Origin: Rubripirellula sp.
Lineage (GTDB): Bacteria > Planctomycetota > Planctomycetia > Pirellulales > Pirellulaceae
Assembly: GCA_965216875.1 (NCBI GenBank)
Contig: OZ244207.1
Coordinates: 4,320,001 to 4,384,000 of the forward strand
Direction: 5' to 3'
DNA: 64,000 nt
The notes under the pieces were generated by a model that worked only from the letters and a program-made list of their open reading frames with translations, did no database searches and was not told the origin of the DNA. The translations under genes were made by a program, and so were the position numbers. Position 1 is the stretch's first letter. Every line of letters begins with the position of its first letter. Shown one piece after another: positions 1-64,000 of the stretch.

Positions 1-2
1 AC

Positions 3-320
3 GGTGGCTTTATCACTGGCGGCAAGTTTCTCGACTATCGCGAAGTCGACGAGTCGAGCCAGCGAGATGCCGAAGTGATCTCATGGCGTGAGCGTTTTAC
101 GAACGTATGCCGCGCCCACGGCTATTCGCCCTACCTGGTGTCCGTCGTCTTCGGAATCTCGCATCCAGGCATCGCCTCACTTGCACTGAGCACCAGCAAC
201 CCCGCTCGAGTCGCCTCGATGATCGAAGCCGCAACCACCGAGCTGCCCGCAAGTTTTTGGAACGAGCTGAAAGACGAAGGCTTGGTGGATCGCCACTACG
301 CTCACGTCGGTGAGGATTGA
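3..320 (+). CDS. Aldo/keto reductase family protein, C-terminal part (5' truncated by window edge)
   Basis: Frame open from position 3: GGFITGGKFLDYREV...VVFGISHPGIASLALSTSNPARV...PASFWNELKDEGLV, resembling the C-terminus of D-threo-aldose dehydrogenase-like AKRs. Confidence 0.6.
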   Translation, partial: GGFITGGKFLDYREVDESSQRDAEVISWRERFTNVCRAHGYSPYLVSVVFGISHPGIASLALSTSNPARVASMIEAATTELPASFWNELKDEGLVDRHYAHVGED

Positions 321-337
321 GCGGCGATCGCACGTGG

Positions 338-362
338 CCCGACGCCAGCGCGTTCGGCTCAC
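338..362 (-). repeat. REP-like palindrome family C (GTGAGCCGAACGCGCTxGCGTCGGG)
   Basis: Near-identical copies at 5733-5805, 5907-5930, 35194-35288 and 61288-61312. Confidence 0.8.
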
Positions 363-372
363 GAAACCTCTT

Positions 373-425
373 GTAGGTCATGCTCCGCATGACAATCTGC
401 GTGTTTCATGCACAGCGTGACCTAC
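373..425. repeat. REP-like inverted doublet family A (GTAGGTCATGCTCCGCATGAC...TCATGCACAGCGTGACCTAC)
   Basis: GTAG tetranucleotide plus hairpin in an inverted pair; same family at 4973-5048 and 5634-5654. Confidence 0.85.
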
Positions 426-439
426 GCCCCCCAAAAAAC

Positions 440-491
440 TTGACATGACTACAAACTGTAGCCATACTCCATGACTACAGCTTGTAGCCAT
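440..491 (+). promoter_or_regulatory. Sigma70 promoter overlapped by two BlaI/MecI/CopY-type operator palindromes
   Basis: TTGACA (440-445), 17 bp, CATACT (463-468); ATGACTACA-AAC-TGTAGCCAT (445-465) and ATGACTACA-GCT-TGTAGCCAT (471-491) directly upstream of a BlaI-family gene. Confidence 0.8.
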
Positions 492-513
492 GCACTTTTT
501 GGGGAATCTCTCG

Positions 514-936
514 ATGGCAAAATCGAGTCCGGAGCTGCCTCCGCTTTCGCAATCGCAAGCGGAAATCATGGAGGTGATTTGGGAATACGGGGAGGTCTCG
601 GCGTCGCAGGTCCGCCAACATTTGGCTGACCGGAAACGCGACGTAGCTCGCAACACCGTCCGCACGCTGCTTGAGCGGATGGAGGAAAAAGGCTGGCTGA
701 CGCATCGCGTCGACGGCCGCACCTATCTCTACTCAGCCACCCATGCCAAAGAAGCGACCGCCGGCGGCCGCGTCCTTGAAGTGCTCGATGAACTCTGTGG
801 TGGATCACCCGAAGCGCTCATGACGGCGCTGATCGACTACCGCGGCCTTTCGTCGTCCGAACTCGAGCGGATTCGCGCGATGTTGGACGAAGCCAAACCG
901 ACAAAGAAATCGACAAAGCGTGGAGGAAAGCGATGA
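514..936 (+). CDS. BlaI/MecI/CopY family transcriptional repressor
   Basis: LSQSQAEIMEVIWEYGEVSASQV...RNTVRTLLERMEEKGWL...GRTYLY winged HTH; ATG 514 preferred over 490; ATGA overlap with the next gene. Confidence 0.92.
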   Translation: MAKSSPELPPLSQSQAEIMEVIWEYGEVSASQVRQHLADRKRDVARNTVRTLLERMEEKGWLTHRVDGRTYLYSATHAKEATAGGRVLEVLDELCGGSPEALMTALIDYRGLSSSELERIRAMLDEAKPTKKSTKRGGKR

Positions 937-3900
937 ACGTGTTTGAAAACGTTGCCGCCGTTGCTTGGCTACCCCAGTCGGTGTGGCCCCAGTCGCCGTG
1001 GATTTCTTGGGGACTTGTCGCCTCCTCTGTCTTCGCGATCACGACGATCGCGGCGATCTCTTCAAACCTTTACCGGCACCAACCGGCGCGCCGACACACG
1101 TTGCTGATGTCGTCATTGATCGCCTGCCTCGCCTGCCCGCTGATCATGCTTACGATTTCTTTATCAGGCCAAACCGTCGTTGAGGTGCCTGTTGCAGTCG
1201 CTTCGACGCAGCGTGCTGAACCCGACTCCGCGCTGCCTCCGACCGAACCCGCCCCCGTTCTACTCAGCGAAGAACCTACCGAGGGCGTCCCTGCCGAATC
1301 GAATACGAACGGGTTGCCCACAACCGCACCCGCGACAGCGATCCCATCGAAAAGCGACCGCGCGGTGACGAGTCAATCATCGATCGCACTTCCATCGCTA
1401 TCACCGACCCACTGGATCGTGCTGGCTTGGTTGTTCGGATCGATCCTCCTGTTTTGCCGCACGCTTTACGGCCTTGTCGCCGCAAACCGGATTGCAAAGC
1501 GGGCCACTCGCATTCAATCCGACACGTTGCACGCCGCGGCGCAACAGGCCGCCGACTGCGTGGGACTTGCCAAACCGCCTGCGATCGCGACATCGATCGC
1601 CGTCCGCTCTCCCGCAGTGATCGGTTATCGCAAGATGACGGTGGTGATGCCGCCAGAATTGTTTGCGGTGGCCACGGACGAGGACCTGCGCAATACGCTC
1701 GTGCATGAATTCGCCCATGTACGTCGATTGGATCCGTGGATCGTTTTGTTGCAATCACTCGCCCGGTGTTTGTTCTGGCCCATCGTGACGCTTCACTTCG
1801 TGGATCGAGAACTCAGTCGCTCGCGTGAAGAGATCTGCGACAACTACGTCCTGAGGCAAGCATCGTCGATCGACTACGGCGAAACACTCTTAAAGCTCGC
1901 CGAGCTCGCACTTGGTGCGCGGGTCTTACGTACCTCGGTCGGCATTTTGCATTGGCGAGGCAAACTCGAGGACCGAATCGCCGGTTTCCTCAGCGGCTCG
2001 CGCAGCCAGGAGACGACACCCTCGCGCTGGCGCGGCTTGACGATGATCACGGTCGGACTTTGTGTTGGCACCCTGATTTGCGGAACGCGATTTGTTCGCG
2101 CCGATCGCGGCGACAGCGTTGAAGCAACTGCGGCGGACAAAGCCGAAATCGAAACGAAGACGAGTGACGAAGACTCAGGAACGTTTGCATTGACCGTGCG
2201 TGACGCCAAGGGAAATCCGGTGGACGGCGCGACGGTCGAACTGTGGGCGATCGCTTACAGCGGTGGCGGCCAAACCGTGCCGGAGGCGTATCACAAAGAG
2301 ACCACAACGGACAAACGGGGACAGACAACGGTTCGGTACCCGCTCCAATCATCGACGCACACGCCACAGAAGACCGAAAGGCTGGGGCTGAATGTTGAAC
2401 ACCCCGACCACCCTCGGTTTTCGTCTTACATCAAGGTTGTCCGCAAAGGGGAAGTTCGACTCGCCACAGCCACTTGGGCGACGATCTCAGCTTCATTGGC
2501 AGGCGGGGCGCCAATTACGAGCGACTTGCATGCGGCGATCAGTGGAATTGGTGCCAAGTCGAAGATGATCGGGCCGACGATTCGACTCGGCCCCCTTAAC
2601 CTTGCTGGCCAAAGACCCAACAACCTTGTCCGCTTGGTGCACGTGCCCGACGACGGCCCCGTATTCTTTAGCAAGCTGATCGACATTGCTCAGCTCGATC
2701 GGGGTAAGGGCGAGATCAGCCACAACACAACACTACAGCCGGCTGCTACCGTTCGCGGCAAGCTGCCAGAGTTCGTTCCTCGACCCGTCAAGAAAGGATG
2801 GGTCGCTGGAGTGATCATCAACCACGACTGGACTTGGCGAACAGCGGCCGAGATTCAAGCTGACGGTTCATTCACACTTACAGGACTGCCGGCCGACGAT
2901 CACTTGCAATTGATTGCCGCCTGCGATGGATGGGTTTCGCTACCGCCGCGACCAAACCAGGTCGAAGAGTACTCGAAACTGTTCGACTACCCGATCGCGC
3001 ACAACGGCGGTGCAAGAACGGGCAGAGTGACTCCACAGTTGCATTACATCTCGCCTGGCGTGAGCGAAACCGAAATCGCCATGCATCCAGCGGGCTCGGT
3101 CGAACTGACTGTTGTCGACTGGGACAACAATCCTGTCGTCGGCGCGACCGTCTCGTTCAATCCGAACCAAGTGTTTTACAACGGAGGTAGCACATTGCTT
3201 GGGACGCGGGTCCGGTCGATTGATTACCTGACCGAAAAGAACACCACAACTCAAGGTCAACGCCGCGAAGAGATTGCAGCTCAATATGTCGGCACAACCG
3301 ATCAGGAGGGCGTGGTTTCTATCAAGAACTTACCCTCCCACCTTTCTTGGAACCGATCCGATGGAGTGGACAGGGCAGGTGGCCAATTCATCGCGTTCAC
3401 CGTCCGTCGTGAAGGATACCGACTTGTCCCCAAAGAGCCGCAACGCTCGATGAGCCTTTCGGGGCCGCCGCAGGAAACGGTCGACCTGATTCCGGGTGAA
3501 ACCGCAAAGATCCGCGTCCGGATGGAAAAGACTGACAAGGCAAAAACACCCAAGAAGAAAGTACGCCCCAAACCGCCAGCGACGAAGCCTCAACCGACTA
3601 CAAACAAGTCAGCGTCTGTTGGCGAAACGAATGATGAAACGACGATCACCGTTACCGGCTCTGTTCAAAACACCGCGGGCGAACCGGTCGTCGGCGCGAA
3701 AGTGTTCTTGCTTTCGATAGGGCGCAAGGACAAACGTCTCGCGGAAACGACAACCGACAAAGAAGGAAGGTACACCTTCAAAGAGATCGCGTTGCCCATC
3801 GTCCGTTCCTCGATGTTCATCGACGGTGGCGCTATTCAGGTTTACGCGATCGCCGATGATTACGGGCTCTGCTGGCACGGCAAACGATCAGTCTTGATGA

Positions 3901-4976
3901 CGCCTCGCCCCGACAACGACCCGCCCAGCGAAACGGGAACATCGTTCTACGAGGGCGAAGCGATCGAGATGGATTTGACGTTCCAACCCACCGCACGACT
4001 TGAAGGCGTGGTGGAAGACGAGCAGGGCAGGGCAGTCCGGGGCGCAAAGATCTCGCTCGGGATGCTCGACTACATCGATCCCGAGGGGCACGTGTATCAC
4101 AAGAACTATCGTGAGTTTTGGGGAATGCGTTTCGCACCCGAACGATTCCGAACCACGACCACGGATGACCTGGGACGTTTCATCATTGCCGATCTTCCCG
4201 CAGAAACAGCCTGCCGTATTTCGATGTCCCACGAATCGTTCGCAAGCCAAGCAACGTTCGTTGCGATCACCGACCGCGACATCAGCGAGTACCGCTACTC
4301 CGGCACCAACATCACTTCCATTCGAGACGGCAAGGTGGTTCGGTACCCGAATTTCCGAACGCAATCGGTCGTTCGATCACCCGTTCGCTTTGAGGTGAAA
4401 CGGAATCAGTCGGCCACGATCGCCGTCGTCGACCCGAAAGGCCAAGCCGCCGCAGGGGTTTGGGTTTCCGCTTCCAATGGCGATCGCGCAACCGGCACAC
4501 GAGCGTCGGCCAAGACGGGCGACGATGGCACAGTGAAACTTGATCTACCGCCGGGAACTTACCGTTTGTCGGTTCGCCCCAAACGCGAGTCCACTTTCCT
4601 CACCACCTACGACGAACTCGTCATCGATGAATCGTCAAACGGGAAAAAACAGGTGCAACTGCGCAGCGGCTGCACCTTGATCTTGAAAGCCATCGACGCC
4701 GACACAGGAACGCCCATTGAGGGGATGAGTTTTTGGCGCGACGTCAAAGACAAACAAGGAGCCCGAACCGGTTTGAACTCGACCACGCTATACGTCGACC
4801 ATCCGGTGACTGACAAAGACGGAGTGCTGACTGCGATCGTCGAACCGGGCAAACGCACCATCGGAGTCGGGTGGAGCAAGATCCCCGAGGGCTACCAGGG
4901 CGGCGATGGAGGCCGCACGCTTGAATGCATCGAAGGGGAAACCGTGACCGCGACCTTCGAGGTCCGCAAGAAGTAG
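933..4976 (+). CDS. BlaR1-like M56 family metallopeptidase with long C-terminal extracellular beta-sandwich (carboxypeptidase regulatory-like) repeats
   Basis: N-terminal TM helices, LVHEFAHVRRLD, REEICDNYV, YGETLLKLA; repeated 'V.D..G.PV.GA.V...TTD..G' units. Confidence 0.88.
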   Translation: MNVFENVAAVAWLPQSVWPQSPWISWGLVASSVFAITTIAAISSNLYRHQPARRHTLLMSSLIACLACPLIMLTISLSGQTVVEVPVAVASTQRAEPDSALPPTEPAPVLLSEEPTEGVPAESNTNGLPTTAPATAIPSKSDRAVTSQSSIALPSLSPTHWIVLAWLFGSILLFCRTLYGLVAANRIAKRATRIQSDTLHAAAQQAADCVGLAKPPAIATSIAVRSPAVIGYRKMTVVMPPELFAVATDEDLRNTLVHEFAHVRRLDPWIVLLQSLARCLFWPIVTLHFVDRELSRSREEICDNYVLRQASSIDYGETLLKLAELALGARVLRTSVGILHWRGKLEDRIAGFLSGSRSQETTPSRWRGLTMITVGLCVGTLICGTRFVRADRGDSVEATAADKAEIETKTSDEDSGTFALTVRDAKGNPVDGATVELWAIAYSGGGQTVPEAYHKETTTDKRGQTTVRYPLQSSTHTPQKTERLGLNVEHPDHPRFSSYIKVVRKGEVRLATATWATISASLAGGAPITSDLHAAISGIGAKSKMIGPTIRLGPLNLAGQRPNNLVRLVHVPDDGPVFFSKLIDIAQLDRGKGEISHNTTLQPAATVRGKLPEFVPRPVKKGWVAGVIINHDWTWRTAAEIQADGSFTLTGLPADDHLQLIAACDGWVSLPPRPNQVEEYSKLFDYPIAHNGGARTGRVTPQLHYISPGVSETEIAMHPAGSVELTVVDWDNNPVVGATVSFNPNQVFYNGGSTLLGTRVRSIDYLTEKNTTTQGQRREEIAAQYVGTTDQEGVVSIKNLPSHLSWNRSDGVDRAGGQFIAFTVRREGYRLVPKEPQRSMSLSGPPQETVDLIPGETAKIRVRMEKTDKAKTPKKKVRPKPPATKPQPTTNKSASVGETNDETTITVTGSVQNTAGEPVVGAKVFLLSIGRKDKRLAETTTDKEGRYTFKEIALPIVRSSMFIDGGAIQVYAIADDYGLCWHGKRSVLMTPRPDNDPPSETGTSFYEGEAIEMDLTFQPTARLEGVVEDEQGRAVRGAKISLGMLDYIDPEGHVYHKNYREFWGMRFAPERFRTTTTDDLGRFIIADLPAETACRISMSHESFASQATFVAITDRDISEYRYSGTNITSIRDGKVVRYPNFRTQSVVRSPVRFEVKRNQSATIAVVDPKGQAAAGVWVSASNGDRATGTRASAKTGDDGTVKLDLPPGTYRLSVRPKRESTFLTTYDELVIDESSNGKKQVQLRSGCTLILKAIDADTGTPIEGMSFWRDVKDKQGARTGLNSTTLYVDHPVTDKDGVLTAIVEPGKRTIGVGWSKIPEGYQGGDGGRTLECIEGETVTATFEVRKK

Positions 4977-5048
4977 GTCATGCTGTGCATGAAGAAGTAG
5001 GTCATGCTCCGCATGACAATTGTCTGTGTCATGCACAGCATGACCTAC
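4973..5048. repeat. REP-like family A cluster (two direct copies plus one inverted)
   Basis: GTAGGTCATGCTGTGCATGA at 4973, GTAGGTCATGCTCCGCATGAC at 4997, inverted copy ending CCTAC at 5048. Confidence 0.85.
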
Positions 5049-5073
5049 GTGCCGTGACGCAATTGGACTCACC

Positions 5074-5586
5074 TCAAATCCCGAGCGCCATTCCCTTTTC
5101 ATCCAGGATCTGCACTTTGACTTCGACAAACCACTCTTTGTCATAGTGATTTGCTTTGACGACCACCTTGTAAGGTGTCGCCGGCGCGAGCGACGAGATG
5201 CCGTGACTCTTCTTTTCGGCGACTGCTTTGCGGAAACACTGCAACACGGTTTCATCGATTTGGCCATACCACGGTTTGGTTTGATGCGCATCGAGTACCG
5301 CTTCCATCGCCGCATAGGCTTGCCCTTCATCCCAATCACCGGGGAGACGGAATTGCATTTGTGCGTTCTTTTTGAACGTGTTGCTGATCTCCCAATTCGC
5401 CTCAAAGGACTCGCCATCGACCTCATGTGTCGCCGAGTACTTGTCACCATTGCTACTGCGGACACGCATCTGCAACTTCGACGCCGTTTCGGTATCGATC
5501 GGTCCGTCGACAACGGGCGCCTGCGAAGGAGCGCAGCCCACTAGCAGAAGACAAGCAACAAGAAGCGACAAAAACTGCAGACGCAT
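5074..5586 (-). CDS. Hypothetical lipoprotein
   Basis: 170 aa; signal peptide ending in lipobox LLVG-C; TACAAT-like -10 box upstream. Confidence 0.7.
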   Translation of the reverse strand: MRLQFLSLLVACLLLVGCAPSQAPVVDGPIDTETASKLQMRVRSSNGDKYSATHEVDGESFEANWEISNTFKKNAQMQFRLPGDWDEGQAYAAMEAVLDAHQTKPWYGQIDETVLQCFRKAVAEKKSHGISSLAPATPYKVVVKANHYDKEWFVEVKVQILDEKGMALGI

Positions 5587-5633
5587 TCGATGGCTCCGAA
5601 AGATGAGAAGCCGTTCATTGTAGCCGCCGCACC

Positions 5634-5930
5634 GTAGGTCATGCTGTGCATGACACCGCGGTGAGCCGTTTGTAGTACCGGGCTCTAGCCGGAATCTCCT
5701 CGCATTCCGCCTGAAGGCGGGACTACAAACCGAGAGCCGAACGCGCTAGCGTCGGGCGTTACAAGATGTGCAGTGTAACGCCCGACGCTAGCGCGTTCGG
5801 CTCACAGAAGTGCGCATTCGTAGCTACCTTCGCCAGAAGGTGGAATTTGCTGAATAAGATGAGCTGCCACACCACGCTCTGGCGAGCGTAGCTACGGTTG
5901 CAGGGGCCCGACGCTTGCGCGTTCGGCTCA
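5634..5930. repeat. Mosaic of REP-like elements (families A, B, C, D, C)
   Basis: A 5634-5654; B doublet 5672-5726 (GTAGTACCGGGCTCTAGCCGG...GGCGGGACTAC); C doublet 5733-5805; D doublet 5820-5895 (GTAGCTACCTTCGCCAGAAGGTGG...CCACGCTCTGGCGAGCGTAGCTAC); C 5907-5930. Confidence 0.85.
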
Positions 5931-5962
5931 GGTGTTGCCCGCGTCTACCGTGGGGAAGCACC

Positions 5963-7729
5963 TCACTTGATTTTCAGGTGCAACTCGGTGAGTTGGGCTT
6001 TGTCGACTTCGCCGGGGGCTTCGGTCATCAGGTCGGTCGCCTTCTGCGTTTTCGGGAAAGCGATCACTTCACGGATGTTTTCCAATCCAGCGAACAGCAT
6101 CACCCAGCGGTCGACGCCCAGTGCGATTCCTCCGTGCGGAGGTGCACCAAACTTCAACGCGTTGAGCAAGAAACCGAATCGGTCTTCCGCCGTCGCCTCG
6201 TCGATCCCCAACAACTCAAAGACCTGCTGTTGGGTTTCAGGGTCGTGAATACGAATCGTTCCACCACCCGCCTCGCTGCCGTTGATCACCAAGTCATAGG
6301 CTTGTGCCCGACAGTCTTGCGGGTCTTCCTTGAGCAGCGATAGGTCGCTTGCCAGCGGAGCGGTGAAGGGGTGATGCATCGCGTGCCAGTTACCGGTTTC
6401 GTCATCACGCTCGAACATCGGGAACTCGGTGACCCAACTGCAGTTGAGTTCGTTGGGGTCGATCAGACCAAGTTCGCCGGCCAAACGTTTTCGCAAACCA
6501 GCTAAGCCTTTGCAGGTCACTTCCCACGAATCGGCAAGGAACATCAACAAGTCACCCGGCTCGCCACCCATCAGTTCTTTGATTTCAGCGAGGTGCTCTT
6601 CTTCAAAGTTCTTGCTGATCGGACTCCACAGCGAACCGTCATCTTCGACACGGAACCAAGCCAAACCTTTGGCACCAAAATCTTGCTTGACGTAATCGGT
6701 CAAACCGTCGATTTGTCGTCGCGAGTACTTGGTCGCGGCACCTTTGACAGGAATCCCGCGGACGAAGCCGCCCTTGTCAGCCGTACCACGGAAGACGCGA
6801 AACTCGGTCTTCTTGGCGACCGAGGTAACGTCGACGATTTCCATTTCAAAACGCAAATCGGGTGCGTCGCTACCGAAGCGTCGCATCGCTTCGTCGTAGG
6901 TCATGCGCGGCAGCGGCGTCTTGACCTCTTTGCCCAACACGCGTTTGGCGGTTTCGGCCACCAAACCGTCGATCAGCCCCATGATGTCGTCGGCATCGAC
7001 GAACGACATCTCGAGGTCAAGCTGAGTGAACTCGGGTTGGCGGTCGGCGCGAAGGTCTTCGTCGCGGAAGCACTTTGCGACTTGGACGTAGCGGTCGAAG
7101 CCAGCGACCATCAAGATTTGTTTGTAGAGCTGGGGCGATTGAGGCAACGCGTAAAAGTTGCCTGGATGAACGCGGCTCGGCACGAGGTAGTCGCGAGCAC
7201 CTTCGGGAGTGCTGCGGCCGAGGATCGGTGTTTCGACATCGATGAAATCGCGTTCGGCGAAATAGTCACGCATCGTCTTGATGATTTCGCTGCGACGGAC
7301 CAGCGCCTTTTGCATGTCCTCGCGGCGCAGGTCGAGAAAGCGGTACTTCAGACGCAGGTCTTCACCTGGCAAGTCGCTTTGGCCTGGAGTGAACGGCGGC
7401 GTCTCGCAAAGGTTCAAGATCTCGAAGTGATCGGTGCGAACTTCGATGTCGCCGGTCGACAGATCGTCGTTGGTCATCCCCTCGAGGCGCTCGGTGACCT
7501 TGCCGCGAATCAAGATGACACTTTCGGCGGGAACGCGACCCGCTTCGTCGATCAATTTCGAGTCGGCTTCGGGCGGCCCAACGACCACCTGGGTGATCCC
7601 ATATCGGTCGCGCAAGTCGATAAAGACGACGCCGCCATGGTCACGACGACTTTCCACCCAGCCGCACAGGGTGACTTCGGAACCGACATCTTCTTTGCGG
7701 AGCTGACCGCAGGTATGGGAGCGTAACAC
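5963..7729 (-). CDS. aspS: Aspartate--tRNA ligase
   Basis: MLRSHTCG, RRDHGGVVFIDLRD, STPEGARDYLVPSR, FRDEDLRADRQPEFTQLD, GAPPHGGIALGVDR, IREVIAFPK. Confidence 0.98.
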   Translation of the reverse strand: MLRSHTCGQLRKEDVGSEVTLCGWVESRRDHGGVVFIDLRDRYGITQVVVGPPEADSKLIDEAGRVPAESVILIRGKVTERLEGMTNDDLSTGDIEVRTDHFEILNLCETPPFTPGQSDLPGEDLRLKYRFLDLRREDMQKALVRRSEIIKTMRDYFAERDFIDVETPILGRSTPEGARDYLVPSRVHPGNFYALPQSPQLYKQILMVAGFDRYVQVAKCFRDEDLRADRQPEFTQLDLEMSFVDADDIMGLIDGLVAETAKRVLGKEVKTPLPRMTYDEAMRRFGSDAPDLRFEMEIVDVTSVAKKTEFRVFRGTADKGGFVRGIPVKGAATKYSRRQIDGLTDYVKQDFGAKGLAWFRVEDDGSLWSPISKNFEEEHLAEIKELMGGEPGDLLMFLADSWEVTCKGLAGLRKRLAGELGLIDPNELNCSWVTEFPMFERDDETGNWHAMHHPFTAPLASDLSLLKEDPQDCRAQAYDLVINGSEAGGGTIRIHDPETQQQVFELLGIDEATAEDRFGFLLNALKFGAPPHGGIALGVDRWVMLFAGLENIREVIAFPKTQKATDLMTEAPGEVDKAQLTELHLKIK

Positions 7730-7834
7730 GATAAATAGGTGATTTGAGGGTGTTTTCGATGCTTGAGTCTGTACGCTGAACCAATCTCAGCGGACCAAAA
7801 TCTTATCGTGGCTCGCAAATATCGGAAGCAGCCC

Positions 7835-7874
7835 AAAAAACGAGCCCAAACGTCGCGGGAGCGGCGTTTGGGCT
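7835..7874 (-). terminator. Probable intrinsic terminator of the MFS gene
   Basis: Hairpin AGCCCAAACGTCGC/GCGGCGTTTGGGCT followed on the minus strand by a T6 run. Confidence 0.65.
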
Positions 7875-7926
7875 ACGCTTGAAACCGATGGGCAAATCCG
7901 CCCCAAAAGGGGCGATTCGACCGCTG

Positions 7927-9495
7927 CTAGTTTTCGCCCGTTCCGAGCGCGGTGGTCTCTTCCATGTCGACCGTCAAGGCTTTGTAGCCACCGATCGACT
8001 TGAAGTAGACGATCAGCAGCAGGTAGCAGATCGCCATCACAGCCGGAACAAGGGCGGTGAGCTTCAACGCCATCCGGCTACCATGCAAGGTTGCCTCGCT
8101 CACGGGGCCTTCGTCCTCTTCGGCGTGTGCCTTGGCTTCGTCTTCCCACCAGGTGTTCAGGGCGGTCAGGCTATCGTTGCTGCCACCTTGCTCTTCCAAA
8201 ATCGCCAACTCACCGGCGAGCGATTCGCCCGAGTCGCCAAGGGTTGCCACCTTTTGGCCATCGAGACCGTTGGTTTTGAAGACAAGGAACGAGTTCTCGT
8301 TAGCAGCCTTGTAGCGGCCGAAGGTCTCGGTCGAAACCTCTTGCAGTTTTTCCGACGCGTACTTGTCTTGCTTGAAGCCGATACCGGGACCGCCGAGCAA
8401 ACCAGCCGAAAGCATGCCGACGCCGCCAACCATACCGAGCGTTACAGCACCACCTTTAGGGAATCGCTCGGAAACGACTGCCAACATGGTTGGCCAGAAG
8501 AAGGTCTTACCGAGACCGTAAATGGTCAACGCTGCCAAAGCAGCCATGGTCGTTCCGACGCCACCGAGGACGTAAAGGCCAAACGTTGCCAGGACCGCAC
8601 TGAAGAAGAGCAGTCCGAGTGGCGAAATTTTGTGAACGATGGGGCCGGCGACAAAGCGAAGAATGAACATCAATGCCGATGTGTAAACGAACAACCAACG
8701 GCCCGTCGTTTCGTCCAAGATCGAACCGGTGATCCGTGCAATCCACGAGTCGGTACCGAGTTCGACGTAGCCAACCATCGCGTGGATGATCAGGAGGAAC
8801 AACAACAGTGGTGCGAGGAATTGCTTGAGGATCTCACCGACCGAGACCCCAGCCGCACTCGCTTCGGTCTTAGGCATGCTTTGCCCAAAGATCATCACGC
8901 CGTAGACGAGCACGGGGATCAGGAACAAGCTGATTTGGATTTGCCACGAAACCGAATCGGCCATGAAAATCGCGGCCACACCACCAAGAATCAGACCAGC
9001 AGGCCAACCGGCATGCAGGATGTTCAGATAATGAGTCTTGTTGTTCGGAAAGAGGGTCGCCGTGAGCGGATTGACCACCGCCTCGCAGATCCCGTTACCG
9101 ATTGCAAACATGAACATCCCGATAAAGAGCGTCCAATAGGTTGCGTCTTTTCCGGCCGCTGCAAAAACGGCGGGAGCCGCCAGTGTCACCACTGCCGAAA
9201 GAAAGTGAACGATAAAGGCGAGGTACATCAAGCGAGCGTAACCGACCGCCTCGGCCAAAAAGCTCGAAATGATGATCACGATCCCGAAACCGACCAGACC
9301 ACCACCGGTGATCCCGCCAAGCTCGGTTTGCGTGAAGCCGAATTGATCCGACCAAGCGCCCAAGACACTCGCACCACGAACCGAGAAGCCGACACCGGCC
9401 GCGAGGATCGCAACAAAGCCAGCCCAGAGGAGCCGGTGGGCATTCGGAGCCGCTGCATAATTGAGTGCGGAAGTATCGTCGTTTGAGCTGCTCAT
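7927..9495 (-). CDS. MFS transporter (probably sugar-type)
   Basis: About 12 hydrophobic helices; GNGICEAVVNPL, LHAGWPAGL, GKTFFWPTML. Confidence 0.9.
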   Translation of the reverse strand: MSSSNDDTSALNYAAAPNAHRLLWAGFVAILAAGVGFSVRGASVLGAWSDQFGFTQTELGGITGGGLVGFGIVIIISSFLAEAVGYARLMYLAFIVHFLSAVVTLAAPAVFAAAGKDATYWTLFIGMFMFAIGNGICEAVVNPLTATLFPNNKTHYLNILHAGWPAGLILGGVAAIFMADSVSWQIQISLFLIPVLVYGVMIFGQSMPKTEASAAGVSVGEILKQFLAPLLLFLLIIHAMVGYVELGTDSWIARITGSILDETTGRWLFVYTSALMFILRFVAGPIVHKISPLGLLFFSAVLATFGLYVLGGVGTTMAALAALTIYGLGKTFFWPTMLAVVSERFPKGGAVTLGMVGGVGMLSAGLLGGPGIGFKQDKYASEKLQEVSTETFGRYKAANENSFLVFKTNGLDGQKVATLGDSGESLAGELAILEEQGGSNDSLTALNTWWEDEAKAHAEEDEGPVSEATLHGSRMALKLTALVPAVMAICYLLLIVYFKSIGGYKALTVDMEETTALGTGEN

Positions 9496-9801
9496 CAGCT
9501 GTTGCCTTACGAATTTTGGAGGGGATGAACGGTGGAGTGGGTGGAGACTGCAGCCATCCTAGCGCGTTGAAATGCTGGCAAAGCTGAGGCCTGTCGTCAA
9601 GTTGCTTGCCGCTATCCAGCGAACAAAGGGGAGATTAGTTACAGGAAAGGGCCTCCGCCACTCGTCTGATCGCTATAGTTTGCCAGTTTTTGGCTGCGCC
9701 GTGGCGTCGAGCCTTTACCCAGCCCCCACGCTCTGGCGAGCGTCGGTACATTCAAACAAGCCGTTACCAATCCCCAACCGACTGATGAAGAGGATTCCAC
9801 C

Positions 9802-10365
9802 ATGCGATTCGCCCATTCCCTACTCGCCCTTTCCCTCGCCCTTGGAGTATTCAGCACCATGGCTACGGCTGAAGAACACGACTGCGCCCTCAGCTTCAAA
9901 ATGAAATCGATCGACGGCAAAACCGTTGACCTACACGACTACAAAGGCAAAGTCGTCCTGATGGTCAATGTGGCCAGCGAGTGCGGGCTGACCGGCCAAT
10001 ACGAGGGACTGCAAGCGTTGCACGAAGCTCACGCCAAGGATGGGCTCGTCGTGATGGGCTTTCCCTGCAACCAATTCGGCCAACAAGAGCCTGGAAGCGA
10101 CCAGGAAATCAAGCAATTCTGCACAGCTGAATTCCAGGTCACCTTCCCGATGTTCAGCAAAATTGACGTCAACGGCGACAACGCGGCTCCGCTCTACAAG
10201 CACCTGACCAGCCAAGACACCAAGCCAGACGGCAAGGGCAAGGTCGGCTGGAACTTCGCCAAGTTCCTGGTCGACAAAGAGGGCAAGGTCGCCGCCCGCT
10301 TCGCGCCCAACGTCGCCCCCGACGACGCTGAGCTCGTTAAAGCGATCAAGACCGCCTTGAAATAA
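9802..10365 (+). CDS. Glutathione peroxidase family protein (Cys type) with signal peptide
   Basis: VNVASECGLT.QY, GFPCNQFGQQEPG, VGWNFAKFL; GAGGA RBS; N-terminal signal ending ATA. Confidence 0.93.
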   Translation: MRFAHSLLALSLALGVFSTMATAEEHDCALSFKMKSIDGKTVDLHDYKGKVVLMVNVASECGLTGQYEGLQALHEAHAKDGLVVMGFPCNQFGQQEPGSDQEIKQFCTAEFQVTFPMFSKIDVNGDNAAPLYKHLTSQDTKPDGKGKVGWNFAKFLVDKEGKVAARFAPNVAPDDAELVKAIKTALK

Positions 10366-10374
10366 CGTCGGTCG

Positions 10375-10758
10375 GTAGGCCGGAGCCCAACGTAGCTACC
10401 TTCGCCAGAAGGTGGACGAGCTAGCAGGCCGCTTTCCACCACCCCACGCTCTGGCGAGCGTAGCTACGCCAGATTGCACACCCCTCGTTCCCACGGCCCC
10501 CGTGGGAACGCTCTCTTCGCCGCTCCGCGGCCTTCCCCAAAAAGCCCGAAGAGACGTGCCGGATCCGCGTCGCTGTCGCTCCTTGATCCGGCTTACACAA
10601 CTCCACCAAGTGAGCCGTGACCGCGTAAGCGGCCGGGCTTTGATCGCTCTTGCACAAGAGGCGAGGCCCGAGGCCTCACGGCCAGCGGCTCACGGGCCCA
10701 CCCCTCGTTCCCACGGTCCCCGTGGGAACGCTCTCTTCGCCGCTCCGCGGTCTTCCCC
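10375..10758. repeat. Mosaic of REP-like elements including a 60-bp direct repeat
   Basis: D doublet 10392-10467; CACCCCTCGTTCCCACGGyCCCCGTGGGAACGCTCTCTTCGCCGCTCCGCGG at 10479-10538 and 10699-10758; family E 10557-10596; C-like doublet 10610-10693. Confidence 0.85.
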
Positions 10759-10867
10759 TGCGTCCACTCCGCGGCCCCTCGCAATTGCATCGTGCGGTAG
10801 GGGCATCCCGATGGTATCCTGATAAGTGCCCCAAAAACTTGTCTTCTTATCGACGCAGGAATGATTC

Positions 10868-12625
10868 ATGAGCCAGGCGATGCAAGATTTCACTGATCTG
10901 CTTCTAAAGCAGGGAGTGATCAGCCTTGACCAACTCTCCGAGGCCGAGGATGTCGCAAAAAACACCAATGCGGATGTCGGCGATGTCCTGATCCAAATGG
11001 AGTACGCCACCCCAGAAGAGGTCGCCAAAGCGCTCGCCCAACACCACAAAATCCCTTACGTCGACCTGCGATCGGCTCAAATCCCCGACTCGGTGATCGA
11101 ATTGGTCCCCGAATCGGTTGCCCGCGAAAACATGGTCCTGCCCTACAGCGAGGACGAGGGGGCCCTGAGAATCCTGATCGCCGACCCGTTCGACCTCGAA
11201 ACGATCGAAAAACTCCGCTTCATCCTGAATCGGAAGATCGAAACGGCCCTGGCGCCGAAGGAATCGATCCAAGGGGCGATCAACAAGTACTACGGTCAAG
11301 TCGAAGGGGAATCGGCTGACTCGATGCTGCAGGAGTTCACCGACACGGCCATCGACTTCACCGAGACCGACGCGGACGCTGAAGTGGCCGAGGAGACGGT
11401 CGATGACAGCAGCGCTCCGGTCATCCGCCTGGTCAACCTGATGATCCAGGAAGCGGTCCAATTGCGTGCCAGCGACATCCACGTCGAGCCGTTCGAGGAC
11501 CGGGTGCGAATTCGTTACCGAATCGATGGCGTCTGCGTCGAACGCGAATGTGCCCCTCGCCGTATGCTGGCCGCGATCATCGCCCGCATCAAGATCCTCT
11601 CCAAGATCGACATCTCCGAGAAACGACGCCCCACTGACGGGCGGATCAAGATCACCGTTGGCGACAAGCAGCTCGACCTCCGCGTCTCGATCATCCCGAC
11701 CAACCACGGCCAGTCGGCGGTTATGCGTCTGCTGGACAAGGACAACATCAAAGTGGGGGTCCGTCAGCTCGGCCTCTCCGAGCGCGACTTCCGCAACTTC
11801 AACTCGCTCATCCGCCGGCCCAATGGCATCATTTTGGTGACAGGCCCAACGGGGTCGGGAAAGACCACCACGCTGTACGCTGCACTCAATGCTCTCAACC
11901 GCCCCGACCGCAAAGTGATCACGGCTGAGGACCCGGTCGAGTACTACCTGCCAGGCATCAATCAGGTCGAAGTGAAACACAACATCGGCCTCGACTTTGC
12001 GATGATCATTCGGGCCATGTTGCGACAGGCCCCCAACATCATCCTTGTCGGTGAGATGCGTGACCACGAGACGGCTTCCATGGGAATCCAAGCCTCGCTC
12101 ACTGGACACCTGGTATTCAGTACCCTGCATACGAACGACGCGCCCAGTGCTGTATCACGAATGGTGGACATCGGTGTACCATCCTATATGGTCGCTAGCA
12201 GCGTGATTGCGATCCTTGCCCAGCGATTAGTGCGAACGATCTGCCCCCGCTGCAAGGTACGATACACACCACCCGAAACGGTGCTGTCCGACACCGGCAT
12301 TCCACCCGAGATGATCAAGCAAGCCGAGTTCGCCAGAGGCAAGGGATGCGCCTATTGCGGACGCAGTGGCTACCGTGGCCGAATCGGCATCTACGAACTG
12401 ATGCTGATCAACAACAGGATCCGCGAAATGATGTTCAAAGGTGCTAGCACAAACGACCTTCGCATCGAGGCGATAAAGAATGGCATGTCAACACTTTACG
12501 CCGATGGCATGCTGAAAGCTGTCCGTGGGATCACGACCTTTGAAGAGGTCTACCGAGTGGCCAAAAAGACCGAGACCGAGTCACTCGCCTTTTCGCATAT
12601 CGTCAAGGACCTCGACTCGCTGTAG
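10868..12625 (+). CDS. PilB/GspE family assembly ATPase (copy 1)
   Basis: ASDIHVEP, GPTGSGKTTTLY, TAEDPVEY, LRQAPNIILVGEMRD, GHLVFSTLHTN, CPRC...CAYC. Confidence 0.95.
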   Translation: MSQAMQDFTDLLLKQGVISLDQLSEAEDVAKNTNADVGDVLIQMEYATPEEVAKALAQHHKIPYVDLRSAQIPDSVIELVPESVARENMVLPYSEDEGALRILIADPFDLETIEKLRFILNRKIETALAPKESIQGAINKYYGQVEGESADSMLQEFTDTAIDFTETDADAEVAEETVDDSSAPVIRLVNLMIQEAVQLRASDIHVEPFEDRVRIRYRIDGVCVERECAPRRMLAAIIARIKILSKIDISEKRRPTDGRIKITVGDKQLDLRVSIIPTNHGQSAVMRLLDKDNIKVGVRQLGLSERDFRNFNSLIRRPNGIILVTGPTGSGKTTTLYAALNALNRPDRKVITAEDPVEYYLPGINQVEVKHNIGLDFAMIIRAMLRQAPNIILVGEMRDHETASMGIQASLTGHLVFSTLHTNDAPSAVSRMVDIGVPSYMVASSVIAILAQRLVRTICPRCKVRYTPPETVLSDTGIPPEMIKQAEFARGKGCAYCGRSGYRGRIGIYELMLINNRIREMMFKGASTNDLRIEAIKNGMSTLYADGMLKAVRGITTFEEVYRVAKKTETESLAFSHIVKDLDSL

Positions 12626-13302
12626 GCCTGCCCAAAACCACAGGACCAGCCGCATCACCACCGAGCCAACGAAAGCCACCGGCGCGAGCACCACACCCTC
12701 TCGCCTAAGGGGTTCGGCGGCAACACCTCCCGCCTTCGATTTCGCAGTTCGATGGGAGGTCGAAAGGCATGCGAGCCTGACGGACGGGGCGCACTAAGTG
12801 CGCGCTGAAACCGATTTTTGGTCCGTTTTTTTGGACGATGACGCCTGGAGGGCAATAATGTTGCCACTGACCGGGAATCGAAACGGAAAATCATCGCCTA
12901 ACAGCATTGGCTTTCTGTGGTCCCCCCGACCTTGTCTCGAACCGGCCAGAGGAAGTTTGCCACGACGACAAACCCCACCGAGCTCGACCTTATCCTTTTC
13001 GCCGCTCGGTCCATCGCGATATCAAACGATCCATTGGATCTAAACATAAATACACCGTCCTAATCTCATTCACTCGCGCAGCATGACCGCTGCACCTTGC
13101 TTCCACTTTATGTCCCAGTTCCCAACAAGCTCGCCCGCGAGCCTTGCCGGGTGATGTGCCACACCCCATCACAGCGGCATTAGCAAGCAAATCGGCTAGT
13201 GGTTGGTTACATTGTCGAGCCAACCGTGAGATAGCTCACCTTGGATCTGGATGACATTTTGTAGGCGAGCAACACACGCATCACACATAGGAGAGACGCG
13301 CC

Positions 13303-14412
13303 TTGGCCACCGTTCTTATTGACAAGTTGCTGCAGGCAGCCATCAAGCAGGGCGTGAGCGATATCCACATTGTGGTCGGCCAACCGCCAGTGTTCCGTCT
13401 TCACGGACGCATGCGGAAGCTGGAAACCAAGACGCTCGACGCCGAAGACGCTGTGGCGCTGATGAAGAGCATCACGCCGGAGCGTTGCCAACGTGAACTT
13501 CAGGAAGCGGGAAGCACTGACTTTGGCTTCGCATTTGGCGAACAAGCTCGGTTTCGTGTTTCCGTTTTCAAACAGCGCGGCTTCATCTCGATGGTGCTGC
13601 GTCAAATCCCCAACGACAAACTCACGCCCGAACAGCTCGGTTTGCCCGAGGCGGTTGTGAAGATGGTTCACCGGCCTCGCGGATTGTTCCTGGTCACCGG
13701 CCCGACCGGGTCCGGAAAGAGTACGACGCTGGCAAGTTTGATCAACCTGCTCAACGAAACACTCGACCATCACATCATCACGATCGAAGACCCGATCGAG
13801 TTTTACCACGACCATATTCAAAGCACGATCAACCAGCGTGAAGTCGGCGTGGACGTGCCAAGCTTCTCCGAAGCCATTCGCCGTGCGTTGCGGCAAGACC
13901 CCGACGTGATTCTCGTCGGCGAGCTTCGTGACCTCGAAACCATCGAAGCTGCCATTAGTGCTGCGGAAACGGGTCACATCGTTTTCGGCACCCTGCACAC
14001 CAACAGCGCTCAAGGCACGGTCAACCGGATCATCGACGCGTTCCCTGGAAACCTGCAGGACCAGATTCGAACTCAGTTGGCCAGCACGTTGATCGGCGTG
14101 GTCGCACAAACGCTCCTGCCGCGTATCGGTGGCGGCCGATTGGCTGCGTATGAAGTTCTTGTTGTCACGCCCGGCGTTGCCAACCTGATTCGTGAAAACA
14201 AAACGTTCCGAATCAACAGTGCGATGCAGACAGGTGCCAAGTTCGGCATGCAGCTGATGGATGACGCACTCTTTAGCCATTGGCAAAACGAATTCATCAC
14301 GGTTGAAGACGCCCTTTCAAAGGCACATCGTCCTGACGACTTGGCCAAACGCATCGTCCAAGCACGCCGCGGGTTGGCCGATGATCCAATTCCGGTTCCC
14401 GAAGACGAATAG
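13303..14412 (+). CDS. pilT: Type IV pilus retraction ATPase PilT
   Basis: SDIHIVVGQPP, GPTGSGKSTTLA, NQREVG, ALRQDPDVILVGELRD, VANLIRENK; AGGAGA RBS before TTG. Confidence 0.95.
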   Translation: MATVLIDKLLQAAIKQGVSDIHIVVGQPPVFRLHGRMRKLETKTLDAEDAVALMKSITPERCQRELQEAGSTDFGFAFGEQARFRVSVFKQRGFISMVLRQIPNDKLTPEQLGLPEAVVKMVHRPRGLFLVTGPTGSGKSTTLASLINLLNETLDHHIITIEDPIEFYHDHIQSTINQREVGVDVPSFSEAIRRALRQDPDVILVGELRDLETIEAAISAAETGHIVFGTLHTNSAQGTVNRIIDAFPGNLQDQIRTQLASTLIGVVAQTLLPRIGGGRLAAYEVLVVTPGVANLIRENKTFRINSAMQTGAKFGMQLMDDALFSHWQNEFITVEDALSKAHRPDDLAKRIVQARRGLADDPIPVPEDE

Positions 14413-14502
14413 ATCCGGCTGCCGAAGCTGAATCCATAGCCGCCTCAAAACGGCGACCACGAAACAGTTCACCCCAAAACCTCATAAGCACTCCGACAAA
14501 AC

Positions 14503-16215
14503 ATGGCTCCTCGTCGCATCGGACAGATTCTTGTCGACCTTGGTTTTTTGACCGACGACCAACTTGAGGTTGTTCTTGAGGAACAAGAGCAACAGCCAGG
14601 TGCATTGCTCGGCAAGATCGCTGAAGACATGCAGCTGATCACGGATGAACAACTCATCCAGGCGTTGGCCGAGCAGATGTCGATGCAGACGATCTCGCTC
14701 GAAGACATCACGCTTGATGCAGAAGTCTTGGAAAAGGTTTCTGAAACGATGGCTCAGCTTTACCGAATCATCCCGATCAAGTTTGAAAACGACACGCTGA
14801 CCGTTGCAACCTGCGACCCACAAAACCTGACGATCCAAGACGAACTACGTACGTTCCTTGGCTACGAAATCGTGATGATCGTGGCGACCGAACGCGACGT
14901 GCTGCAAACGATCAGTCGTCACTACGACAGCGAAGCCGAGAGTGTCGAAAAACTTGTCGCAGAACTCGCTGCCGACGAAGAACTCAAAGCCGCCATTTCT
15001 GCACTGGAATCGGAAAAGTTCAACATCACCGACGCCGAGGCCCTTGCCGATTCGGCACCCGTGCGAAAGCTGCTCAACATGGTGATGCTGTTGGCGATTA
15101 AAGACCACGCCAGCGACATTCACTTTGAACCGTTCGAAGATGAGTTCCGAATCCGCATCAAAGCGGAAGGCGTGCTCTACGAAATGGTCCCGCCGCCACG
15201 TCACCTCGCCTTCGCGATCACGACGCGAATCAAGGTGATGGCCGACTTGGACATCGCTGAACGCCGTATGCCTCAAGACGGCCGGATCGAACTGATGGTC
15301 GGTGGTCACCCGGTCGACCTTCGCGTCAGCGTGCTGCCGACGATCTTTGGCGAAAGCGTCGTCATGCGGATTTTGGACCGCTCGGTCGTCAACCTGTCGC
15401 TCGAAAATGTCGGGATGGACGAGTCGATGCTCGGGTCCTTCCGAAGTGCGATCGACCGGCCCAACGGAATTGTGCTGGTCACTGGCCCAACGGGAAGCGG
15501 CAAGACAACGACGCTCTATTCGTCGCTTACCGAACTGAATGACATCAAGGATAAGTTGATCACGACCGAAGACCCGGTCGAATACGACATCGATGGCATC
15601 GTGCAGATCCCGATCGATACGGATGTTGGCGTCACGTTTGCCGGTTGTTTGCGAGCGATCTTGCGGCAAGACCCCGACACGATTCTTGTCGGTGAAATCC
15701 GTGACCTTGAAACGGCCGAAATCGCGATCCAAGCCGCGCTAACCGGCCACTTGGTCTTTAGCACGTTGCACACCAACGACGCTCCTTCGACGGTCACCCG
15801 ATTGAAGGACATGGGCATTCAACCGTTCATGATCTGTGCGACGGTCGAAGCAATCCTTGCCCAGCGTTTGGTGCGTCGAATCTGCACCAAGTGCCGCGAA
15901 GAAACCAAAGTCACCACGTCGATGTTGCACGACCTTGGCATGACCAAGGAAGAGGCGGCCGGCAAAAAGTACTTCAAAGGGACCGGTTGCGATCAATGCA
16001 ACAACACCGGCTACAAAGGCCGCATCGCTCTATTTGAACTGATGGTCCTGAACGACAAACTCCGCGAGATGATTCTCAGCAACGCGTCGACCGACGAATT
16101 GCGAGACGAAGCAATGCGGTACGAAATGGTCCCACTGCGCCAGTTCGGAATGTCCTTGGCCGAAGACGGAATCACCACCTTGGATGAGGTGATTCGAGAG
16201 ACGGTGGAAGAATAA
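14503..16215 (+). CDS. pilB: PilB/GspE family assembly ATPase (copy 2) with MshEN-type N-terminus
   Basis: RIGQILVDLGFLTDDQLEVVLEEQ; LDIAERRMPQDGRI, GPTGSGKTTTLY, LRQDPDTILVGEIRD, CTKC...CDQC. Confidence 0.93.
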   Translation: MAPRRIGQILVDLGFLTDDQLEVVLEEQEQQPGALLGKIAEDMQLITDEQLIQALAEQMSMQTISLEDITLDAEVLEKVSETMAQLYRIIPIKFENDTLTVATCDPQNLTIQDELRTFLGYEIVMIVATERDVLQTISRHYDSEAESVEKLVAELAADEELKAAISALESEKFNITDAEALADSAPVRKLLNMVMLLAIKDHASDIHFEPFEDEFRIRIKAEGVLYEMVPPPRHLAFAITTRIKVMADLDIAERRMPQDGRIELMVGGHPVDLRVSVLPTIFGESVVMRILDRSVVNLSLENVGMDESMLGSFRSAIDRPNGIVLVTGPTGSGKTTTLYSSLTELNDIKDKLITTEDPVEYDIDGIVQIPIDTDVGVTFAGCLRAILRQDPDTILVGEIRDLETAEIAIQAALTGHLVFSTLHTNDAPSTVTRLKDMGIQPFMICATVEAILAQRLVRRICTKCREETKVTTSMLHDLGMTKEEAAGKKYFKGTGCDQCNNTGYKGRIALFELMVLNDKLREMILSNASTDELRDEAMRYEMVPLRQFGMSLAEDGITTLDEVIRETVEE

Positions 16216-16298
16216 GCCGTCACCCAACAGACCCAGCACGGAAAACGCACCCGCGGAAAGCCCTAAAGATTAGAGCCTTTTTAATCGGTACCTGAACC

Positions 16299-17738
16299 AT
16301 GCCTACTTATCAATTCGAAGCGATGGACGCGACCGGACAAGAGATCCGGGACGAGATCGACGCGGCCAACGAAGAAGAGGCGCAAACCACCATTCGCCAG
16401 ATGGGATACTTCGTCACGAAGATCTCCGTCAAAAAGCAAGCGGCCGCAGCCGCCGGTGGTAAAGCATCCAAGAAACGCAGCTTTGGCTTCGGTGGTGCCA
16501 AGACAAAACACATCTGCGCGTTTACGCGTCAGCTTTCGATTCTGCAAGACGCCGGCCTGCCGATTCTTCGCAGCCTCAAGATCCTCGAAAACAACCAAAA
16601 GCCGGGCAAGCTTAAAAACGCTCTGATGGATGTTTGCGAAGAGATTGAAGGGGGTGCCACGCTCAGTGAAGCGATGAGTAAATGCCCCAAGGTCTTCACG
16701 CGTTTGTACGTGAACATGATCAAGGCGGGTGAAGCCGGTGGTGCACTCGAAACCATTCTTCAACGTTTGGCCGACTTCCTTGAGCGGGCCGAATCGCTCA
16801 AACGAAAAGTCAAAGGCGCGCTGATCTACCCGATCATTGTTGTTTTGGTTGCTGCGTTGATCCTGACGTTCATCATGATCTTCATCGTGCCAACGTTCGA
16901 AACGATGTTTGATGAGTTCGGCCTGACGCTGCCCGCTCCAACGATCCTGCTGATCGCCATGAGCAACTACATATCGGGCTACTGGTTCTTGCTGATCGCA
17001 ATGCCGATCTGCTTGCTGATCCTGGTCAAGTTGATACGAAAGTTCCGGCATGGGCGGATGGGCTTTGACATGTTCATCATCAAGGTGCCCATCTTCGGGG
17101 GCCTGGTTGAAAAGAACATCTTGGCTCGAACGACGCGAACCCTCGGCACGTTAGTCAGTAGTGGTGTGCCGATTCTGGAAGCGATCAATATCACTCGCGA
17201 AACATCGGGCAACGCAATGTTCGAGCGAATGTTCACGCGGGTGAACGAGTCGATTCGCGAAGGGGAAGTGATCAGCAAGCCGCTGCGTGAATACAGCGTA
17301 CTCGGCTTCCACCCAATGGCATTTGTCTTCTGGGGACTGTTTGGGTCGTTCCCAGGTTGGATCGTTTTGTCGATCGCGCTCACAGCGACGGGCACCAAGC
17401 TTGATGATGGGACGATGGTGCAAACACTCACCATGCTGGCAGGTTACTTGATCGGCGGTGGTGCCTTGCTCGCGTGCCTTTGGGGCATGACCAAAATCAA
17501 ATCACGTGTTGTTGATGACCTCGTCGTCAACATGGTGGACGTCGGTGAAGAGACCGGTGAGCTCGACACGATGCTTTACAAGGTCGCCGACACCTACGAC
17601 GAAGAAGTACGAACGATGACCGATGGTCTGACCGCACTGATGGAACCGCTGATGATCGTGTTCCTCGGCTTGGCAGTTGGTTTCATCGTGATCAGTTTGT
17701 TCATGCCGCTGGTCGAGTTGATCACCGGTTTGACCTGA
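16299..17738 (+). CDS. pilC: PilC/GspF family platform protein
   Basis: FTRQLSILQDAGLPILRSL, YVNMIKAGEAGGALETIL, KVKGALIYP, MVDVGEETGELDTML, LMEPLMIVFLG. Confidence 0.95.
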   Translation: MPTYQFEAMDATGQEIRDEIDAANEEEAQTTIRQMGYFVTKISVKKQAAAAAGGKASKKRSFGFGGAKTKHICAFTRQLSILQDAGLPILRSLKILENNQKPGKLKNALMDVCEEIEGGATLSEAMSKCPKVFTRLYVNMIKAGEAGGALETILQRLADFLERAESLKRKVKGALIYPIIVVLVAALILTFIMIFIVPTFETMFDEFGLTLPAPTILLIAMSNYISGYWFLLIAMPICLLILVKLIRKFRHGRMGFDMFIIKVPIFGGLVEKNILARTTRTLGTLVSSGVPILEAINITRETSGNAMFERMFTRVNESIREGEVISKPLREYSVLGFHPMAFVFWGLFGSFPGWIVLSIALTATGTKLDDGTMVQTLTMLAGYLIGGGALLACLWGMTKIKSRVVDDLVVNMVDVGEETGELDTMLYKVADTYDEEVRTMTDGLTALMEPLMIVFLGLAVGFIVISLFMPLVELITGLT

Positions 17739-17759
17739 TCCCAAACAAGAAAGCGTTGG

Positions 17760-17787
17760 GTCGGCCGAGACGAGGGTCTCGGCCGAC
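17760..17787. other. Perfect 12-bp stem-loop between pilC and the first prepilin gene
   Basis: GTCGGCCGAGAC-GAGG-GTCTCGGCCGAC followed by A-runs on the + strand. Confidence 0.7.
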
Positions 17788-17901
17788 AAAACGAAAAACA
17801 CTCATCCATAAGTCGTCCGTCACTGTTGATGGCGGAGGGCGCGACACGGTTGTCGCGCAAGAAACGCACAGCATCCTTTTCCAAAACGATCGAGTCGAAG
17901 C

Positions 17902-19245
17902 ATGAACGCTAACTCAGCATTGGCACATCAACGACACCTTACGCGGCGCGGTTTCACACTCGTCGAAATCCTGACGGTCATCGTGATCATCGGCATCCTC
18001 ATGGGGCTGCTGATCCCAGCGGCAACCGCGGCCTATCGCAATGCGAAAGAGACTGCGATTCGGACCGAAATCGGCGTCATCGAACAATCCCTCGAGTCGT
18101 ACAAGCTCCAGCACGGTGACTACCCACCTGACTTTTCAGATTGGGGCGCCGTCGATCGCCACTTCCGCAAAGCCTTTCCCAACATCAACGACAACGAATT
18201 GCGAATCCTCGCGCAGTTCACGCACATGAACAGCATGCATCAATTGTGCTCGGCGGCTACTGGGGTCAGCGACCCACGCACGTCGTCCGCCTTTGATCAT
18301 TACCCACACGCGATCGATCGCGCCGAAGCCTTGCTGTTTTGCTTGGGTGGGTTCAGTCGAGACAAGGAGCGACCGTTCACCGGTGCGGGTGGACCGCTGG
18401 TGCTGATCACCGGCGCCGCCGACCCTTACACCTCGACTCCCGCAAACGACGATTACGCCAAGTACCAGTACAACGCCGAGCGCGACGAAGGCTTCCTGCC
18501 CGTAAAGCCCGAACAGCTCAGCATGACACTTTTCGTGGCCAACACAGGACCATTGGCGGCGGGGTACGGCATGAGCGCTCCCTATGTCTACTCAACCGAC
18601 GAGGGCGACACCAACACAAACTCGCTTGGATTCACTCTCTTCAACGACCCGTTCCCAACCTACCGTCCAAAGAACTCAGAGTTGCCGATCGTCTACTTTG
18701 CGTCGCGCACTTACAACTCAGCCTGGGGCATCAACTACTCGAGCGCACCAGCTTGGGCCTCAGCATCAACGGTGCACCACAGCCAAAACGTGTACCTTCC
18801 GCCTGGCAGTATCGACGCAACAGGTGTTGCGCGACCCTATGCGTCAAACGTGGTCGATACAACTCCGCCTGCAACCATTCAAGGTTTCTCAGTGCAGCCA
18901 GGCGGGACGGTCTTGAAGTTTGCTGCGGATGGAAAATTCCAGCTCATCTCTGCCGGTCTCGACGACAACTACGGCGGCATTATCAGTCAAGACATCGGCG
19001 ATCACATGATGGCGCCCGCTGCAACTGGCATCAGCGTCTACCCCAGTGGCGAAGCCTACTGCCCGCTCTTGGATTTCACCTCAACGTCTTACGGAACCTT
19101 CACAACGATCACCGCCGTCAACAAATTCAACGACGACCAAGTGCTCCAGCGGAATTATGCGGCCTCAGCCGTCTACCGCGCCAATCCACAGCTCGACAAC
19201 ATCACAAACTTCACGACACGCACGATCGAATCAGATCTTCCTTAA
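17902..19245 (+). CDS. Large prepilin-type N-terminal cleavage/methylation protein (GspG-like, 447 aa)
   Basis: RRG|FTLVEILTVIVIIGILMGLLIP; LESYKLQHGDYPP; FQLISAGLDDNYG; DNITNF. Confidence 0.9.
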   Translation: MNANSALAHQRHLTRRGFTLVEILTVIVIIGILMGLLIPAATAAYRNAKETAIRTEIGVIEQSLESYKLQHGDYPPDFSDWGAVDRHFRKAFPNINDNELRILAQFTHMNSMHQLCSAATGVSDPRTSSAFDHYPHAIDRAEALLFCLGGFSRDKERPFTGAGGPLVLITGAADPYTSTPANDDYAKYQYNAERDEGFLPVKPEQLSMTLFVANTGPLAAGYGMSAPYVYSTDEGDTNTNSLGFTLFNDPFPTYRPKNSELPIVYFASRTYNSAWGINYSSAPAWASASTVHHSQNVYLPPGSIDATGVARPYASNVVDTTPPATIQGFSVQPGGTVLKFAADGKFQLISAGLDDNYGGIISQDIGDHMMAPAATGISVYPSGEAYCPLLDFTSTSYGTFTTITAVNKFNDDQVLQRNYAASAVYRANPQLDNITNFTTRTIESDLP

Positions 19246-19304
19246 CGCCCGTTGGTTGTCTGTCTGGCCGAGTCAGTCTCTGACCCAGTTGCGGTTTATT
19301 GGTT

Positions 19305-20495
19305 ATGTCACACTCATCAAAACGAAGAGCATTCACGCTCGTTGAACTGCTTGTAACGGTTGCCATCCTGGGCATCATCAGCGGCATGCTGTCGATCGCG
19401 GTTGGGGGTGCTCGCCGGCAAGCTCAAGAGACGCGTGGACGGGCATTGATCGATCGCCTGAATCTGTTGATGCTCGAAATCTATGAGAAGGAATCTGAGC
19501 GGCGTGTCGATCTTCCAGCAGACTCCTTAAGTCAGGCACACCGCAACTTTTCTCAGTTGCTATGGAAACGAGATTGGTTGCGAGCTGCACTGCCAGATCG
19601 CATCTCGGACGTTGACACGGTCAACCATCCGACACGCGCAATTCAGTTCCTGACTTCTTCGGCCGTCACGCCGATCAACCCGGGACTTCGTGACCTCAAG
19701 TCAAGCCAATTCCAAAACCGAGTGATTCGCACGCAGATTGCGTTGGGTCGAGTCAATCCGAGTGCTTCCGTTGCAGCTCAATGGGCAGCGATCGTCACCG
19801 ATGATCCGACCACCACGAGTGGTCCTCCTGATCCTTTATGGTCGGTCACCCATCAAAGCGCCGAATGCCTCTATCTGATTCTTGCCACCCAAACGATTAA
19901 TGGCACACCGGCATTGCAATCGCTGACTCCACGTGACATTGCCGATACCGACGGCGACGGAATGCCCGAGATCGTCGACCCGTGGAAGAACCCTGTCGGA
20001 TTCATGCGTTGGCCCGTCGGATATTCATTGACGCCGCGTTGGAATGATCCGCCAACGTGCCCGGGAAGCCACCCATCGCAGCCGGAACAATGGGACGAAC
20101 TCGCCGAGATCAAGCGGCGACTCGGTCGTGAACCACTCGACTTGCTTTACAGCGATCCCCGTTACTCTTCCAGCGCGACCCGCAATCACGAAGCGGACGA
20201 CCCGTTTCCTGTTGTTCCCATGATCATCTCGGCTGGCAGCGACAAGGTGTTTGACATTCAAGGACTCGAGTTGGGCGAGGAGTCAACACACGTCTACCAA
20301 GACATGTACCAAAGCAGTCCACCCTCGGGAGGATACGTCGCCAACTTCTACGCAGTCGATCCGTTCCTCATTCAAACGAATGGTGACTACACACTGATTG
20401 AAGACCAATACGGCGCGAGAGTGGACACCCTGCTGCATGCCGGCACAAACAACACATCAGACAACATCGTGCCCGCACTCACGTTCGAGCGCTAA
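19305..20495 (+). CDS. Large prepilin-type protein (about 396 aa)
   Basis: KRRA|FTLVELLVTVAILGIISGML; DTDGDGMPEIVDPWKNP; MIISAGSDKVF. Confidence 0.9.
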   Translation: MSHSSKRRAFTLVELLVTVAILGIISGMLSIAVGGARRQAQETRGRALIDRLNLLMLEIYEKESERRVDLPADSLSQAHRNFSQLLWKRDWLRAALPDRISDVDTVNHPTRAIQFLTSSAVTPINPGLRDLKSSQFQNRVIRTQIALGRVNPSASVAAQWAAIVTDDPTTTSGPPDPLWSVTHQSAECLYLILATQTINGTPALQSLTPRDIADTDGDGMPEIVDPWKNPVGFMRWPVGYSLTPRWNDPPTCPGSHPSQPEQWDELAEIKRRLGREPLDLLYSDPRYSSSATRNHEADDPFPVVPMIISAGSDKVFDIQGLELGEESTHVYQDMYQSSPPSGGYVANFYAVDPFLIQTNGDYTLIEDQYGARVDTLLHAGTNNTSDNIVPALTFER

Positions 20496-20520
20496 ACCGA
20501 GGAACCGACTGGACGAGCTG

Positions 20521-21924
20521 ATGCCTTTTCTACGCAAAATCGAATCGCCGCCACATCGAGGCATGACGCTCGTCGAGTTACTCGTCGTGCTTGCGGTCGT
20601 CACTGTCCTCGCCGGAATTGCCCTTCCTGGTGTGAAGGGGACACTTCGTGAACAACGCGTTAAACGCGCCGCCTCGCAAGTCCAAGCGTTCATCGAAGAT
20701 GCGCGGGCACGAGCGATTGCCTCGGGCGGTGGTGGCGTCATCATCGATCGAATTGGATCGGCCAACATCGGTGAACGATCACAAGCGATACGAATGCGTT
20801 TGGCCAAAGTCCCTCCGCCGTATTCGGGCGACACCGGTCTGGCAAAGTGCACCGTTCTTGTTCGCCGTGTCCAGCCGACAGCTCCGACAACGTTGCCTAA
20901 CGACTCGGCACAACTCGACGAGATCTCGCTTTGGTTCGATGCAACCGCAGTGCAAATGCGGCGATCAGCGGCTGACTTGATTGAAGATCCGCCTATCACA
21001 CCCACGTTGATCAACATCGGTGATGTTGTGCACCTGGGTGACGCGGGCCTGCCGCTTCGAATTACCGGTATCTTTCGTGGCACCAATGCACTGGCGGCCA
21101 ACTTCGATCCCGGTGGCCCCCCAACCGAGTTTCCGCAAGCGGAAGTCACCGCCGGGACGATCGGCAACTTCACCGTCGCTTTGGTCGAACGGGTGGAACC
21201 GAACACGAATATGCGACGCTACCATCGCCAACCGACATCGTTCGTCGTCCATCGGCGGCCACGACCTGCGATTGCGATGCCCGCGAACCTTCCTGAAGGG
21301 ACCTCGATCGATTTGACGGTTTCGGGAATTGGGCGGCACGGCAATGAGTTTTCGCCAATGGAAATCTCCGGCAACTACGTCCGCCCTAATGCATCGGACG
21401 CTCTGACCGCTGCACTGAATCCCTATAGCTCGGTCGACCCAAGCAACCCAACGTTGCGATACGAGTACCAGTCGATCTGGATCATGTTTGGAAGTCGTGG
21501 TGAAGTGACCGAAGTCTATTCAAGTGTCACGCCGACGACTCCGCCAAGGATCCGAATTGGAAATACCGTCACGCCCGCGGTCGTCCCCGTGCTCGCACCG
21601 ATTCCCGTCACCGGGGACATTCACTTTCTCGTGGGACGCGCCGGTCAGGTCAAAACGAACCCGACCGAGCAGCTCGAAGACGATGACCCCGATCCGTTTG
21701 CGGACGAAGCCAAAGATGGACGCACACCTTTGCTCGATCCCGACAGTGTCTGGGTGACGATCAAATCACGCTCCGGTGAAGTGCTCGCTTCACCGTGGAC
21801 CGAACCATTTATTGCTGCCCCCGCAGCAACCGTGACCGACGCGAACCATCGCACTCGATTGCGAAACGTGATTGGCCGCGCACGTGAACTTGCCGTCAAG
21901 TCGCGCGACGGAGGCTCGCTGTAA
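20521..21924 (+). CDS. Large prepilin-type protein, FimT/GspH-like (467 aa)
   Basis: HRG|MTLVELLVVLAVVTVLAGIALP; AASQVQAFIEDARARAI; IMFGSRGEV; start ATG 20521. Confidence 0.88.
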   Translation: MPFLRKIESPPHRGMTLVELLVVLAVVTVLAGIALPGVKGTLREQRVKRAASQVQAFIEDARARAIASGGGGVIIDRIGSANIGERSQAIRMRLAKVPPPYSGDTGLAKCTVLVRRVQPTAPTTLPNDSAQLDEISLWFDATAVQMRRSAADLIEDPPITPTLINIGDVVHLGDAGLPLRITGIFRGTNALAANFDPGGPPTEFPQAEVTAGTIGNFTVALVERVEPNTNMRRYHRQPTSFVVHRRPRPAIAMPANLPEGTSIDLTVSGIGRHGNEFSPMEISGNYVRPNASDALTAALNPYSSVDPSNPTLRYEYQSIWIMFGSRGEVTEVYSSVTPTTPPRIRIGNTVTPAVVPVLAPIPVTGDIHFLVGRAGQVKTNPTEQLEDDDPDPFADEAKDGRTPLLDPDSVWVTIKSRSGEVLASPWTEPFIAAPAATVTDANHRTRLRNVIGRARELAVKSRDGGSL

Positions 21925-21926
21925 CG

Positions 21927-23435
21927 ATGTGGAACGACAACATGCAACAGCAACGACTCTTACGCCGAGCGGGCGTGACCTTAATGGAAACGATCTTCGC
22001 GATCGGAGTCATCTTGGTTGGTCTGCTCGGGCTGGCTGCGTTGATTCCCATCGCGGCTGACAATGCCAAATCAACCTTGCAACTTGACCAGAGCGTCAGT
22101 GACGCGACGTCAGTTGCGGCGGCCGGCGTTGCCCGAGACTTGTTTAGTCTTGATACGCTCGTGATCTATGACAAGTTTTCGCCACCGGCCTTTTCTCCAG
22201 CACGCGCCAACCCAACGTTCTATGGTTTCGCACCGTCAAGTCAGTTGCAAACCCTGCGTTGGAAACTGACCGAACAGAGCCAACACACCAGACCGCTTCT
22301 CGATAACAGCGCTCCGGAAGAGTTCTATGGAAAACTCGAGAGCCCCGGTTATGGTCACCACGGACAAGGCTCGGGTTTGACATCGGGCATTTGCATTGAC
22401 CCCTATGCACTACCTGCCCCGTCGCTCATTGGCGGAACCATCGCTGGTGGACTTCCTGATCCAAATGCGGGCACGCCTTGCGCGTTTGACTACAGCCGAT
22501 TCCCCTACTTCACGGAACGCTACAACCCGCTGTTTCCGCCGAACGAGGAAATCACTACATCCACCTTGCCGCCAACCTGGCCAATGTCGCCCCGCATGTA
22601 CCGTGCGACGCTTGCCTCAACATTGCAAAACGATGCAATCACGCCCGTGACCGAACGCGAGCTGGTCGCACGCGCCACACTCGAACGAATCTTCGAAGGA
22701 CTCGCGGGGCTGAGTCAGCTGAAAGGGCAAGAATCAGACGACCCTGGAGCCGTCTTGTTGAGCCGCACCCGCGTTGGCACAAACTTCATCGACACGGGTC
22801 GCAGCAGCAGCTCGGAGTACAAGTGGTTTGTCACGCTCGCGCCGCCCATCAATGGTGGCAACACGTTTCGTCAATCCATCGTGGTGGTGCGTGATCGCCT
22901 GCCTCAAATCCCAAGACAAGCCGGTGACCCCAACGGTCTGAACACCGAAGCGCACACCGTCGGTCAAGCGGAAGACAATCCCGCTGAGGAACGCTTGACT
23001 TGGATCGGTCAATCGATCGGTTTCACCGGCGGAGCAGGCGGTGAAGTGCTGATGTACGGAACGCAGGGTGTGATCAACGAGCTCAAAACAAACGAGTGGG
23101 TGATGCTTTCGCGTCAACCTTCGATCGGCACAACTCCAACAGGCCCAGCCGTTCACAGATGGTATCGAGTCCTGTCAGTGAGTGATGCCGAAGTTGGATC
23201 CATTGCGCCACCGCCTCCTGCCACTCCGCCAGCCGGATCGTTGGTCGAACCGAATTGGATTGATGGAACCACACCCGCCGTCTGGCGGCGCTGGGTCACG
23301 TTAGCCGGTCCTGATTGGGACTTTGGTTTGAGTGACAACAACAGCTCGGACGCGAACACACAAGCCAACGACACCTTCTGCACCATCGTTGATGGTGCGG
23401 TCTCGGTGTTGCAATCCGAGGTTGTGCTCGAGTGA
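21927..23435 (+). CDS. Large prepilin-type protein, PilV/GspI-like (502 aa)
   Basis: RRAG|VTLMETIFAIGVILVGLLGLAALIP. Confidence 0.85.
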   Translation: MWNDNMQQQRLLRRAGVTLMETIFAIGVILVGLLGLAALIPIAADNAKSTLQLDQSVSDATSVAAAGVARDLFSLDTLVIYDKFSPPAFSPARANPTFYGFAPSSQLQTLRWKLTEQSQHTRPLLDNSAPEEFYGKLESPGYGHHGQGSGLTSGICIDPYALPAPSLIGGTIAGGLPDPNAGTPCAFDYSRFPYFTERYNPLFPPNEEITTSTLPPTWPMSPRMYRATLASTLQNDAITPVTERELVARATLERIFEGLAGLSQLKGQESDDPGAVLLSRTRVGTNFIDTGRSSSSEYKWFVTLAPPINGGNTFRQSIVVVRDRLPQIPRQAGDPNGLNTEAHTVGQAEDNPAEERLTWIGQSIGFTGGAGGEVLMYGTQGVINELKTNEWVMLSRQPSIGTTPTGPAVHRWYRVLSVSDAEVGSIAPPPPATPPAGSLVEPNWIDGTTPAVWRRWVTLAGPDWDFGLSDNNSSDANTQANDTFCTIVDGAVSVLQSEVVLE

Positions 23436-23504
23436 TTGACTCAGTCTCGTGACCTTTCTCTTCTTCGTTTCTCGCTGACCTGTGCACCACACAGGGAGTG
23501 AACC

Positions 23505-26500
23505 ATGAACCTACGCAACTCATCAAACGACATGCGTATCACATCTGCATCTCAACAACGCCGCGGTATCGTGCTGCTGGTCGTCCTGGGAATGCTGACT
23601 CTCTTCAGCATGCTGGCGGTTTCGTACTTGGTTTTTTCAGCCAGGCACAAATCGGCCGCCGAAGCGATGAATCGCGCCGAAACCTCCGCCATTGATTCGG
23701 GGTCGCTGCTTGACCAAGCGATGAACACCGCTTTGGTTGGTTCCAATGGGCCATCGAGCGCCTTGTGGGGACATTCGCTGCTAGGCGACCTTTACGGGAT
23801 GCGCGACGGCGTCGCCAGTGAACTCACCATTCCTTCGGCCTACGCGCACGCTGGTAACAATGACATCGCCCCCGCGGCGCTGCTGGACGGAAATTTCATT
23901 CGCTTCCCTACGGAACTCTTTCGAAGCGGGTCAAACACCTATCCATTCCGTCGAAATGAACCGGGACGCCCACAACGCGAATACCCCGCATCGGCGAGTC
24001 CGTCTTTTCCAATTGACGATCAAGTGACTGGTCGATTGCTGACTTTCCGAGAAGGTCCACTCGCCAACTTGACGATGGAGATTGTCCGCTACTTTGGCAA
24101 TCACTTGAACTTACCCGCGACCAACCCGCGCCGTGGCCTGAGTGGGCAAGTCGTCGTCGACGTACGTCCCCACTTGAACACTCAGATCGAACTCAACGGG
24201 CGAACGCTGACGTTGCGTGAGTGGATCAATCTTGCTGCCACCACGTCGTTCACGATTTCGGAGTTGTTCTACGACCAAAATGCAATCGCCGGAAGCAGCG
24301 CAGTTCCGTTGTCGGACTTTTACGTCAATGGTCGCATCCTGAACGGCCCCGGACTTGGCTGGGATCACGTCCGTGATAGCGCCATGACGGTGACAACCAT
24401 GGAACACAATCTCAACGATGTTGTCTCGACAACGGTTGAGTTGTTTCCGACTCCTTCAGGTCCAGCCACTGGTCGCTCGGGAGTCAACTTCAGCAACGCC
24501 AACGGACGTGACCTGCCCGTCGCTTTGCAGGGCCACTATGGGCTGCACCGACTTGATCCAGCCAACAACTCGACCATCGATGACTTTATCAATGACCTTC
24601 CCCCAGGAGATGTTGACGAGGGCTTCGATGCGCCCACCTATGACGACCTGTGGTTGAGCTACTTCCCCAATGATCCGGAACTTGGTCAGGCAACACCCTC
24701 ATTTGTTCGCCCGGCGCTCATCAACTGGCTGATCAACCAGAAGGGCGATCTGACCATGCTGTCACAGCAAGAGCGCACTTCGATTCTGCGAGCGATTCAG
24801 CGCAGCACATTGCGTCCACTTCCAATCTCGAACAGTAGCGGAACGATCCCGAACGCGAGTACCGGGACGTACACTCTCAATTTCTCAGAGTTCACTGGTA
24901 GTAATGGCTTGCTTGGCCCCGGCGCCACCACATTGGGAACTTTGCCAATCGATCCAACGTCGGTGACAGCCGCTCAAATCCTTCGAATCGCACGAGCCTT
25001 GGCTGGGTCTGACTCCAACGGCGACGGTATTCCGGATAGTTGGGACGTCGACACCGATGGTGACGGAATCCCTGATTCCGTTTGGGTCGATAGCGGACTT
25101 GCGTTGATCGAGTCGCCCGAAGGCCAACTGATCAAACCGATGGTCGCCTACAAGATCGAGGCGTTGTCGGGTCGCGCAGATGTGAATCGTGCGGGCAACA
25201 CTGCCCAGGCGATCAACCAAATCAACGCAACGGTTGCAAACACCGTCGGTCCCGTTCAACAGAATTCGCCCACTGGAACGCCCGCGGTGAATCCCGCCAC
25301 GGTGCCGAACGCTTACATTCAAAACGATGTCCCATCAGGGTTTGGATACGGCCCCGCTGAAATCGATCTCCGCGCAATCTTCCTACCCCAGTACGCCACT
25401 GGGAACGGAATGCGTGAACTCATGAAGCTCCGATACAACCAATTCGATTTCGGTGCTCCAGTGGTCAATTATTACTCGCCCGGCGAGCATTACACTCAGC
25501 TGACCGGTTCGTCCAACGACCTGCTTGGCCGTTTCCGACATCCTTCGCGTCCCAACTTTTTTGCCCCGGACACACGTCACGGCCTTCCCTATGACCCGCA
25601 TGGTCGAGCCACCGTCGCGCTCGGTGTTGACGGCGGCCTGATGGTGAATCGCTCTTCCTACCGTGTCGGGAATTCGGGCCCCAGTAATCTTGGCCCCACG
25701 GGCGGCCAGATCAACGACGACCCCTACGAGATTGTGTTCAACGCATCGACGGCTCCCGACGCAACACTCAAGTATGCCGACCTTGAACCTGTCTTGCGAT
25801 TCAATGATTACGATCGCGATCTGCTTGGAAGCCGTTTGGTCGATTTGATCAATAACTATCACGCAGATCCATCAGCCGTCCCCGATCAGCTCGAAGCTGT
25901 GCGCAAGTTGTTGGCCGATTCGGTCACCACCAGCAGCAGTTCTGCGGCAACCGTGACCGGACTCCTGCCATCGGAATGGCGTAATTCAACGGCTGCTTCG
26001 CAAGGCGCGTTCTCGGCCAACAATGTTTTCTGGGCCAATATCGCGGGAGCGAACGCCGCTCAACGTAATGCACGGATGTGGGAGTTGCTCGCACCCGAAC
26101 TGCGTCGTGGAAGCAAATTCAACCTGAACCGTCCGTTCGAAAACGGAGTGGATGACGATGGAGACGGCGTCATCGACGACCCCGAAGAGATCGGAAACAT
26201 TGCGCCCTCTCCAGCACCCCCGCGAGTCTTCTACAACGGAACGCGTTGGGCAACCGATCGTCATGATGTCACGCCAGCGGAACCGGGCCGCAACAGCCGC
26301 GAGACCTTTGCACGCCACCTGTACTTCATGGCATTGAGCCTGATTCGCGATGCCAATGGTGGTACCGAATTTGACTTCCCCCATGACCCGTCAATCGTCC
26401 CTGGTGGCTTCGCGGGCATCGGCGGTTTGACGTTCCAACAGGAATACAACGCTTGGAAGATCGCCCAGTGGGCCATCAATGTGGTCGACTTCCGCGACCA

Positions 26501-29500
26501 AGACGGGATCATGACTCGCTTCCGATATGACCCCAACCCGTTTGACGGCTGGGACGTCGATACCTCGGACCCCACGACCTACCGAACCGTCTGGGGAATG
26601 GAACATCCCGAGCTGACGCTGGACGAGTCCCTTGCATTCCATGATCGCCGTTTGCGTGACACGGCGGAAGACACGACCATGCAACGTCGGATCTCCGGCG
26701 GCACTTTCCAAGACGATGACCCGGACCAGTGGCGAATTCCTCAGGGCAGCCTGTTCCTTGAAGTTCGATCAACGCGTTCTCCGCAGGAACTTCTCAATCC
26801 ACCTGCTTCCGTCAACGATGACCTCCGCGCAACCCGTTGGGCCGCCCCGGTCGAGCTGTACGAACGCGTCAACAATCCGGTCACAGGCGTTGACGAACTC
26901 GTTCTGCAATTGGACCTCGAAGCTCCCGACATGAACCCCGTCTGGCGCGTCGCGATTAGCGAGATCCACGAGGGCACGTCGCCTGCAGCACGCCCTGAAC
27001 GCTGTCCCGACTTTTTGTTCAAACCTGCTGGCAGCTTGCTGCCAACCGACACCAATGCAGGAGGTGTTAACCTCAATCGAGAAACAACGATTCCTGAGCC
27101 GAACCAACCCAACTTTTTCGAAGCACCGGTTGCCGGTGGCATTGAACGAGTCATTTGGTTCACCAATCGCGACCCCGATGCCGATGCCGATGGCACGGTC
27201 GACTTCACGGTCCCCGCCGACTCAGCCGAAGTGGGCCGCATCTTCTACAACCGTTTCACAACGACCGACTATTCCACGGTGACCGGTGGTGGCGCAGCCC
27301 TGCGTGGTGGCCAATACGCTGTCATCGGACCACGCCAAATCACACCGCTTGGCTCCCTTGAAACCCATGCCACTTCAGGCCCAACGCTGGATGCAAACAA
27401 CGCGCCTCAAGTCAATTACACCGACTACGAGTCGACTCAGCGGATCGGCATCACCGCTGGCGGGTTGGCGATGACTGACATCGCTGGCAATGCAACAACC
27501 CCCACGGCAGACAATGGTACAGGCGTTGCCAACGCAACCATTCAAGCACCACTCGGTGTGGTTGCCGCTGCAAATGCTCCGCTGAGTTGGGGTGGTGGAC
27601 AAGTGGGCGTCAATGTTTCGGAACCACTGCCGTGGGCAACGCCAGACCTTGCTGCAACGCCCCCACGACGATACTACCCACAACCGACACGATCGCTTGA
27701 CCCAACACAGGGGTATCCCGTCGACAGCTACTACGACTATTCGAACGCAATGGGGCAACTCCCTGACACGCCGTTTGACTCCCAGACGTACGCTGAACTC
27801 GATCGTGCCTTTGGTGCCCTCGGGCAACAAACGGGAACGCGAACTCACTTCAAGACGGCTTACCTACAACGCTTGGCTGACCCCACCGAGGGCTATCATC
27901 CAACGGACAATCCTTACATCACCGTCGACTACATCGCGATTGACTTGACAGTCTTTAACGGCGCGATGACAAACGACCAAATCACCAACTCGGGCGGGAC
28001 AACCCAATGGCGTGACGAAGCCGACATGGATCCGTTCAACGCAGCACCTGCCGAACGATTTGCAACTCGCTACAAAACAGGAAGCAACTGGGATAACGAT
28101 TCGACGACGACTCAAGCGAATCAGATCTTCTCGATCAACACCTTTGCACCCGAGTTGAGCGATCCGCAGACCACGACCGGTGGCAACATCGCTTTCTTCA
28201 ATCACAAGTTGCATCTCGATCCACTCGTTGACCCTGACGCTGGCGGCACGGTCAACGCCACCGCCGACCGCACCGCTCACTCGAGCTCGCTCGGCTACCT
28301 CAACGCGTCGTTTGGTCAGCGTTGGGGCCAAGCCGGCACCGCGAACGCTTCGATGGGGCGGTACGTTGGATTGCCGTTCGATACCTTCGGTGCAAACGTC
28401 CAATGGCTCAATCGGGACTTCGTTTCGCCCATCGAATTGGCTTGGGTGCCAACCTCAGCTCCGGGGCGATTGGGTGCCGAGTTCGGCACAGCAACCACGG
28501 AATCGGGCATGCCAGCCTCGCCAGATCCGTATGACGATGCGAACAACAGTACCGCCACAACACTTGGCCGCTACGACTACAACCAACAGTTCCCACACCT
28601 GTGGAACTTTCTAAGCTCGAACGTGAATGACTTCAGCATGTCGCCCAACATGCTGAGAATTCTCGAGTGGGTTGAAGTACCGCCACCTTTTGATGCGGAC
28701 ATCGACTTTGTCTCTACCGACCAAGATGTCCTTGACCCAACGGTCCAACCCGTGTTCCCGGCGACCTGGAATTACGCAACCTTTGGCACAGCCCCATCGG
28801 CCAATCCCGAAACTTGGAACAACTCAGCTGGTCCACCGGGACAGAACGCCTTCTGGTTGAATCAAGTGACGACCGAAACGCTGCGTCCACCATTCAACAT
28901 TCGTTTCCCGAACTACCGGACGGGAATGGTGAACCTGAACGTGATCAAGAACAAGAACGTGTTCAAAGCGGTCATGAATGGGTTCTCGACATCTTCCGAG
29001 CGAGCGGGGGATGGTGCATTCTGGGACGACTTCATCGCCAGTCGCCGTGGTTACGCCACGCCAGCGGGTGATGCAACGGGCAGCAACCCGCTACACAGTT
29101 CGTTTAGCGCCTATTTCCCGACGCAACAGGCAGGTGCCTTCCGACCAGCGAATACTGCGGACGTTGGCATCTCATACTCGGCACCCACAGGCGCAACGGC
29201 ACCAGCGCCGCCCAATCCAATCATGCGTCGTGACCCCGTTCAAGGCACGATCCTGCGGAAGGGACCACTTGCCAACCGCATGCTGTTCCGCCGCGACCCC
29301 ACCATGGCTCCCGTGCTGAATGCCAACGCACAATCGCCCGAGAGAAGCGTGGTTCATCAACAACTGGGGGCCTCTCGCTTGGCAAACCTGACCTCGAACC
29401 AATCCAACATCTTTGCGGTTTGGATCACCGTCGGCTTCTTTGAAGTTGACCCATCCACTCTGCTTGTTGGGCCGGAGGTTGGTCTTGACCTCGGACAAAC

Positions 29501-29612
29501 TCAACGTCCGCGAGGATTCTACATCATCGACCGCAGCGTCCCCGTGATGTACCGACCAGGCGAGATCAACAACACCGAAGGCGTCATTCAACTGTCGCGA
29601 AAACTCAACTAG
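23505..29612 (+). CDS. Giant PilX/GspK-like prepilin-type protein (2035 aa)
   Basis: QRRG|IVLLVVLGMLTLFSMLAVSY (no Glu5); DxDGDG motifs; C-terminal LTSNQSNIFAVWITVGFFEV...RGFYIIDRS. Confidence 0.85.
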   Translation: MNLRNSSNDMRITSASQQRRGIVLLVVLGMLTLFSMLAVSYLVFSARHKSAAEAMNRAETSAIDSGSLLDQAMNTALVGSNGPSSALWGHSLLGDLYGMRDGVASELTIPSAYAHAGNNDIAPAALLDGNFIRFPTELFRSGSNTYPFRRNEPGRPQREYPASASPSFPIDDQVTGRLLTFREGPLANLTMEIVRYFGNHLNLPATNPRRGLSGQVVVDVRPHLNTQIELNGRTLTLREWINLAATTSFTISELFYDQNAIAGSSAVPLSDFYVNGRILNGPGLGWDHVRDSAMTVTTMEHNLNDVVSTTVELFPTPSGPATGRSGVNFSNANGRDLPVALQGHYGLHRLDPANNSTIDDFINDLPPGDVDEGFDAPTYDDLWLSYFPNDPELGQATPSFVRPALINWLINQKGDLTMLSQQERTSILRAIQRSTLRPLPISNSSGTIPNASTGTYTLNFSEFTGSNGLLGPGATTLGTLPIDPTSVTAAQILRIARALAGSDSNGDGIPDSWDVDTDGDGIPDSVWVDSGLALIESPEGQLIKPMVAYKIEALSGRADVNRAGNTAQAINQINATVANTVGPVQQNSPTGTPAVNPATVPNAYIQNDVPSGFGYGPAEIDLRAIFLPQYATGNGMRELMKLRYNQFDFGAPVVNYYSPGEHYTQLTGSSNDLLGRFRHPSRPNFFAPDTRHGLPYDPHGRATVALGVDGGLMVNRSSYRVGNSGPSNLGPTGGQINDDPYEIVFNASTAPDATLKYADLEPVLRFNDYDRDLLGSRLVDLINNYHADPSAVPDQLEAVRKLLADSVTTSSSSAATVTGLLPSEWRNSTAASQGAFSANNVFWANIAGANAAQRNARMWELLAPELRRGSKFNLNRPFENGVDDDGDGVIDDPEEIGNIAPSPAPPRVFYNGTRWATDRHDVTPAEPGRNSRETFARHLYFMALSLIRDANGGTEFDFPHDPSIVPGGFAGIGGLTFQQEYNAWKIAQWAINVVDFRDQDGIMTRFRYDPNPFDGWDVDTSDPTTYRTVWGMEHPELTLDESLAFHDRRLRDTAEDTTMQRRISGGTFQDDDPDQWRIPQGSLFLEVRSTRSPQELLNPPASVNDDLRATRWAAPVELYERVNNPVTGVDELVLQLDLEAPDMNPVWRVAISEIHEGTSPAARPERCPDFLFKPAGSLLPTDTNAGGVNLNRETTIPEPNQPNFFEAPVAGGIERVIWFTNRDPDADADGTVDFTVPADSAEVGRIFYNRFTTTDYSTVTGGGAALRGGQYAVIGPRQITPLGSLETHATSGPTLDANNAPQVNYTDYESTQRIGITAGGLAMTDIAGNATTPTADNGTGVANATIQAPLGVVAAANAPLSWGGGQVGVNVSEPLPWATPDLAATPPRRYYPQPTRSLDPTQGYPVDSYYDYSNAMGQLPDTPFDSQTYAELDRAFGALGQQTGTRTHFKTAYLQRLADPTEGYHPTDNPYITVDYIAIDLTVFNGAMTNDQITNSGGTTQWRDEADMDPFNAAPAERFATRYKTGSNWDNDSTTTQANQIFSINTFAPELSDPQTTTGGNIAFFNHKLHLDPLVDPDAGGTVNATADRTAHSSSLGYLNASFGQRWGQAGTANASMGRYVGLPFDTFGANVQWLNRDFVSPIELAWVPTSAPGRLGAEFGTATTESGMPASPDPYDDANNSTATTLGRYDYNQQFPHLWNFLSSNVNDFSMSPNMLRILEWVEVPPPFDADIDFVSTDQDVLDPTVQPVFPATWNYATFGTAPSANPETWNNSAGPPGQNAFWLNQVTTETLRPPFNIRFPNYRTGMVNLNVIKNKNVFKAVMNGFSTSSERAGDGAFWDDFIASRRGYATPAGDATGSNPLHSSFSAYFPTQQAGAFRPANTADVGISYSAPTGATAPAPPNPIMRRDPVQGTILRKGPLANRMLFRRDPTMAPVLNANAQSPERSVVHQQLGASRLANLTSNQSNIFAVWITVGFFEVDPSTLLVGPEVGLDLGQTQRPRGFYIIDRSVPVMYRPGEINNTEGVIQLSRKLN

Positions 29613-29626
29613 CCGAATCGACTGAA

Positions 29627-31951
29627 ATGTTTTTAAGCACTCGAACCTCCAAACGCGGCTTCACCCTGGTGGAATTGCTGATTGCGATGGCAATCACACT
29701 TCTGCTGATGGCGGGCTTGGCCAAAGCCTTTGCCATGATTGGTAACAGCATGAAGGAAGGCCGCAGCAAGTTGACGCTAAGCGGAAAACTTCGTGGCCTC
29801 AGTTTTCGACTCCGCAGCGACCTTCGTTCACGTACCGTCCAAGCGTCGCCACCGATTCGCGCAACCGACGACCAAGGCTACTTCATGTACTACGAAGGGC
29901 CACTTTCCGAACATTCGATGGCGTTGTTCGGCGATGAGGCGCTTCGATACACGCGTGGTGGCGACGAGATTGGTTCGTCATCACCTGCCTTTGCAACCAC
30001 AGTCGATGGCCCAACCTATCGTCGACACAGCCGATTTGGTGACATTGATGACTATGTCGCCTTCACGGCCGAAGCGCCGGCAGGCAGCTGGTTTACTGGA
30101 AAAGTACCGGCCTACATGGTCGAGGATGACCCCACCATGGCTGACCCGATGGAACCGCGCACCATCCGGTCGAAATACGCCGAGATCATCATGTGGGCTT
30201 CTCCTACATGGCAAACCGACGAATCAACCAACGACCTGGTCTACAGCCCCGCGCCGAGCGGAATGCCCGCCTACGTTGACGACAACAACGACTTGATTCC
30301 AGATTCGGTCACCATTCATCAACGGGTGTTGTTGATTCGACCTGACCTCAACTCGTTCGGAAACATCACAACAACGAATGCAGGATCAGCATTTGAATCC
30401 GACTACCTACGCACCCTCGGCGGTGGCGGTCCCGCAAATGTCCCACCGGCAATCCAAGGGATCTACCCCATTGGTAACCCCAACATAGCAGCTGGCAGCC
30501 GGTACTACCCAAGCTACGTCGATCCGGGCAGCCTGACGCAACCCCATCTCATGTTCAACAGCCATTGGCTTGTGGGCATGGCGCCGGTCCATCATTTCTT
30601 TGACATTTCGCTGCGTCGCATTGTTCATCCCGAAACAGGTGAACCGACCGAGTATGTCGCTGCCAATTCGCTTGAAGACTTGACGGAACCGCATAACCGT
30701 TTCGGCCACGTTCGATACCCAGGTCGCTACTTTGGTCTAAGCGGTGCAAACGACAATGCGACATCCATGCCTCTGTTGGCCGTTGCTTGGAACGATGCGC
30801 TATTGCGGCGTGCGACGCCTCCTGCGTGGTTCCCAACGGGATACCCAAGCCCGACCACCTTGTACAATTCGAGCACTGGTGCACGCACCTCGCTGTTCAA
30901 CGGTTGGTTGCTGCCACATTTCTCCCTTGGCGACCCCAACCCTCCCACAGCAGACTCGTCGAACTGGCAACGCAACTATTTGGGAACGCGTGATCCTCGC
31001 TGGGACCGAACCGGCGAAGACATCATCGCCGCGAACGTCCACTCGTTTGACGTGAAGGGTTACGATTCGATCGCACCTGTTTTCTTGACCTCTGGTTTTG
31101 ATGGGCAACCCGGACGGGCAGGAGTTGATGATGACAGCAGCGGAAGTGCGGACACGTCCGTTCTCACTGCAAATCAGCAAGTCATGTCTGAACTTGGAGC
31201 GATCGGCAGCGATGATGTTCTTGTCCAAATGGGCGACATTGCAATCAACGAAGTGATGAAGTCGTACATCACCGACCCCAGAGATGTCGCGAGCTACACC
31301 GCCGCCGAGCTTGCCCAGCGGCGGTTCCAAATGCTCGCCAACACGGGAGACTTTGTCGATCTGATGTACCCGCTTCAAGCGGGTGGCCCGCTCCTCGACC
31401 TGTATCGTGAAGGCCCTGGACCTTACGCGACGACGCCACCGGCCACACCTCCAACGCCGCCACTCTCAGTGGCGCAGCAGAACGCTCAAAACAACTTCAA
31501 CAACTTCCTTGTCACGGACCTGTCGGGTTGGCCACTTTCGGTCGGTACGTTGAGTTCGATGAAACGCAGCGGAAAACTCGTTCACACGAACCCGCTCAAT
31601 GGAAGCTTTGCCTTCATGCAACCCTGTTTTGATACGTGGAGCGACCGGTACGAGAGCGATGGCTTCGACCAAACCGCAAATCTCACCGGCGAATTGCGTG
31701 GAAACAACGGCTCGGTCTGGGTCCTCTACGATGAACAGGCTGGCTTCCCGCCACGTGTTCCTCGAATCGCCCCGAGCGCAGCCGCAAACCGAATTTTTGC
31801 GATCGACTCTTCCAAGTACGACTCAGAACAACGCGAAACGAGCGCTCCGTTCGAGTCACCATTACCGGCCGTCAGCATTACGATTCGCTTGGCCGATCCG
31901 GCGACGGGCGAAATCGCGCAAAGCACGGTGATCGAAGACTTGCTCGACTAG
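29627..31951 (+). CDS. Large prepilin-type protein, PilW/GspJ-like (774 aa)
   Basis: KRG|FTLVELLIAMAITLLLMAGL; LRSDL after the helix; DIIAANVHSFDVK; AVSITIRL. Confidence 0.88.
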   Translation: MFLSTRTSKRGFTLVELLIAMAITLLLMAGLAKAFAMIGNSMKEGRSKLTLSGKLRGLSFRLRSDLRSRTVQASPPIRATDDQGYFMYYEGPLSEHSMALFGDEALRYTRGGDEIGSSSPAFATTVDGPTYRRHSRFGDIDDYVAFTAEAPAGSWFTGKVPAYMVEDDPTMADPMEPRTIRSKYAEIIMWASPTWQTDESTNDLVYSPAPSGMPAYVDDNNDLIPDSVTIHQRVLLIRPDLNSFGNITTTNAGSAFESDYLRTLGGGGPANVPPAIQGIYPIGNPNIAAGSRYYPSYVDPGSLTQPHLMFNSHWLVGMAPVHHFFDISLRRIVHPETGEPTEYVAANSLEDLTEPHNRFGHVRYPGRYFGLSGANDNATSMPLLAVAWNDALLRRATPPAWFPTGYPSPTTLYNSSTGARTSLFNGWLLPHFSLGDPNPPTADSSNWQRNYLGTRDPRWDRTGEDIIAANVHSFDVKGYDSIAPVFLTSGFDGQPGRAGVDDDSSGSADTSVLTANQQVMSELGAIGSDDVLVQMGDIAINEVMKSYITDPRDVASYTAAELAQRRFQMLANTGDFVDLMYPLQAGGPLLDLYREGPGPYATTPPATPPTPPLSVAQQNAQNNFNNFLVTDLSGWPLSVGTLSSMKRSGKLVHTNPLNGSFAFMQPCFDTWSDRYESDGFDQTANLTGELRGNNGSVWVLYDEQAGFPPRVPRIAPSAAANRIFAIDSSKYDSEQRETSAPFESPLPAVSITIRLADPATGEIAQSTVIEDLLD

Positions 31952-33543
31952 TCGGCCAGGCTGCCGCTTAGTAGATAACCGTTGATGAGGTTGGCCGATT
32001 GGGCGGCCTCGGCGGTTGCATCGAGCAGTTGAAGCTGAGCTTCGAAGAGCGTGCGCTGCACGGTCAGTAACTGCAGAAAGCTTGACTCACCCACCTCGTA
32101 CGCTTGGTTGGTCAACTTCAGCGTCTCTTCGGCACGCGGCACAATCTCCGACTCGATCCGGTCTCGGCGTCGTCGTGCCACTTCATAGCGTTGATAGACG
32201 CTCGCCAATCGACTCGCCAAATGCTGCTCGGTCTGTTGATACGCGCGATCCGCTTCGGAAATCTCAAACCGGATGCGTCGCAAATTCCCTTGATTGCGAT
32301 TGCGGAGCGGAAGCGGCACACTGACTTGTACCGAACCGTAGGTGTCATCGGTCGCCGCATCAACGCCAACGCCAAGCTGCGCCGTCACATTAGGTGTGAT
32401 CGAAGCGCACGCCAATTGATAATCGTGTCTCGCTCTTTGGATCGTTGCCGCTCGACGCATCAACTCCGGACTTCCTTGGATTGTCTCACCTGACAATCGG
32501 TCGAACATCAATCCATTGAGGTTCGTGTCAACCGTTCCTTGCAGCGGAGTCACCGGCAACGCGCCAATTCCTACAACGGCTTCGAGTCGCCTGCGCGCTC
32601 CATCGAGTTCGGCTTGCGAAGTTTCTTGGGCCAAGACGGCCCGCTGTAACTCGGTCTGTGCCTGCAGCAACTCGATCCGCGACGACTCACTGCCCATTTG
32701 CACCACCGACTTGCTCGATTTTTCGGCAATCTGTTTCAGTTGATCGACGAGACTCAGCCGCTGCTGTGCCACGAGCGCGTCCAAGAATGCCGCTCGAACA
32801 TCCGTCTGCACTTGCAAGCGTGTGACTTCCAAATCGGCTTGCGCTTGTTGCATTTCTGCAGCGACAACGTTTTGCGCCAGCCCCAACTTATTCGCCGTGA
32901 TCATGGTTTGCGCCACGGCGACGCGGTGGAGCCCCGAGAATCCACCGTTGCCAATTTCGTCGCTGTTGTATTGCAGCACGGGATTGCGCGGCGTCCCCGC
33001 CTGAATCCATTTGCCACGCAACGCCTCGATCGAAGCTCGCCGGCGGGCAATGCTCGGATGATGAGTCATGGCGAGCGACTCGAGGTGTGCAAGCGTTAGC
33101 TCGGCCGGATCCGTCGCAAGCACTTCCTCTGGGCGCGAGGAAGGCGCGGGAAGTGGCTCGATCGACTCGGCCGGTTCACCGGTCAAGTCGGAACTCGAAT
33201 CTGCCCCGGCCGACGGGTCCTCATCACGAACGACCGTTTCGGGCAGTTGTGCGATGCGGTGCGAAACGGTCCGCGTCGACGCGATAGATTTGACGCCCGG
33301 ATCGTGGGATGGGGCCGCGAGAGCAGCGTAGCGATCTCGTTCCTGTGAGGCGCAGCCGCTGGCGATCGCGCAAGCACACACAAGCGTCGCAACGATGCCT
33401 TGTCGATCGCATCTCTTTCCTGCCGACACGCCTTGACCATCGCCTCCCTGCGAATCATGACTCTCGAACCACATCGTTATGCATCGACCGATCACCGGAC
33501 CACGTTTGACGAATTGCAAAAGATGCGTACTGGGCGACATCAA
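31948..33543 (-). CDS. TolC/CzcC family outer membrane efflux protein (start uncertain)
   Basis: LESLAMTHHPSI, VSVPLPLRNRNQGN, AYEVGESSFLQLLTVQRTL; possible lipobox ASG-C. Confidence 0.88.
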   Translation of the reverse strand: MMSPSTHLLQFVKRGPVIGRCITMWFESHDSQGGDGQGVSAGKRCDRQGIVATLVCACAIASGCASQERDRYAALAAPSHDPGVKSIASTRTVSHRIAQLPETVVRDEDPSAGADSSSDLTGEPAESIEPLPAPSSRPEEVLATDPAELTLAHLESLAMTHHPSIARRRASIEALRGKWIQAGTPRNPVLQYNSDEIGNGGFSGLHRVAVAQTMITANKLGLAQNVVAAEMQQAQADLEVTRLQVQTDVRAAFLDALVAQQRLSLVDQLKQIAEKSSKSVVQMGSESSRIELLQAQTELQRAVLAQETSQAELDGARRRLEAVVGIGALPVTPLQGTVDTNLNGLMFDRLSGETIQGSPELMRRAATIQRARHDYQLACASITPNVTAQLGVGVDAATDDTYGSVQVSVPLPLRNRNQGNLRRIRFEISEADRAYQQTEQHLASRLASVYQRYEVARRRRDRIESEIVPRAEETLKLTNQAYEVGESSFLQLLTVQRTLFEAQLQLLDATAEAAQSANLINGYLLSGSLAD

Positions 33544-33682
33544 CCGTTAAACTATGCCGACTGGGTAGAACAATTCGGCTCCGAAATCCGTGAATCAAGG
33601 CGGAGTCGAACGCCGACTCGACATTTCAAGGAAAGCCCTTCCGGACCTCTCCAGCCCCATCGCTCTTCAGGAATTCGTCATC

Positions 33683-34765
33683 GTGTCCACCTTTCGTCTG
33701 GTTGCTTTGATGGTCGCTTCGTTCGCGGGCACCCTTGTTGCAAACCCCCTTCTGGCCCAGTCGTCACCGCCCGTCCTGTTACAGATGATTCGTGACGACG
33801 CGATCCACGACGAGTTGAATCTGACCGCCGACCAGCGAGACTCGATTCTTCGTGCCTTGCCGGCAATTGACGGCCGTTGGTTTCGAGCCCGCAATCTGAA
33901 GAGCGACGAACAGGGCGCCGAGATCGACAAGCTGACCGCTGAAATGAAACAGCAGCTGGGCACGATCATCGATTCACCACGGCTCGCACGACTCGAACAA
34001 CTTGAGCGGCAAGCCTTGGGTACGCGAATGTTCGGCCGTGACGACGTTGCCACCCGGCTGCAACTCAGTGATGCGCAGCGCAAAGTGTTCATGGACACCT
34101 TCGTTACCACTGACAACAAGTCTGCCGAGATTCAGAAGCAGTTACGAAGCTCGGAGATCGATGGTCGAGAAGCACAACGAAAAATCGATGGTCTCAAAAA
34201 CAAAGAACGTCAAGCCATCGTCAACCAACTCACCAACGACCAAAAGTCAAAACTCTCGTCGTTGACCGGCAGTCCCTTCAACTTCGCAAGTGTGAAGCGA
34301 ATGTACCCGCTCGCACCTGAACTCTCATCCGAAGGCGTCACTTGGATTCAAGGAGGCCCACTGAAGCTGAGTGAATTGCGAGGCAAAGTGGTCGCCGTTC
34401 ACTACTACGCGTTTCAATGCATCAATTGCCGCCGCAACTTTCCACACTACAAGGCATGGCACGACGACTTCAAAGACAAAGACCTTGTCATCATCGGTAT
34501 TCAAACGCCAGAAACCTCCGCCGAGCGGAGCCTCGAACGCGTCACTCAAGCTGCCAAGAACGACGGAATCGAGTATCCCGTCCTGCTTGATTCCAAAGGT
34601 TCGAATTGGAACACTTGGTCCAACACCATGTGGCCGACCGTCTATCTGATCGACAAGAAAGGGTTCATTCGCCGCTGGTGGCAAGGTGAGATGAACTGGC
34701 AGGGAACACCCGGCGAACAGCAAATGCGACAAACGATCGAAACGCTGTTGGCAGAAGAGTCCTAG
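33683..34765 (+). CDS. Exported redoxin (TlpA/DipZ-like thioredoxin domain) with helical N-terminal region
   Basis: Signal peptide; LRGKVVAVHYYAFQCINCRRNFP, IIGIQTPE, MWPTVYLIDKKG; GTG start after AGGA. Confidence 0.88.
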   Translation: MSTFRLVALMVASFAGTLVANPLLAQSSPPVLLQMIRDDAIHDELNLTADQRDSILRALPAIDGRWFRARNLKSDEQGAEIDKLTAEMKQQLGTIIDSPRLARLEQLERQALGTRMFGRDDVATRLQLSDAQRKVFMDTFVTTDNKSAEIQKQLRSSEIDGREAQRKIDGLKNKERQAIVNQLTNDQKSKLSSLTGSPFNFASVKRMYPLAPELSSEGVTWIQGGPLKLSELRGKVVAVHYYAFQCINCRRNFPHYKAWHDDFKDKDLVIIGIQTPETSAERSLERVTQAAKNDGIEYPVLLDSKGSNWNTWSNTMWPTVYLIDKKGFIRRWWQGEMNWQGTPGEQQMRQTIETLLAEES

Positions 34766-34831
34766 CAATCACTAGGCATCAGCGCTTGTAGCGTGTGTGC
34801 TTGCACGCACAACGAAGCCGCTCAAGAAACG

Positions 34832-34870
34832 AAAAAAGGCGAAGCCGGCTCCGAAGAACCGACTCCGCCT
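34832..34870 (-). terminator. Intrinsic terminator on the minus strand
   Basis: Minus strand AGGCGGAGTCGGTT-CTTCGG-AGCCGGCTTCGCC-TTTTTT with a cUUCGg tetraloop. Confidence 0.8.
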
Positions 34871-35152
34871 CGCACGGGGGGACGCTTGATATCTCGTTGT
34901 GCTTCACGTTGTCAGTAGCGTTCCCGTTACACCACTAACAGTAGTCCGGTTCTGTGCGGCAGGCCGGCAAAGATTGAGCTGTTTTGGGTAATTCACATCG
35001 GGAATACCCTGAAAACAAACAGCTATACCGGTTATCCGAATCGTTGGGCCTGCGAAGCCGTTACGGGACTCCCGCGAAGCGGAATCTCCACCCGTTTGAC
35101 GGTCAAACACGCCCAAATGTGCCCCTAAAAAACAGCGAATCGCCAACCGTTT

Positions 35153-35290
35153 GTAGTACCGAGCTTTAGCCGGAATCTTCAGGCTCTTGCGCCGTGAGCC
35201 GTACGCGCTAGCGTCGGGCCCCGCCGAGACTTACGAGCTCTCTGGGACTCACAAGTGTGTAAGCCCGACGCTAGCGCGTGCGGCTCACGG
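35153..35290. repeat. REP-like family B copy plus family C doublet downstream of rtcB
   Basis: GTAGTACCGAGCTTTAGCCGGAAT; GTGAGCCGTACGCGCTAGCGTCGGG...CCCGACGCTAGCGCGTGCGGCTCAC. Confidence 0.82.
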
Positions 35291-35348
35291 CTCTAAGGCC
35301 CGTAGAGGGTCTGTTTTGGAACGATCATGCCCTCACCGCTTTAACGCA

Positions 35349-36737
35349 CTAGTCTTCTGCCTTGCTTCCGTCGCCACACATTTTGACCACGCATGGATCG
35401 AATCGTCCCAACACGTCGACGAGGTCCTCCTGGCACTTCATCACCTGGCGGATGTCCTTGTACGCGCCAGGAACCTCATCCGCCTCAGCCGAAATGACGT
35501 GCACGCCTTTCTTTTTCAAATCACCTTGAACCGCGTTCCAGCGGTACTTTTCTTTCGCCGCTCGCCGAGACAACTTACGTCCTGCGCCGTGTGACGCCGA
35601 ATGCAGGGCTGACGCGTTGCCTCGCCCCGACACAATGAAGGCAGGATCCGCCATCGAACCCGGAATGATGCCAAGCTGTCCCTTTCCTGCGGGCGTCGCG
35701 CCTTTGCGATGCACGACACATTCCACGCCGTTGTGATTCTCGAGCCAAGCAAAGTTATGGAAGTTCTCGATCACCCGAAGCGTTTGACCGCCGATCGCCT
35801 TGGTCACTAGACGGTGGATCACATCGTGATTGGCAGCCGCGTATTGCCCCATCAATTGCATTGCGGCCCAATAGTCTTGTCCTTCTTCGGTATCGAGACC
35901 GAGCCACGCCAGATAAGCCAAGTCATCATACTTGGCCGATAGACGACTACGAGCGATCGAGCTGTACGTCGAACAAACCGCCGCGCCCGGGCCACGACTT
36001 CCGCTATGGCTGAGCAACCCAACATAGTTTCCGGGCTGAAGATCAAGATCCTCGCTCACTTCATCCACCGTGACCACTCCAAACTCGACGAAGTGGTTTC
36101 CAGAGCCTGACGTCCCAAGTTGTTCCCAAGCGCGATCCTTTTGGTGCCGCGTGATTTTGGTCACATTCCAATCTGCGTCCATCACCTCATGCTGCATCGG
36201 GAATTCATGAACGGCTCCCATGCCGAAACGCGTGTTGCGTGAAATCGCTTCTCCAAACCGCGCGGGATCCTTGACCATTCGATCAACCGGCACATCGATG
36301 ATCGACAACTTCATTCGACACCCGATGTCGACACCGACGGCGTAAGGAATCACTGCGTTGTCACATGCCAGCACACCGCCAATCGGCAGCCCGTAGCCAA
36401 CGTGCCCATCGGGCATCAATGCTCCCACCTTCGCCACAGGCACTTCACATGCGCGGCTCATCTGCTTGCGCGTCGGCTGGTCGATATGCTCATCACCCCA
36501 ACACTCGAACGGGACGGGTCCGCCGCGCACAAAATCTCGGTCGTCGATCACCGCTTGAGCAAGCGTATCGAGAACGGGGGCATCCAAGAAACTCTCAGGA
36601 GTCTCCATCAATTGCTCGAGGTCTCCGCGAATCTGGTTCTTGCGTCGCCCTTCGGCTCTCAGATCCTGGACCGCCATGATCGCCAGTGACAGGCAATCGT
36701 CGGGGATTCCGATCTTCCGCAGTTGTCGAGTGTTCAA
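35349..36737 (-). CDS. rtcB: RtcB family RNA ligase
   Basis: MPDGHVGYGLPIGG, VGVDIGC, GSGNHFVE, HSGSRG, HNFA, HRKGAT, SHGAGR, DEVPGAYK. Confidence 0.95.
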   Translation of the reverse strand: MNTRQLRKIGIPDDCLSLAIMAVQDLRAEGRRKNQIRGDLEQLMETPESFLDAPVLDTLAQAVIDDRDFVRGGPVPFECWGDEHIDQPTRKQMSRACEVPVAKVGALMPDGHVGYGLPIGGVLACDNAVIPYAVGVDIGCRMKLSIIDVPVDRMVKDPARFGEAISRNTRFGMGAVHEFPMQHEVMDADWNVTKITRHQKDRAWEQLGTSGSGNHFVEFGVVTVDEVSEDLDLQPGNYVGLLSHSGSRGPGAAVCSTYSSIARSRLSAKYDDLAYLAWLGLDTEEGQDYWAAMQLMGQYAAANHDVIHRLVTKAIGGQTLRVIENFHNFAWLENHNGVECVVHRKGATPAGKGQLGIIPGSMADPAFIVSGRGNASALHSASHGAGRKLSRRAAKEKYRWNAVQGDLKKKGVHVISAEADEVPGAYKDIRQVMKCQEDLVDVLGRFDPCVVKMCGDGSKAED

Positions 36738-36773
36738 ATCATTGTCTTTCTATTCCGGGCGGGTGAGTGTTTT

Positions 36774-36830
36774 CGGCTCCGCAGGAGCGTCGCCCTCCCA
36801 ACTGAGTACATAGCCCTCCCCGCTGAGTAC
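36774..36830. repeat. REP-like family F copy with adjacent 21-bp tandem duplication
   Basis: CGGCTCCGCAGGAGCGTCGCCCTCCC identical to 45535-45560; GCCCTCCCnnCTGAGTAC repeated at 36792 and 36813. Confidence 0.75.
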
Positions 36831-36979
36831 GTGACTTTGACAGACATTCGCGGCTCAATGTTCACGCGAAATGAAACGTCTTGCCGTGAAACCGGAGATT
36901 TTGGTATTCCCACATGCTGGTAAGGGGCATTGCGCCCAAATATCGACCTGACTCACTCTGTCTCGGACGAGGAATTCCC

Positions 36980-37918
36980 GTGGGACTCGACTGTTCAACC
37001 ATTAAATTCTTGGCTGGCGCAAAAGCAGCCGGAGTCGATTTCCAGCGGACTTTGACCATCGGTCGTCAGGATCTGTTTCCCAAGCGGCACACGATGCGTC
37101 GTGTCTTTGACGCCTTGGAAATCAACGAGGATGCCAAAGCCTTCCTGCGGGCCAATCCCTACGGTGAGGCTCTCTTTGAGAAACTCGGTGCCGACCACAT
37201 CGACTCGATGGATTCCAATTCCTACGAGGATGCGACGGTCATCCACGACATGAATGAGCCGATTCCCGAATCGCTCAAAAAGCAATACTCGCTGGTCTAT
37301 GACGGCGGATCGCTCGAGCACATCTTCAATGCCCCACAGGCACTCAAGAATTGCATGGAGATGGTCCAGGTTGGCGGCTACTTCATCCAAGCAAGCATCG
37401 CCAACAACTTCATGGGGCATGGATTTTGGCAGTTCAGTCCCGAAGTGTTCTTCCGCGCGATGAGTGAAGAAAACGGGTTTCGAACCGAGTTCGTTCTCCT
37501 CAACGAAGTCACCACCCCTCGTTGGGTCGCCGTTCAACATCCCGAGATCGCTCAGAGTCGCGTCGAGTTGTGCAACTCGAATCAGACCTACATCTTTGCG
37601 ATTGCCAAACGGATCGCCGACAAGCCGATCTTCGAGAGAGTCCCCCAGCAAGGCTTCTATGTCTCGATGTGGGACAATGGTGTCGCCGACCATGCCAGTG
37701 GCGTGAAACCGCGGCCTAGCTTCGCTCAGAAATGGAAGATTTCAATTCGCAAGCGTGCTGTCAAACTGGGGCGAAAAATCGTTCGCCGTCCCTACAACAA
37801 GCCGTACTTCGAGCGAGTCGCCGAAAACGATCTCTTGGCAGGGCGGATCCCAGAGCTCAACGCCGCCATCAAGGCGCCGACAAACGAGGGTACCGTCGCG
37901 CCCCGCGCCGCCGCATAA
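36980..37918 (+). CDS. Class I SAM-dependent methyltransferase-like protein
   Basis: LTIGRQ, SMDSNSYEDATVIHDMNEP, YDGGSLEHIFN, GHGFWQFSPE; GTG start after GAGGA. Confidence 0.7.
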   Translation: MGLDCSTIKFLAGAKAAGVDFQRTLTIGRQDLFPKRHTMRRVFDALEINEDAKAFLRANPYGEALFEKLGADHIDSMDSNSYEDATVIHDMNEPIPESLKKQYSLVYDGGSLEHIFNAPQALKNCMEMVQVGGYFIQASIANNFMGHGFWQFSPEVFFRAMSEENGFRTEFVLLNEVTTPRWVAVQHPEIAQSRVELCNSNQTYIFAIAKRIADKPIFERVPQQGFYVSMWDNGVADHASGVKPRPSFAQKWKISIRKRAVKLGRKIVRRPYNKPYFERVAENDLLAGRIPELNAAIKAPTNEGTVAPRAAA

Positions 37919-37993
37919 CAGCAGTCGTGCGCGCCGCCGAATGCAAGCAGTTGCTTGCCACTGCGCAAAGCTAGCGCAGTGAAAAGGGAATAC

Positions 37994-38218
37994 TCACAAC
38001 AGCAGCCGAACTAGCGTGGTTTGTTGGCTTCGCGTTCTTGACGCGGCTGCTCGCTCGTCTGCCCAGACGGTTGCGATTCGCTTTGCGTGCTTGCTGTCGC
38101 TGTTCCTGATGGCCCCAGAACAAACGTTTGCTTGATTCCGTGTACCGATTGAATGGTAAACGTGTTCCCGTTCATATCGCGTCTCGATGCGCTTTGGAAA
38201 GTCTTTTGAAAAGGACAA
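37994..38218 (-). CDS. Possible small hypothetical protein
   Basis: 74-aa ORF filling an otherwise empty gap; no recognisable motif. Confidence 0.3.
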   Translation of the reverse strand: MSFSKDFPKRIETRYEREHVYHSIGTRNQANVCSGAIRNSDSKHAKRIATVWADERAAASRTRSQQTTLVRLLL

Positions 38219-38472
38219 CTAAACCATCGGTCAGAAAAATTTGGGGCGCGACAGCATTCTTTACACCTATCGGCGATCACTCTCGGCCCGATTCCGGTTG
38301 TAACGATTCATCCGAAAACACCGACGCGACGGCACCTCCGCAATCCTTTGGCTAGGTCGGCAGACGGCCCGCTATCCACGCTATACTGGGCGGCTCCCCC
38401 ACCGTCCATGGCAAATCATGCCGGATGCCTCCTGCCCTTACGATCACGTCGACTTTTTCGGTCGCTTCAACC

Positions 38473-39180
38473 ATGCGTTTCTCATTCTTGCTTGTTCTTG
38501 CACCTGTTCTGTTTGCGTTTTCACACTGCCGAGCCGAGGAGTCCTCGTTCTACGAGCCGATCGAGCGCAACATCGAAGGCTGGACGATCATCCTTGATCC
38601 CGAGTTGTTCACCGAAGAGCACAAGGAAACATCGGAAGCAGCTCTCGTCGCTTTGGCAAATCACCTGCAACGCATCAAGTACATCGTTGCCGAGGATCGA
38701 GTGAAACAGCTTCAGCAAATGCGAATCTGGGTCGATTGGCACCACGAACTTTCGTCGATGCAATACCATCCCAGTCGCGGTTGGTTGTTGGCCAACGGTC
38801 ATGACCCGAGACTGGTCAAACACGTGCATGTCCCACGTGTGAAACATTTGCTCGACCGAGGCCAGTGGGCCAAACACCCCTACGTTGTGCTGCACGAACT
38901 GGCCCATGCCTATCACGATCAAGTGCTCAGTTTTGACAACCAAGAGGTGATTGACGTTTTCGAGGCGATGAAAGAGAAGGGCAGCTACGAGAATGTGCTG
39001 CTGTACACCGGTCGCAAAGTGAAACACTACGGTCTCAACAACCATAAAGAGTATTTCGCCGAATCAACCGAAGCCTACTTTGGCGTCAACGATTTTTACC
39101 CCTTCGTCCGCGCCGAGTTGAAAGAACACGACCGGCCGATGTACGACCTGATGGTCAAGATTTGGGGCAAGATTGACTAG
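38473..39180 (+). CDS. Secreted zinc metallopeptidase (lethal-factor-related HEXXH...EYFAE type)
   Basis: Signal peptide; VLHELAHAYH; YGLNNHKEYFAESTEAYF. Confidence 0.82.
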   Translation: MRFSFLLVLAPVLFAFSHCRAEESSFYEPIERNIEGWTIILDPELFTEEHKETSEAALVALANHLQRIKYIVAEDRVKQLQQMRIWVDWHHELSSMQYHPSRGWLLANGHDPRLVKHVHVPRVKHLLDRGQWAKHPYVVLHELAHAYHDQVLSFDNQEVIDVFEAMKEKGSYENVLLYTGRKVKHYGLNNHKEYFAESTEAYFGVNDFYPFVRAELKEHDRPMYDLMVKIWGKID

Positions 39181-39181
39181 C

Positions 39182-39346
39182 GTAGGCCGCTGGTAGTACC
39201 GCCCTTGGGCGGAAGAGTCTGAGGGTTCTGGCTAAAGCTCGGTACTACAAACAAAGAAGTAGGCCGGATCAAGGAGCGACAGCGACGCAGATCCGGCATG
39301 CCGCTAGCTGCTCTCCAAAGCCCCACGCTCTGGCGAGCGTAGCTAC
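39182..39346. repeat. Mosaic of REP-like families B, E and D between convergent genes
   Basis: B doublet 39193-39248; E GTAGGCCGGATCAAGGAGCGACAGCGACGCAGATCCGGCA 39259-39298; D 39323-39346. Confidence 0.85.
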
Positions 39347-39378
39347 GGGATTCTGAACCCGGCCGCTTGCGTTGGCAT

Positions 39379-40482
39379 TTACAGCGATTGGATATACCAG
39401 GCGACCCGTTTGCTGAAATCGAATGAATCGACGCCGACGATGCGTTCGAAATCTTGAATGCGATCGCGCCGTTTGTATTCGACAAAGGGTGGGCGACTTG
39501 CCGTGTGATTGAGCAGCTTGGCGAATTCCTTTGGCTGGCGTTCTGCGAGGTAGAACATCATTGCCCACGAGACGGCGTAGGCTTTGGTGACCGACGAACT
39601 GTTATCGAAGAGTGCATCTTGGCCGATCAGATCAAACATGTCTCGGCTGAGCTTCGTGTTGTCTCGGCCTGGGTAGGTCGATTTCAAATAGGTCAACGCA
39701 CTGCGGTTGATTCGATCCGCAACCGACCCGCTGCCGCGTGGATCGGTCAACGCAGCTGGTTCGAACATTTCGCCGATGCCTTCGGTGATCCAGCGTGGTG
39801 TGTCGTTCACTCGGCTGTGCACGCCGGAATTGAACGCCGATTGATGAGCCGCTTCGTGTCGCACCGTGGCGGCGGTGCGCGAGGCGTAGCCGCCGTCGTG
39901 AGTGAGCACGCGGTTGCTGTGATTGGAAAAAATCCCCGCAACCCGCGAAACATCCATGCCCAGCTTGCGCATCTCGGAATACATCGCGTCTTGATCTGGA
40001 TAGACGACTGCGACCATGGGGAATCGCCCGTCCCGAACATTCACGCCCCGACGTTTCATGTAGGTGACGAACGCGCGATGCGATTGTTCAAACATCTTCG
40101 GCCACCGGTCTCCTCGTCCCGCCGGCTGGACGACAAGAAAGTTCTGAGTCGTTACCACTTCAAACTTCCGACCAAATTCGGCTCGCAATTCGTTCCGCAC
40201 TTCGACGGCGTTGGCCGGCTGGTAACGCCCCTCGATCGGCCGAATTCGACTTTTTCCGTCATGCGGATTGAGTGAATGCAATCCGCCGTCACGTCCAATC
40301 ACCAACATCTCGTGAGCAGTGTCAACCAAAGCCAAGCCCTGCTGGAGCTTGCCGCTCGAAAAGAACTCGACCATTCCGGCGGTTTGCCCCTCGCAGCGGC
40401 TCGGATAAACCAAGCATGCCAGGACGATGAACGTGAAAAACGCCGGGGAGATCGCAAGAGTTCGCATTTTCGGACTTTGCAA
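39379..40482 (-). CDS. DUF1570-like exported protein (HEXXH zincin-like)
   Basis: TVRHEAAHQSAFNSGVH, PRWITEGIG, AYAVSWAMMFYL. Confidence 0.8.
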   Translation of the reverse strand: MQSPKMRTLAISPAFFTFIVLACLVYPSRCEGQTAGMVEFFSSGKLQQGLALVDTAHEMLVIGRDGGLHSLNPHDGKSRIRPIEGRYQPANAVEVRNELRAEFGRKFEVVTTQNFLVVQPAGRGDRWPKMFEQSHRAFVTYMKRRGVNVRDGRFPMVAVVYPDQDAMYSEMRKLGMDVSRVAGIFSNHSNRVLTHDGGYASRTAATVRHEAAHQSAFNSGVHSRVNDTPRWITEGIGEMFEPAALTDPRGSGSVADRINRSALTYLKSTYPGRDNTKLSRDMFDLIGQDALFDNSSSVTKAYAVSWAMMFYLAERQPKEFAKLLNHTASRPPFVEYKRRDRIQDFERIVGVDSFDFSKRVAWYIQSL

Positions 40483-40600
40483 TGATGAGGAAGTTTTTGA
40501 ACAGCCACCTGAAGGCTAGGTTAAAATCCGAGAAGCCGCTGAAGGCACCAGAATGTGGGGGTGCCGATTCTTTCCCGGGCAGGTTCCGAATTCGAGGAAA

Positions 40601-41938
40601 ATGACGAATATGCGACGCCTTTGTTTACGACTGCTCAATGCCTTTTGCTTAAGGGCCTTCTACTTGGGCGCCCTTTACTTGGGGGCCATTTCCGTTGGGA
40701 CCGTTTGCATTAGCCAACCGTTGTCTGCACAAGAGGATTCCGCGGACTTCAAGTCGGACGTGCTCGAATGGGTCGACGAACTTGATGCTCCGAGCTTGGC
40801 AACGCGCAAGGCCGCCGAGAAATCGCTGATCGAGGCGGGCCCCGAGGCCCTGCAATACCTGCCCGAAGGACGCGCGGGTGTCTCGATCGAAGCCGCCGAA
40901 CGACTCGCACGTGTTCGCAAAGCGCTTAAAGAGATGCGAACCGAAGTTGAAACCCAGGCCGGAAAGGTTGTGATCGACTTGAGCGAAGCGACGACTTTGG
41001 GCGAGGCGTTGGAAGCAATCAGCCGCGATAGCGGCGTTGAGTTTCAACATGACGCCGACGACTCGCTTCCGGTCTCGCCCGTCAACACGCCGTTGGCGTT
41101 TTGGCACGCAGTCGACTTGGTTCTTGATCAAACGAACCTCGACATCAACTTTTACGGTGGCGATGCGACCACATTGCAGTTGGTCGCGCGGGGCGAAAAC
41201 CGTCCATCACGCGTCGATGCGGCAGCCTACACTGGCGTCTATCGCATTGAGCCGACCGCAGTCACATCAAGGCGGGTCCTGAATGATCCCGATCTAAGTG
41301 CCCTGAATATCTCAGTCGAGATTTCATGGGAACCGCGACTGACGCCTGTCGGGCTGACGCTTCCTGTTGCTCAATTGGCGGGCAAACTTGACGACGGCGC
41401 GGTATTGAGGCCGCAGGACTCGGGCGAAACGATCGACGTCAACACAAACAGCGATCTGGCGTTCAGCGAGTTTTTCATGCCGATGAAACTCCCCGCCGGA
41501 CAACCCGGCCAAGTGGATGCACTCTCAGGCATCATCCGCGCTCTCTTGCCTGGAAAACGTCAAACGTTTGAACTCGCGCTCAAGGAATCGTCGCCGACCC
41601 AAACGATCGATGCCATGACGGTCAAGATCGAAACTGTCCGCAAAAACGGGCCGCTCCACGAAGTTCGTGTGAGCATCACGCTCGAAGACGCTGATCGATC
41701 ACTTGAAAGTCACCGCCATTGGATTTTTGAAAATGACGTCTATGTCAAACTCAAAGACGGCACACGCACCGACCACCTCGGCTATGAGGTTTTTCGGCAA
41801 ACGGAATCGGGCGTCGGCGTTTCCTACCTGTTCGACCTTGGTGATGGTGTGGGCGATTCTTCGTTGGTTTACGAATCTCCAACGGCAGTCGTCCCCAATG
41901 AAGTTCCCTTTGTGATCCAGGACATTCCGCTGCCGTGA
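40601..41938 (+). CDS. Conserved hypothetical exported protein
   Basis: Signal peptide ending LSA-QE; HEAT-like LDAPSLATRKAAEKSLIEAGPEAL; GTGA overlap with the next gene; start 40601 or 40610. Confidence 0.75.
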   Translation: MTNMRRLCLRLLNAFCLRAFYLGALYLGAISVGTVCISQPLSAQEDSADFKSDVLEWVDELDAPSLATRKAAEKSLIEAGPEALQYLPEGRAGVSIEAAERLARVRKALKEMRTEVETQAGKVVIDLSEATTLGEALEAISRDSGVEFQHDADDSLPVSPVNTPLAFWHAVDLVLDQTNLDINFYGGDATTLQLVARGENRPSRVDAAAYTGVYRIEPTAVTSRRVLNDPDLSALNISVEISWEPRLTPVGLTLPVAQLAGKLDDGAVLRPQDSGETIDVNTNSDLAFSEFFMPMKLPAGQPGQVDALSGIIRALLPGKRQTFELALKESSPTQTIDAMTVKIETVRKNGPLHEVRVSITLEDADRSLESHRHWIFENDVYVKLKDGTRTDHLGYEVFRQTESGVGVSYLFDLGDGVGDSSLVYESPTAVVPNEVPFVIQDIPLP

Positions 41939-42960
41939 TCGTCGCACTTCAAGCCATGCCTCTTCTCCCATCGATGCCAAGGGCGCTGCCCCGCGTCCTT
42001 GTTGTTTTCGCCGGTCTTGCCTGCCTCTTGGCCGGGTCGATCGAAGTGTCGGCCAAGGAGACCTACAAACCCGAGGATCCGTTCGCTGCAATTGACGGCG
42101 AACCGATTTACCTCGGCGAATTGAATCTGATCCTCGCGCAACGAGGTGTCAAAAAGCTCGACGCCGTCGACATCAATGTCAAACGCGCCGTTGCCGCGCT
42201 GGTGGTCCGACGGCGTTTGGCTTTGTTGTCATTGCAAGCACAAGGGGGTGCCGCCCTTGAGCGAATCGTCGACCGACAGATCGACCAGTTTGCACAAGAA
42301 GCGAAACGGCAAGGCAGCAGCTTCGAAAAACAGGCCAAGGCGCTTCTAACCAACGAAAAAGGGCTAATCGCCGACCTGACCTGGCGCGCTGCCTGGAGTG
42401 AATACCTCAAGAGCAACCTGACCGACAAGAACCTTCGTCGCTACTTTGAAATGAAACGTGAGCAGTACGCTGGCGGCCGCTGGGAAGTGTCACAGATCTT
42501 TGTATCGATCGTCGACCCTGACCCAACCTCGCTGTCGGCGACGACCACGAGCATGAACGAGCTTGCCGAGTCAATTCGATCGTCTTCCGATGTCGAAACG
42601 GCCTTTGCGAATGCCGCACGTGACCACAGTGAATCGGGTTCCGCCGACAACGGTGGCAAAGTCGGTTGGGTCGAAAAGGATGGTGACTTGCCGTCGGCCG
42701 TGATGAAGGTGGTGCGCGAAACCAAGCCTGGTCAATTGAGCAAAGCGGTGCAAAGTCCGCTGGGAATGCACCTCGTTTTCGTTCATCAGTATGAACCGGG
42801 AAAGATGACCTTCGGCGACTTGACCGATCAAGCGCAATTGAGGCGAGATGCCACCAATGCCTTGTTCGATGCGTTGGTGAAAAAGCAGTCAAGTGCAAAG
42901 GTCGTCTGGTTCATCTCGGCACTGAAGCCACCAGCATCCATGCAGCTGATTCCGCAATAA
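41935..42960 (+). CDS. PpiC/parvulin-type peptidyl-prolyl isomerase (SurA/PrsA-like)
   Basis: VSQIFV, FANAARDHSESGSADNGGKVGW, GQLSKAVQSPLGMHLV. Confidence 0.88.
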   Translation: MIVALQAMPLLPSMPRALPRVLVVFAGLACLLAGSIEVSAKETYKPEDPFAAIDGEPIYLGELNLILAQRGVKKLDAVDINVKRAVAALVVRRRLALLSLQAQGGAALERIVDRQIDQFAQEAKRQGSSFEKQAKALLTNEKGLIADLTWRAAWSEYLKSNLTDKNLRRYFEMKREQYAGGRWEVSQIFVSIVDPDPTSLSATTTSMNELAESIRSSSDVETAFANAARDHSESGSADNGGKVGWVEKDGDLPSAVMKVVRETKPGQLSKAVQSPLGMHLVFVHQYEPGKMTFGDLTDQAQLRRDATNALFDALVKKQSSAKVVWFISALKPPASMQLIPQ

Positions 42961-43054
42961 CGTGGCCACCGCATCCGTCTGCAACTCCATGGGATTTCAA
43001 ACGTGCGTGTGGTATTATTGAATTCGGATAGCAACCAACAAGGGAGACTTCGTT

Positions 43055-43294
43055 TTGGGCGTAACCGTTGAAGAGCTAAACGATTTCCACCGTTTTGCGC
43101 TGAGCAAGCTTGAGCAAAGCTCGCGGGATGACCTGACCATCGACGACTTGGTTTTTGAATGGGATTCTGTCTCGAACCGAGCCCAGATCAACCAAGCGAT
43201 CTCTCAGGGCATCGAGGACGTGAATGGAGGCAATCACCGCTCCGTCGATGTTGTTAATGCCGAGTTGCAGGACAAGTACAAGCTTGACCAATGA
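43055..43294 (+). CDS. Probable antitoxin of a type II TA pair
   Basis: 79 aa, acidic; AISQGIEDVNGG; GGGAG RBS; ATGA overlap with the toxin gene. Confidence 0.7.
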   Translation: MGVTVEELNDFHRFALSKLEQSSRDDLTIDDLVFEWDSVSNRAQINQAISQGIEDVNGGNHRSVDVVNAELQDKYKLDQ

Positions 43295-43626
43295 AGCACA
43301 CTGTTCAAGTCACCACTTGTGCGGAGCGTGACCTGACGGCAATTCTTGACTGGCTATCTGAACGCTCACTGCAGGGTGCAAACGCCTGGTTTGAAGTTTG
43401 GCTGAAGACCTGCTCCGAGTTGAGTCAAAACGCTTCTGCAGCGTCACTTGCTCCGGAAAACCCCGACCATGAAGAAGAGATTCGGCACTGGTTTTTCAAA
43501 ACGCCGAAAGGGAGGCGTTACCGAGCCTTGTTCATCATTCGTGACAATGTGGTCTTCATTCTGAATGTTCGAGGATCTGGCGAAGAATTTGTTTCAAAGG
43601 ATGAATTGGGAAATCCGAGTCATTAG
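43291..43626 (+). CDS. RelE/ParE family toxin
   Basis: VQVTTCAERDLTAILDWL...YRALFIIRDNVVFILNVRG. Confidence 0.85.
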   Translation: MKHTVQVTTCAERDLTAILDWLSERSLQGANAWFEVWLKTCSELSQNASAASLAPENPDHEEEIRHWFFKTPKGRRYRALFIIRDNVVFILNVRGSGEEFVSKDELGNPSH

Positions 43627-43747
43627 CTGCAGCTTCTTTCTCAAGAAATTCACTTTTTAAAGTGAATCATCTGCAGTGGCTACTTGCGTTTGAAGCAGTG
43701 CATTCTGTGTGAGTAGGTTTCAGCGAGCAGCAGTTTCAATCAACGCA

Positions 43748-44500
43748 ATGAAGCACAACATGTATTCCGACCTTCAAGACAAGACTGTTGCCATCACCGG
43801 TGGCGCCGCCGGGATTGGCGAAGCCATGACAGAGGCGTTCGTTGCGCAGGGGGCGAGGGTTTTTCTATGCGACGTCGATTCCGAGCGAGGCAAGCAGATC
43901 GCGAGTCAGCATGATGGCCAAGCAACCTTCCATCGCGTCGACTTGCGTCGCGAGAACCAAGTGCGCCAGTGGATTGATAAGATCGCCAAAGAGACCGAGT
44001 CGATCGACGTTCTGATCAACAATGCTGCCGTCGACCCGCGCATTCCGCTCACAGAAATGACGACCAAACAGTGGGACGAGGTCTTCTCGCTCAACATCCG
44101 CGCATTCATGTTGACTGTCCAGCAAGCCGCGCCGCACATGCCACGTGGCGGGTCGATCGTCAACTTTTCTTCGATCACGCATCACCTATCCCCAGCGGCA
44201 ATGTCAGCCTACGTCGCAACCAAATCGGGGATCATTGGCCTGACACGATCGCTTGCACGCGAGCTTGGCCCGCGGCACATTCGCGTCAACACACTCGCAC
44301 CGGGCTGGATCATGACCGAGCGTCAGCTTGACCAATTCGTCACGCCTGCGGTCAAGCGAATGCTGAAGAAAGAGCAGTGCATCCCCGAGCTGATTCGCCC
44401 CGAGGAAATCGCAGATGTCGCCCTCTTTCTGGCCAGCAGCGCAAGTCGTGCGATCACAGGCCAAGAATTGTTGGCTGACCGCGGCTGGGCTCACCACTAA
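43748..44500 (+). CDS. SDR family NAD(P)-dependent oxidoreductase
   Basis: TGGAAGIG, LINNAA, YVATK, IRVNTLAPGWIMT. Confidence 0.95.
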   Translation: MKHNMYSDLQDKTVAITGGAAGIGEAMTEAFVAQGARVFLCDVDSERGKQIASQHDGQATFHRVDLRRENQVRQWIDKIAKETESIDVLINNAAVDPRIPLTEMTTKQWDEVFSLNIRAFMLTVQQAAPHMPRGGSIVNFSSITHHLSPAAMSAYVATKSGIIGLTRSLARELGPRHIRVNTLAPGWIMTERQLDQFVTPAVKRMLKKEQCIPELIRPEEIADVALFLASSASRAITGQELLADRGWAHH

Positions 44501-44635
44501 CGGCTTCCTCGGAGGTAGGCCGCCGTCCTATCGGCTGGCGGTGGGATGCCACCGCTCCGCTCCTCCGCGATTCGGCTACAATTGCCCTCCGATTCAACAA
44601 GCCCTCCATCATGAACATCTCGGACGACGGCAATC

Positions 44636-45493
44636 ATGGGTGCCAAGAACAACAGCAAGAGCAAAGACGCGGCGAGCAAAAAGGGAAAAACCCAGGCACA
44701 GGTCGCAGACAAATTTGACTGCTACCAAAAATCGGTTCAGGCCCCCGATCACGAAGTCGAGTTTTTTGAACAGGCTTTTCGCGAGGCTTATGGCAAAAAG
44801 CCGTACACCCTTCGAGAAGATTTCTGCGGGACGTTTTCAGTCTGTTGCGAATGGGTCAAATCGAGTCCCCGCCGCACTGCACTTGGCGTTGACCTGTGTG
44901 ATGAAACACTTGCCTGGGGACGTGACCACAATCTCGCGCAGCTCAAACCGGCTCAACAAAAGCGAGTGAGTCTGATCGAACAGGACGTCCGCAAACGAAA
45001 TCGTCCTTCGGTCGATGTCCTTGCCGCGCAAAACTTCTCGTTCTGGATTTTCAAAACGCGCGCCGAAGTGATCGAGTACTTCAAAATCGCTAGAGCCAAT
45101 TTGAAGGCCCAGGGCATCATGGTGATGGACATGATGGGTGGCGGCGAATGTTACGAAGAAGATCTGGTCGATAAACGAACGATCGTTAAAGGCAAGAACG
45201 GTTTCCAATACCACTGGAAACAAGAATCCTTTAACCCCGTTACTGCGGATGCAAACTTCAGCATCAGCTTCAAATTCAAAGACGGCAGCAAACTCAAACG
45301 TGCCTTTGAATACAACTGGCGTTTCTGGACCATTCCCGAAGTCCGGGAAATGCTAAGCGAAGCAGGCTTTGCCGAAAGTCATGTGTACTGGGAAACCGAA
45401 GACGAAGACGGAGAAGACACGGGCGAATGGGAACGAGGTGAAAACGCGCCAAGTAACCCCAGCTGGATCTCATACATCGTTGCGGTCAAGTAA
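44636..45493 (+). CDS. Class I SAM-dependent methyltransferase
   Basis: LREDFCGT, ALGVDL, AQNFSFW, YNWRFWTIPEVRE. Confidence 0.8.
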   Translation: MGAKNNSKSKDAASKKGKTQAQVADKFDCYQKSVQAPDHEVEFFEQAFREAYGKKPYTLREDFCGTFSVCCEWVKSSPRRTALGVDLCDETLAWGRDHNLAQLKPAQQKRVSLIEQDVRKRNRPSVDVLAAQNFSFWIFKTRAEVIEYFKIARANLKAQGIMVMDMMGGGECYEEDLVDKRTIVKGKNGFQYHWKQESFNPVTADANFSISFKFKDGSKLKRAFEYNWRFWTIPEVREMLSEAGFAESHVYWETEDEDGEDTGEWERGENAPSNPSWISYIVAVK

Positions 45494-45502
45494 TCGTCAT
45501 TT

Positions 45503-45588
45503 GGGAGGGTGAGGCTCCCGCCGAACCGGGCGTACGGCTCCGCAGGAGCGTCGCCCTCCCAGCGTCGTCCTCCCAGCGTCGCCCTCAC
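45503..45588. repeat. REP-like family F doublet followed by 14-bp tandem repeats
   Basis: GGGAGGGTGAGGCTCCCGCCGAACCG...CGGCTCCGCAGGAGCGTCGCCCTCCC; AGCGTCGyCCTCmC three times at 45547, 45561, 45575. Confidence 0.8.
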
Positions 45589-45590
45589 GT

Positions 45591-46505
45591 TCACCGTTTT
45601 AGCGCACGACCGTTGAACGTGACCGACCGGTCGAGCGTTTTCTTCCAGGTGTCGGCACCGCGCCAGGTAACGTTGGTGTTGCCAAGCTTCAAGTTGCTCA
45701 GCGTGGGTATCGGTTCGAAGTGAATCAGACCCGCATCCGAGACTCGCGAACCTTCCAGATCGAGACTCTTGAGGTTCGTCATTCCCGCCAGATACACCAA
45801 CCCTTCATCGGTGATTCGACATTCGGATCCGCTGAGGTCCAGCTCGATGAGTTGGTCACTGTTGCTTAAGAGCTCAAGCGAGCGATTGGTGAATTCATTG
45901 CCGCCGAGTACCAGTCTCTTCAGCTTCGGCAGGCGTCCGATCGTCTCCATCGATTCGTCCGTCAACCGAGCGTCCAAAAGATAAAGCTCGCGCAGCTCGT
46001 CAAGCTTCTTCAAATGGGCAGCACCTTCATCACCAATGTGCGCTTCGGAAAAGGCCACGTAGCGCAGGTTGGTCAGTTCCGAAAGATGCACCATCGACTC
46101 GGGTGACGCCTGCCGCGTCCCCACGACCAACGACTCGAGCTTGGGCAGGTCCGCCAAATGCTCCATCGCGTCATCGCTGTATCGACTATTGAGTTCCGGC
46201 TGCTTGTTTCGCTCGCCGGAATACAGATTGACACTCACGACTTCGTGAAAGCAGTCCACTCCGAATAGATCGATCAGCCATCCCGGTGTGCTCGGCTCGG
46301 CGTCGACGACCACCAGCCCCGGCTTGGCGACGACACTTGGATAATGGAAGTCGTAGTAGACCCAGCCACCAAACTCGCGGATCCCCGCAACCGCATCCCG
46401 TTGTCGTAGCGTGCGGTGACTATGGATCCCCAGCCAGACACCCAGCAGGGTGGTGACGATCAGGAACGTCCTCAGGCTGAATCGAAAATGCTTGCGGAGT
46501 TTCAT
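45591..46505 (-). CDS. Membrane-anchored leucine-rich repeat protein
   Basis: FRFSLRTFLIVTTLLGVWLG anchor; repeated LxxLxLxxxxxTDxGLxxL units. Confidence 0.88.
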   Translation of the reverse strand: MKLRKHFRFSLRTFLIVTTLLGVWLGIHSHRTLRQRDAVAGIREFGGWVYYDFHYPSVVAKPGLVVVDAEPSTPGWLIDLFGVDCFHEVVSVNLYSGERNKQPELNSRYSDDAMEHLADLPKLESLVVGTRQASPESMVHLSELTNLRYVAFSEAHIGDEGAAHLKKLDELRELYLLDARLTDESMETIGRLPKLKRLVLGGNEFTNRSLELLSNSDQLIELDLSGSECRITDEGLVYLAGMTNLKSLDLEGSRVSDAGLIHFEPIPTLSNLKLGNTNVTWRGADTWKKTLDRSVTFNGRALKR

Positions 46506-46618
46506 CGCAAACCGCGTTTTTGGGGGTTTCTATGTCAAAATAACGCTCGGACTGGGGAGAATATTGGGGATCTCGCTTTTTTTTGTTAACCAATTTGCCA
46601 CAGGCGGCATTTATAGGC

Positions 46619-47161
46619 ATGACCCAGGCCACAGGCGACGACCGAGAATCGCAATTTGTTGCCCAACTGACTGAATGCCAGTTGCCGCTGCAGTTGTACG
46701 TTCGCACGCTCCTTCCTGGTGATTCGGCCGCCACCGACGTGGCTCAAGCTGCCAACGCCAAGATTTGGGAACGCCGCGAAGACTTTCAGCCGGGCACCAA
46801 TTTCAAGGCGTGGGCCTTTGCGATCGCCCGCTTTGAGGTCCTCAACTACCGCAAACAACAGTCGCGAGACTCTCGACTCGTCTTTAGCGACGACTTGCAA
46901 AAAACGATTGCGGACGAATTGCTCGATTCCTGTGACGACCTTCAACAGCGCCACGAAGCGCTGCAATGTTGTCTTGGAAAACTCAAACCGAACGATCGTG
47001 AGTTACTGCTTCGACGGTATGGCTCGGGATCCACGTTGTCGCAATACGCTGAAGAGGTGGGGCGCAGCGCCGGTGGTCTCAAGGTGGCCCTGCATCGACT
47101 CAGGTCCACATTGCTCAAGTGCATGCAACGTCAACTTCGTGTCGCGGAGGAAGGAGCATGA
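46619..47161 (+). CDS. ECF sigma-70 factor
   Basis: DFQPGTNFKAWAFAIARFEVLNYR, LQCCLGKL, LKVALHRLRSTL. Confidence 0.92.
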   Translation: MTQATGDDRESQFVAQLTECQLPLQLYVRTLLPGDSAATDVAQAANAKIWERREDFQPGTNFKAWAFAIARFEVLNYRKQQSRDSRLVFSDDLQKTIADELLDSCDDLQQRHEALQCCLGKLKPNDRELLLRRYGSGSTLSQYAEEVGRSAGGLKVALHRLRSTLLKCMQRQLRVAEEGA

Positions 47162-48798
47162 CACCGAAAGACCGCCGCGAACTGATCGACGCACTGGCTG
47201 ATGGCGAAGTTAGCGAAGCTGAATTCCTGACCGCCGAAGCGGAACTGTCCATCGATGGCGATGTGCGCCGCGAGTACTACGACCGTGTGATCTTGACCAT
47301 GCTGCTCGAATCGGAAGCGAAAGCAGCCGGTTTCGACGGAATCACACCAGTCGCAAAAGGCAACGATCACCGGCTGCGTTTGGCGCTGACCGCAATGATC
47401 CTGGCAACGGCGGCATCACTGATCGCAGTCGCGGTTCTGGTGATGCAAGGTGACCGCCAAGTTGCTGGCACTGATTTGCCGACCCCGACAACCAACGCGT
47501 CAACAAGCGAAGCGTCGGCAAGCGGGTTCGCTGTCGTCAGCGGTCAATCAGGGGTTGAGTGGGCCGACCGTGTGGCGATCGCAAATGGCAGCCTCGTTCC
47601 TGAGGGCCAACTGCACCTGCGATCGGGCATTGTCCATCTGGAACTCTTCAGTGGCGTACAACTTGTCGTCGAAGGTGAATCGAAGTTCGCGATTCTTTCG
47701 CCGATGGAAGTTCGCGTCGCCAAAGGGAAAGTGCGAGCCCAGGTACCCGAGCCGGCCATCGGATTCAAGATCCACACCGACGCAGGAAACGTCGTCGACC
47801 TGGGAACGGACTTTGCCGTCAACGTGACCGACCAAGGTGCCGAAGTTCATGTGATCGACGGCGAAGTCGAATGGACCGCCAAGGGTGACCAACCGAAACG
47901 GATGGAAACCGGTAACGCTGTGGCGACTTCCAAGGGCGGCAACACCGTGAACTTGGTCACCACAGCGGGTGAGTTCATCGGACCGAGTGAATTCCAACAG
48001 CGCATGTTGCTCGACCAAGATGAACGTTACACGAATTGGAAGGCACATTCGGAAAGGCTGCGTCAGGACCCACGGCTGGTGGCTCTTTACCAGGTTGGCA
48101 TGACCGACCGCTGGGCGCGGCGATTACGCAATCACGCGACCGCTTCGATCCAAGACGAAACCAAACAAGCCGCCGGCGAAGGCGCGGTGGTTGCCGCAGT
48201 TCGAACGGCTGATCGCTGGGGACGCGCCGACGGCGCCCTCGACTTCAGTCCCACGGGCAGTCGCGTCCGCTTGACCGTGCCTGGGGAATACCAATCACTG
48301 ACACTGATGTGCTGGGTTCGCATCAACAGCCTCGACCGCTGGTACAACTCGCTTTTCCTTACCGACGGCCACGAGAAAGGCGAACCTCACTGGCAAATCA
48401 TGGACGATGGGCGACTGTTCTTTTCAGTCAAAAAGAACGATGTATGGAACCGCGAGAAGGGGCAGAAAGACAAACACGTCTTCTACTCGCCTTCGCTAGA
48501 GGCAAGTCAACTCTGCAGCCAATGGTCCATGATCGCAACGGTTTACGACACCGAAGCCAAACAGGTCACACACTACCTCAACGGCAAAGCGATCAGCAAA
48601 GAAGCCATTCCTGAAGAATACCTTGTGCGGCGTGTTCGCATTGGCGACGCATCGCTTTGTAACTGGGGTCTCCCCGAACGCGACGAGCCGAGGTTTGCGG
48701 TTCGTAACCTGAACGGCAGCATGGACGAGTTCGCACTCTTCTCTGCTGCGTTGTCCTCCGACGAAATCAAGGACCTGTACGAGCATGGTAAGCCGTAG
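47158..48798 (+). CDS. FecR-like anti-sigma factor with C-terminal LamG-like jelly-roll domain
   Basis: Single TM; VVDLGTDFAVNV...EVHVIDGEVE (FecR); LNGSMDEFALFSAALSSDEIKDLY (LamG); ATGA-coupled to the sigma gene. Confidence 0.87.
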   Translation: MTPKDRRELIDALADGEVSEAEFLTAEAELSIDGDVRREYYDRVILTMLLESEAKAAGFDGITPVAKGNDHRLRLALTAMILATAASLIAVAVLVMQGDRQVAGTDLPTPTTNASTSEASASGFAVVSGQSGVEWADRVAIANGSLVPEGQLHLRSGIVHLELFSGVQLVVEGESKFAILSPMEVRVAKGKVRAQVPEPAIGFKIHTDAGNVVDLGTDFAVNVTDQGAEVHVIDGEVEWTAKGDQPKRMETGNAVATSKGGNTVNLVTTAGEFIGPSEFQQRMLLDQDERYTNWKAHSERLRQDPRLVALYQVGMTDRWARRLRNHATASIQDETKQAAGEGAVVAAVRTADRWGRADGALDFSPTGSRVRLTVPGEYQSLTLMCWVRINSLDRWYNSLFLTDGHEKGEPHWQIMDDGRLFFSVKKNDVWNREKGQKDKHVFYSPSLEASQLCSQWSMIATVYDTEAKQVTHYLNGKAISKEAIPEEYLVRRVRIGDASLCNWGLPERDEPRFAVRNLNGSMDEFALFSAALSSDEIKDLYEHGKP

Positions 48799-51646
48799 TT
48801 GCTTTACGATTGTCGCCGCCCTTGCGATCACTTGCGTTGGTCTCGGTGAGCGAGCGTTTGCTGAACAGAACGCCGATGAGCTGTTTGCAGAACGAGACTT
48901 CACTCTGAAGGTCTTGCCGCTGCTGAAATCGAAATGCCTCGGCTGCCATGGCGAAGACACTGCCGACATCAAGGGCGACTATGACGTCCGCACCCGCGAT
49001 GCGTTGGTCAAAGGTGGCGAATCGGGTGATGTAGCCATCGTCCCAGGCGATCCCGATGAAAGCCCGCTGATGTGGGCGGTCAAATGGGAAGGCCTTGAAA
49101 TGCCCCCGAAAGAAAACGACCGGCTGACCGAAGAACAGATCGAGGTCCTTGCCAATTGGATCAAAGCCGGTGCCGTCTGGCCGGATGAAGCGACTCAGGA
49201 AAAGCACCGCAAGGAAGCTCGCAGCGTCGCCGTCACTGACGAAGGCATGATCGTTTCAACGAGTGGCGGAACGAGCGAAGAATGGACCTTCCGACGCTAC
49301 GCCCCCGAAGACCTGTGGGCTTTCAAGCCTGTCAAACCAGCAGGCAAACCTACAGGAAACCCCGTCGACCACTTCGTTGGAAAACAACTCGGCGATGCCA
49401 ACGTCAAACCTGCCGATCAAGCGGACCCGCATACGCTGATTCGCCGCGCAACGTTCGATTTGATTGGTCTGCCGCCGACACCAGCCGAAGTCGAAGCTTT
49501 CATCACCGCATGGAACAAAGATGCCGACGCCGCTTGGTCCGACTTGATTGATCGCCTGCTGGCCAGCCCACACTACGGCGAACGTTGGGCACAGCATTGG
49601 CTCGATGTCAGTCGTTACGCCGACACCGGCGGCATGTCGAACGATTACGAACGCTCAAACATGTGGCGTTACCGCGACTATGTCGTTCGTTCATTCAATA
49701 GCGACAAACCGTACAACGAATTCGTCGTCGAACAAATCGCCGGTGATGAGCTTGCCGACCAATCGGTGCGTGAGCGAACTGGCGGTGACATGAAAAAGGT
49801 CTACGACGCACAGCTCAAGGGCGACTACAACCAGGAAGAATCCGAGTGGATTGTGGCCACTGGCTTCCTGCGTCTCGGACCTTGGGACAACGCAATGGTT
49901 GAAAAACCAGAAGCGCGTCAAATGTATTTGGATGATGTCGTCAACATCGTTGGACAAACGTTCTTGTCGACCACCATGCGATGCGTCAAATGCCACGACC
50001 ATAAGTTCGACCCGATTCCGACTCGCGACTACTACCGCATGTACGCCGCGTTTTCGACCACGCAAATGGCTGAACGGAACGTCCCGTTCTTGGAAAGCGA
50101 GAACCTCGAAGGGATGGAAAAGGGCAAGGCTCACGTCCAACAGATGCTTGACTTTGCGGTGACCGAAAAGAACAAGCTCGTCAACAAACGCGAAACCGCA
50201 GCCAAGAAATGGTACGAAGAGCACGGGTTGCCGTACAAAGACAATAACGCTCGCCAAGGCGACCCCGATGACAAGAAACCGCCACGACATGTGGGCCTCG
50301 ACCACGTCGACGAAGGCCAGCTGAAGGTTCGCGAACAAGACGAATGGATTTGGAAGCGACGTCTCGAACGCTACCAACCGATGGCACAAAGTGTTTACAA
50401 CGCGGGGAGTGCACAACTCGCATGGAACGGCGCTCGCAAGTTGCGAATCGATGGCAAAGCCGATCGCTCGGTCAAGCCAGACTCATACATCTTGACCGGT
50501 GGCGCACTCACTGCCCAAGGCGACAAGGTCGGACCAGGTGTCCTGAGTGCAACGGGACTGAAATCGAGTGATGGCGAAGACCCTTATGTGATTTCCGATG
50601 AAGTCTCGGGCCGCCGTCTCGCTTTGGCAAAATGGATCGCGAGCCCTGACAATCCACTGGTCGCGCGGTCGATCTGCAACCGCATTTGGCAGTACCACTT
50701 TGGCCGAGGAATCGCAAAGAATGCCAACAACTTTGGTGCAAAGGGAGCCAAGCCAACCCACCCCGAGCTGCTCGACTACTTGTCGGCCGACTTTGTCGAA
50801 GGTGGCTGGAAACTGAAGCGTTTGCATCGCGTCATCATGATGTCGGACACTTATCGCCGTAGTGCCGCACACCCTGATGCCAAGGAACTTGCCAACAGCG
50901 ATCCGAATAACGACTTGTTGGCGTATTTCCCCACACGCCGTATGACGGCCGAGGACATTCGCGACGCCATGCTTTCGGTGACCGGCGAATTGAACGATGC
51001 CGTGGGCGGACTTCCGGTGATGCCCGAAATCAACATGGAAGTCGCGTTGCAACCGCGAATGATTCAGTTTTCGCTGGCGCCGGCTTACCAACCATCGCCA
51101 ACGCCTACCGAACGTAATCGCCGAACCATTTACGCATACCGCGTACGCGGCCAAGCGGATCCGTTCCTTGAGCTTTTCAACCAACCCACGCCAAACGATT
51201 CTTGTGAACTACGTGATTCGGCTGCTGTGACACCGCAAGCGTTCACGTTGATGAATAGTGACGTCGTGACGGATCGCTCGATCGCGATGGCGATGCGACT
51301 GGAAAAGGAAGCCAGCGACGTGAAAGGCCAAGTCGCCAAAGCATTTGAACTGACGCTGGGACGTACACCGAGCGATGCCGAAGCCACTCGCATGGTCAAC
51401 TACGTCAATTCCATGCGTGACTACCACGCATCGATCAACCCCGCGAAGCCTGAATACCCGACCGAAATCACGCGATCTTTGGTCGAAGAGTTTTCGGGCG
51501 AGGTGTTCGAATACCAAGAGATCTTGCCGATCTTTGCTCAATACCAACCCGACAAGAAGGCAGGCGATGTGTCTGCCCAAACGCGAGCGTTGGCCGACCT
51601 CTGCTTGCTGTTGTTTAACACCAACGAGTTCATGTACGTGAACTAG
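48785..51646 (+). CDS. Planctomycete cytochrome c (PSCyt1) + DUF1549 + DUF1553/PSD1 protein
   Basis: CLGCH and CVKCHDHKFDPI heme motifs; LIRRATFDLIGLPPT, YGERWAQHWLDVSRYAD, PTHPELLDYL. Confidence 0.92.
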   Translation: MVSRSCFTIVAALAITCVGLGERAFAEQNADELFAERDFTLKVLPLLKSKCLGCHGEDTADIKGDYDVRTRDALVKGGESGDVAIVPGDPDESPLMWAVKWEGLEMPPKENDRLTEEQIEVLANWIKAGAVWPDEATQEKHRKEARSVAVTDEGMIVSTSGGTSEEWTFRRYAPEDLWAFKPVKPAGKPTGNPVDHFVGKQLGDANVKPADQADPHTLIRRATFDLIGLPPTPAEVEAFITAWNKDADAAWSDLIDRLLASPHYGERWAQHWLDVSRYADTGGMSNDYERSNMWRYRDYVVRSFNSDKPYNEFVVEQIAGDELADQSVRERTGGDMKKVYDAQLKGDYNQEESEWIVATGFLRLGPWDNAMVEKPEARQMYLDDVVNIVGQTFLSTTMRCVKCHDHKFDPIPTRDYYRMYAAFSTTQMAERNVPFLESENLEGMEKGKAHVQQMLDFAVTEKNKLVNKRETAAKKWYEEHGLPYKDNNARQGDPDDKKPPRHVGLDHVDEGQLKVREQDEWIWKRRLERYQPMAQSVYNAGSAQLAWNGARKLRIDGKADRSVKPDSYILTGGALTAQGDKVGPGVLSATGLKSSDGEDPYVISDEVSGRRLALAKWIASPDNPLVARSICNRIWQYHFGRGIAKNANNFGAKGAKPTHPELLDYLSADFVEGGWKLKRLHRVIMMSDTYRRSAAHPDAKELANSDPNNDLLAYFPTRRMTAEDIRDAMLSVTGELNDAVGGLPVMPEINMEVALQPRMIQFSLAPAYQPSPTPTERNRRTIYAYRVRGQADPFLELFNQPTPNDSCELRDSAAVTPQAFTLMNSDVVTDRSIAMAMRLEKEASDVKGQVAKAFELTLGRTPSDAEATRMVNYVNSMRDYHASINPAKPEYPTEITRSLVEEFSGEVFEYQEILPIFAQYQPDKKAGDVSAQTRALADLCLLLFNTNEFMYVN

Positions 51647-51705
51647 TTGGCCCCGCCCGAAACACAGAAACCAACAAACATTCTCAAAGACGCATAGGCC
51701 AAACG

Positions 51706-53094
51706 ATGAATCATCAAATGAACGAAGCACGACGTCGCTTCCTTTACGGACTTGGCGCCTCGTTAGGATCGGTCGCCTTCTCATCGCTGCTTGCAGATGA
51801 ACTTGCCCCACTCGCGCCAAAGAAGCCCATGGGCGAGGCGAAGGCCAAGTCGGTCATCATGTTGTTCATGGAAGGTGGCCCCGGCCATATGGACACCTTT
51901 GATCCGAAACCTGAACTCACGCGGCTGCACAAAACCGAGTCCAAGTTGACCGGCACGCTCGAAAAGGGATTCAAATTCTTTGTCGGCAGCCCCTTCAAAT
52001 TCAATAAGGTTGGCGACAACGGGATCGAAATGTGCGATCAATGGAAGCACCTTTCCGATCCAGAAGTTGCCAACGAGCTTTGCAACTTCCGTGGCTGTCA
52101 GGCTGAATCACTCAATCACCCCGAAGCGTTGTTCCACATGAACACGGGCAGCCGGCTCGGTGGCGACCCAGCAATCGGTTCTTGGGCGACGTACGGACTC
52201 GGTACCGTCAATCAGAATCTGCCCGGTTACGTCGTGATGACCGAACTGGCTTACCCACAAGGCGGCGCAACGAACTGGAGCAACGGGTTCCTGCCCGCGC
52301 ACTACCAAGGAACTCGCTTGCGTCCCGAAGGATCGCCGCTGCTTGACCTCGCATCACAGTCGTTCAAATCACGCGAGCACCAACGTAAGGCGTTAGACGA
52401 ACTCGCATTCTTGAACGGCCAACACCTCGAAGCTGCACAGGGGGCAACCGACCATCTCTCGGCTCGCATGGAAAGCTATGAGCTGGCTTACCGAATGCAA
52501 TCGGAAGTTCCTGGCGTGATTGACTTGGGACAGGAGTCGCAAGAAACAAAAGACCTTTACGGCCTGGATAACCCTGACACCGAAACGTTCGGTCGCCAAT
52601 GCCTGATGGCTCGACGTTTGGTCGAGAGTGGCGTGCGGTTCGTCCAGATCTTCAGTGGTGGTTGGGACAGTCACGACTACCTTGAACGTGGCCACTCGTC
52701 GCGTATCCGCAGCGTCGACAAGCCGATGGCTGCTTTGATCAAAGACCTCAAACGCCGCGGCATGCTCGAAGACACGCTGGTCGTGTGGACGGGCGAATTT
52801 GGCCGGACGCCTGACAACAATAAGCGTGGCGGAGTCTACTCGCTCGGCCGCGGCCACAACCAAAAGGCGATGACCATGCTGATGGCTGGCGGTGGCGTCA
52901 AACCTGGTGTGGTCGGCGGCACTGACGAGATTGGGGCGTCGGCCGTCGAATGTGTCCACCCGATTCGCGACGTGCACGTCACCCTGCTGCATCTGCTTGG
53001 GTTGGACGACAACAAGTTGACTTACTTCCACGGCGGCCGCTTCAAACAGCTCAGTCAATTCGGCGGCGAAGTCATCAAGGAAATGATCGCTTGA
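51706..53094 (+). CDS. DUF1501 family protein
   Basis: Tat-like RRRFL; AKSVIMLFMEGGPGHMDTFDPKP, ARRLVESGVRFVQ, WTGEFGRTP. Confidence 0.92.
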   Translation: MNHQMNEARRRFLYGLGASLGSVAFSSLLADELAPLAPKKPMGEAKAKSVIMLFMEGGPGHMDTFDPKPELTRLHKTESKLTGTLEKGFKFFVGSPFKFNKVGDNGIEMCDQWKHLSDPEVANELCNFRGCQAESLNHPEALFHMNTGSRLGGDPAIGSWATYGLGTVNQNLPGYVVMTELAYPQGGATNWSNGFLPAHYQGTRLRPEGSPLLDLASQSFKSREHQRKALDELAFLNGQHLEAAQGATDHLSARMESYELAYRMQSEVPGVIDLGQESQETKDLYGLDNPDTETFGRQCLMARRLVESGVRFVQIFSGGWDSHDYLERGHSSRIRSVDKPMAALIKDLKRRGMLEDTLVVWTGEFGRTPDNNKRGGVYSLGRGHNQKAMTMLMAGGGVKPGVVGGTDEIGASAVECVHPIRDVHVTLLHLLGLDDNKLTYFHGGRFKQLSQFGGEVIKEMIA

Positions 53095-53128
53095 TCAAGC
53101 GATCCGGTCGCTGACCTATAATCGGGGG

Positions 53129-55171
53129 ATGCCTTCACAACGCTTCCGCCGATCTGTCATTGCGTTCATCGCCCTGATTCTCGCCTTGGGACTCGGGGCA
53201 ATTGTCGTGGCGTACAAGTCCGCGCGTGATCTGGATGCGAAACGAGACCAAGCGATCCACCAACTGCGTGCTGCTGGCGCAAGCATTGTCTTTAGTGACG
53301 ATGATCGGTCGATCGATTCGGTCACCTTTACATTCAACAAGCTTACCTTCGAAGGCCTGTTGCCCATCTTGGATGTTGGCAGCATCAAGTCACTTGATTT
53401 TGATGCAAGCCCCGCGGTCAACGACGAATTCTTGAGAATCGTTGCCCACTTAAGCGATCTCGAATCGCTCAATCTTGGCGGGACACGAGTGACCGACGTC
53501 GGACTCGCTGAACTCGCGTCGCTTAAGAAACTCCGCAAACTCTACCTCTGGCGCACCACCGTCAGCGAAGAAGGTTTGCAGTCGCTCGTTCAACTCAAGA
53601 GGCTCGAACACCTCAACGTTTGGGACACCAACACATCTGACTTTCTCTTTGACGAAGTGCTCGGCGAGCTCCCGCAACTCCGAACGGTCTATGTCGGCAA
53701 TTCGCCTGAACCCAACTCGGCCTTTCGCCAGCGAACACCTCCCTGGCACTGCACGATCACCGAGCAAGGCGTCGCATCCTTTCGCAGCCTGCACCCTGAC
53801 ATCGAGGTTGTCTATTGGCAAGAAGATGCCCGCGAGACTCCCCAGATCCCAGTTCAACAAGCAGTGCAAGACGATTATCGGGTCGCCCTTTCGAGCTCGC
53901 ACCAACCCGAGAGCATCGCGAGCGCAGATTGGCCCAATTTCCTGGGCTTGAATCGCGACGCAACCGCCGCGCAAACCGAGTTGCACACCGAATGGAACGC
54001 CATGCCTCCACAATTGGTTTGGCAACGCAACTGTGGCGAGGGGCTCTCGGCACCTTCGATCAAAGAAGGCAAGCTCGTTTTCACACACCGAATCGAGGAC
54101 AGAGAACAAGTCGTTTGCCTCGATTCACAATCGGGAAAAACCGTTTGGGTCGGCGAATCGTCAGCAACCTACGTCGACCCACTGGGCTACAGCAACGGTC
54201 CCCGCTCAACGCCAACAATCGACGAAGACTGTGTCTACGTTGTGTCCGCCGATGGTGTCCTGCGTTGCCTGGCGATGGACGACGGCAAACAGCGATGGCG
54301 ATGCGCGACAAGTTCCCGCTTTCAAGTTCCCGGCAGCATGTATGGCGTGGGGACGTCGCCAACCATTCACGATGACTTGCTGTTGATGATCGTGGGGGGC
54401 ACCCATGTCGTCGATAAGCAGAGCCAACCAGCCGGCATCGTTGCCTTCGACAAGCGAACCGGCGACGTTGTCTATAGCCTTGGCGACTACCAGGCCAGCT
54501 ATGCCTCGATCCAAATCATCGAAGACTCGGACGAGGCCTTAGGCGTTGCGTTTGTTCGTGAAGGTTTGTTGCTTTTTGATGTTCGCAGCGGCGTCGAACT
54601 GGACATGTTGCCCTGGGCCGCGCGCGTCAGCGGCTGCGTCAATGCTGCAACACCATTGATCTGCGAGAATGAATTCTTGATTAGCGAAGCGTATGGGCCG
54701 GGTAGCGCGCTGGTGCGAGTCACTCCGTCAAAACGCCTCAAAATCGTCTGGCGTGATCCCGAGCGATCACGCGAGCGTTCCATGCGATCGCACTGGGCCA
54801 CGCCGATCAAAGTGGGTGATTTCGTTTTTGGATGCAGTGGACGTCATTCGTCCGAGGGGAACCTTCGCTGCATTCGGTGGTCCACCGGTGAACTGATGTG
54901 GCGAGACAAACAGAGTTGCCTCAGTTCCCTTTGTGCGACCGACGACCACCTCATTAACCTGAGCGAAGATGGCGTGATTGAGTTGGTTCGTGCCGATCAC
55001 GAACTCTTTCAACGTCTTGCCAGCTTCCGCCCCAATCTTGCAGGCGCGGCGGCAAGTCCGGAGGATGCTTCGCTCCTGAATTACCCCGCTTGGGCCGCCC
55101 CGGTGATCGCTCATGGACGACTCATTGTTCGCGGCAAAGACCGAATCGCGTCGTTCAAGATCACCCAATGA
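53129..55171 (+). CDS. LRR + PQQ-type (BamB-like) beta-propeller fusion protein
   Basis: N-terminal TM, LRRs (LESLNLGGTRVTDVGL), then DWPNFLG...GPRSTPTI...WAAPVIAHGRLIVR. Confidence 0.85.
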   Translation: MPSQRFRRSVIAFIALILALGLGAIVVAYKSARDLDAKRDQAIHQLRAAGASIVFSDDDRSIDSVTFTFNKLTFEGLLPILDVGSIKSLDFDASPAVNDEFLRIVAHLSDLESLNLGGTRVTDVGLAELASLKKLRKLYLWRTTVSEEGLQSLVQLKRLEHLNVWDTNTSDFLFDEVLGELPQLRTVYVGNSPEPNSAFRQRTPPWHCTITEQGVASFRSLHPDIEVVYWQEDARETPQIPVQQAVQDDYRVALSSSHQPESIASADWPNFLGLNRDATAAQTELHTEWNAMPPQLVWQRNCGEGLSAPSIKEGKLVFTHRIEDREQVVCLDSQSGKTVWVGESSATYVDPLGYSNGPRSTPTIDEDCVYVVSADGVLRCLAMDDGKQRWRCATSSRFQVPGSMYGVGTSPTIHDDLLLMIVGGTHVVDKQSQPAGIVAFDKRTGDVVYSLGDYQASYASIQIIEDSDEALGVAFVREGLLLFDVRSGVELDMLPWAARVSGCVNAATPLICENEFLISEAYGPGSALVRVTPSKRLKIVWRDPERSRERSMRSHWATPIKVGDFVFGCSGRHSSEGNLRCIRWSTGELMWRDKQSCLSSLCATDDHLINLSEDGVIELVRADHELFQRLASFRPNLAGAAASPEDASLLNYPAWAAPVIAHGRLIVRGKDRIASFKITQ

Positions 55172-55210
55172 ACAGCATGGCAGATTACGAATTGCCAGCC
55201 GCGACGATGA

Positions 55211-55750
55211 CTACTTTGCTTTCGGGCGAAAGGCGACAAGCCGCTCAGGATCCGTTTCAAGAAACGGACCTTCGATCAGGTCGATGCAATAGGGAATCGC
55301 CGGAAAGACCGCGTCCAAGCACTCGGCAATCGCCTTCGGTTTGCCTGGCAGATTAACGATCAACGAACTGCCGCGAATCCCGGCGGTCTGGCGTGAGAGG
55401 ATCGCCGTGGCAACCTTTTGCAATGACACTTGGCGCATCAATTCGCCAAACCCGTGCATCATCTTGTCGCAAACCGCTTCGGTCGCTTCTGGCGTCACAT
55501 CACGTTTTGCCGGCCCCGTTCCTCCGGTCGTGATGACCAAACAACAACCCTCGTCATCACAAAGCGATTTCATGGTCGATTCGATCAGACTTTGATCATC
55601 GGAAATGATCTTCGAAACGGGTTCCCATGGACTCGTGAGGACCTCATCGAGGTAGTCCCGAATCGCGGGCCCACCCAGGTCTTCGTATTCGCCACGACTG
55701 GCGCGGTCCGAAACGGTCAAAACACCGATACGTGCAGTTTTTGAATTCAA
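55211..55750 (-). CDS. mog: Molybdopterin adenylyltransferase
   Basis: TVSDRASRGEYEDLGGP, TTGGTGPAKRDVTPEAT, ILSRQTAGIRG, NLPGKPKAI. Confidence 0.95.
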   Translation of the reverse strand: MNSKTARIGVLTVSDRASRGEYEDLGGPAIRDYLDEVLTSPWEPVSKIISDDQSLIESTMKSLCDDEGCCLVITTGGTGPAKRDVTPEATEAVCDKMMHGFGELMRQVSLQKVATAILSRQTAGIRGSSLIVNLPGKPKAIAECLDAVFPAIPYCIDLIEGPFLETDPERLVAFRPKAK

Positions 55751-55799
55751 AGCGATGTCCTAAAACACTCACCAACGCGAAAGCGCGGCCTTTTCATGA

Positions 55800-57209
55800 T
55801 CACTTGGCGAAGTCGGGATTCGGTTTTGGCAGTTTGGCGCTGATGCGGTCGAGTTCGGCCGACAACAACGCATCGAGCTCGGCCGCTTTGTCCGACATCT
55901 CTCGCACCAAGTTCTTTGACTCGGCAAGATCGTCTTTCAAGTTGTACAACTCGACCGGCCCCTCATACCAACGAATCAGTTTCCAGTCGCCCGAACGAAT
56001 GATCGAATAGGGACCGGGGGCGTGTCGATAGTGCGGGAAGTGCCAATAGATCGCTTCGCGTCCGAGAGGCTTCGTCCCACTCGACTTGAGGTGAGACCAT
56101 AGCGAAAGACCGTCGATCGGAACATCGGGCGCCGCCACACGGGCGGCTTCGCAAACCGTTGGCAAATAGTCGACACTTGAAATGGGCTCGCTCGATTCGA
56201 CACCTTCAGGCAACGTCCCTGGCCATGACACGATCGCCGGAACGCGGATGCCGCCTTCGTAGGCGTAACCTTTGCCACTACGCAACGGAGCGTTGTTGGT
56301 TGGACCGAGCAAACCGCCGTTGTCCGACGTAAAGATAACGAGCGTGTTGGATGCTTTGCCGGTCTCCTCGAGCGTCTTTACGATCATGCCAACCGCATCG
56401 TCGACACTTTCTACCATCGCCGCATACTTTGCGTTGTTCTTTGTCTTGCCCTCGCGTTCATATTTCGCGGCGACCTCATCGATCGCTTGGATCGGAGTGT
56501 GAACCGCATAGGGGCAGTAGTACAAGAAAAACGGCTTGTCGCTTTGATTGCGAATGAATCGACTCGCTTCGTCGCCCTCACGATGAGTCAAGAATTCGCC
56601 TTCTTTGCGCGGCTCGAGTTGACCATCAAGGCTATACCGCTTGTGAAAGTAGGGATCAAAGTAGCTTGGTGGTTGACCAATATCACACCCCGCGATGTTG
56701 ACATCGAATCCTTGCGATGTCGGATACCAGTCGGGATCGCCGAGATGCCACTTGCCAACGAAGCATGTGCTGTAGCCATTGTCACTGAGGACCTCGGCGA
56801 GTGTGACCTCCTTGTGCTCCATCCAATAGGGGTTCGGCGGGCAAAGTAGTTTGCGGTTTTTGCCACCAACGTATTCGGTCGGATTCACTTCGGGCGTGCC
56901 AATACCGCCTCGTTGAAACCGCGCTCGAATCCAATCAGTCACACCAACGCGTCCAGGCCAACGTCCCGTCATCACCGCAGCACGCGTTGGACTGCAGACC
57001 GCACAGGCCGCGTACGCGTCGGTAAAGCGAGTTCCTTTTTCAGCCAACCGATCAATGTTGGGCGTTTTGAAATAGTCGCTGCCCTGGCACGACAAGTCCA
57101 TCCATCCCATGTCGTCGACTAGGATCATCACCACGTTTGGCTTGGTGTCTGCCTTTGCAAGTTGGCAAAACACAAGCAACAACAGCAGGGAGAAACCGAT
57201 CTTGTTCAT
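55800..57209 (-). CDS. Sulfatase (FGly-dependent, S1 type), exported
   Basis: KPNVVMILVDDMG, CSPTRAAVMTG, GKWHLG, FTSDNGG, YEGGIRVP. Confidence 0.95.
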   Translation of the reverse strand: MNKIGFSLLLLLVFCQLAKADTKPNVVMILVDDMGWMDLSCQGSDYFKTPNIDRLAEKGTRFTDAYAACAVCSPTRAAVMTGRWPGRVGVTDWIRARFQRGGIGTPEVNPTEYVGGKNRKLLCPPNPYWMEHKEVTLAEVLSDNGYSTCFVGKWHLGDPDWYPTSQGFDVNIAGCDIGQPPSYFDPYFHKRYSLDGQLEPRKEGEFLTHREGDEASRFIRNQSDKPFFLYYCPYAVHTPIQAIDEVAAKYEREGKTKNNAKYAAMVESVDDAVGMIVKTLEETGKASNTLVIFTSDNGGLLGPTNNAPLRSGKGYAYEGGIRVPAIVSWPGTLPEGVESSEPISSVDYLPTVCEAARVAAPDVPIDGLSLWSHLKSSGTKPLGREAIYWHFPHYRHAPGPYSIIRSGDWKLIRWYEGPVELYNLKDDLAESKNLVREMSDKAAELDALLSAELDRISAKLPKPNPDFAK

Positions 57210-57368
57210 CACGCTCTCGTCATAGAATTCAAGGCCTCCCCTCAATGCCGCGAGCATCGCGTGCAAAAAAGGATCGAGACAACCGAAGATTCGCGAATTC
57301 TAGCCGATCCGATTCAGAGAGGCACCGGCAGTGATACCTGACGGCCAAATGCCTCGATAAATCGAGCG

Positions 57369-60300
57369 TTAGGTTCCGAGGTGGTCTTCGATGGCACGAA
57401 CGACTTTGGAGACCGCGGATTTGAGTTGATCCATGACCGGCGGTGCTTCCGACAGGGCACCACGGCCACCGATCTGCTCGAGCGATTCGGCAACCGCAAC
57501 CACGCCAATCGCCCCCACGGACATCGACGCACCTTTGAGTGTATGGGCCGTGCGATGCAAATCATGCCCCGACTCAGACTGAATCGCTCCTTCGATCTCA
57601 CGCAGCAACTTGCTGCTCTCGCCCAGATAGATCTTTAGCAGTTCGTCCAACAGGCCTTGGTCACCACCTACGGTCACTTTGGCGTGTTCCCAATCGATCA
57701 CGTCCGCGATGTCGACACCCGCTTTGGCTTCGTCTTCTTCGTGAGCGACCAAGACGGAAAGATCGGGGCGTCCCGATGTGCTTAGCGTCCCGCGTCCCTG
57801 AAGCACCTTGGCCAGCTTTTCGCAAAGTACCGTGATGCGAATCGGCTTGGCGACATATTCGTCCATTCCGATTTCGAGGCACTTTTCGCGGTCCCCTTTC
57901 ATCGCGTGTGCGGTCATCGCGATGATCGGCACCCGCTCTCCGGTTTTCTCTTCGCGATGGCGAATCGCCTCGGTTGCAGCGAAGCCGTCCATCACTGGCA
58001 TTTGCACATCCATAAGCACAACATCAAACGGTTCACGACCGAGTGCGTCGACCGCCTGTTGGCCGTTTTCGACAACCGTCACCTCGTGACCAAAACGATC
58101 GAGCACGCCCACAGCAAGGCGTTGATTGATCACGTTGTCTTCGGCAAGCAACACCTTCAATTCGCCAATGCTGCTGACCAACTCCTCGTCATACTCAAAC
58201 GCCGTTTCGTCTTCAGGAGCTGTCACGCCCAATGTTCGCACGATGGCGTCGAACAACTCACTTTGCTTGACGGGCTTCATCAATCGTTCCGAGATGCCGA
58301 GCCGGTCTCGGATGACGCTGTCGCCGTCGCGTCCGCCGCTGGTCAAAATAATGATGGGTGTCGCAGCGATGTTCTTGTCTTCGATCACTTGCTCAACAAA
58401 GTCATACCCGCTCATCTCTGGCATGTTGACATCGCTGATCACCAGACCGAAGGGCTCGCCGTCACTCGCCGCGCCGCGCAACTCCTCGATGGCGACATCG
58501 CCGCTGGGGGCGAGGATCGGTTTCATCCCCCAGTTGCTCAACATCTCGTCCAGGATTTTGCGATTGGTTTCGTTGTCGTCAACAACCAACACTCGAGTGC
58601 CACCGACGTAGACCAGGCCTTTGTTGGACTGCTGCTCGACATCTTCGGGAGCCGAGTCGAGTGTGATTTCGAACGTGAACTTGCTGCCTTCGTTCACTTC
58701 GCTTGACACATCGATCGTCCCGCCCATCAAGCGGACCAGACGTGATGAAATGGCAAGCCCCAAACCGGTCCCGCCAAATCGACGCGTCGTTGAGGTGTCG
58801 GCCTGTTCGAACTCCTCAAAAATCGTCGCACACTTTTCTTCGGGGATTCCAATTCCGGTATCACGAACACAGAACCGCAAATGGACGTCTTTGTCGTTTG
58901 CCGCAACGCAATCCACGTCGACGACGACTTCACCCTTCTCGGTGAACTTGACTGCATTGCCGACCAAATTGACGATGATCTGCCGCAATCGTCCTGCGTC
59001 GCCGATAACGTACCGGGGCGCGTTGGGGTCGACACGAAACGCAAGTTCCAACCCTTTGGCATGCGCTTTCAATGCGAGCGTCTTCATCGTGTCGCCCAAG
59101 CTCTCACGCAAGTCGAAGATGCGTGATTCAATATCAAGCTTGCCGGCCTCGATCTTCGAAAAGTCCAAAATGTCGTTGATGACCGAAAGCAGTGACTCGC
59201 CCGACTCCTGCACCATCAGCAAAAAGTTTCGTTGATTGGCATCGAGTCGCGTGTCGAGCACCAGATCGGTCATCCCGATGATGGCGTTCATTGGCGTGCG
59301 AATCTCGTGGCTCATATTGGCTAAGAAGTCGCTTTTCGCTTGATTGGCTTTGTCCGCGATCTCTTTGGCGGAGATGATCTCCTTTTCCGATTTCTTTCGT
59401 TCAGTGATATCGTGACCAATTCCGACGACACCGATCACTTCACCGTCGCTATTGCGCAGAGGGACCTTCGTGGTCAGCAACCAAATGGGAGGACCGTCTT
59501 CGCCTTGGTGCGACTCTTCCCGATCCATCAACGGCTCGCCACTTCGCATCACGTTTTGATCGTCCGTGACGTAATTGCATGCCATTTCGGGCACGGAGAA
59601 ATCGTAGTCCGTCTTGCCGGCCATCTGAGCAGGCGAATCGAGGTTCAATCGATTCAGCAATGCTGCATTGGCTGTGATGAATCGTCCATAACGATCTTTG
59701 ACGTAGATCAAGTCGGGCACGTTGTCGATGATCGTCTTGAGCAGATCGCGTTCGCGTGCAAGTTCCTCTTCGGCACGTTTTTGCTCGGAAACGTCACGTG
59801 AAATGCCAAACGTGCCGATCAGCTTTCCGTCCTGATCTTTCAACGGCACCTTCGTCGTGCTGCACCAAGTATCTTCCTGGTCGGGATAAGTCTCGCGTTC
59901 AATCTTGGCAAGGATTGCTTCACCCGATTCCATGATCCGTCGCTCGTCGGACAACGCCGACTTGGCGTGCGCAGAACTGAAGAAATCAGCGTCGGATTTT
60001 CCAATGGCGTCGCGAGGGTCGCTCAGACCAAACTTGCGAGCACAGCTTCGGCTCAATCGAATGAACCGGCTATCGGCATCTTTGAAGTAGACCGAATCGG
60101 GTACGGTCTCCAAGAGAATCGACAACAAGAACTTTTCGAACTCAATTTGATGTTCGGCATTCTTCTTGTCGGTCACATCCCAGAATAGAACCTGGATTCC
60201 AATCACATCGCCGTGCGATCCATGTACGGGAGCCTTCCACACCTCGACATGATGCTGGCTGCCGTCGGCACTCTGGTGCCGCTCCACATCGTGATGCAAC

Positions 60301-60962
60301 TTGCCCGATTGAATGACAAGTCGATCATCTGCCATGTACTTTTTGGCAAGCTCGGCAGGGAACAAGTCAAAGTCGGTTTTTCCGATCACCTGGTCGGGCT
60401 CGACTCGCATTTGTTGGCAGGCCAGGTTGTTGGCATATTTGATTCGTCCGCGAAGGTCTTTCCGCAAAATGCTTAGTGGCATCCCTTCGAGCAAGGACAA
60501 GTAGACCGCTTCCGAATCGCGCACCGAAATCTCTGCGTTTCGTTGTTCGCTCACATCGCGGCTGATTCCACAAAGCGTCACGTCGTCCTGATCGGCGCCA
60601 GCGCGTCCGTTCTTGCCCGGTGCATCACGGACGATGGTTTCGCGAATCCACTTCACCTCGGCCCCGACACCGATCAGACGGTAGTCGTGGTTCGCATTTC
60701 CTTTTTCGATCGCGCGGACCAGGGCGGCCGTCACCGACTCGTGATCATCGGGATGGATCAGGTCAAACCAATAGCGACGCTGTGCAAGCAGATCGTCGGC
60801 CGAGGTCCCCAAGACACCAAGGGCGGTCGGTGAGACCCATTGAAGGTGCCTTTGCCTTGCCGAAACCTGCCACGAGAACTCGCATGCTCGAGAGAGGAGC
60901 CGGTCCGGGAGAGGGCCCGGATCGGATTGATCGGCTGCGGTACCGATGTCGACGTTTGCCAT
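57369..60962 (-). CDS. Soluble multi-PAS hybrid histidine kinase (about 4 PAS, HisKA, HATPase, 2 REC, HPt)
   Basis: Repeated GKTDFD/GKSDAD/GKTDYD PAS units; SHEIRTPMN; GGTGLGLAI; DVNMP and DVQMP receivers; AHTLKGAS. Confidence 0.93.
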   Translation of the reverse strand: MANVDIGTAADQSDPGPLPDRLLSRACEFSWQVSARQRHLQWVSPTALGVLGTSADDLLAQRRYWFDLIHPDDHESVTAALVRAIEKGNANHDYRLIGVGAEVKWIRETIVRDAPGKNGRAGADQDDVTLCGISRDVSEQRNAEISVRDSEAVYLSLLEGMPLSILRKDLRGRIKYANNLACQQMRVEPDQVIGKTDFDLFPAELAKKYMADDRLVIQSGKLHHDVERHQSADGSQHHVEVWKAPVHGSHGDVIGIQVLFWDVTDKKNAEHQIEFEKFLLSILLETVPDSVYFKDADSRFIRLSRSCARKFGLSDPRDAIGKSDADFFSSAHAKSALSDERRIMESGEAILAKIERETYPDQEDTWCSTTKVPLKDQDGKLIGTFGISRDVSEQKRAEEELARERDLLKTIIDNVPDLIYVKDRYGRFITANAALLNRLNLDSPAQMAGKTDYDFSVPEMACNYVTDDQNVMRSGEPLMDREESHQGEDGPPIWLLTTKVPLRNSDGEVIGVVGIGHDITERKKSEKEIISAKEIADKANQAKSDFLANMSHEIRTPMNAIIGMTDLVLDTRLDANQRNFLLMVQESGESLLSVINDILDFSKIEAGKLDIESRIFDLRESLGDTMKTLALKAHAKGLELAFRVDPNAPRYVIGDAGRLRQIIVNLVGNAVKFTEKGEVVVDVDCVAANDKDVHLRFCVRDTGIGIPEEKCATIFEEFEQADTSTTRRFGGTGLGLAISSRLVRLMGGTIDVSSEVNEGSKFTFEITLDSAPEDVEQQSNKGLVYVGGTRVLVVDDNETNRKILDEMLSNWGMKPILAPSGDVAIEELRGAASDGEPFGLVISDVNMPEMSGYDFVEQVIEDKNIAATPIIILTSGGRDGDSVIRDRLGISERLMKPVKQSELFDAIVRTLGVTAPEDETAFEYDEELVSSIGELKVLLAEDNVINQRLAVGVLDRFGHEVTVVENGQQAVDALGREPFDVVLMDVQMPVMDGFAATEAIRHREEKTGERVPIIAMTAHAMKGDREKCLEIGMDEYVAKPIRITVLCEKLAKVLQGRGTLSTSGRPDLSVLVAHEEDEAKAGVDIADVIDWEHAKVTVGGDQGLLDELLKIYLGESSKLLREIEGAIQSESGHDLHRTAHTLKGASMSVGAIGVVAVAESLEQIGGRGALSEAPPVMDQLKSAVSKVVRAIEDHLGT

Positions 60963-61103
60963 TGCGCCAAGCTTTCATGACGGGAAGCGATGAGTTCGCC
61001 GCTGCGTCGTCCCCCAAGACGCAAAAGTCCATCATAAACGCTTTGTCGGCCCGATTCGAGCTTTGAACGCCTGCGGGCCCTAGAGGTTGTGCGCTCCAAC
61101 GAT

Positions 61104-61211
61104 CACCCTCCTGCTTGCGGGAGGGTCGGGCGCTAAAGCCCAGGGAGTGAAGGATCGATACAAAATGAACCCTCTTCGGCCCTTAGAGGCCGACTCTCCC
61201 AAGGGAGAGTG
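61104..61211. repeat. Palindromic intergenic element (CCCTCC...GGGAGGG type inverted doublet)
   Basis: CACCCTCC-TGCTTGC-GGGAGGGTCG ... CGACTCTCCC-AA-GGGAGAGTG; only one copy in the window. Confidence 0.55.
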
Positions 61212-61287
61212 TTCAACGCGCAGTTCAGAGGCCGCAGCACTCACCACCCTCTTTTTCTTACCGTCCCGAGCGGCGAAGGCTGCAGGG

Positions 61288-61312
61288 CCCGACACTAGCG
61301 CGTTCGGCTCAC
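61288..61312 (-). repeat. REP-like family C copy
   Basis: CCCGACACTAGCGCGTTCGGCTCAC. Confidence 0.8.
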
Positions 61313-61360
61313 ATTGCGCTCACGGTCGCCGCCTGCACCCATCCCCAGGGGTAGGCCCCT

Positions 61361-61738
61361 TTAGGCGTTCATCGTGCCCGAGTCACCCGCTGCGATTTGG
61401 CGCATGAAACGTGGCATCACACCGACGTAGGTGTTGCAGTGATTACAGACACTGGCGTTGGCCGAAATCGACACGTTGCAACGTGGGCACGATTTGGTCG
61501 AGTCGGGCTTTCGTTCGGGCATTGGCGGGATCTCTGGCGATTCACCCAGAATCCGCATCACGCTGGTGTCGGTCACCACATTGCTATCTGCAGCAGAGGG
61601 TTTCAGAGGTGCAAAGACGAATTCCTTTCGACACTTTGGGCACCGCACTGACTTGCCCGCCAAGCGAATATCACCGCGAACGCGGTGCCCTGAGGGACAA
61701 GCGTCGGTGATTTTGGTGTTGGGCGTGTTCTCGGTCAC
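61361..61738 (-). CDS. Small double zinc-ribbon protein
   Basis: CPSGH...CPKC and CPRC...CNHC; AGGA RBS. Confidence 0.75.
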   Translation of the reverse strand: MTENTPNTKITDACPSGHRVRGDIRLAGKSVRCPKCRKEFVFAPLKPSAADSNVVTDTSVMRILGESPEIPPMPERKPDSTKSCPRCNVSISANASVCNHCNTYVGVMPRFMRQIAAGDSGTMNA

Positions 61739-62259
61739 GATTCTTTTTCCTTTCTGATGATTTTGCTGTCGCGAGTCGCATCCTGCTTACGTTGAAACCT
61801 CACTACTTCAGGCAGGTTCCGGTGTCATCGGAGGCGCTAAAATATCTTTTCGCGTCGCGATGCCACGGTTGGTCCACCCAAGCAGATGAAAACACCCGTT
61901 AGCGAGCTTTATCGGGTAGTTCGCTGGCCCGACTGGTTTCTGGGGATTTTTTTTGGGATATCGCGCAATGTCGCACCAGATGATGCGTGTAAACCTGTAA
62001 CACCCCCGGAAACATTGCCGACTCAATCGCGTCGTCACCCTAAGGGGACACCCAGGTGGCGAGTGGGTTCGACGATGCGAGCCAACGTAACATTGTGAGC
62101 CGGCGTAACATTGCGATTCGGTCGAACGTTGCGACTTGGTTCTTTGCACAGTAGGACATCGGAAAGGGGCACGCCGATCCAAACTGCGCCGGAATGTCGC
62201 AAACGACCAACGCGTGTTTCACGACTGCGGCAATCCGTCGTCGGTAGCGGAATCCTCGG

Positions 62260-62859
62260 ATGAGCACTTTGAATTCAGATCCCCAAACTCGACAAAGCCT
62301 CTTGGTTCGATTGCGCGACTCGCGCGACGATCAAGCGTGGGCCGAATTCACTGCGGTGTACGAACCGGTGATCTACCGCATGGCCAAACGCCGAGCGTTC
62401 CAAGACGCTGACGCGAGAGAGATTGTTCAAGAAGTGTTGCTTTCCGTTTCCTCCGCGATCGAACGCTTTGACCTCGAAGGTGACGGCAGCTTTCGAGGTT
62501 GGCTTGCTCGCATCACGCGCAATGCTGCCATCGATCAATTCCGCAAGCGTTCGCGTCATGAACAGTCGCCAGGGAACACCGAGATTCAAATGACGCTTGA
62601 TCGCATCGCGGTCGACCAACCCTTTGAAGAAGAGTTTGACCAAGATCGTCGTCAACAACTCTTTCGTTGGGCTGCAAGTGAAGTGCGTACGCGAACGGGT
62701 GAGTCGAATTGGATCGCGTTTTGGCGCACCGCCGTGGAATCAAAACCGATTGCAGATGTTGCCGCCGAACTGGGGATCACCGAGGGAGCGGTGTATGTGG
62801 CTCGTTGCCGAGTGCTGAAACGGATTCGCCAACTCGTCCACCACCGCTTAAGCGAGTAG
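62260..62859 (+). CDS. ECF sigma factor of the Ser/Thr-kinase-associated type
   Basis: TRQSLLVRLRD...AWAEFTAVYEP, GSFRGWL, VAAELGITEGAVYVARCRVLKR. Confidence 0.92.
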   Translation: MSTLNSDPQTRQSLLVRLRDSRDDQAWAEFTAVYEPVIYRMAKRRAFQDADAREIVQEVLLSVSSAIERFDLEGDGSFRGWLARITRNAAIDQFRKRSRHEQSPGNTEIQMTLDRIAVDQPFEEEFDQDRRQQLFRWAASEVRTRTGESNWIAFWRTAVESKPIADVAAELGITEGAVYVARCRVLKRIRQLVHHRLSE

Positions 62860-62870
62860 GGATCCCAAAC

Positions 62871-64000
62871 ATGATTGCTAAACCTGATCGACACATCGAA
62901 AACGAAGAGCTTCGCAGGCTGCTCGATGATGCCCTTTCAAGCGAGCAAGTCGAACAGATCGAATCGCACCTTGATCGCTGCGAAACCTGCCGCGGCGAAC
63001 TGGAAGAACTCGCCGGAGCACAACAGTGGTGGCAAGAAACGGTCGAAGTGCTTTCGCAAAGCACGATGTCACAACCCAAAGCAAATCTCGACGACGAGTT
63101 GACCAGCGGGCAGGCCGGCACGCCGACTCACGCGTCCGGCCAACAGCAAGGTGACCGGCTGGTCGACTCGTCGCTCGATTGGATCCGCCCGCTCCTTGAT
63201 GGTCCAACCGAAGACAACCTTGGCCACATCGATCATTACCCGATCGACAGCGTTATCGGCCAGGGCGGAATGGGCGTGGTCTTGCGAGGAACCGATCCTG
63301 AATTGAATCGCCCCGTCGCAATCAAAGTGCTTGCGCCTCATTTGGCTGGTGTGGGTGCAGCCCGCGCGCGTTTCATGCGTGAAGCTCAAGCGGCCGCTGC
63401 CATCGTGCATCCGTCGATTGTCCCGATCTACAGCATCGCGACGGCCGGTCGACTTCCTTACATCGTGATGCCCTGCATCTCGGGTGGGAACCTGCAAGAA
63501 CATCTCGAGAAATCGGGTCCACTCGCATTGGACGAGGTCCTGCGCATCGGACTGCAGGTCGCCGAGGGTCTTTCCGCCGCTCATCGCCAAGGCGTGATTC
63601 ACCGAGACATCAAACCGGCGAACATCTTGATGGAAGAGGGCAATGGCAGAGTCTTGATCAGCGACTTTGGATTGGCTCGCGCTTTGGACGATGCCACTCT
63701 AACAATGAGCGGCATGATTGCCGGCACGCCCCAGTACATGAGTCCCGAACAAGCACGCGGCGAGGCCGTCGACGTAAGGTCGGATCTATTCAGCCTCGGC
63801 AGTCTGATTTACGCGCTCGCCATTGGCCGCGCCCCCTACCGCGCCGACTCACCGCTCGCCGTTTTGCGAAAGATCACTGAGAGCCGACCTCGTCCGATCT
63901 ATGAAGTCAACGAGCGGATGCCAGCCTGGCTCGACACGCTGACGTCGCGATTGATGTCGATCGACAAAAACCATCGCATCGCTTCGGCCGACGAAGCCGC
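62871..64000 (+). CDS. Ser/Thr protein kinase with N-terminal HxxxCxxC zinc-finger (3' truncated by window edge; absent from the ORF track)
   Basis: Translated by hand from ATG 62871: ESHLDRCETC, GQGGMGVV, VAIKVL, HRDIKPANIL, DFGLAR, GTPQYMSPEQ. Confidence 0.93.
   Translation, partial: MIAKPDRHIENEELRRLLDDALSSEQVEQIESHLDRCETCRGELEELAGAQQWWQETVEVLSQSTMSQPKANLDDELTSGQAGTPTHASGQQQGDRLVDSSLDWIRPLLDGPTEDNLGHIDHYPIDSVIGQGGMGVVLRGTDPELNRPVAIKVLAPHLAGVGAARARFMREAQAAAAIVHPSIVPIYSIATAGRLPYIVMPCISGGNLQEHLEKSGPLALDEVLRIGLQVAEGLSAAHRQGVIHRDIKPANILMEEGNGRVLISDFGLARALDDATLTMSGMIAGTPQYMSPEQARGEAVDVRSDLFSLGSLIYALAIGRAPYRADSPLAVLRKITESRPRPIYEVNERMPAWLDTLTSRLMSIDKNHRIASADEA

What the first reader, a model, noticed from the sequence alone, without database searches (positions are those of the whole stretch)
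10868..31951. Type IV filament locus built only from giant pilin-like subunits, with two extension ATPases, PilT and a modified platform
Seen: pilB1, pilT, pilB2, pilC, then six co-oriented genes each starting with a class III signal (RRG|FTLVE, RRA|FTLVE, HRG|MTLVE, RAG|VTLME, RRG|IVLLV, KRG|FTLVE), of about 447, 396, 467, 502, 2035 and 774 aa. Established: typical pilins and pseudopilins are about 120-350 aa; PilT marks retractile pili rather than T2SS; the minor set FimT/PilV/PilW/PilX (GspH/I/J/K) forms the tip. Inference: this is a full G,G,H,I,K,J-like set in which every member is enlarged several-fold. That suggests a retractile filament with a very large tip (about 4600 residues in total), analogous to the uncharacterised Verru_Chthon cassette, and a candidate for planctomycete surface fibres or polymer capture. 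No small major pilin, prepilin peptidase, PilMNO or secretin is in the window. This is the best candidate here for an uncharacterised system.
Basis: partly seen in the sequence, partly recalled or inferred. Interest (0 to 1): 0.8.

Follow-up and report, generated by a model that had tools for sequence, protein, structure and literature searches.

The report
Planctomycete core giant-pilin fibre machine
These ten genes encode the motors, platform and six oversized pilin-like subunits of a type IV filament machine kept by nearly all sampled Planctomycetia; a likely orthologous operon resists transposon insertion in the model planctomycete, and the machine likely builds the unexplained surface fibres of these bacteria.

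Summary
pilB1-pilT-pilB2-pilC is followed by six class III genes (mature 430, 387, 453, 486, 2014, 763 aa). The cap-like gene matches 142 of 151 sampled class genomes. The extra mass is predicted to sit inside the pilin core. A predicted I-J pair passes (0.73, best control 0.00). The missing parts lie elsewhere in the genome: a PilM fusion operon (150 of 151), a large secretin and PilD. A published transposon screen in Planctopirus limnophila flagged an operon of the same layout (Plim_0410-0401): nine of ten genes are strongly depleted, as are pilM and a secretin, with pilD also on its essential list; the PilT-position gene is borderline. Orthology is inferred from order, labels and lengths, not sequence. 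Best reading: the core fibre-assembly machine, with a giant tip, a shaft possibly including DUF1559 pilins, and accessory retraction. An export piston is the main rival. Function untested; GspK homology is suggestive only. The scan found this operon before on other genomes. New variant of a known kind.

The parts
10868..12625 (+). PilB/GspE-type extension ATPase 1 (MshEN domain, weaker c-di-GMP motif)
   Evidence: PF00437, PF05157; TIGR02538 608 bits below cut-off 676; NF053729 37.6 vs cut-off 38; Walker A/B and two CxxC
13303..14412 (+). PilT retraction ATPase
   Evidence: TIGR01420 447 bits over cut-off 319; Walker motifs and GVANLIR motif
14503..16215 (+). PilB/GspE-type extension ATPase 2 with c-di-GMP-binding motif
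   Evidence: PF00437, PF05157; NF053729 47.3 over cut-off 38
16299..17738 (+). PilC/GspF platform with a Pirellulales-type hydrophobic insert in the second domain
   Evidence: PF00482 in three stretches; insert in 9 of 9 Pirellulales, 0 of 7 others aligned
17902..19245 (+). G-like pilin 1, mature 430 aa, extra mass predicted inside the pilin core
   Evidence: PF07963, best NCBIfam GspG 55 bits below cut-off; model pTM 0.76; ranks 1-27 of 39 structural matches are pilins, spanning about residues 25-429
19299..20495 (+). G-like pilin 2, mature 387 aa
   Evidence: PF07963; conserved DGWG, SAGPD and DNI motifs, recalled as GspG-like; profile's best PDB hit PulG, N-terminus only
20521..21924 (+). 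H/FimU-like pilin, mature 453 aa (ORF open from 20398; ATG at 20521 is the likely start)
   Evidence: PF07963; best weak hits TIGR02596 and GspH; operon position
21927..23435 (+). I/PilV-like pilin, mature 486 aa
   Evidence: Class III motif, invariant E5; position; a homologue pairs with the J homologue in prediction
23505..29612 (+). Giant K/PilX-position subunit, mature 2014 aa, no E5, four DxDxDG motifs; likely tip cap
   Evidence: 142 of 151 class genomes; no Pfam; compact homologue models with N-terminal helix and C-terminal strands; GspK link weak
29627..31951 (+). J/PilW-like pilin, mature 763 aa; lies after K here, before K outside Pirellulales, often unlinked in Pirellulales
   Evidence: PF07963; weak PRK10557 and GspJ hits

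Best explanation
This operon encodes the motors, platform and six enlarged pilin-like subunits of a nearly class-wide, mostly single-copy type IV filament machine that likely builds the surface fibres of planctomycetes through a large secretin encoded elsewhere. Inferred steps: PilD cleaves the six prepilins; H, I, J and the giant K form a priming complex that ends up as a cap of about 3700 residues; the two PilB ATPases, one likely gated by c-di-GMP, drive addition of the G-like subunits and probably some of the many DUF1559 pilins on the PilC platform braced by the PilM-fusion operon; PilT retracts the fibre and could pull bound polymers towards the periplasm. Assembly, not retraction, would be the step needed for growth, either because the fibre-secretin unit pins the two membranes together or because unassembled pilins are harmful. 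Shown here: genes, order, conservation, partner genes. Predicted: folds, I-J pair. Inferred: orthology to the transposon-depleted operon, the fibre identity, DUF1559 as shaft.
For: Canonical G-G-H-I-J-K order behind pilB-pilT-pilB-pilC (J before K in 20 of 21, motors or platform adjacent in 18 of 21 non-Pirellulales genomes). K match in 142 of 151 and PilM fusion in 150 of 151 class genomes; large secretin in 107 of 151 at E<=1e-60, and next to the pilM operon in 8 genomes by coordinates. T4aP-type parts: PilT and PilM pass their models. A separate small-pilin system with an ordinary 559-aa GspK exists in this genome and matches 103 of 151 class genomes. Pilin core for gene 1. I-J homologues: score 0.73, best control 0.00; the mark was reached by 116 of 157 solved and 2 of 215 mismatched pairs; runs share at least 79% of contacts, partner pLDDT at least 75; GspI-GspJ is a solved pair, so the pass may reflect likeness. 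P. limnophila screen: insertion index 0 to 0.0056 for nine genes, 0.022 for the PilT-position gene, flanks 0.128 and 0.27; pilM 0.006 and secretin 0.002, pilD-like gene on the essential list; back-computed lengths fit. DUF1559 gene right after K in 8 of 21 genomes. 12-nm fibres at crateriform structures bind dextran (PMC5394234, passages); T4P-like tubules cross the envelope in Pirellulaceae (PMC8303584, passages).
Against: No experiment ties these genes to any fibre. Plim_0410-0401 orthology was not checked by sequence (one search did not list that protein). The paper's own per-gene calls (Sup. Data.xls) could not be read, and it warns that condensed DNA can mimic essentiality. G-like genes resemble GspG more than PilA and the order is T2SS-like. 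The giant K shows no significant match to GspK: hhalign 0.7% and 26%, Foldseek rank 7, E 0.054. Structural Z for gene 1 is only about 5. The DUF1559 link is 2 of 66 loci in Pirellulales and absent here, and kin are not independent. Polymer uptake should not be needed on glucose-peptone medium. The genome has two more PilT-family genes, which could mask loss of this pilT.
Confidence: 0.5

Rival explanations
1. A T2SS-like exporter: the subunits form a short periplasmic endopilus whose giant tip loads folded proteins or envelope material into the large secretin. Loss is lethal because cargo is needed outside or toxic inside. PilT only resets the piston.
For: Gsp-type order and GspG-like genes 1-2; assembly genes depleted while PilT is borderline; precedent of a T2SS scored essential by transposons in Vibrio cholerae (PMC7771236, search listing and start of abstract only); the screen's authors read the operon as secretion-related.
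Against: PilT kept between the two pilB genes across classes; PilM-type rather than GspL-type support; a separate conventional GspK system and a GspD-like secretin with seven N-domain stretches exist in the genome.
Confidence: 0.25
2. A mainly structural or morphogenetic machine: the giant complex stays in the envelope as the junction between inner and outer membrane (crateriform structure) or acts in budding, and any fibre is secondary.
For: Near-universal and mostly single-copy in the class; transposon depletion on rich medium; crateriform structures described as press-stud links between the membranes.
Against: The operon also occurs in other classes; no localisation data; full motor set including PilT implies dynamics.
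Confidence: 0.15
3. An ordinary T4aP for adhesion, twitching or DNA uptake with large subunits, whose transposon depletion is an artefact of polarity, DNA accessibility or slow colonies.
For: PilB, PilT, PilC, PilM, secretin and PilD are all present; the paper notes accessibility artefacts; R. baltica pilT, pilB, pilC and pilM are co-induced by salt (PMC2754498, passages).
Against: At least three unlinked loci are depleted with normal flanks; no small PilA in the operon; strict conservation is unusual for accessory pili (general knowledge).
Confidence: 0.1

Closest known systems
Type IVa pilus machine (PilB, PilT, PilC, PilMNOP, PilQ, PilD; minor pilins FimU/PilV/PilW/PilX)
   Same: Extension and retraction ATPases, platform, PilM, secretin, peptidase and an H-I-J-K-type set; MshEN domains.
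   Different: Two PilB; no small major pilin in the operon; all six subunits enlarged; PilM extended to 745 aa; secretin of 1183 aa without Pfam N-domains; likely required for growth.
Type II secretion system pseudopilus and GspI-J-K tip (3CI0)
   Same: Gene order G-H-I-J-K, GspG-like fold for gene 1, K without E5, predicted I-J pairing, mass inserted within the pilin core as described for GspK and ComZ (PMC8179133, passages).
   Different: PilT present; two G-like genes; K is 1000-2900 aa against 280 residues in the solved chain and does not hit T2SSK models; a conventional GspK system is encoded separately.
Plim_0410-0401 operon of Planctopirus limnophila (PMC10632474)
   Same: Ten genes with the same labels and fitting lengths (565, 370, 570, 419, 352, 370, 360, 468, unknown, 1599 aa).
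   Different: J precedes K there; PilC lacks the insert by length. The paper gives one paragraph and no mechanism, and does not call the genes a giant pilin set in the section read.
Akkermansia MUL2 / Amuc_1098-1102 pilus-like glycan-attachment locus
   Same: The partner PilM fusion scores best against the Amuc_1101 model; proposed role in glycan attachment and uptake (PMC13174399, passages).
   Different: Scores are far below cut-off (195 vs 650; secretin 65 vs 750); MUL2 as described has no giant G-H-I-J-K set.
Verru_Chthon cassette (TIGR02596, 02598-02600)
   Same: A minor-pilin set with one very large member in a sister phylum (recalled).
   Different: Gene 3 scores 30 vs cut-off 70; gene 5 has no hit to the cassette models.

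Membership tests
Type IV filament superfamily | Class III signal peptide pilins, PilB/GspE ATPase, PilC/GspF platform, prepilin peptidase | tested here: met
   peptidase lies outside the window
Type IV filament superfamily | Pilin fold (long alpha1 packed on a beta-sheet) | tested here: met
   Predicted for gene 1: ranks 1-27 of 39 are pilins, best Z 5.2, rmsd 3.5, 81 aligned. Genes 2, 3 and the window's own 4-6 were not folded
Type IV filament superfamily | Cleavage and methylation at G|F in vivo | not testable with these tools
   Needs N-terminal proteomics
Type IVa pilus | PilT retraction ATPase | tested here: met
   TIGR01420 447 vs 319
Type IVa pilus | PilM and a secretin | tested here: met
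   TIGR01175 154.5 vs 133; PF00263 over cut-off; both unlinked here, linkage inferred from other genomes
Type IVa pilus | PilB and PilQ equivalog models; PilN, PilO, PilP | tested here: inconclusive
   PilB 608 and 626 vs 676; PilQ 79 vs 284; the 599- and 664-aa genes after pilM hit nothing
Type IVa pilus | Small major pilin of PilA type in the system | tested here: inconclusive
   None in the operon; small pilins elsewhere mostly sit in other clusters; true major subunit unknown
Type IVa pilus | PilY1/PilC tip adhesin | not tested
   No search was run
Type II secretion system | No retraction ATPase | tested here: not met
   PilT sits inside the operon
Type II secretion system | G-H-I-J-K pseudopilin set in order | tested here: met
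   by position and weak profile labels; for I-J
GspK family | Match to PF03934, PF21687 or NF037980 | tested here: not met
   No hit for gene 5 or homologues; the genome's 559-aa GspK does hit
GspK family | Pilin core split by an inserted domain | tested here: inconclusive
   Compact homologue model (pTM 0.87) has helix 2-57, strands 163-186 and 966-1018; Foldseek lists 3ci0_K at rank 7, E 0.054; the wider structural search did not finish
Verru_Chthon cassette | TIGR02596/02598/02599/02600 over cut-off | tested here: not met
Akkermansia MUL2 complex | NF045709 and NF042912 over cut-off | tested here: not met
   195.5 vs 650 and 64.9 vs 750

The most novel reading that the evidence does not exclude
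The crateriform structure is a giant secretin-pilus machine.
Probability: 0.3. Interest if true: 0.9.

Novelty: new variant of a known kind. Interest (0 to 1): 0.68.

Why it matters
The molecular identity of planctomycete crateriform structures, their fibres and macromolecule uptake is a long-standing open question (PMC5394234 leaves it open in the passages read). This locus gives a short, named gene list in a genetically tractable model. A type IV filament machine with a retraction motor that appears necessary for growth would be unusual, and it offers a testable role for DUF1559, the largest paralogue family of P. limnophila (68 members, PMC10632474). It also extends the size range of tip pilins to 1000-2900 residues.

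Tried and rejected
Sequence searches of solved structures with the K profiles and the J profile found nothing meaningful; the G2 profile hit only pilin N-termini. Foldseek gave no E<=0.001 match for either model; the top rows for the K model (poxvirus beta-sandwiches, probability 0.12 or less) were treated as noise. The wide VIA search of the K model was still unfinished, so its result is unknown. Direct profile comparison of gene 5 with the genome's ordinary GspK failed. Motif counts used my own patterns, drawn from the alignments and from recalled GspK motifs, so they are circular and not counted as proof (all four in order in 11 of 20, 4 of 13 and 4 of 66 rows). Restriction to Planctomycetia, suggested by 0 hits outside the class in a phylum sample, was rejected after the operon turned up in other classes; a simple match to budding lineages is therefore not supported. 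A single orthologue of the K-linked DUF1559 gene was not found in this genome (best scores 42-76 bits). J's new neighbourhoods in Pirellulales contain no recurring filament genes that I recognised. Rfam found nothing in 9400-34000. The Atlas gave unnamed clusters and one lead under 0.9 (HHH_3 on 29% of members). Paper searches for the cassette name, DUF1559 and planctomycete pili showed no functional study of the operon; one search's term was read as one joined word, one search listed 25 of 203 papers, and most subscription papers are not searched. The primary MUL paper was not held.
Full report
Observation. The ten ORFs and six class III motifs are as described. Mature subunit lengths are 430, 387, 453, 486, 2014 and 763 aa. 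Four of six pass the N-methylation model; genes 4 and 5 hit nothing in Pfam or NCBIfam. PilT passes its model, both PilB carry MshEN domains, only PilB2 passes the c-di-GMP motif model, and all three have intact Walker motifs. The PilC insert is present in 9 of 9 Pirellulales sequences and 0 of 7 others aligned, so it is a late, order-level change. The closest named records for gene 5 are Pirellulaceae (best 66% identity).

Partners in the genome. The genome has 12 secretin matches, 4 peptidase matches in 3 genes, 2 PilM matches, 16 T2SSE matches and 60 DUF1559 match rows. The likely partners are a 745-aa PilM with a long C-terminal extension followed by 599- and 664-aa genes of no known family, a 1183-aa secretin and a 560-aa A24 peptidase. 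The PilM gene matches 150 of 151 class genomes, nearly always once. The secretin matches 107 of 151 at E<=1e-60; one family mostly falls under that cut-off (1 of 36). By coordinates the two lie within about 10 kb on one strand in 8 genomes (G201, G223, G227, G265, G269, G273, G300, G315). A separate small-pilin cluster with an ordinary GspK is also widespread (103 of 151), so the giant set is not simply the cell's only Gsp-like system.

Conservation and order. Gene 5 matched 37 of 41 relatives including this genome, 595 of 671 candidate stretches in a capped genome scan and, by its C-terminal profile, 142 of 151 class genomes, mostly once, mostly in open frames of about 1300-2900 aa (shorter ones also occur). 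The best 120 of 540 protein hits carry no Pfam domain and are unnamed or hypothetical. In 18 of 20 loci fetched from the order, pilC is followed by the pilins and K; one is a lone second copy and one ends at a contig edge. J follows K in 19 of 66 assessable Pirellulales loci (a set with repeated genomes) and otherwise lies elsewhere. In 21 genomes from other orders J precedes K in 20 (one not assessable), and motor or platform genes adjoin in 18. A phylum sample gave no hit outside the class with the C-terminal profile, but following the best pilC hit in 10 other-class genomes showed the operon with a K-position gene of 1019-1562 aa in 6, an unclear run of large ORFs in 1, the same layout with small pilins and no pilT in 1, and nothing in 2. 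Profiles link these families through short blocks: 100%, 96% over 47 columns, 94% over 54 columns.

Structure. The window's gene 1 models at pLDDT 69.6, pTM 0.76. Ranks 1-27 of 39 structural matches are pilins or pseudopilins, led by a Shewanella pilin (Z 5.2, rmsd 3.5, 81 aligned), EpsG (5.1, 3.7, 105) and PulG (4.9, 3.5, 116), with aligned ranges from about residue 25 to 429. Z is middling, but the pattern says the core uses both ends of the chain and the extra mass is inserted. Gene 5 is too long to fold; a 1019-aa homologue from G144 gave pLDDT 84.8, pTM 0.87 with a helix at 2-57, a hairpin at 163-186, a central beta-rich domain and three final strands. Foldseek found nothing significant: GspK is rank 7 (E 0.054) and lamin Ig-like domains reach probability 0.92, in line with sub-threshold LTD hits. 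GspK-like topology is therefore likely but not shown. The I and J homologues of G230 passed the complex test (0.73 against 0.00; 116 of 157 solved and 2 of 215 mismatched pairs reach the mark; at least 79% shared contacts; pLDDT at least 75), with J's last strand at the interface; as GspI-GspJ is solved, this shows likeness rather than binding.

Genetics in print. PMC10632474 (section 9 read whole, passages elsewhere, searches and one part of the supplements) describes Plim_0410-0401 as four type II secretion genes plus six planctomycete-restricted genes. Its COG labels are PulE/PilB, (0409 not listed), PulE/PilB, PulF, PulG, PulG, FimT, PilV, PilW, unknown. Insertion indices are 0.0041, 0.0225, 0.0041, 0.0056, 0.0038, 0.0027, 0.0009, 0.0028, 0 and 0.0006, with flanks at 0.27 and 0.128; the paper's section cut-offs are 0.013 and 0.022. 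All but 0409 appear in the figure that lists essential genes. So do a prepilin peptidase (index not looked up), a TPR-secretin (0.0019), pilM (0.0062; next genes 0.016, 0.011, 0.0026), a further PulG-like and a PilE-like gene, a second PulF and two ExeA genes. Lengths back-computed from the index fractions fit this operon and its partners (K 1599, PilT position 370, PilM 749, next 579 and 707, secretin 1566; control 406 against a listed 407). Orthology rests on these, not on sequence. The per-gene calls are in a file too large to read, which bears on the word essential.

Mechanism. Everything needed to assemble a filament appears depleted, at several unlinked places, while the retraction gene is only about fivefold depleted. 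On glucose-peptone medium that argues that assembly itself is what matters. A DUF1559 gene follows K in 8 of 21 non-Pirellulales genomes, from two families (script count 7 of 17 with a stricter flank rule, against 2 of 66 in Pirellulales), and the paper reports 68 DUF1559 paralogues of which two are essential. I infer that this machine primes with H-I-J-K and polymerises G1/G2 and DUF1559 pilins into surface fibres. Thick subunits would suit the 12-nm dextran-binding fibres at large crateriform structures (PMC5394234, passages) and the T4P-like tubules seen in Pirellulaceae (PMC8303584, passages); a sister-phylum pilus-like locus whose PilM model is the best hit for the partner gene is tied to glycan attachment (PMC13174399, passages). 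None of this is direct. An export piston remains plausible, with the V. cholerae T2SS as precedent (PMC7771236, listing and start of abstract).

Comparison and novelty. It works like a T4aP with a T2SS-ordered subunit set; it belongs to the type IV filament superfamily but fails the GspK, Verru_Chthon and MUL2 model tests and the no-PilT feature of T2SS. Insertions into a pilin core are known for GspK and ComZ (PMC8179133, passages), on a smaller scale. The motor genes are annotated in R. baltica (PMC2754498, passages) and Limnoglobus (PMC7397252, passages); predicted pilins were seen in Gemmata membrane fractions (PMC5287468, passages); PMC11131199 (passages) added only a cited report of pili aiding chitin adhesion. 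The searches listed under Tried and rejected found no functional study. Earlier notes of this scan describe the same operon on other genomes (seen after my own reading was set); they are not independent evidence. Verdict: real, conserved, new variant of a known kind, interest 0.68.

Noticed in passing
window 12626-13302: A 677-base gap separates pilB1 from pilT; similar gaps recur in relatives, fitting the paper's split of Plim_0410 from the eight-gene operon. No Rfam match.
   Followed up: partly
window 10412-10822: A 136-aa ORF with no Pfam hit lies just upstream of pilB1 on the same strand; no homologue was labelled in the fetched loci.
   Followed up: partly
L189:3119-10577 (G000:C1:4727119-4734577): A small-pilin G-H-I-J-K-L-M-like cluster with a 559-aa GspK and no ATPase, platform or secretin beside it; its GspK matches 103 of 151 class genomes and 0 of 36 in one family.
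   Followed up: partly
L190:6003-7055 and L197:8300-9526: Two further PilT-family genes pass TIGR01420; one sits next to a divergent GspE-like gene.
   Followed up: partly
L209:9575-18083 (G066): Same layout with two pilB and pilC but no pilT and small pilins (143, 64, 112, 186 aa, plus a 531-aa PilX_N protein with a DUF7305 domain): a possible unexpanded counterpart or an unrelated system.
   Followed up: partly
L175:6411-15400 (G280): The operon lacks both G-like genes: pilC is followed directly by H, I, J, K. Several Thermoguttaceae-titled loci show only one G-like gene.
   Followed up: no
L033:7721-12412 (G033): A second, stand-alone copy of the giant K gene outside the operon.
   Followed up: no
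L042, L044, L045, L054, L055, L057, L058, L059: Where J has left the operon it often sits beside the same conserved block (matches to this genome's 1116-, 332- and 140-aa genes near C1:5292879-5297649); that block was not annotated.
   Followed up: no
PMC10632474 supplement: Two ExeA-like ATPases (Plim_0854, Plim_2231) and a second PulF (Plim_3389) are also on the essential list; their link to this machine is unknown.
   Followed up: no
window 490-4976: BlaI-type repressor and a 1347-aa BlaR1/M56 peptidase fusion with carboxypeptidase-regulatory-like repeats.
   Followed up: no
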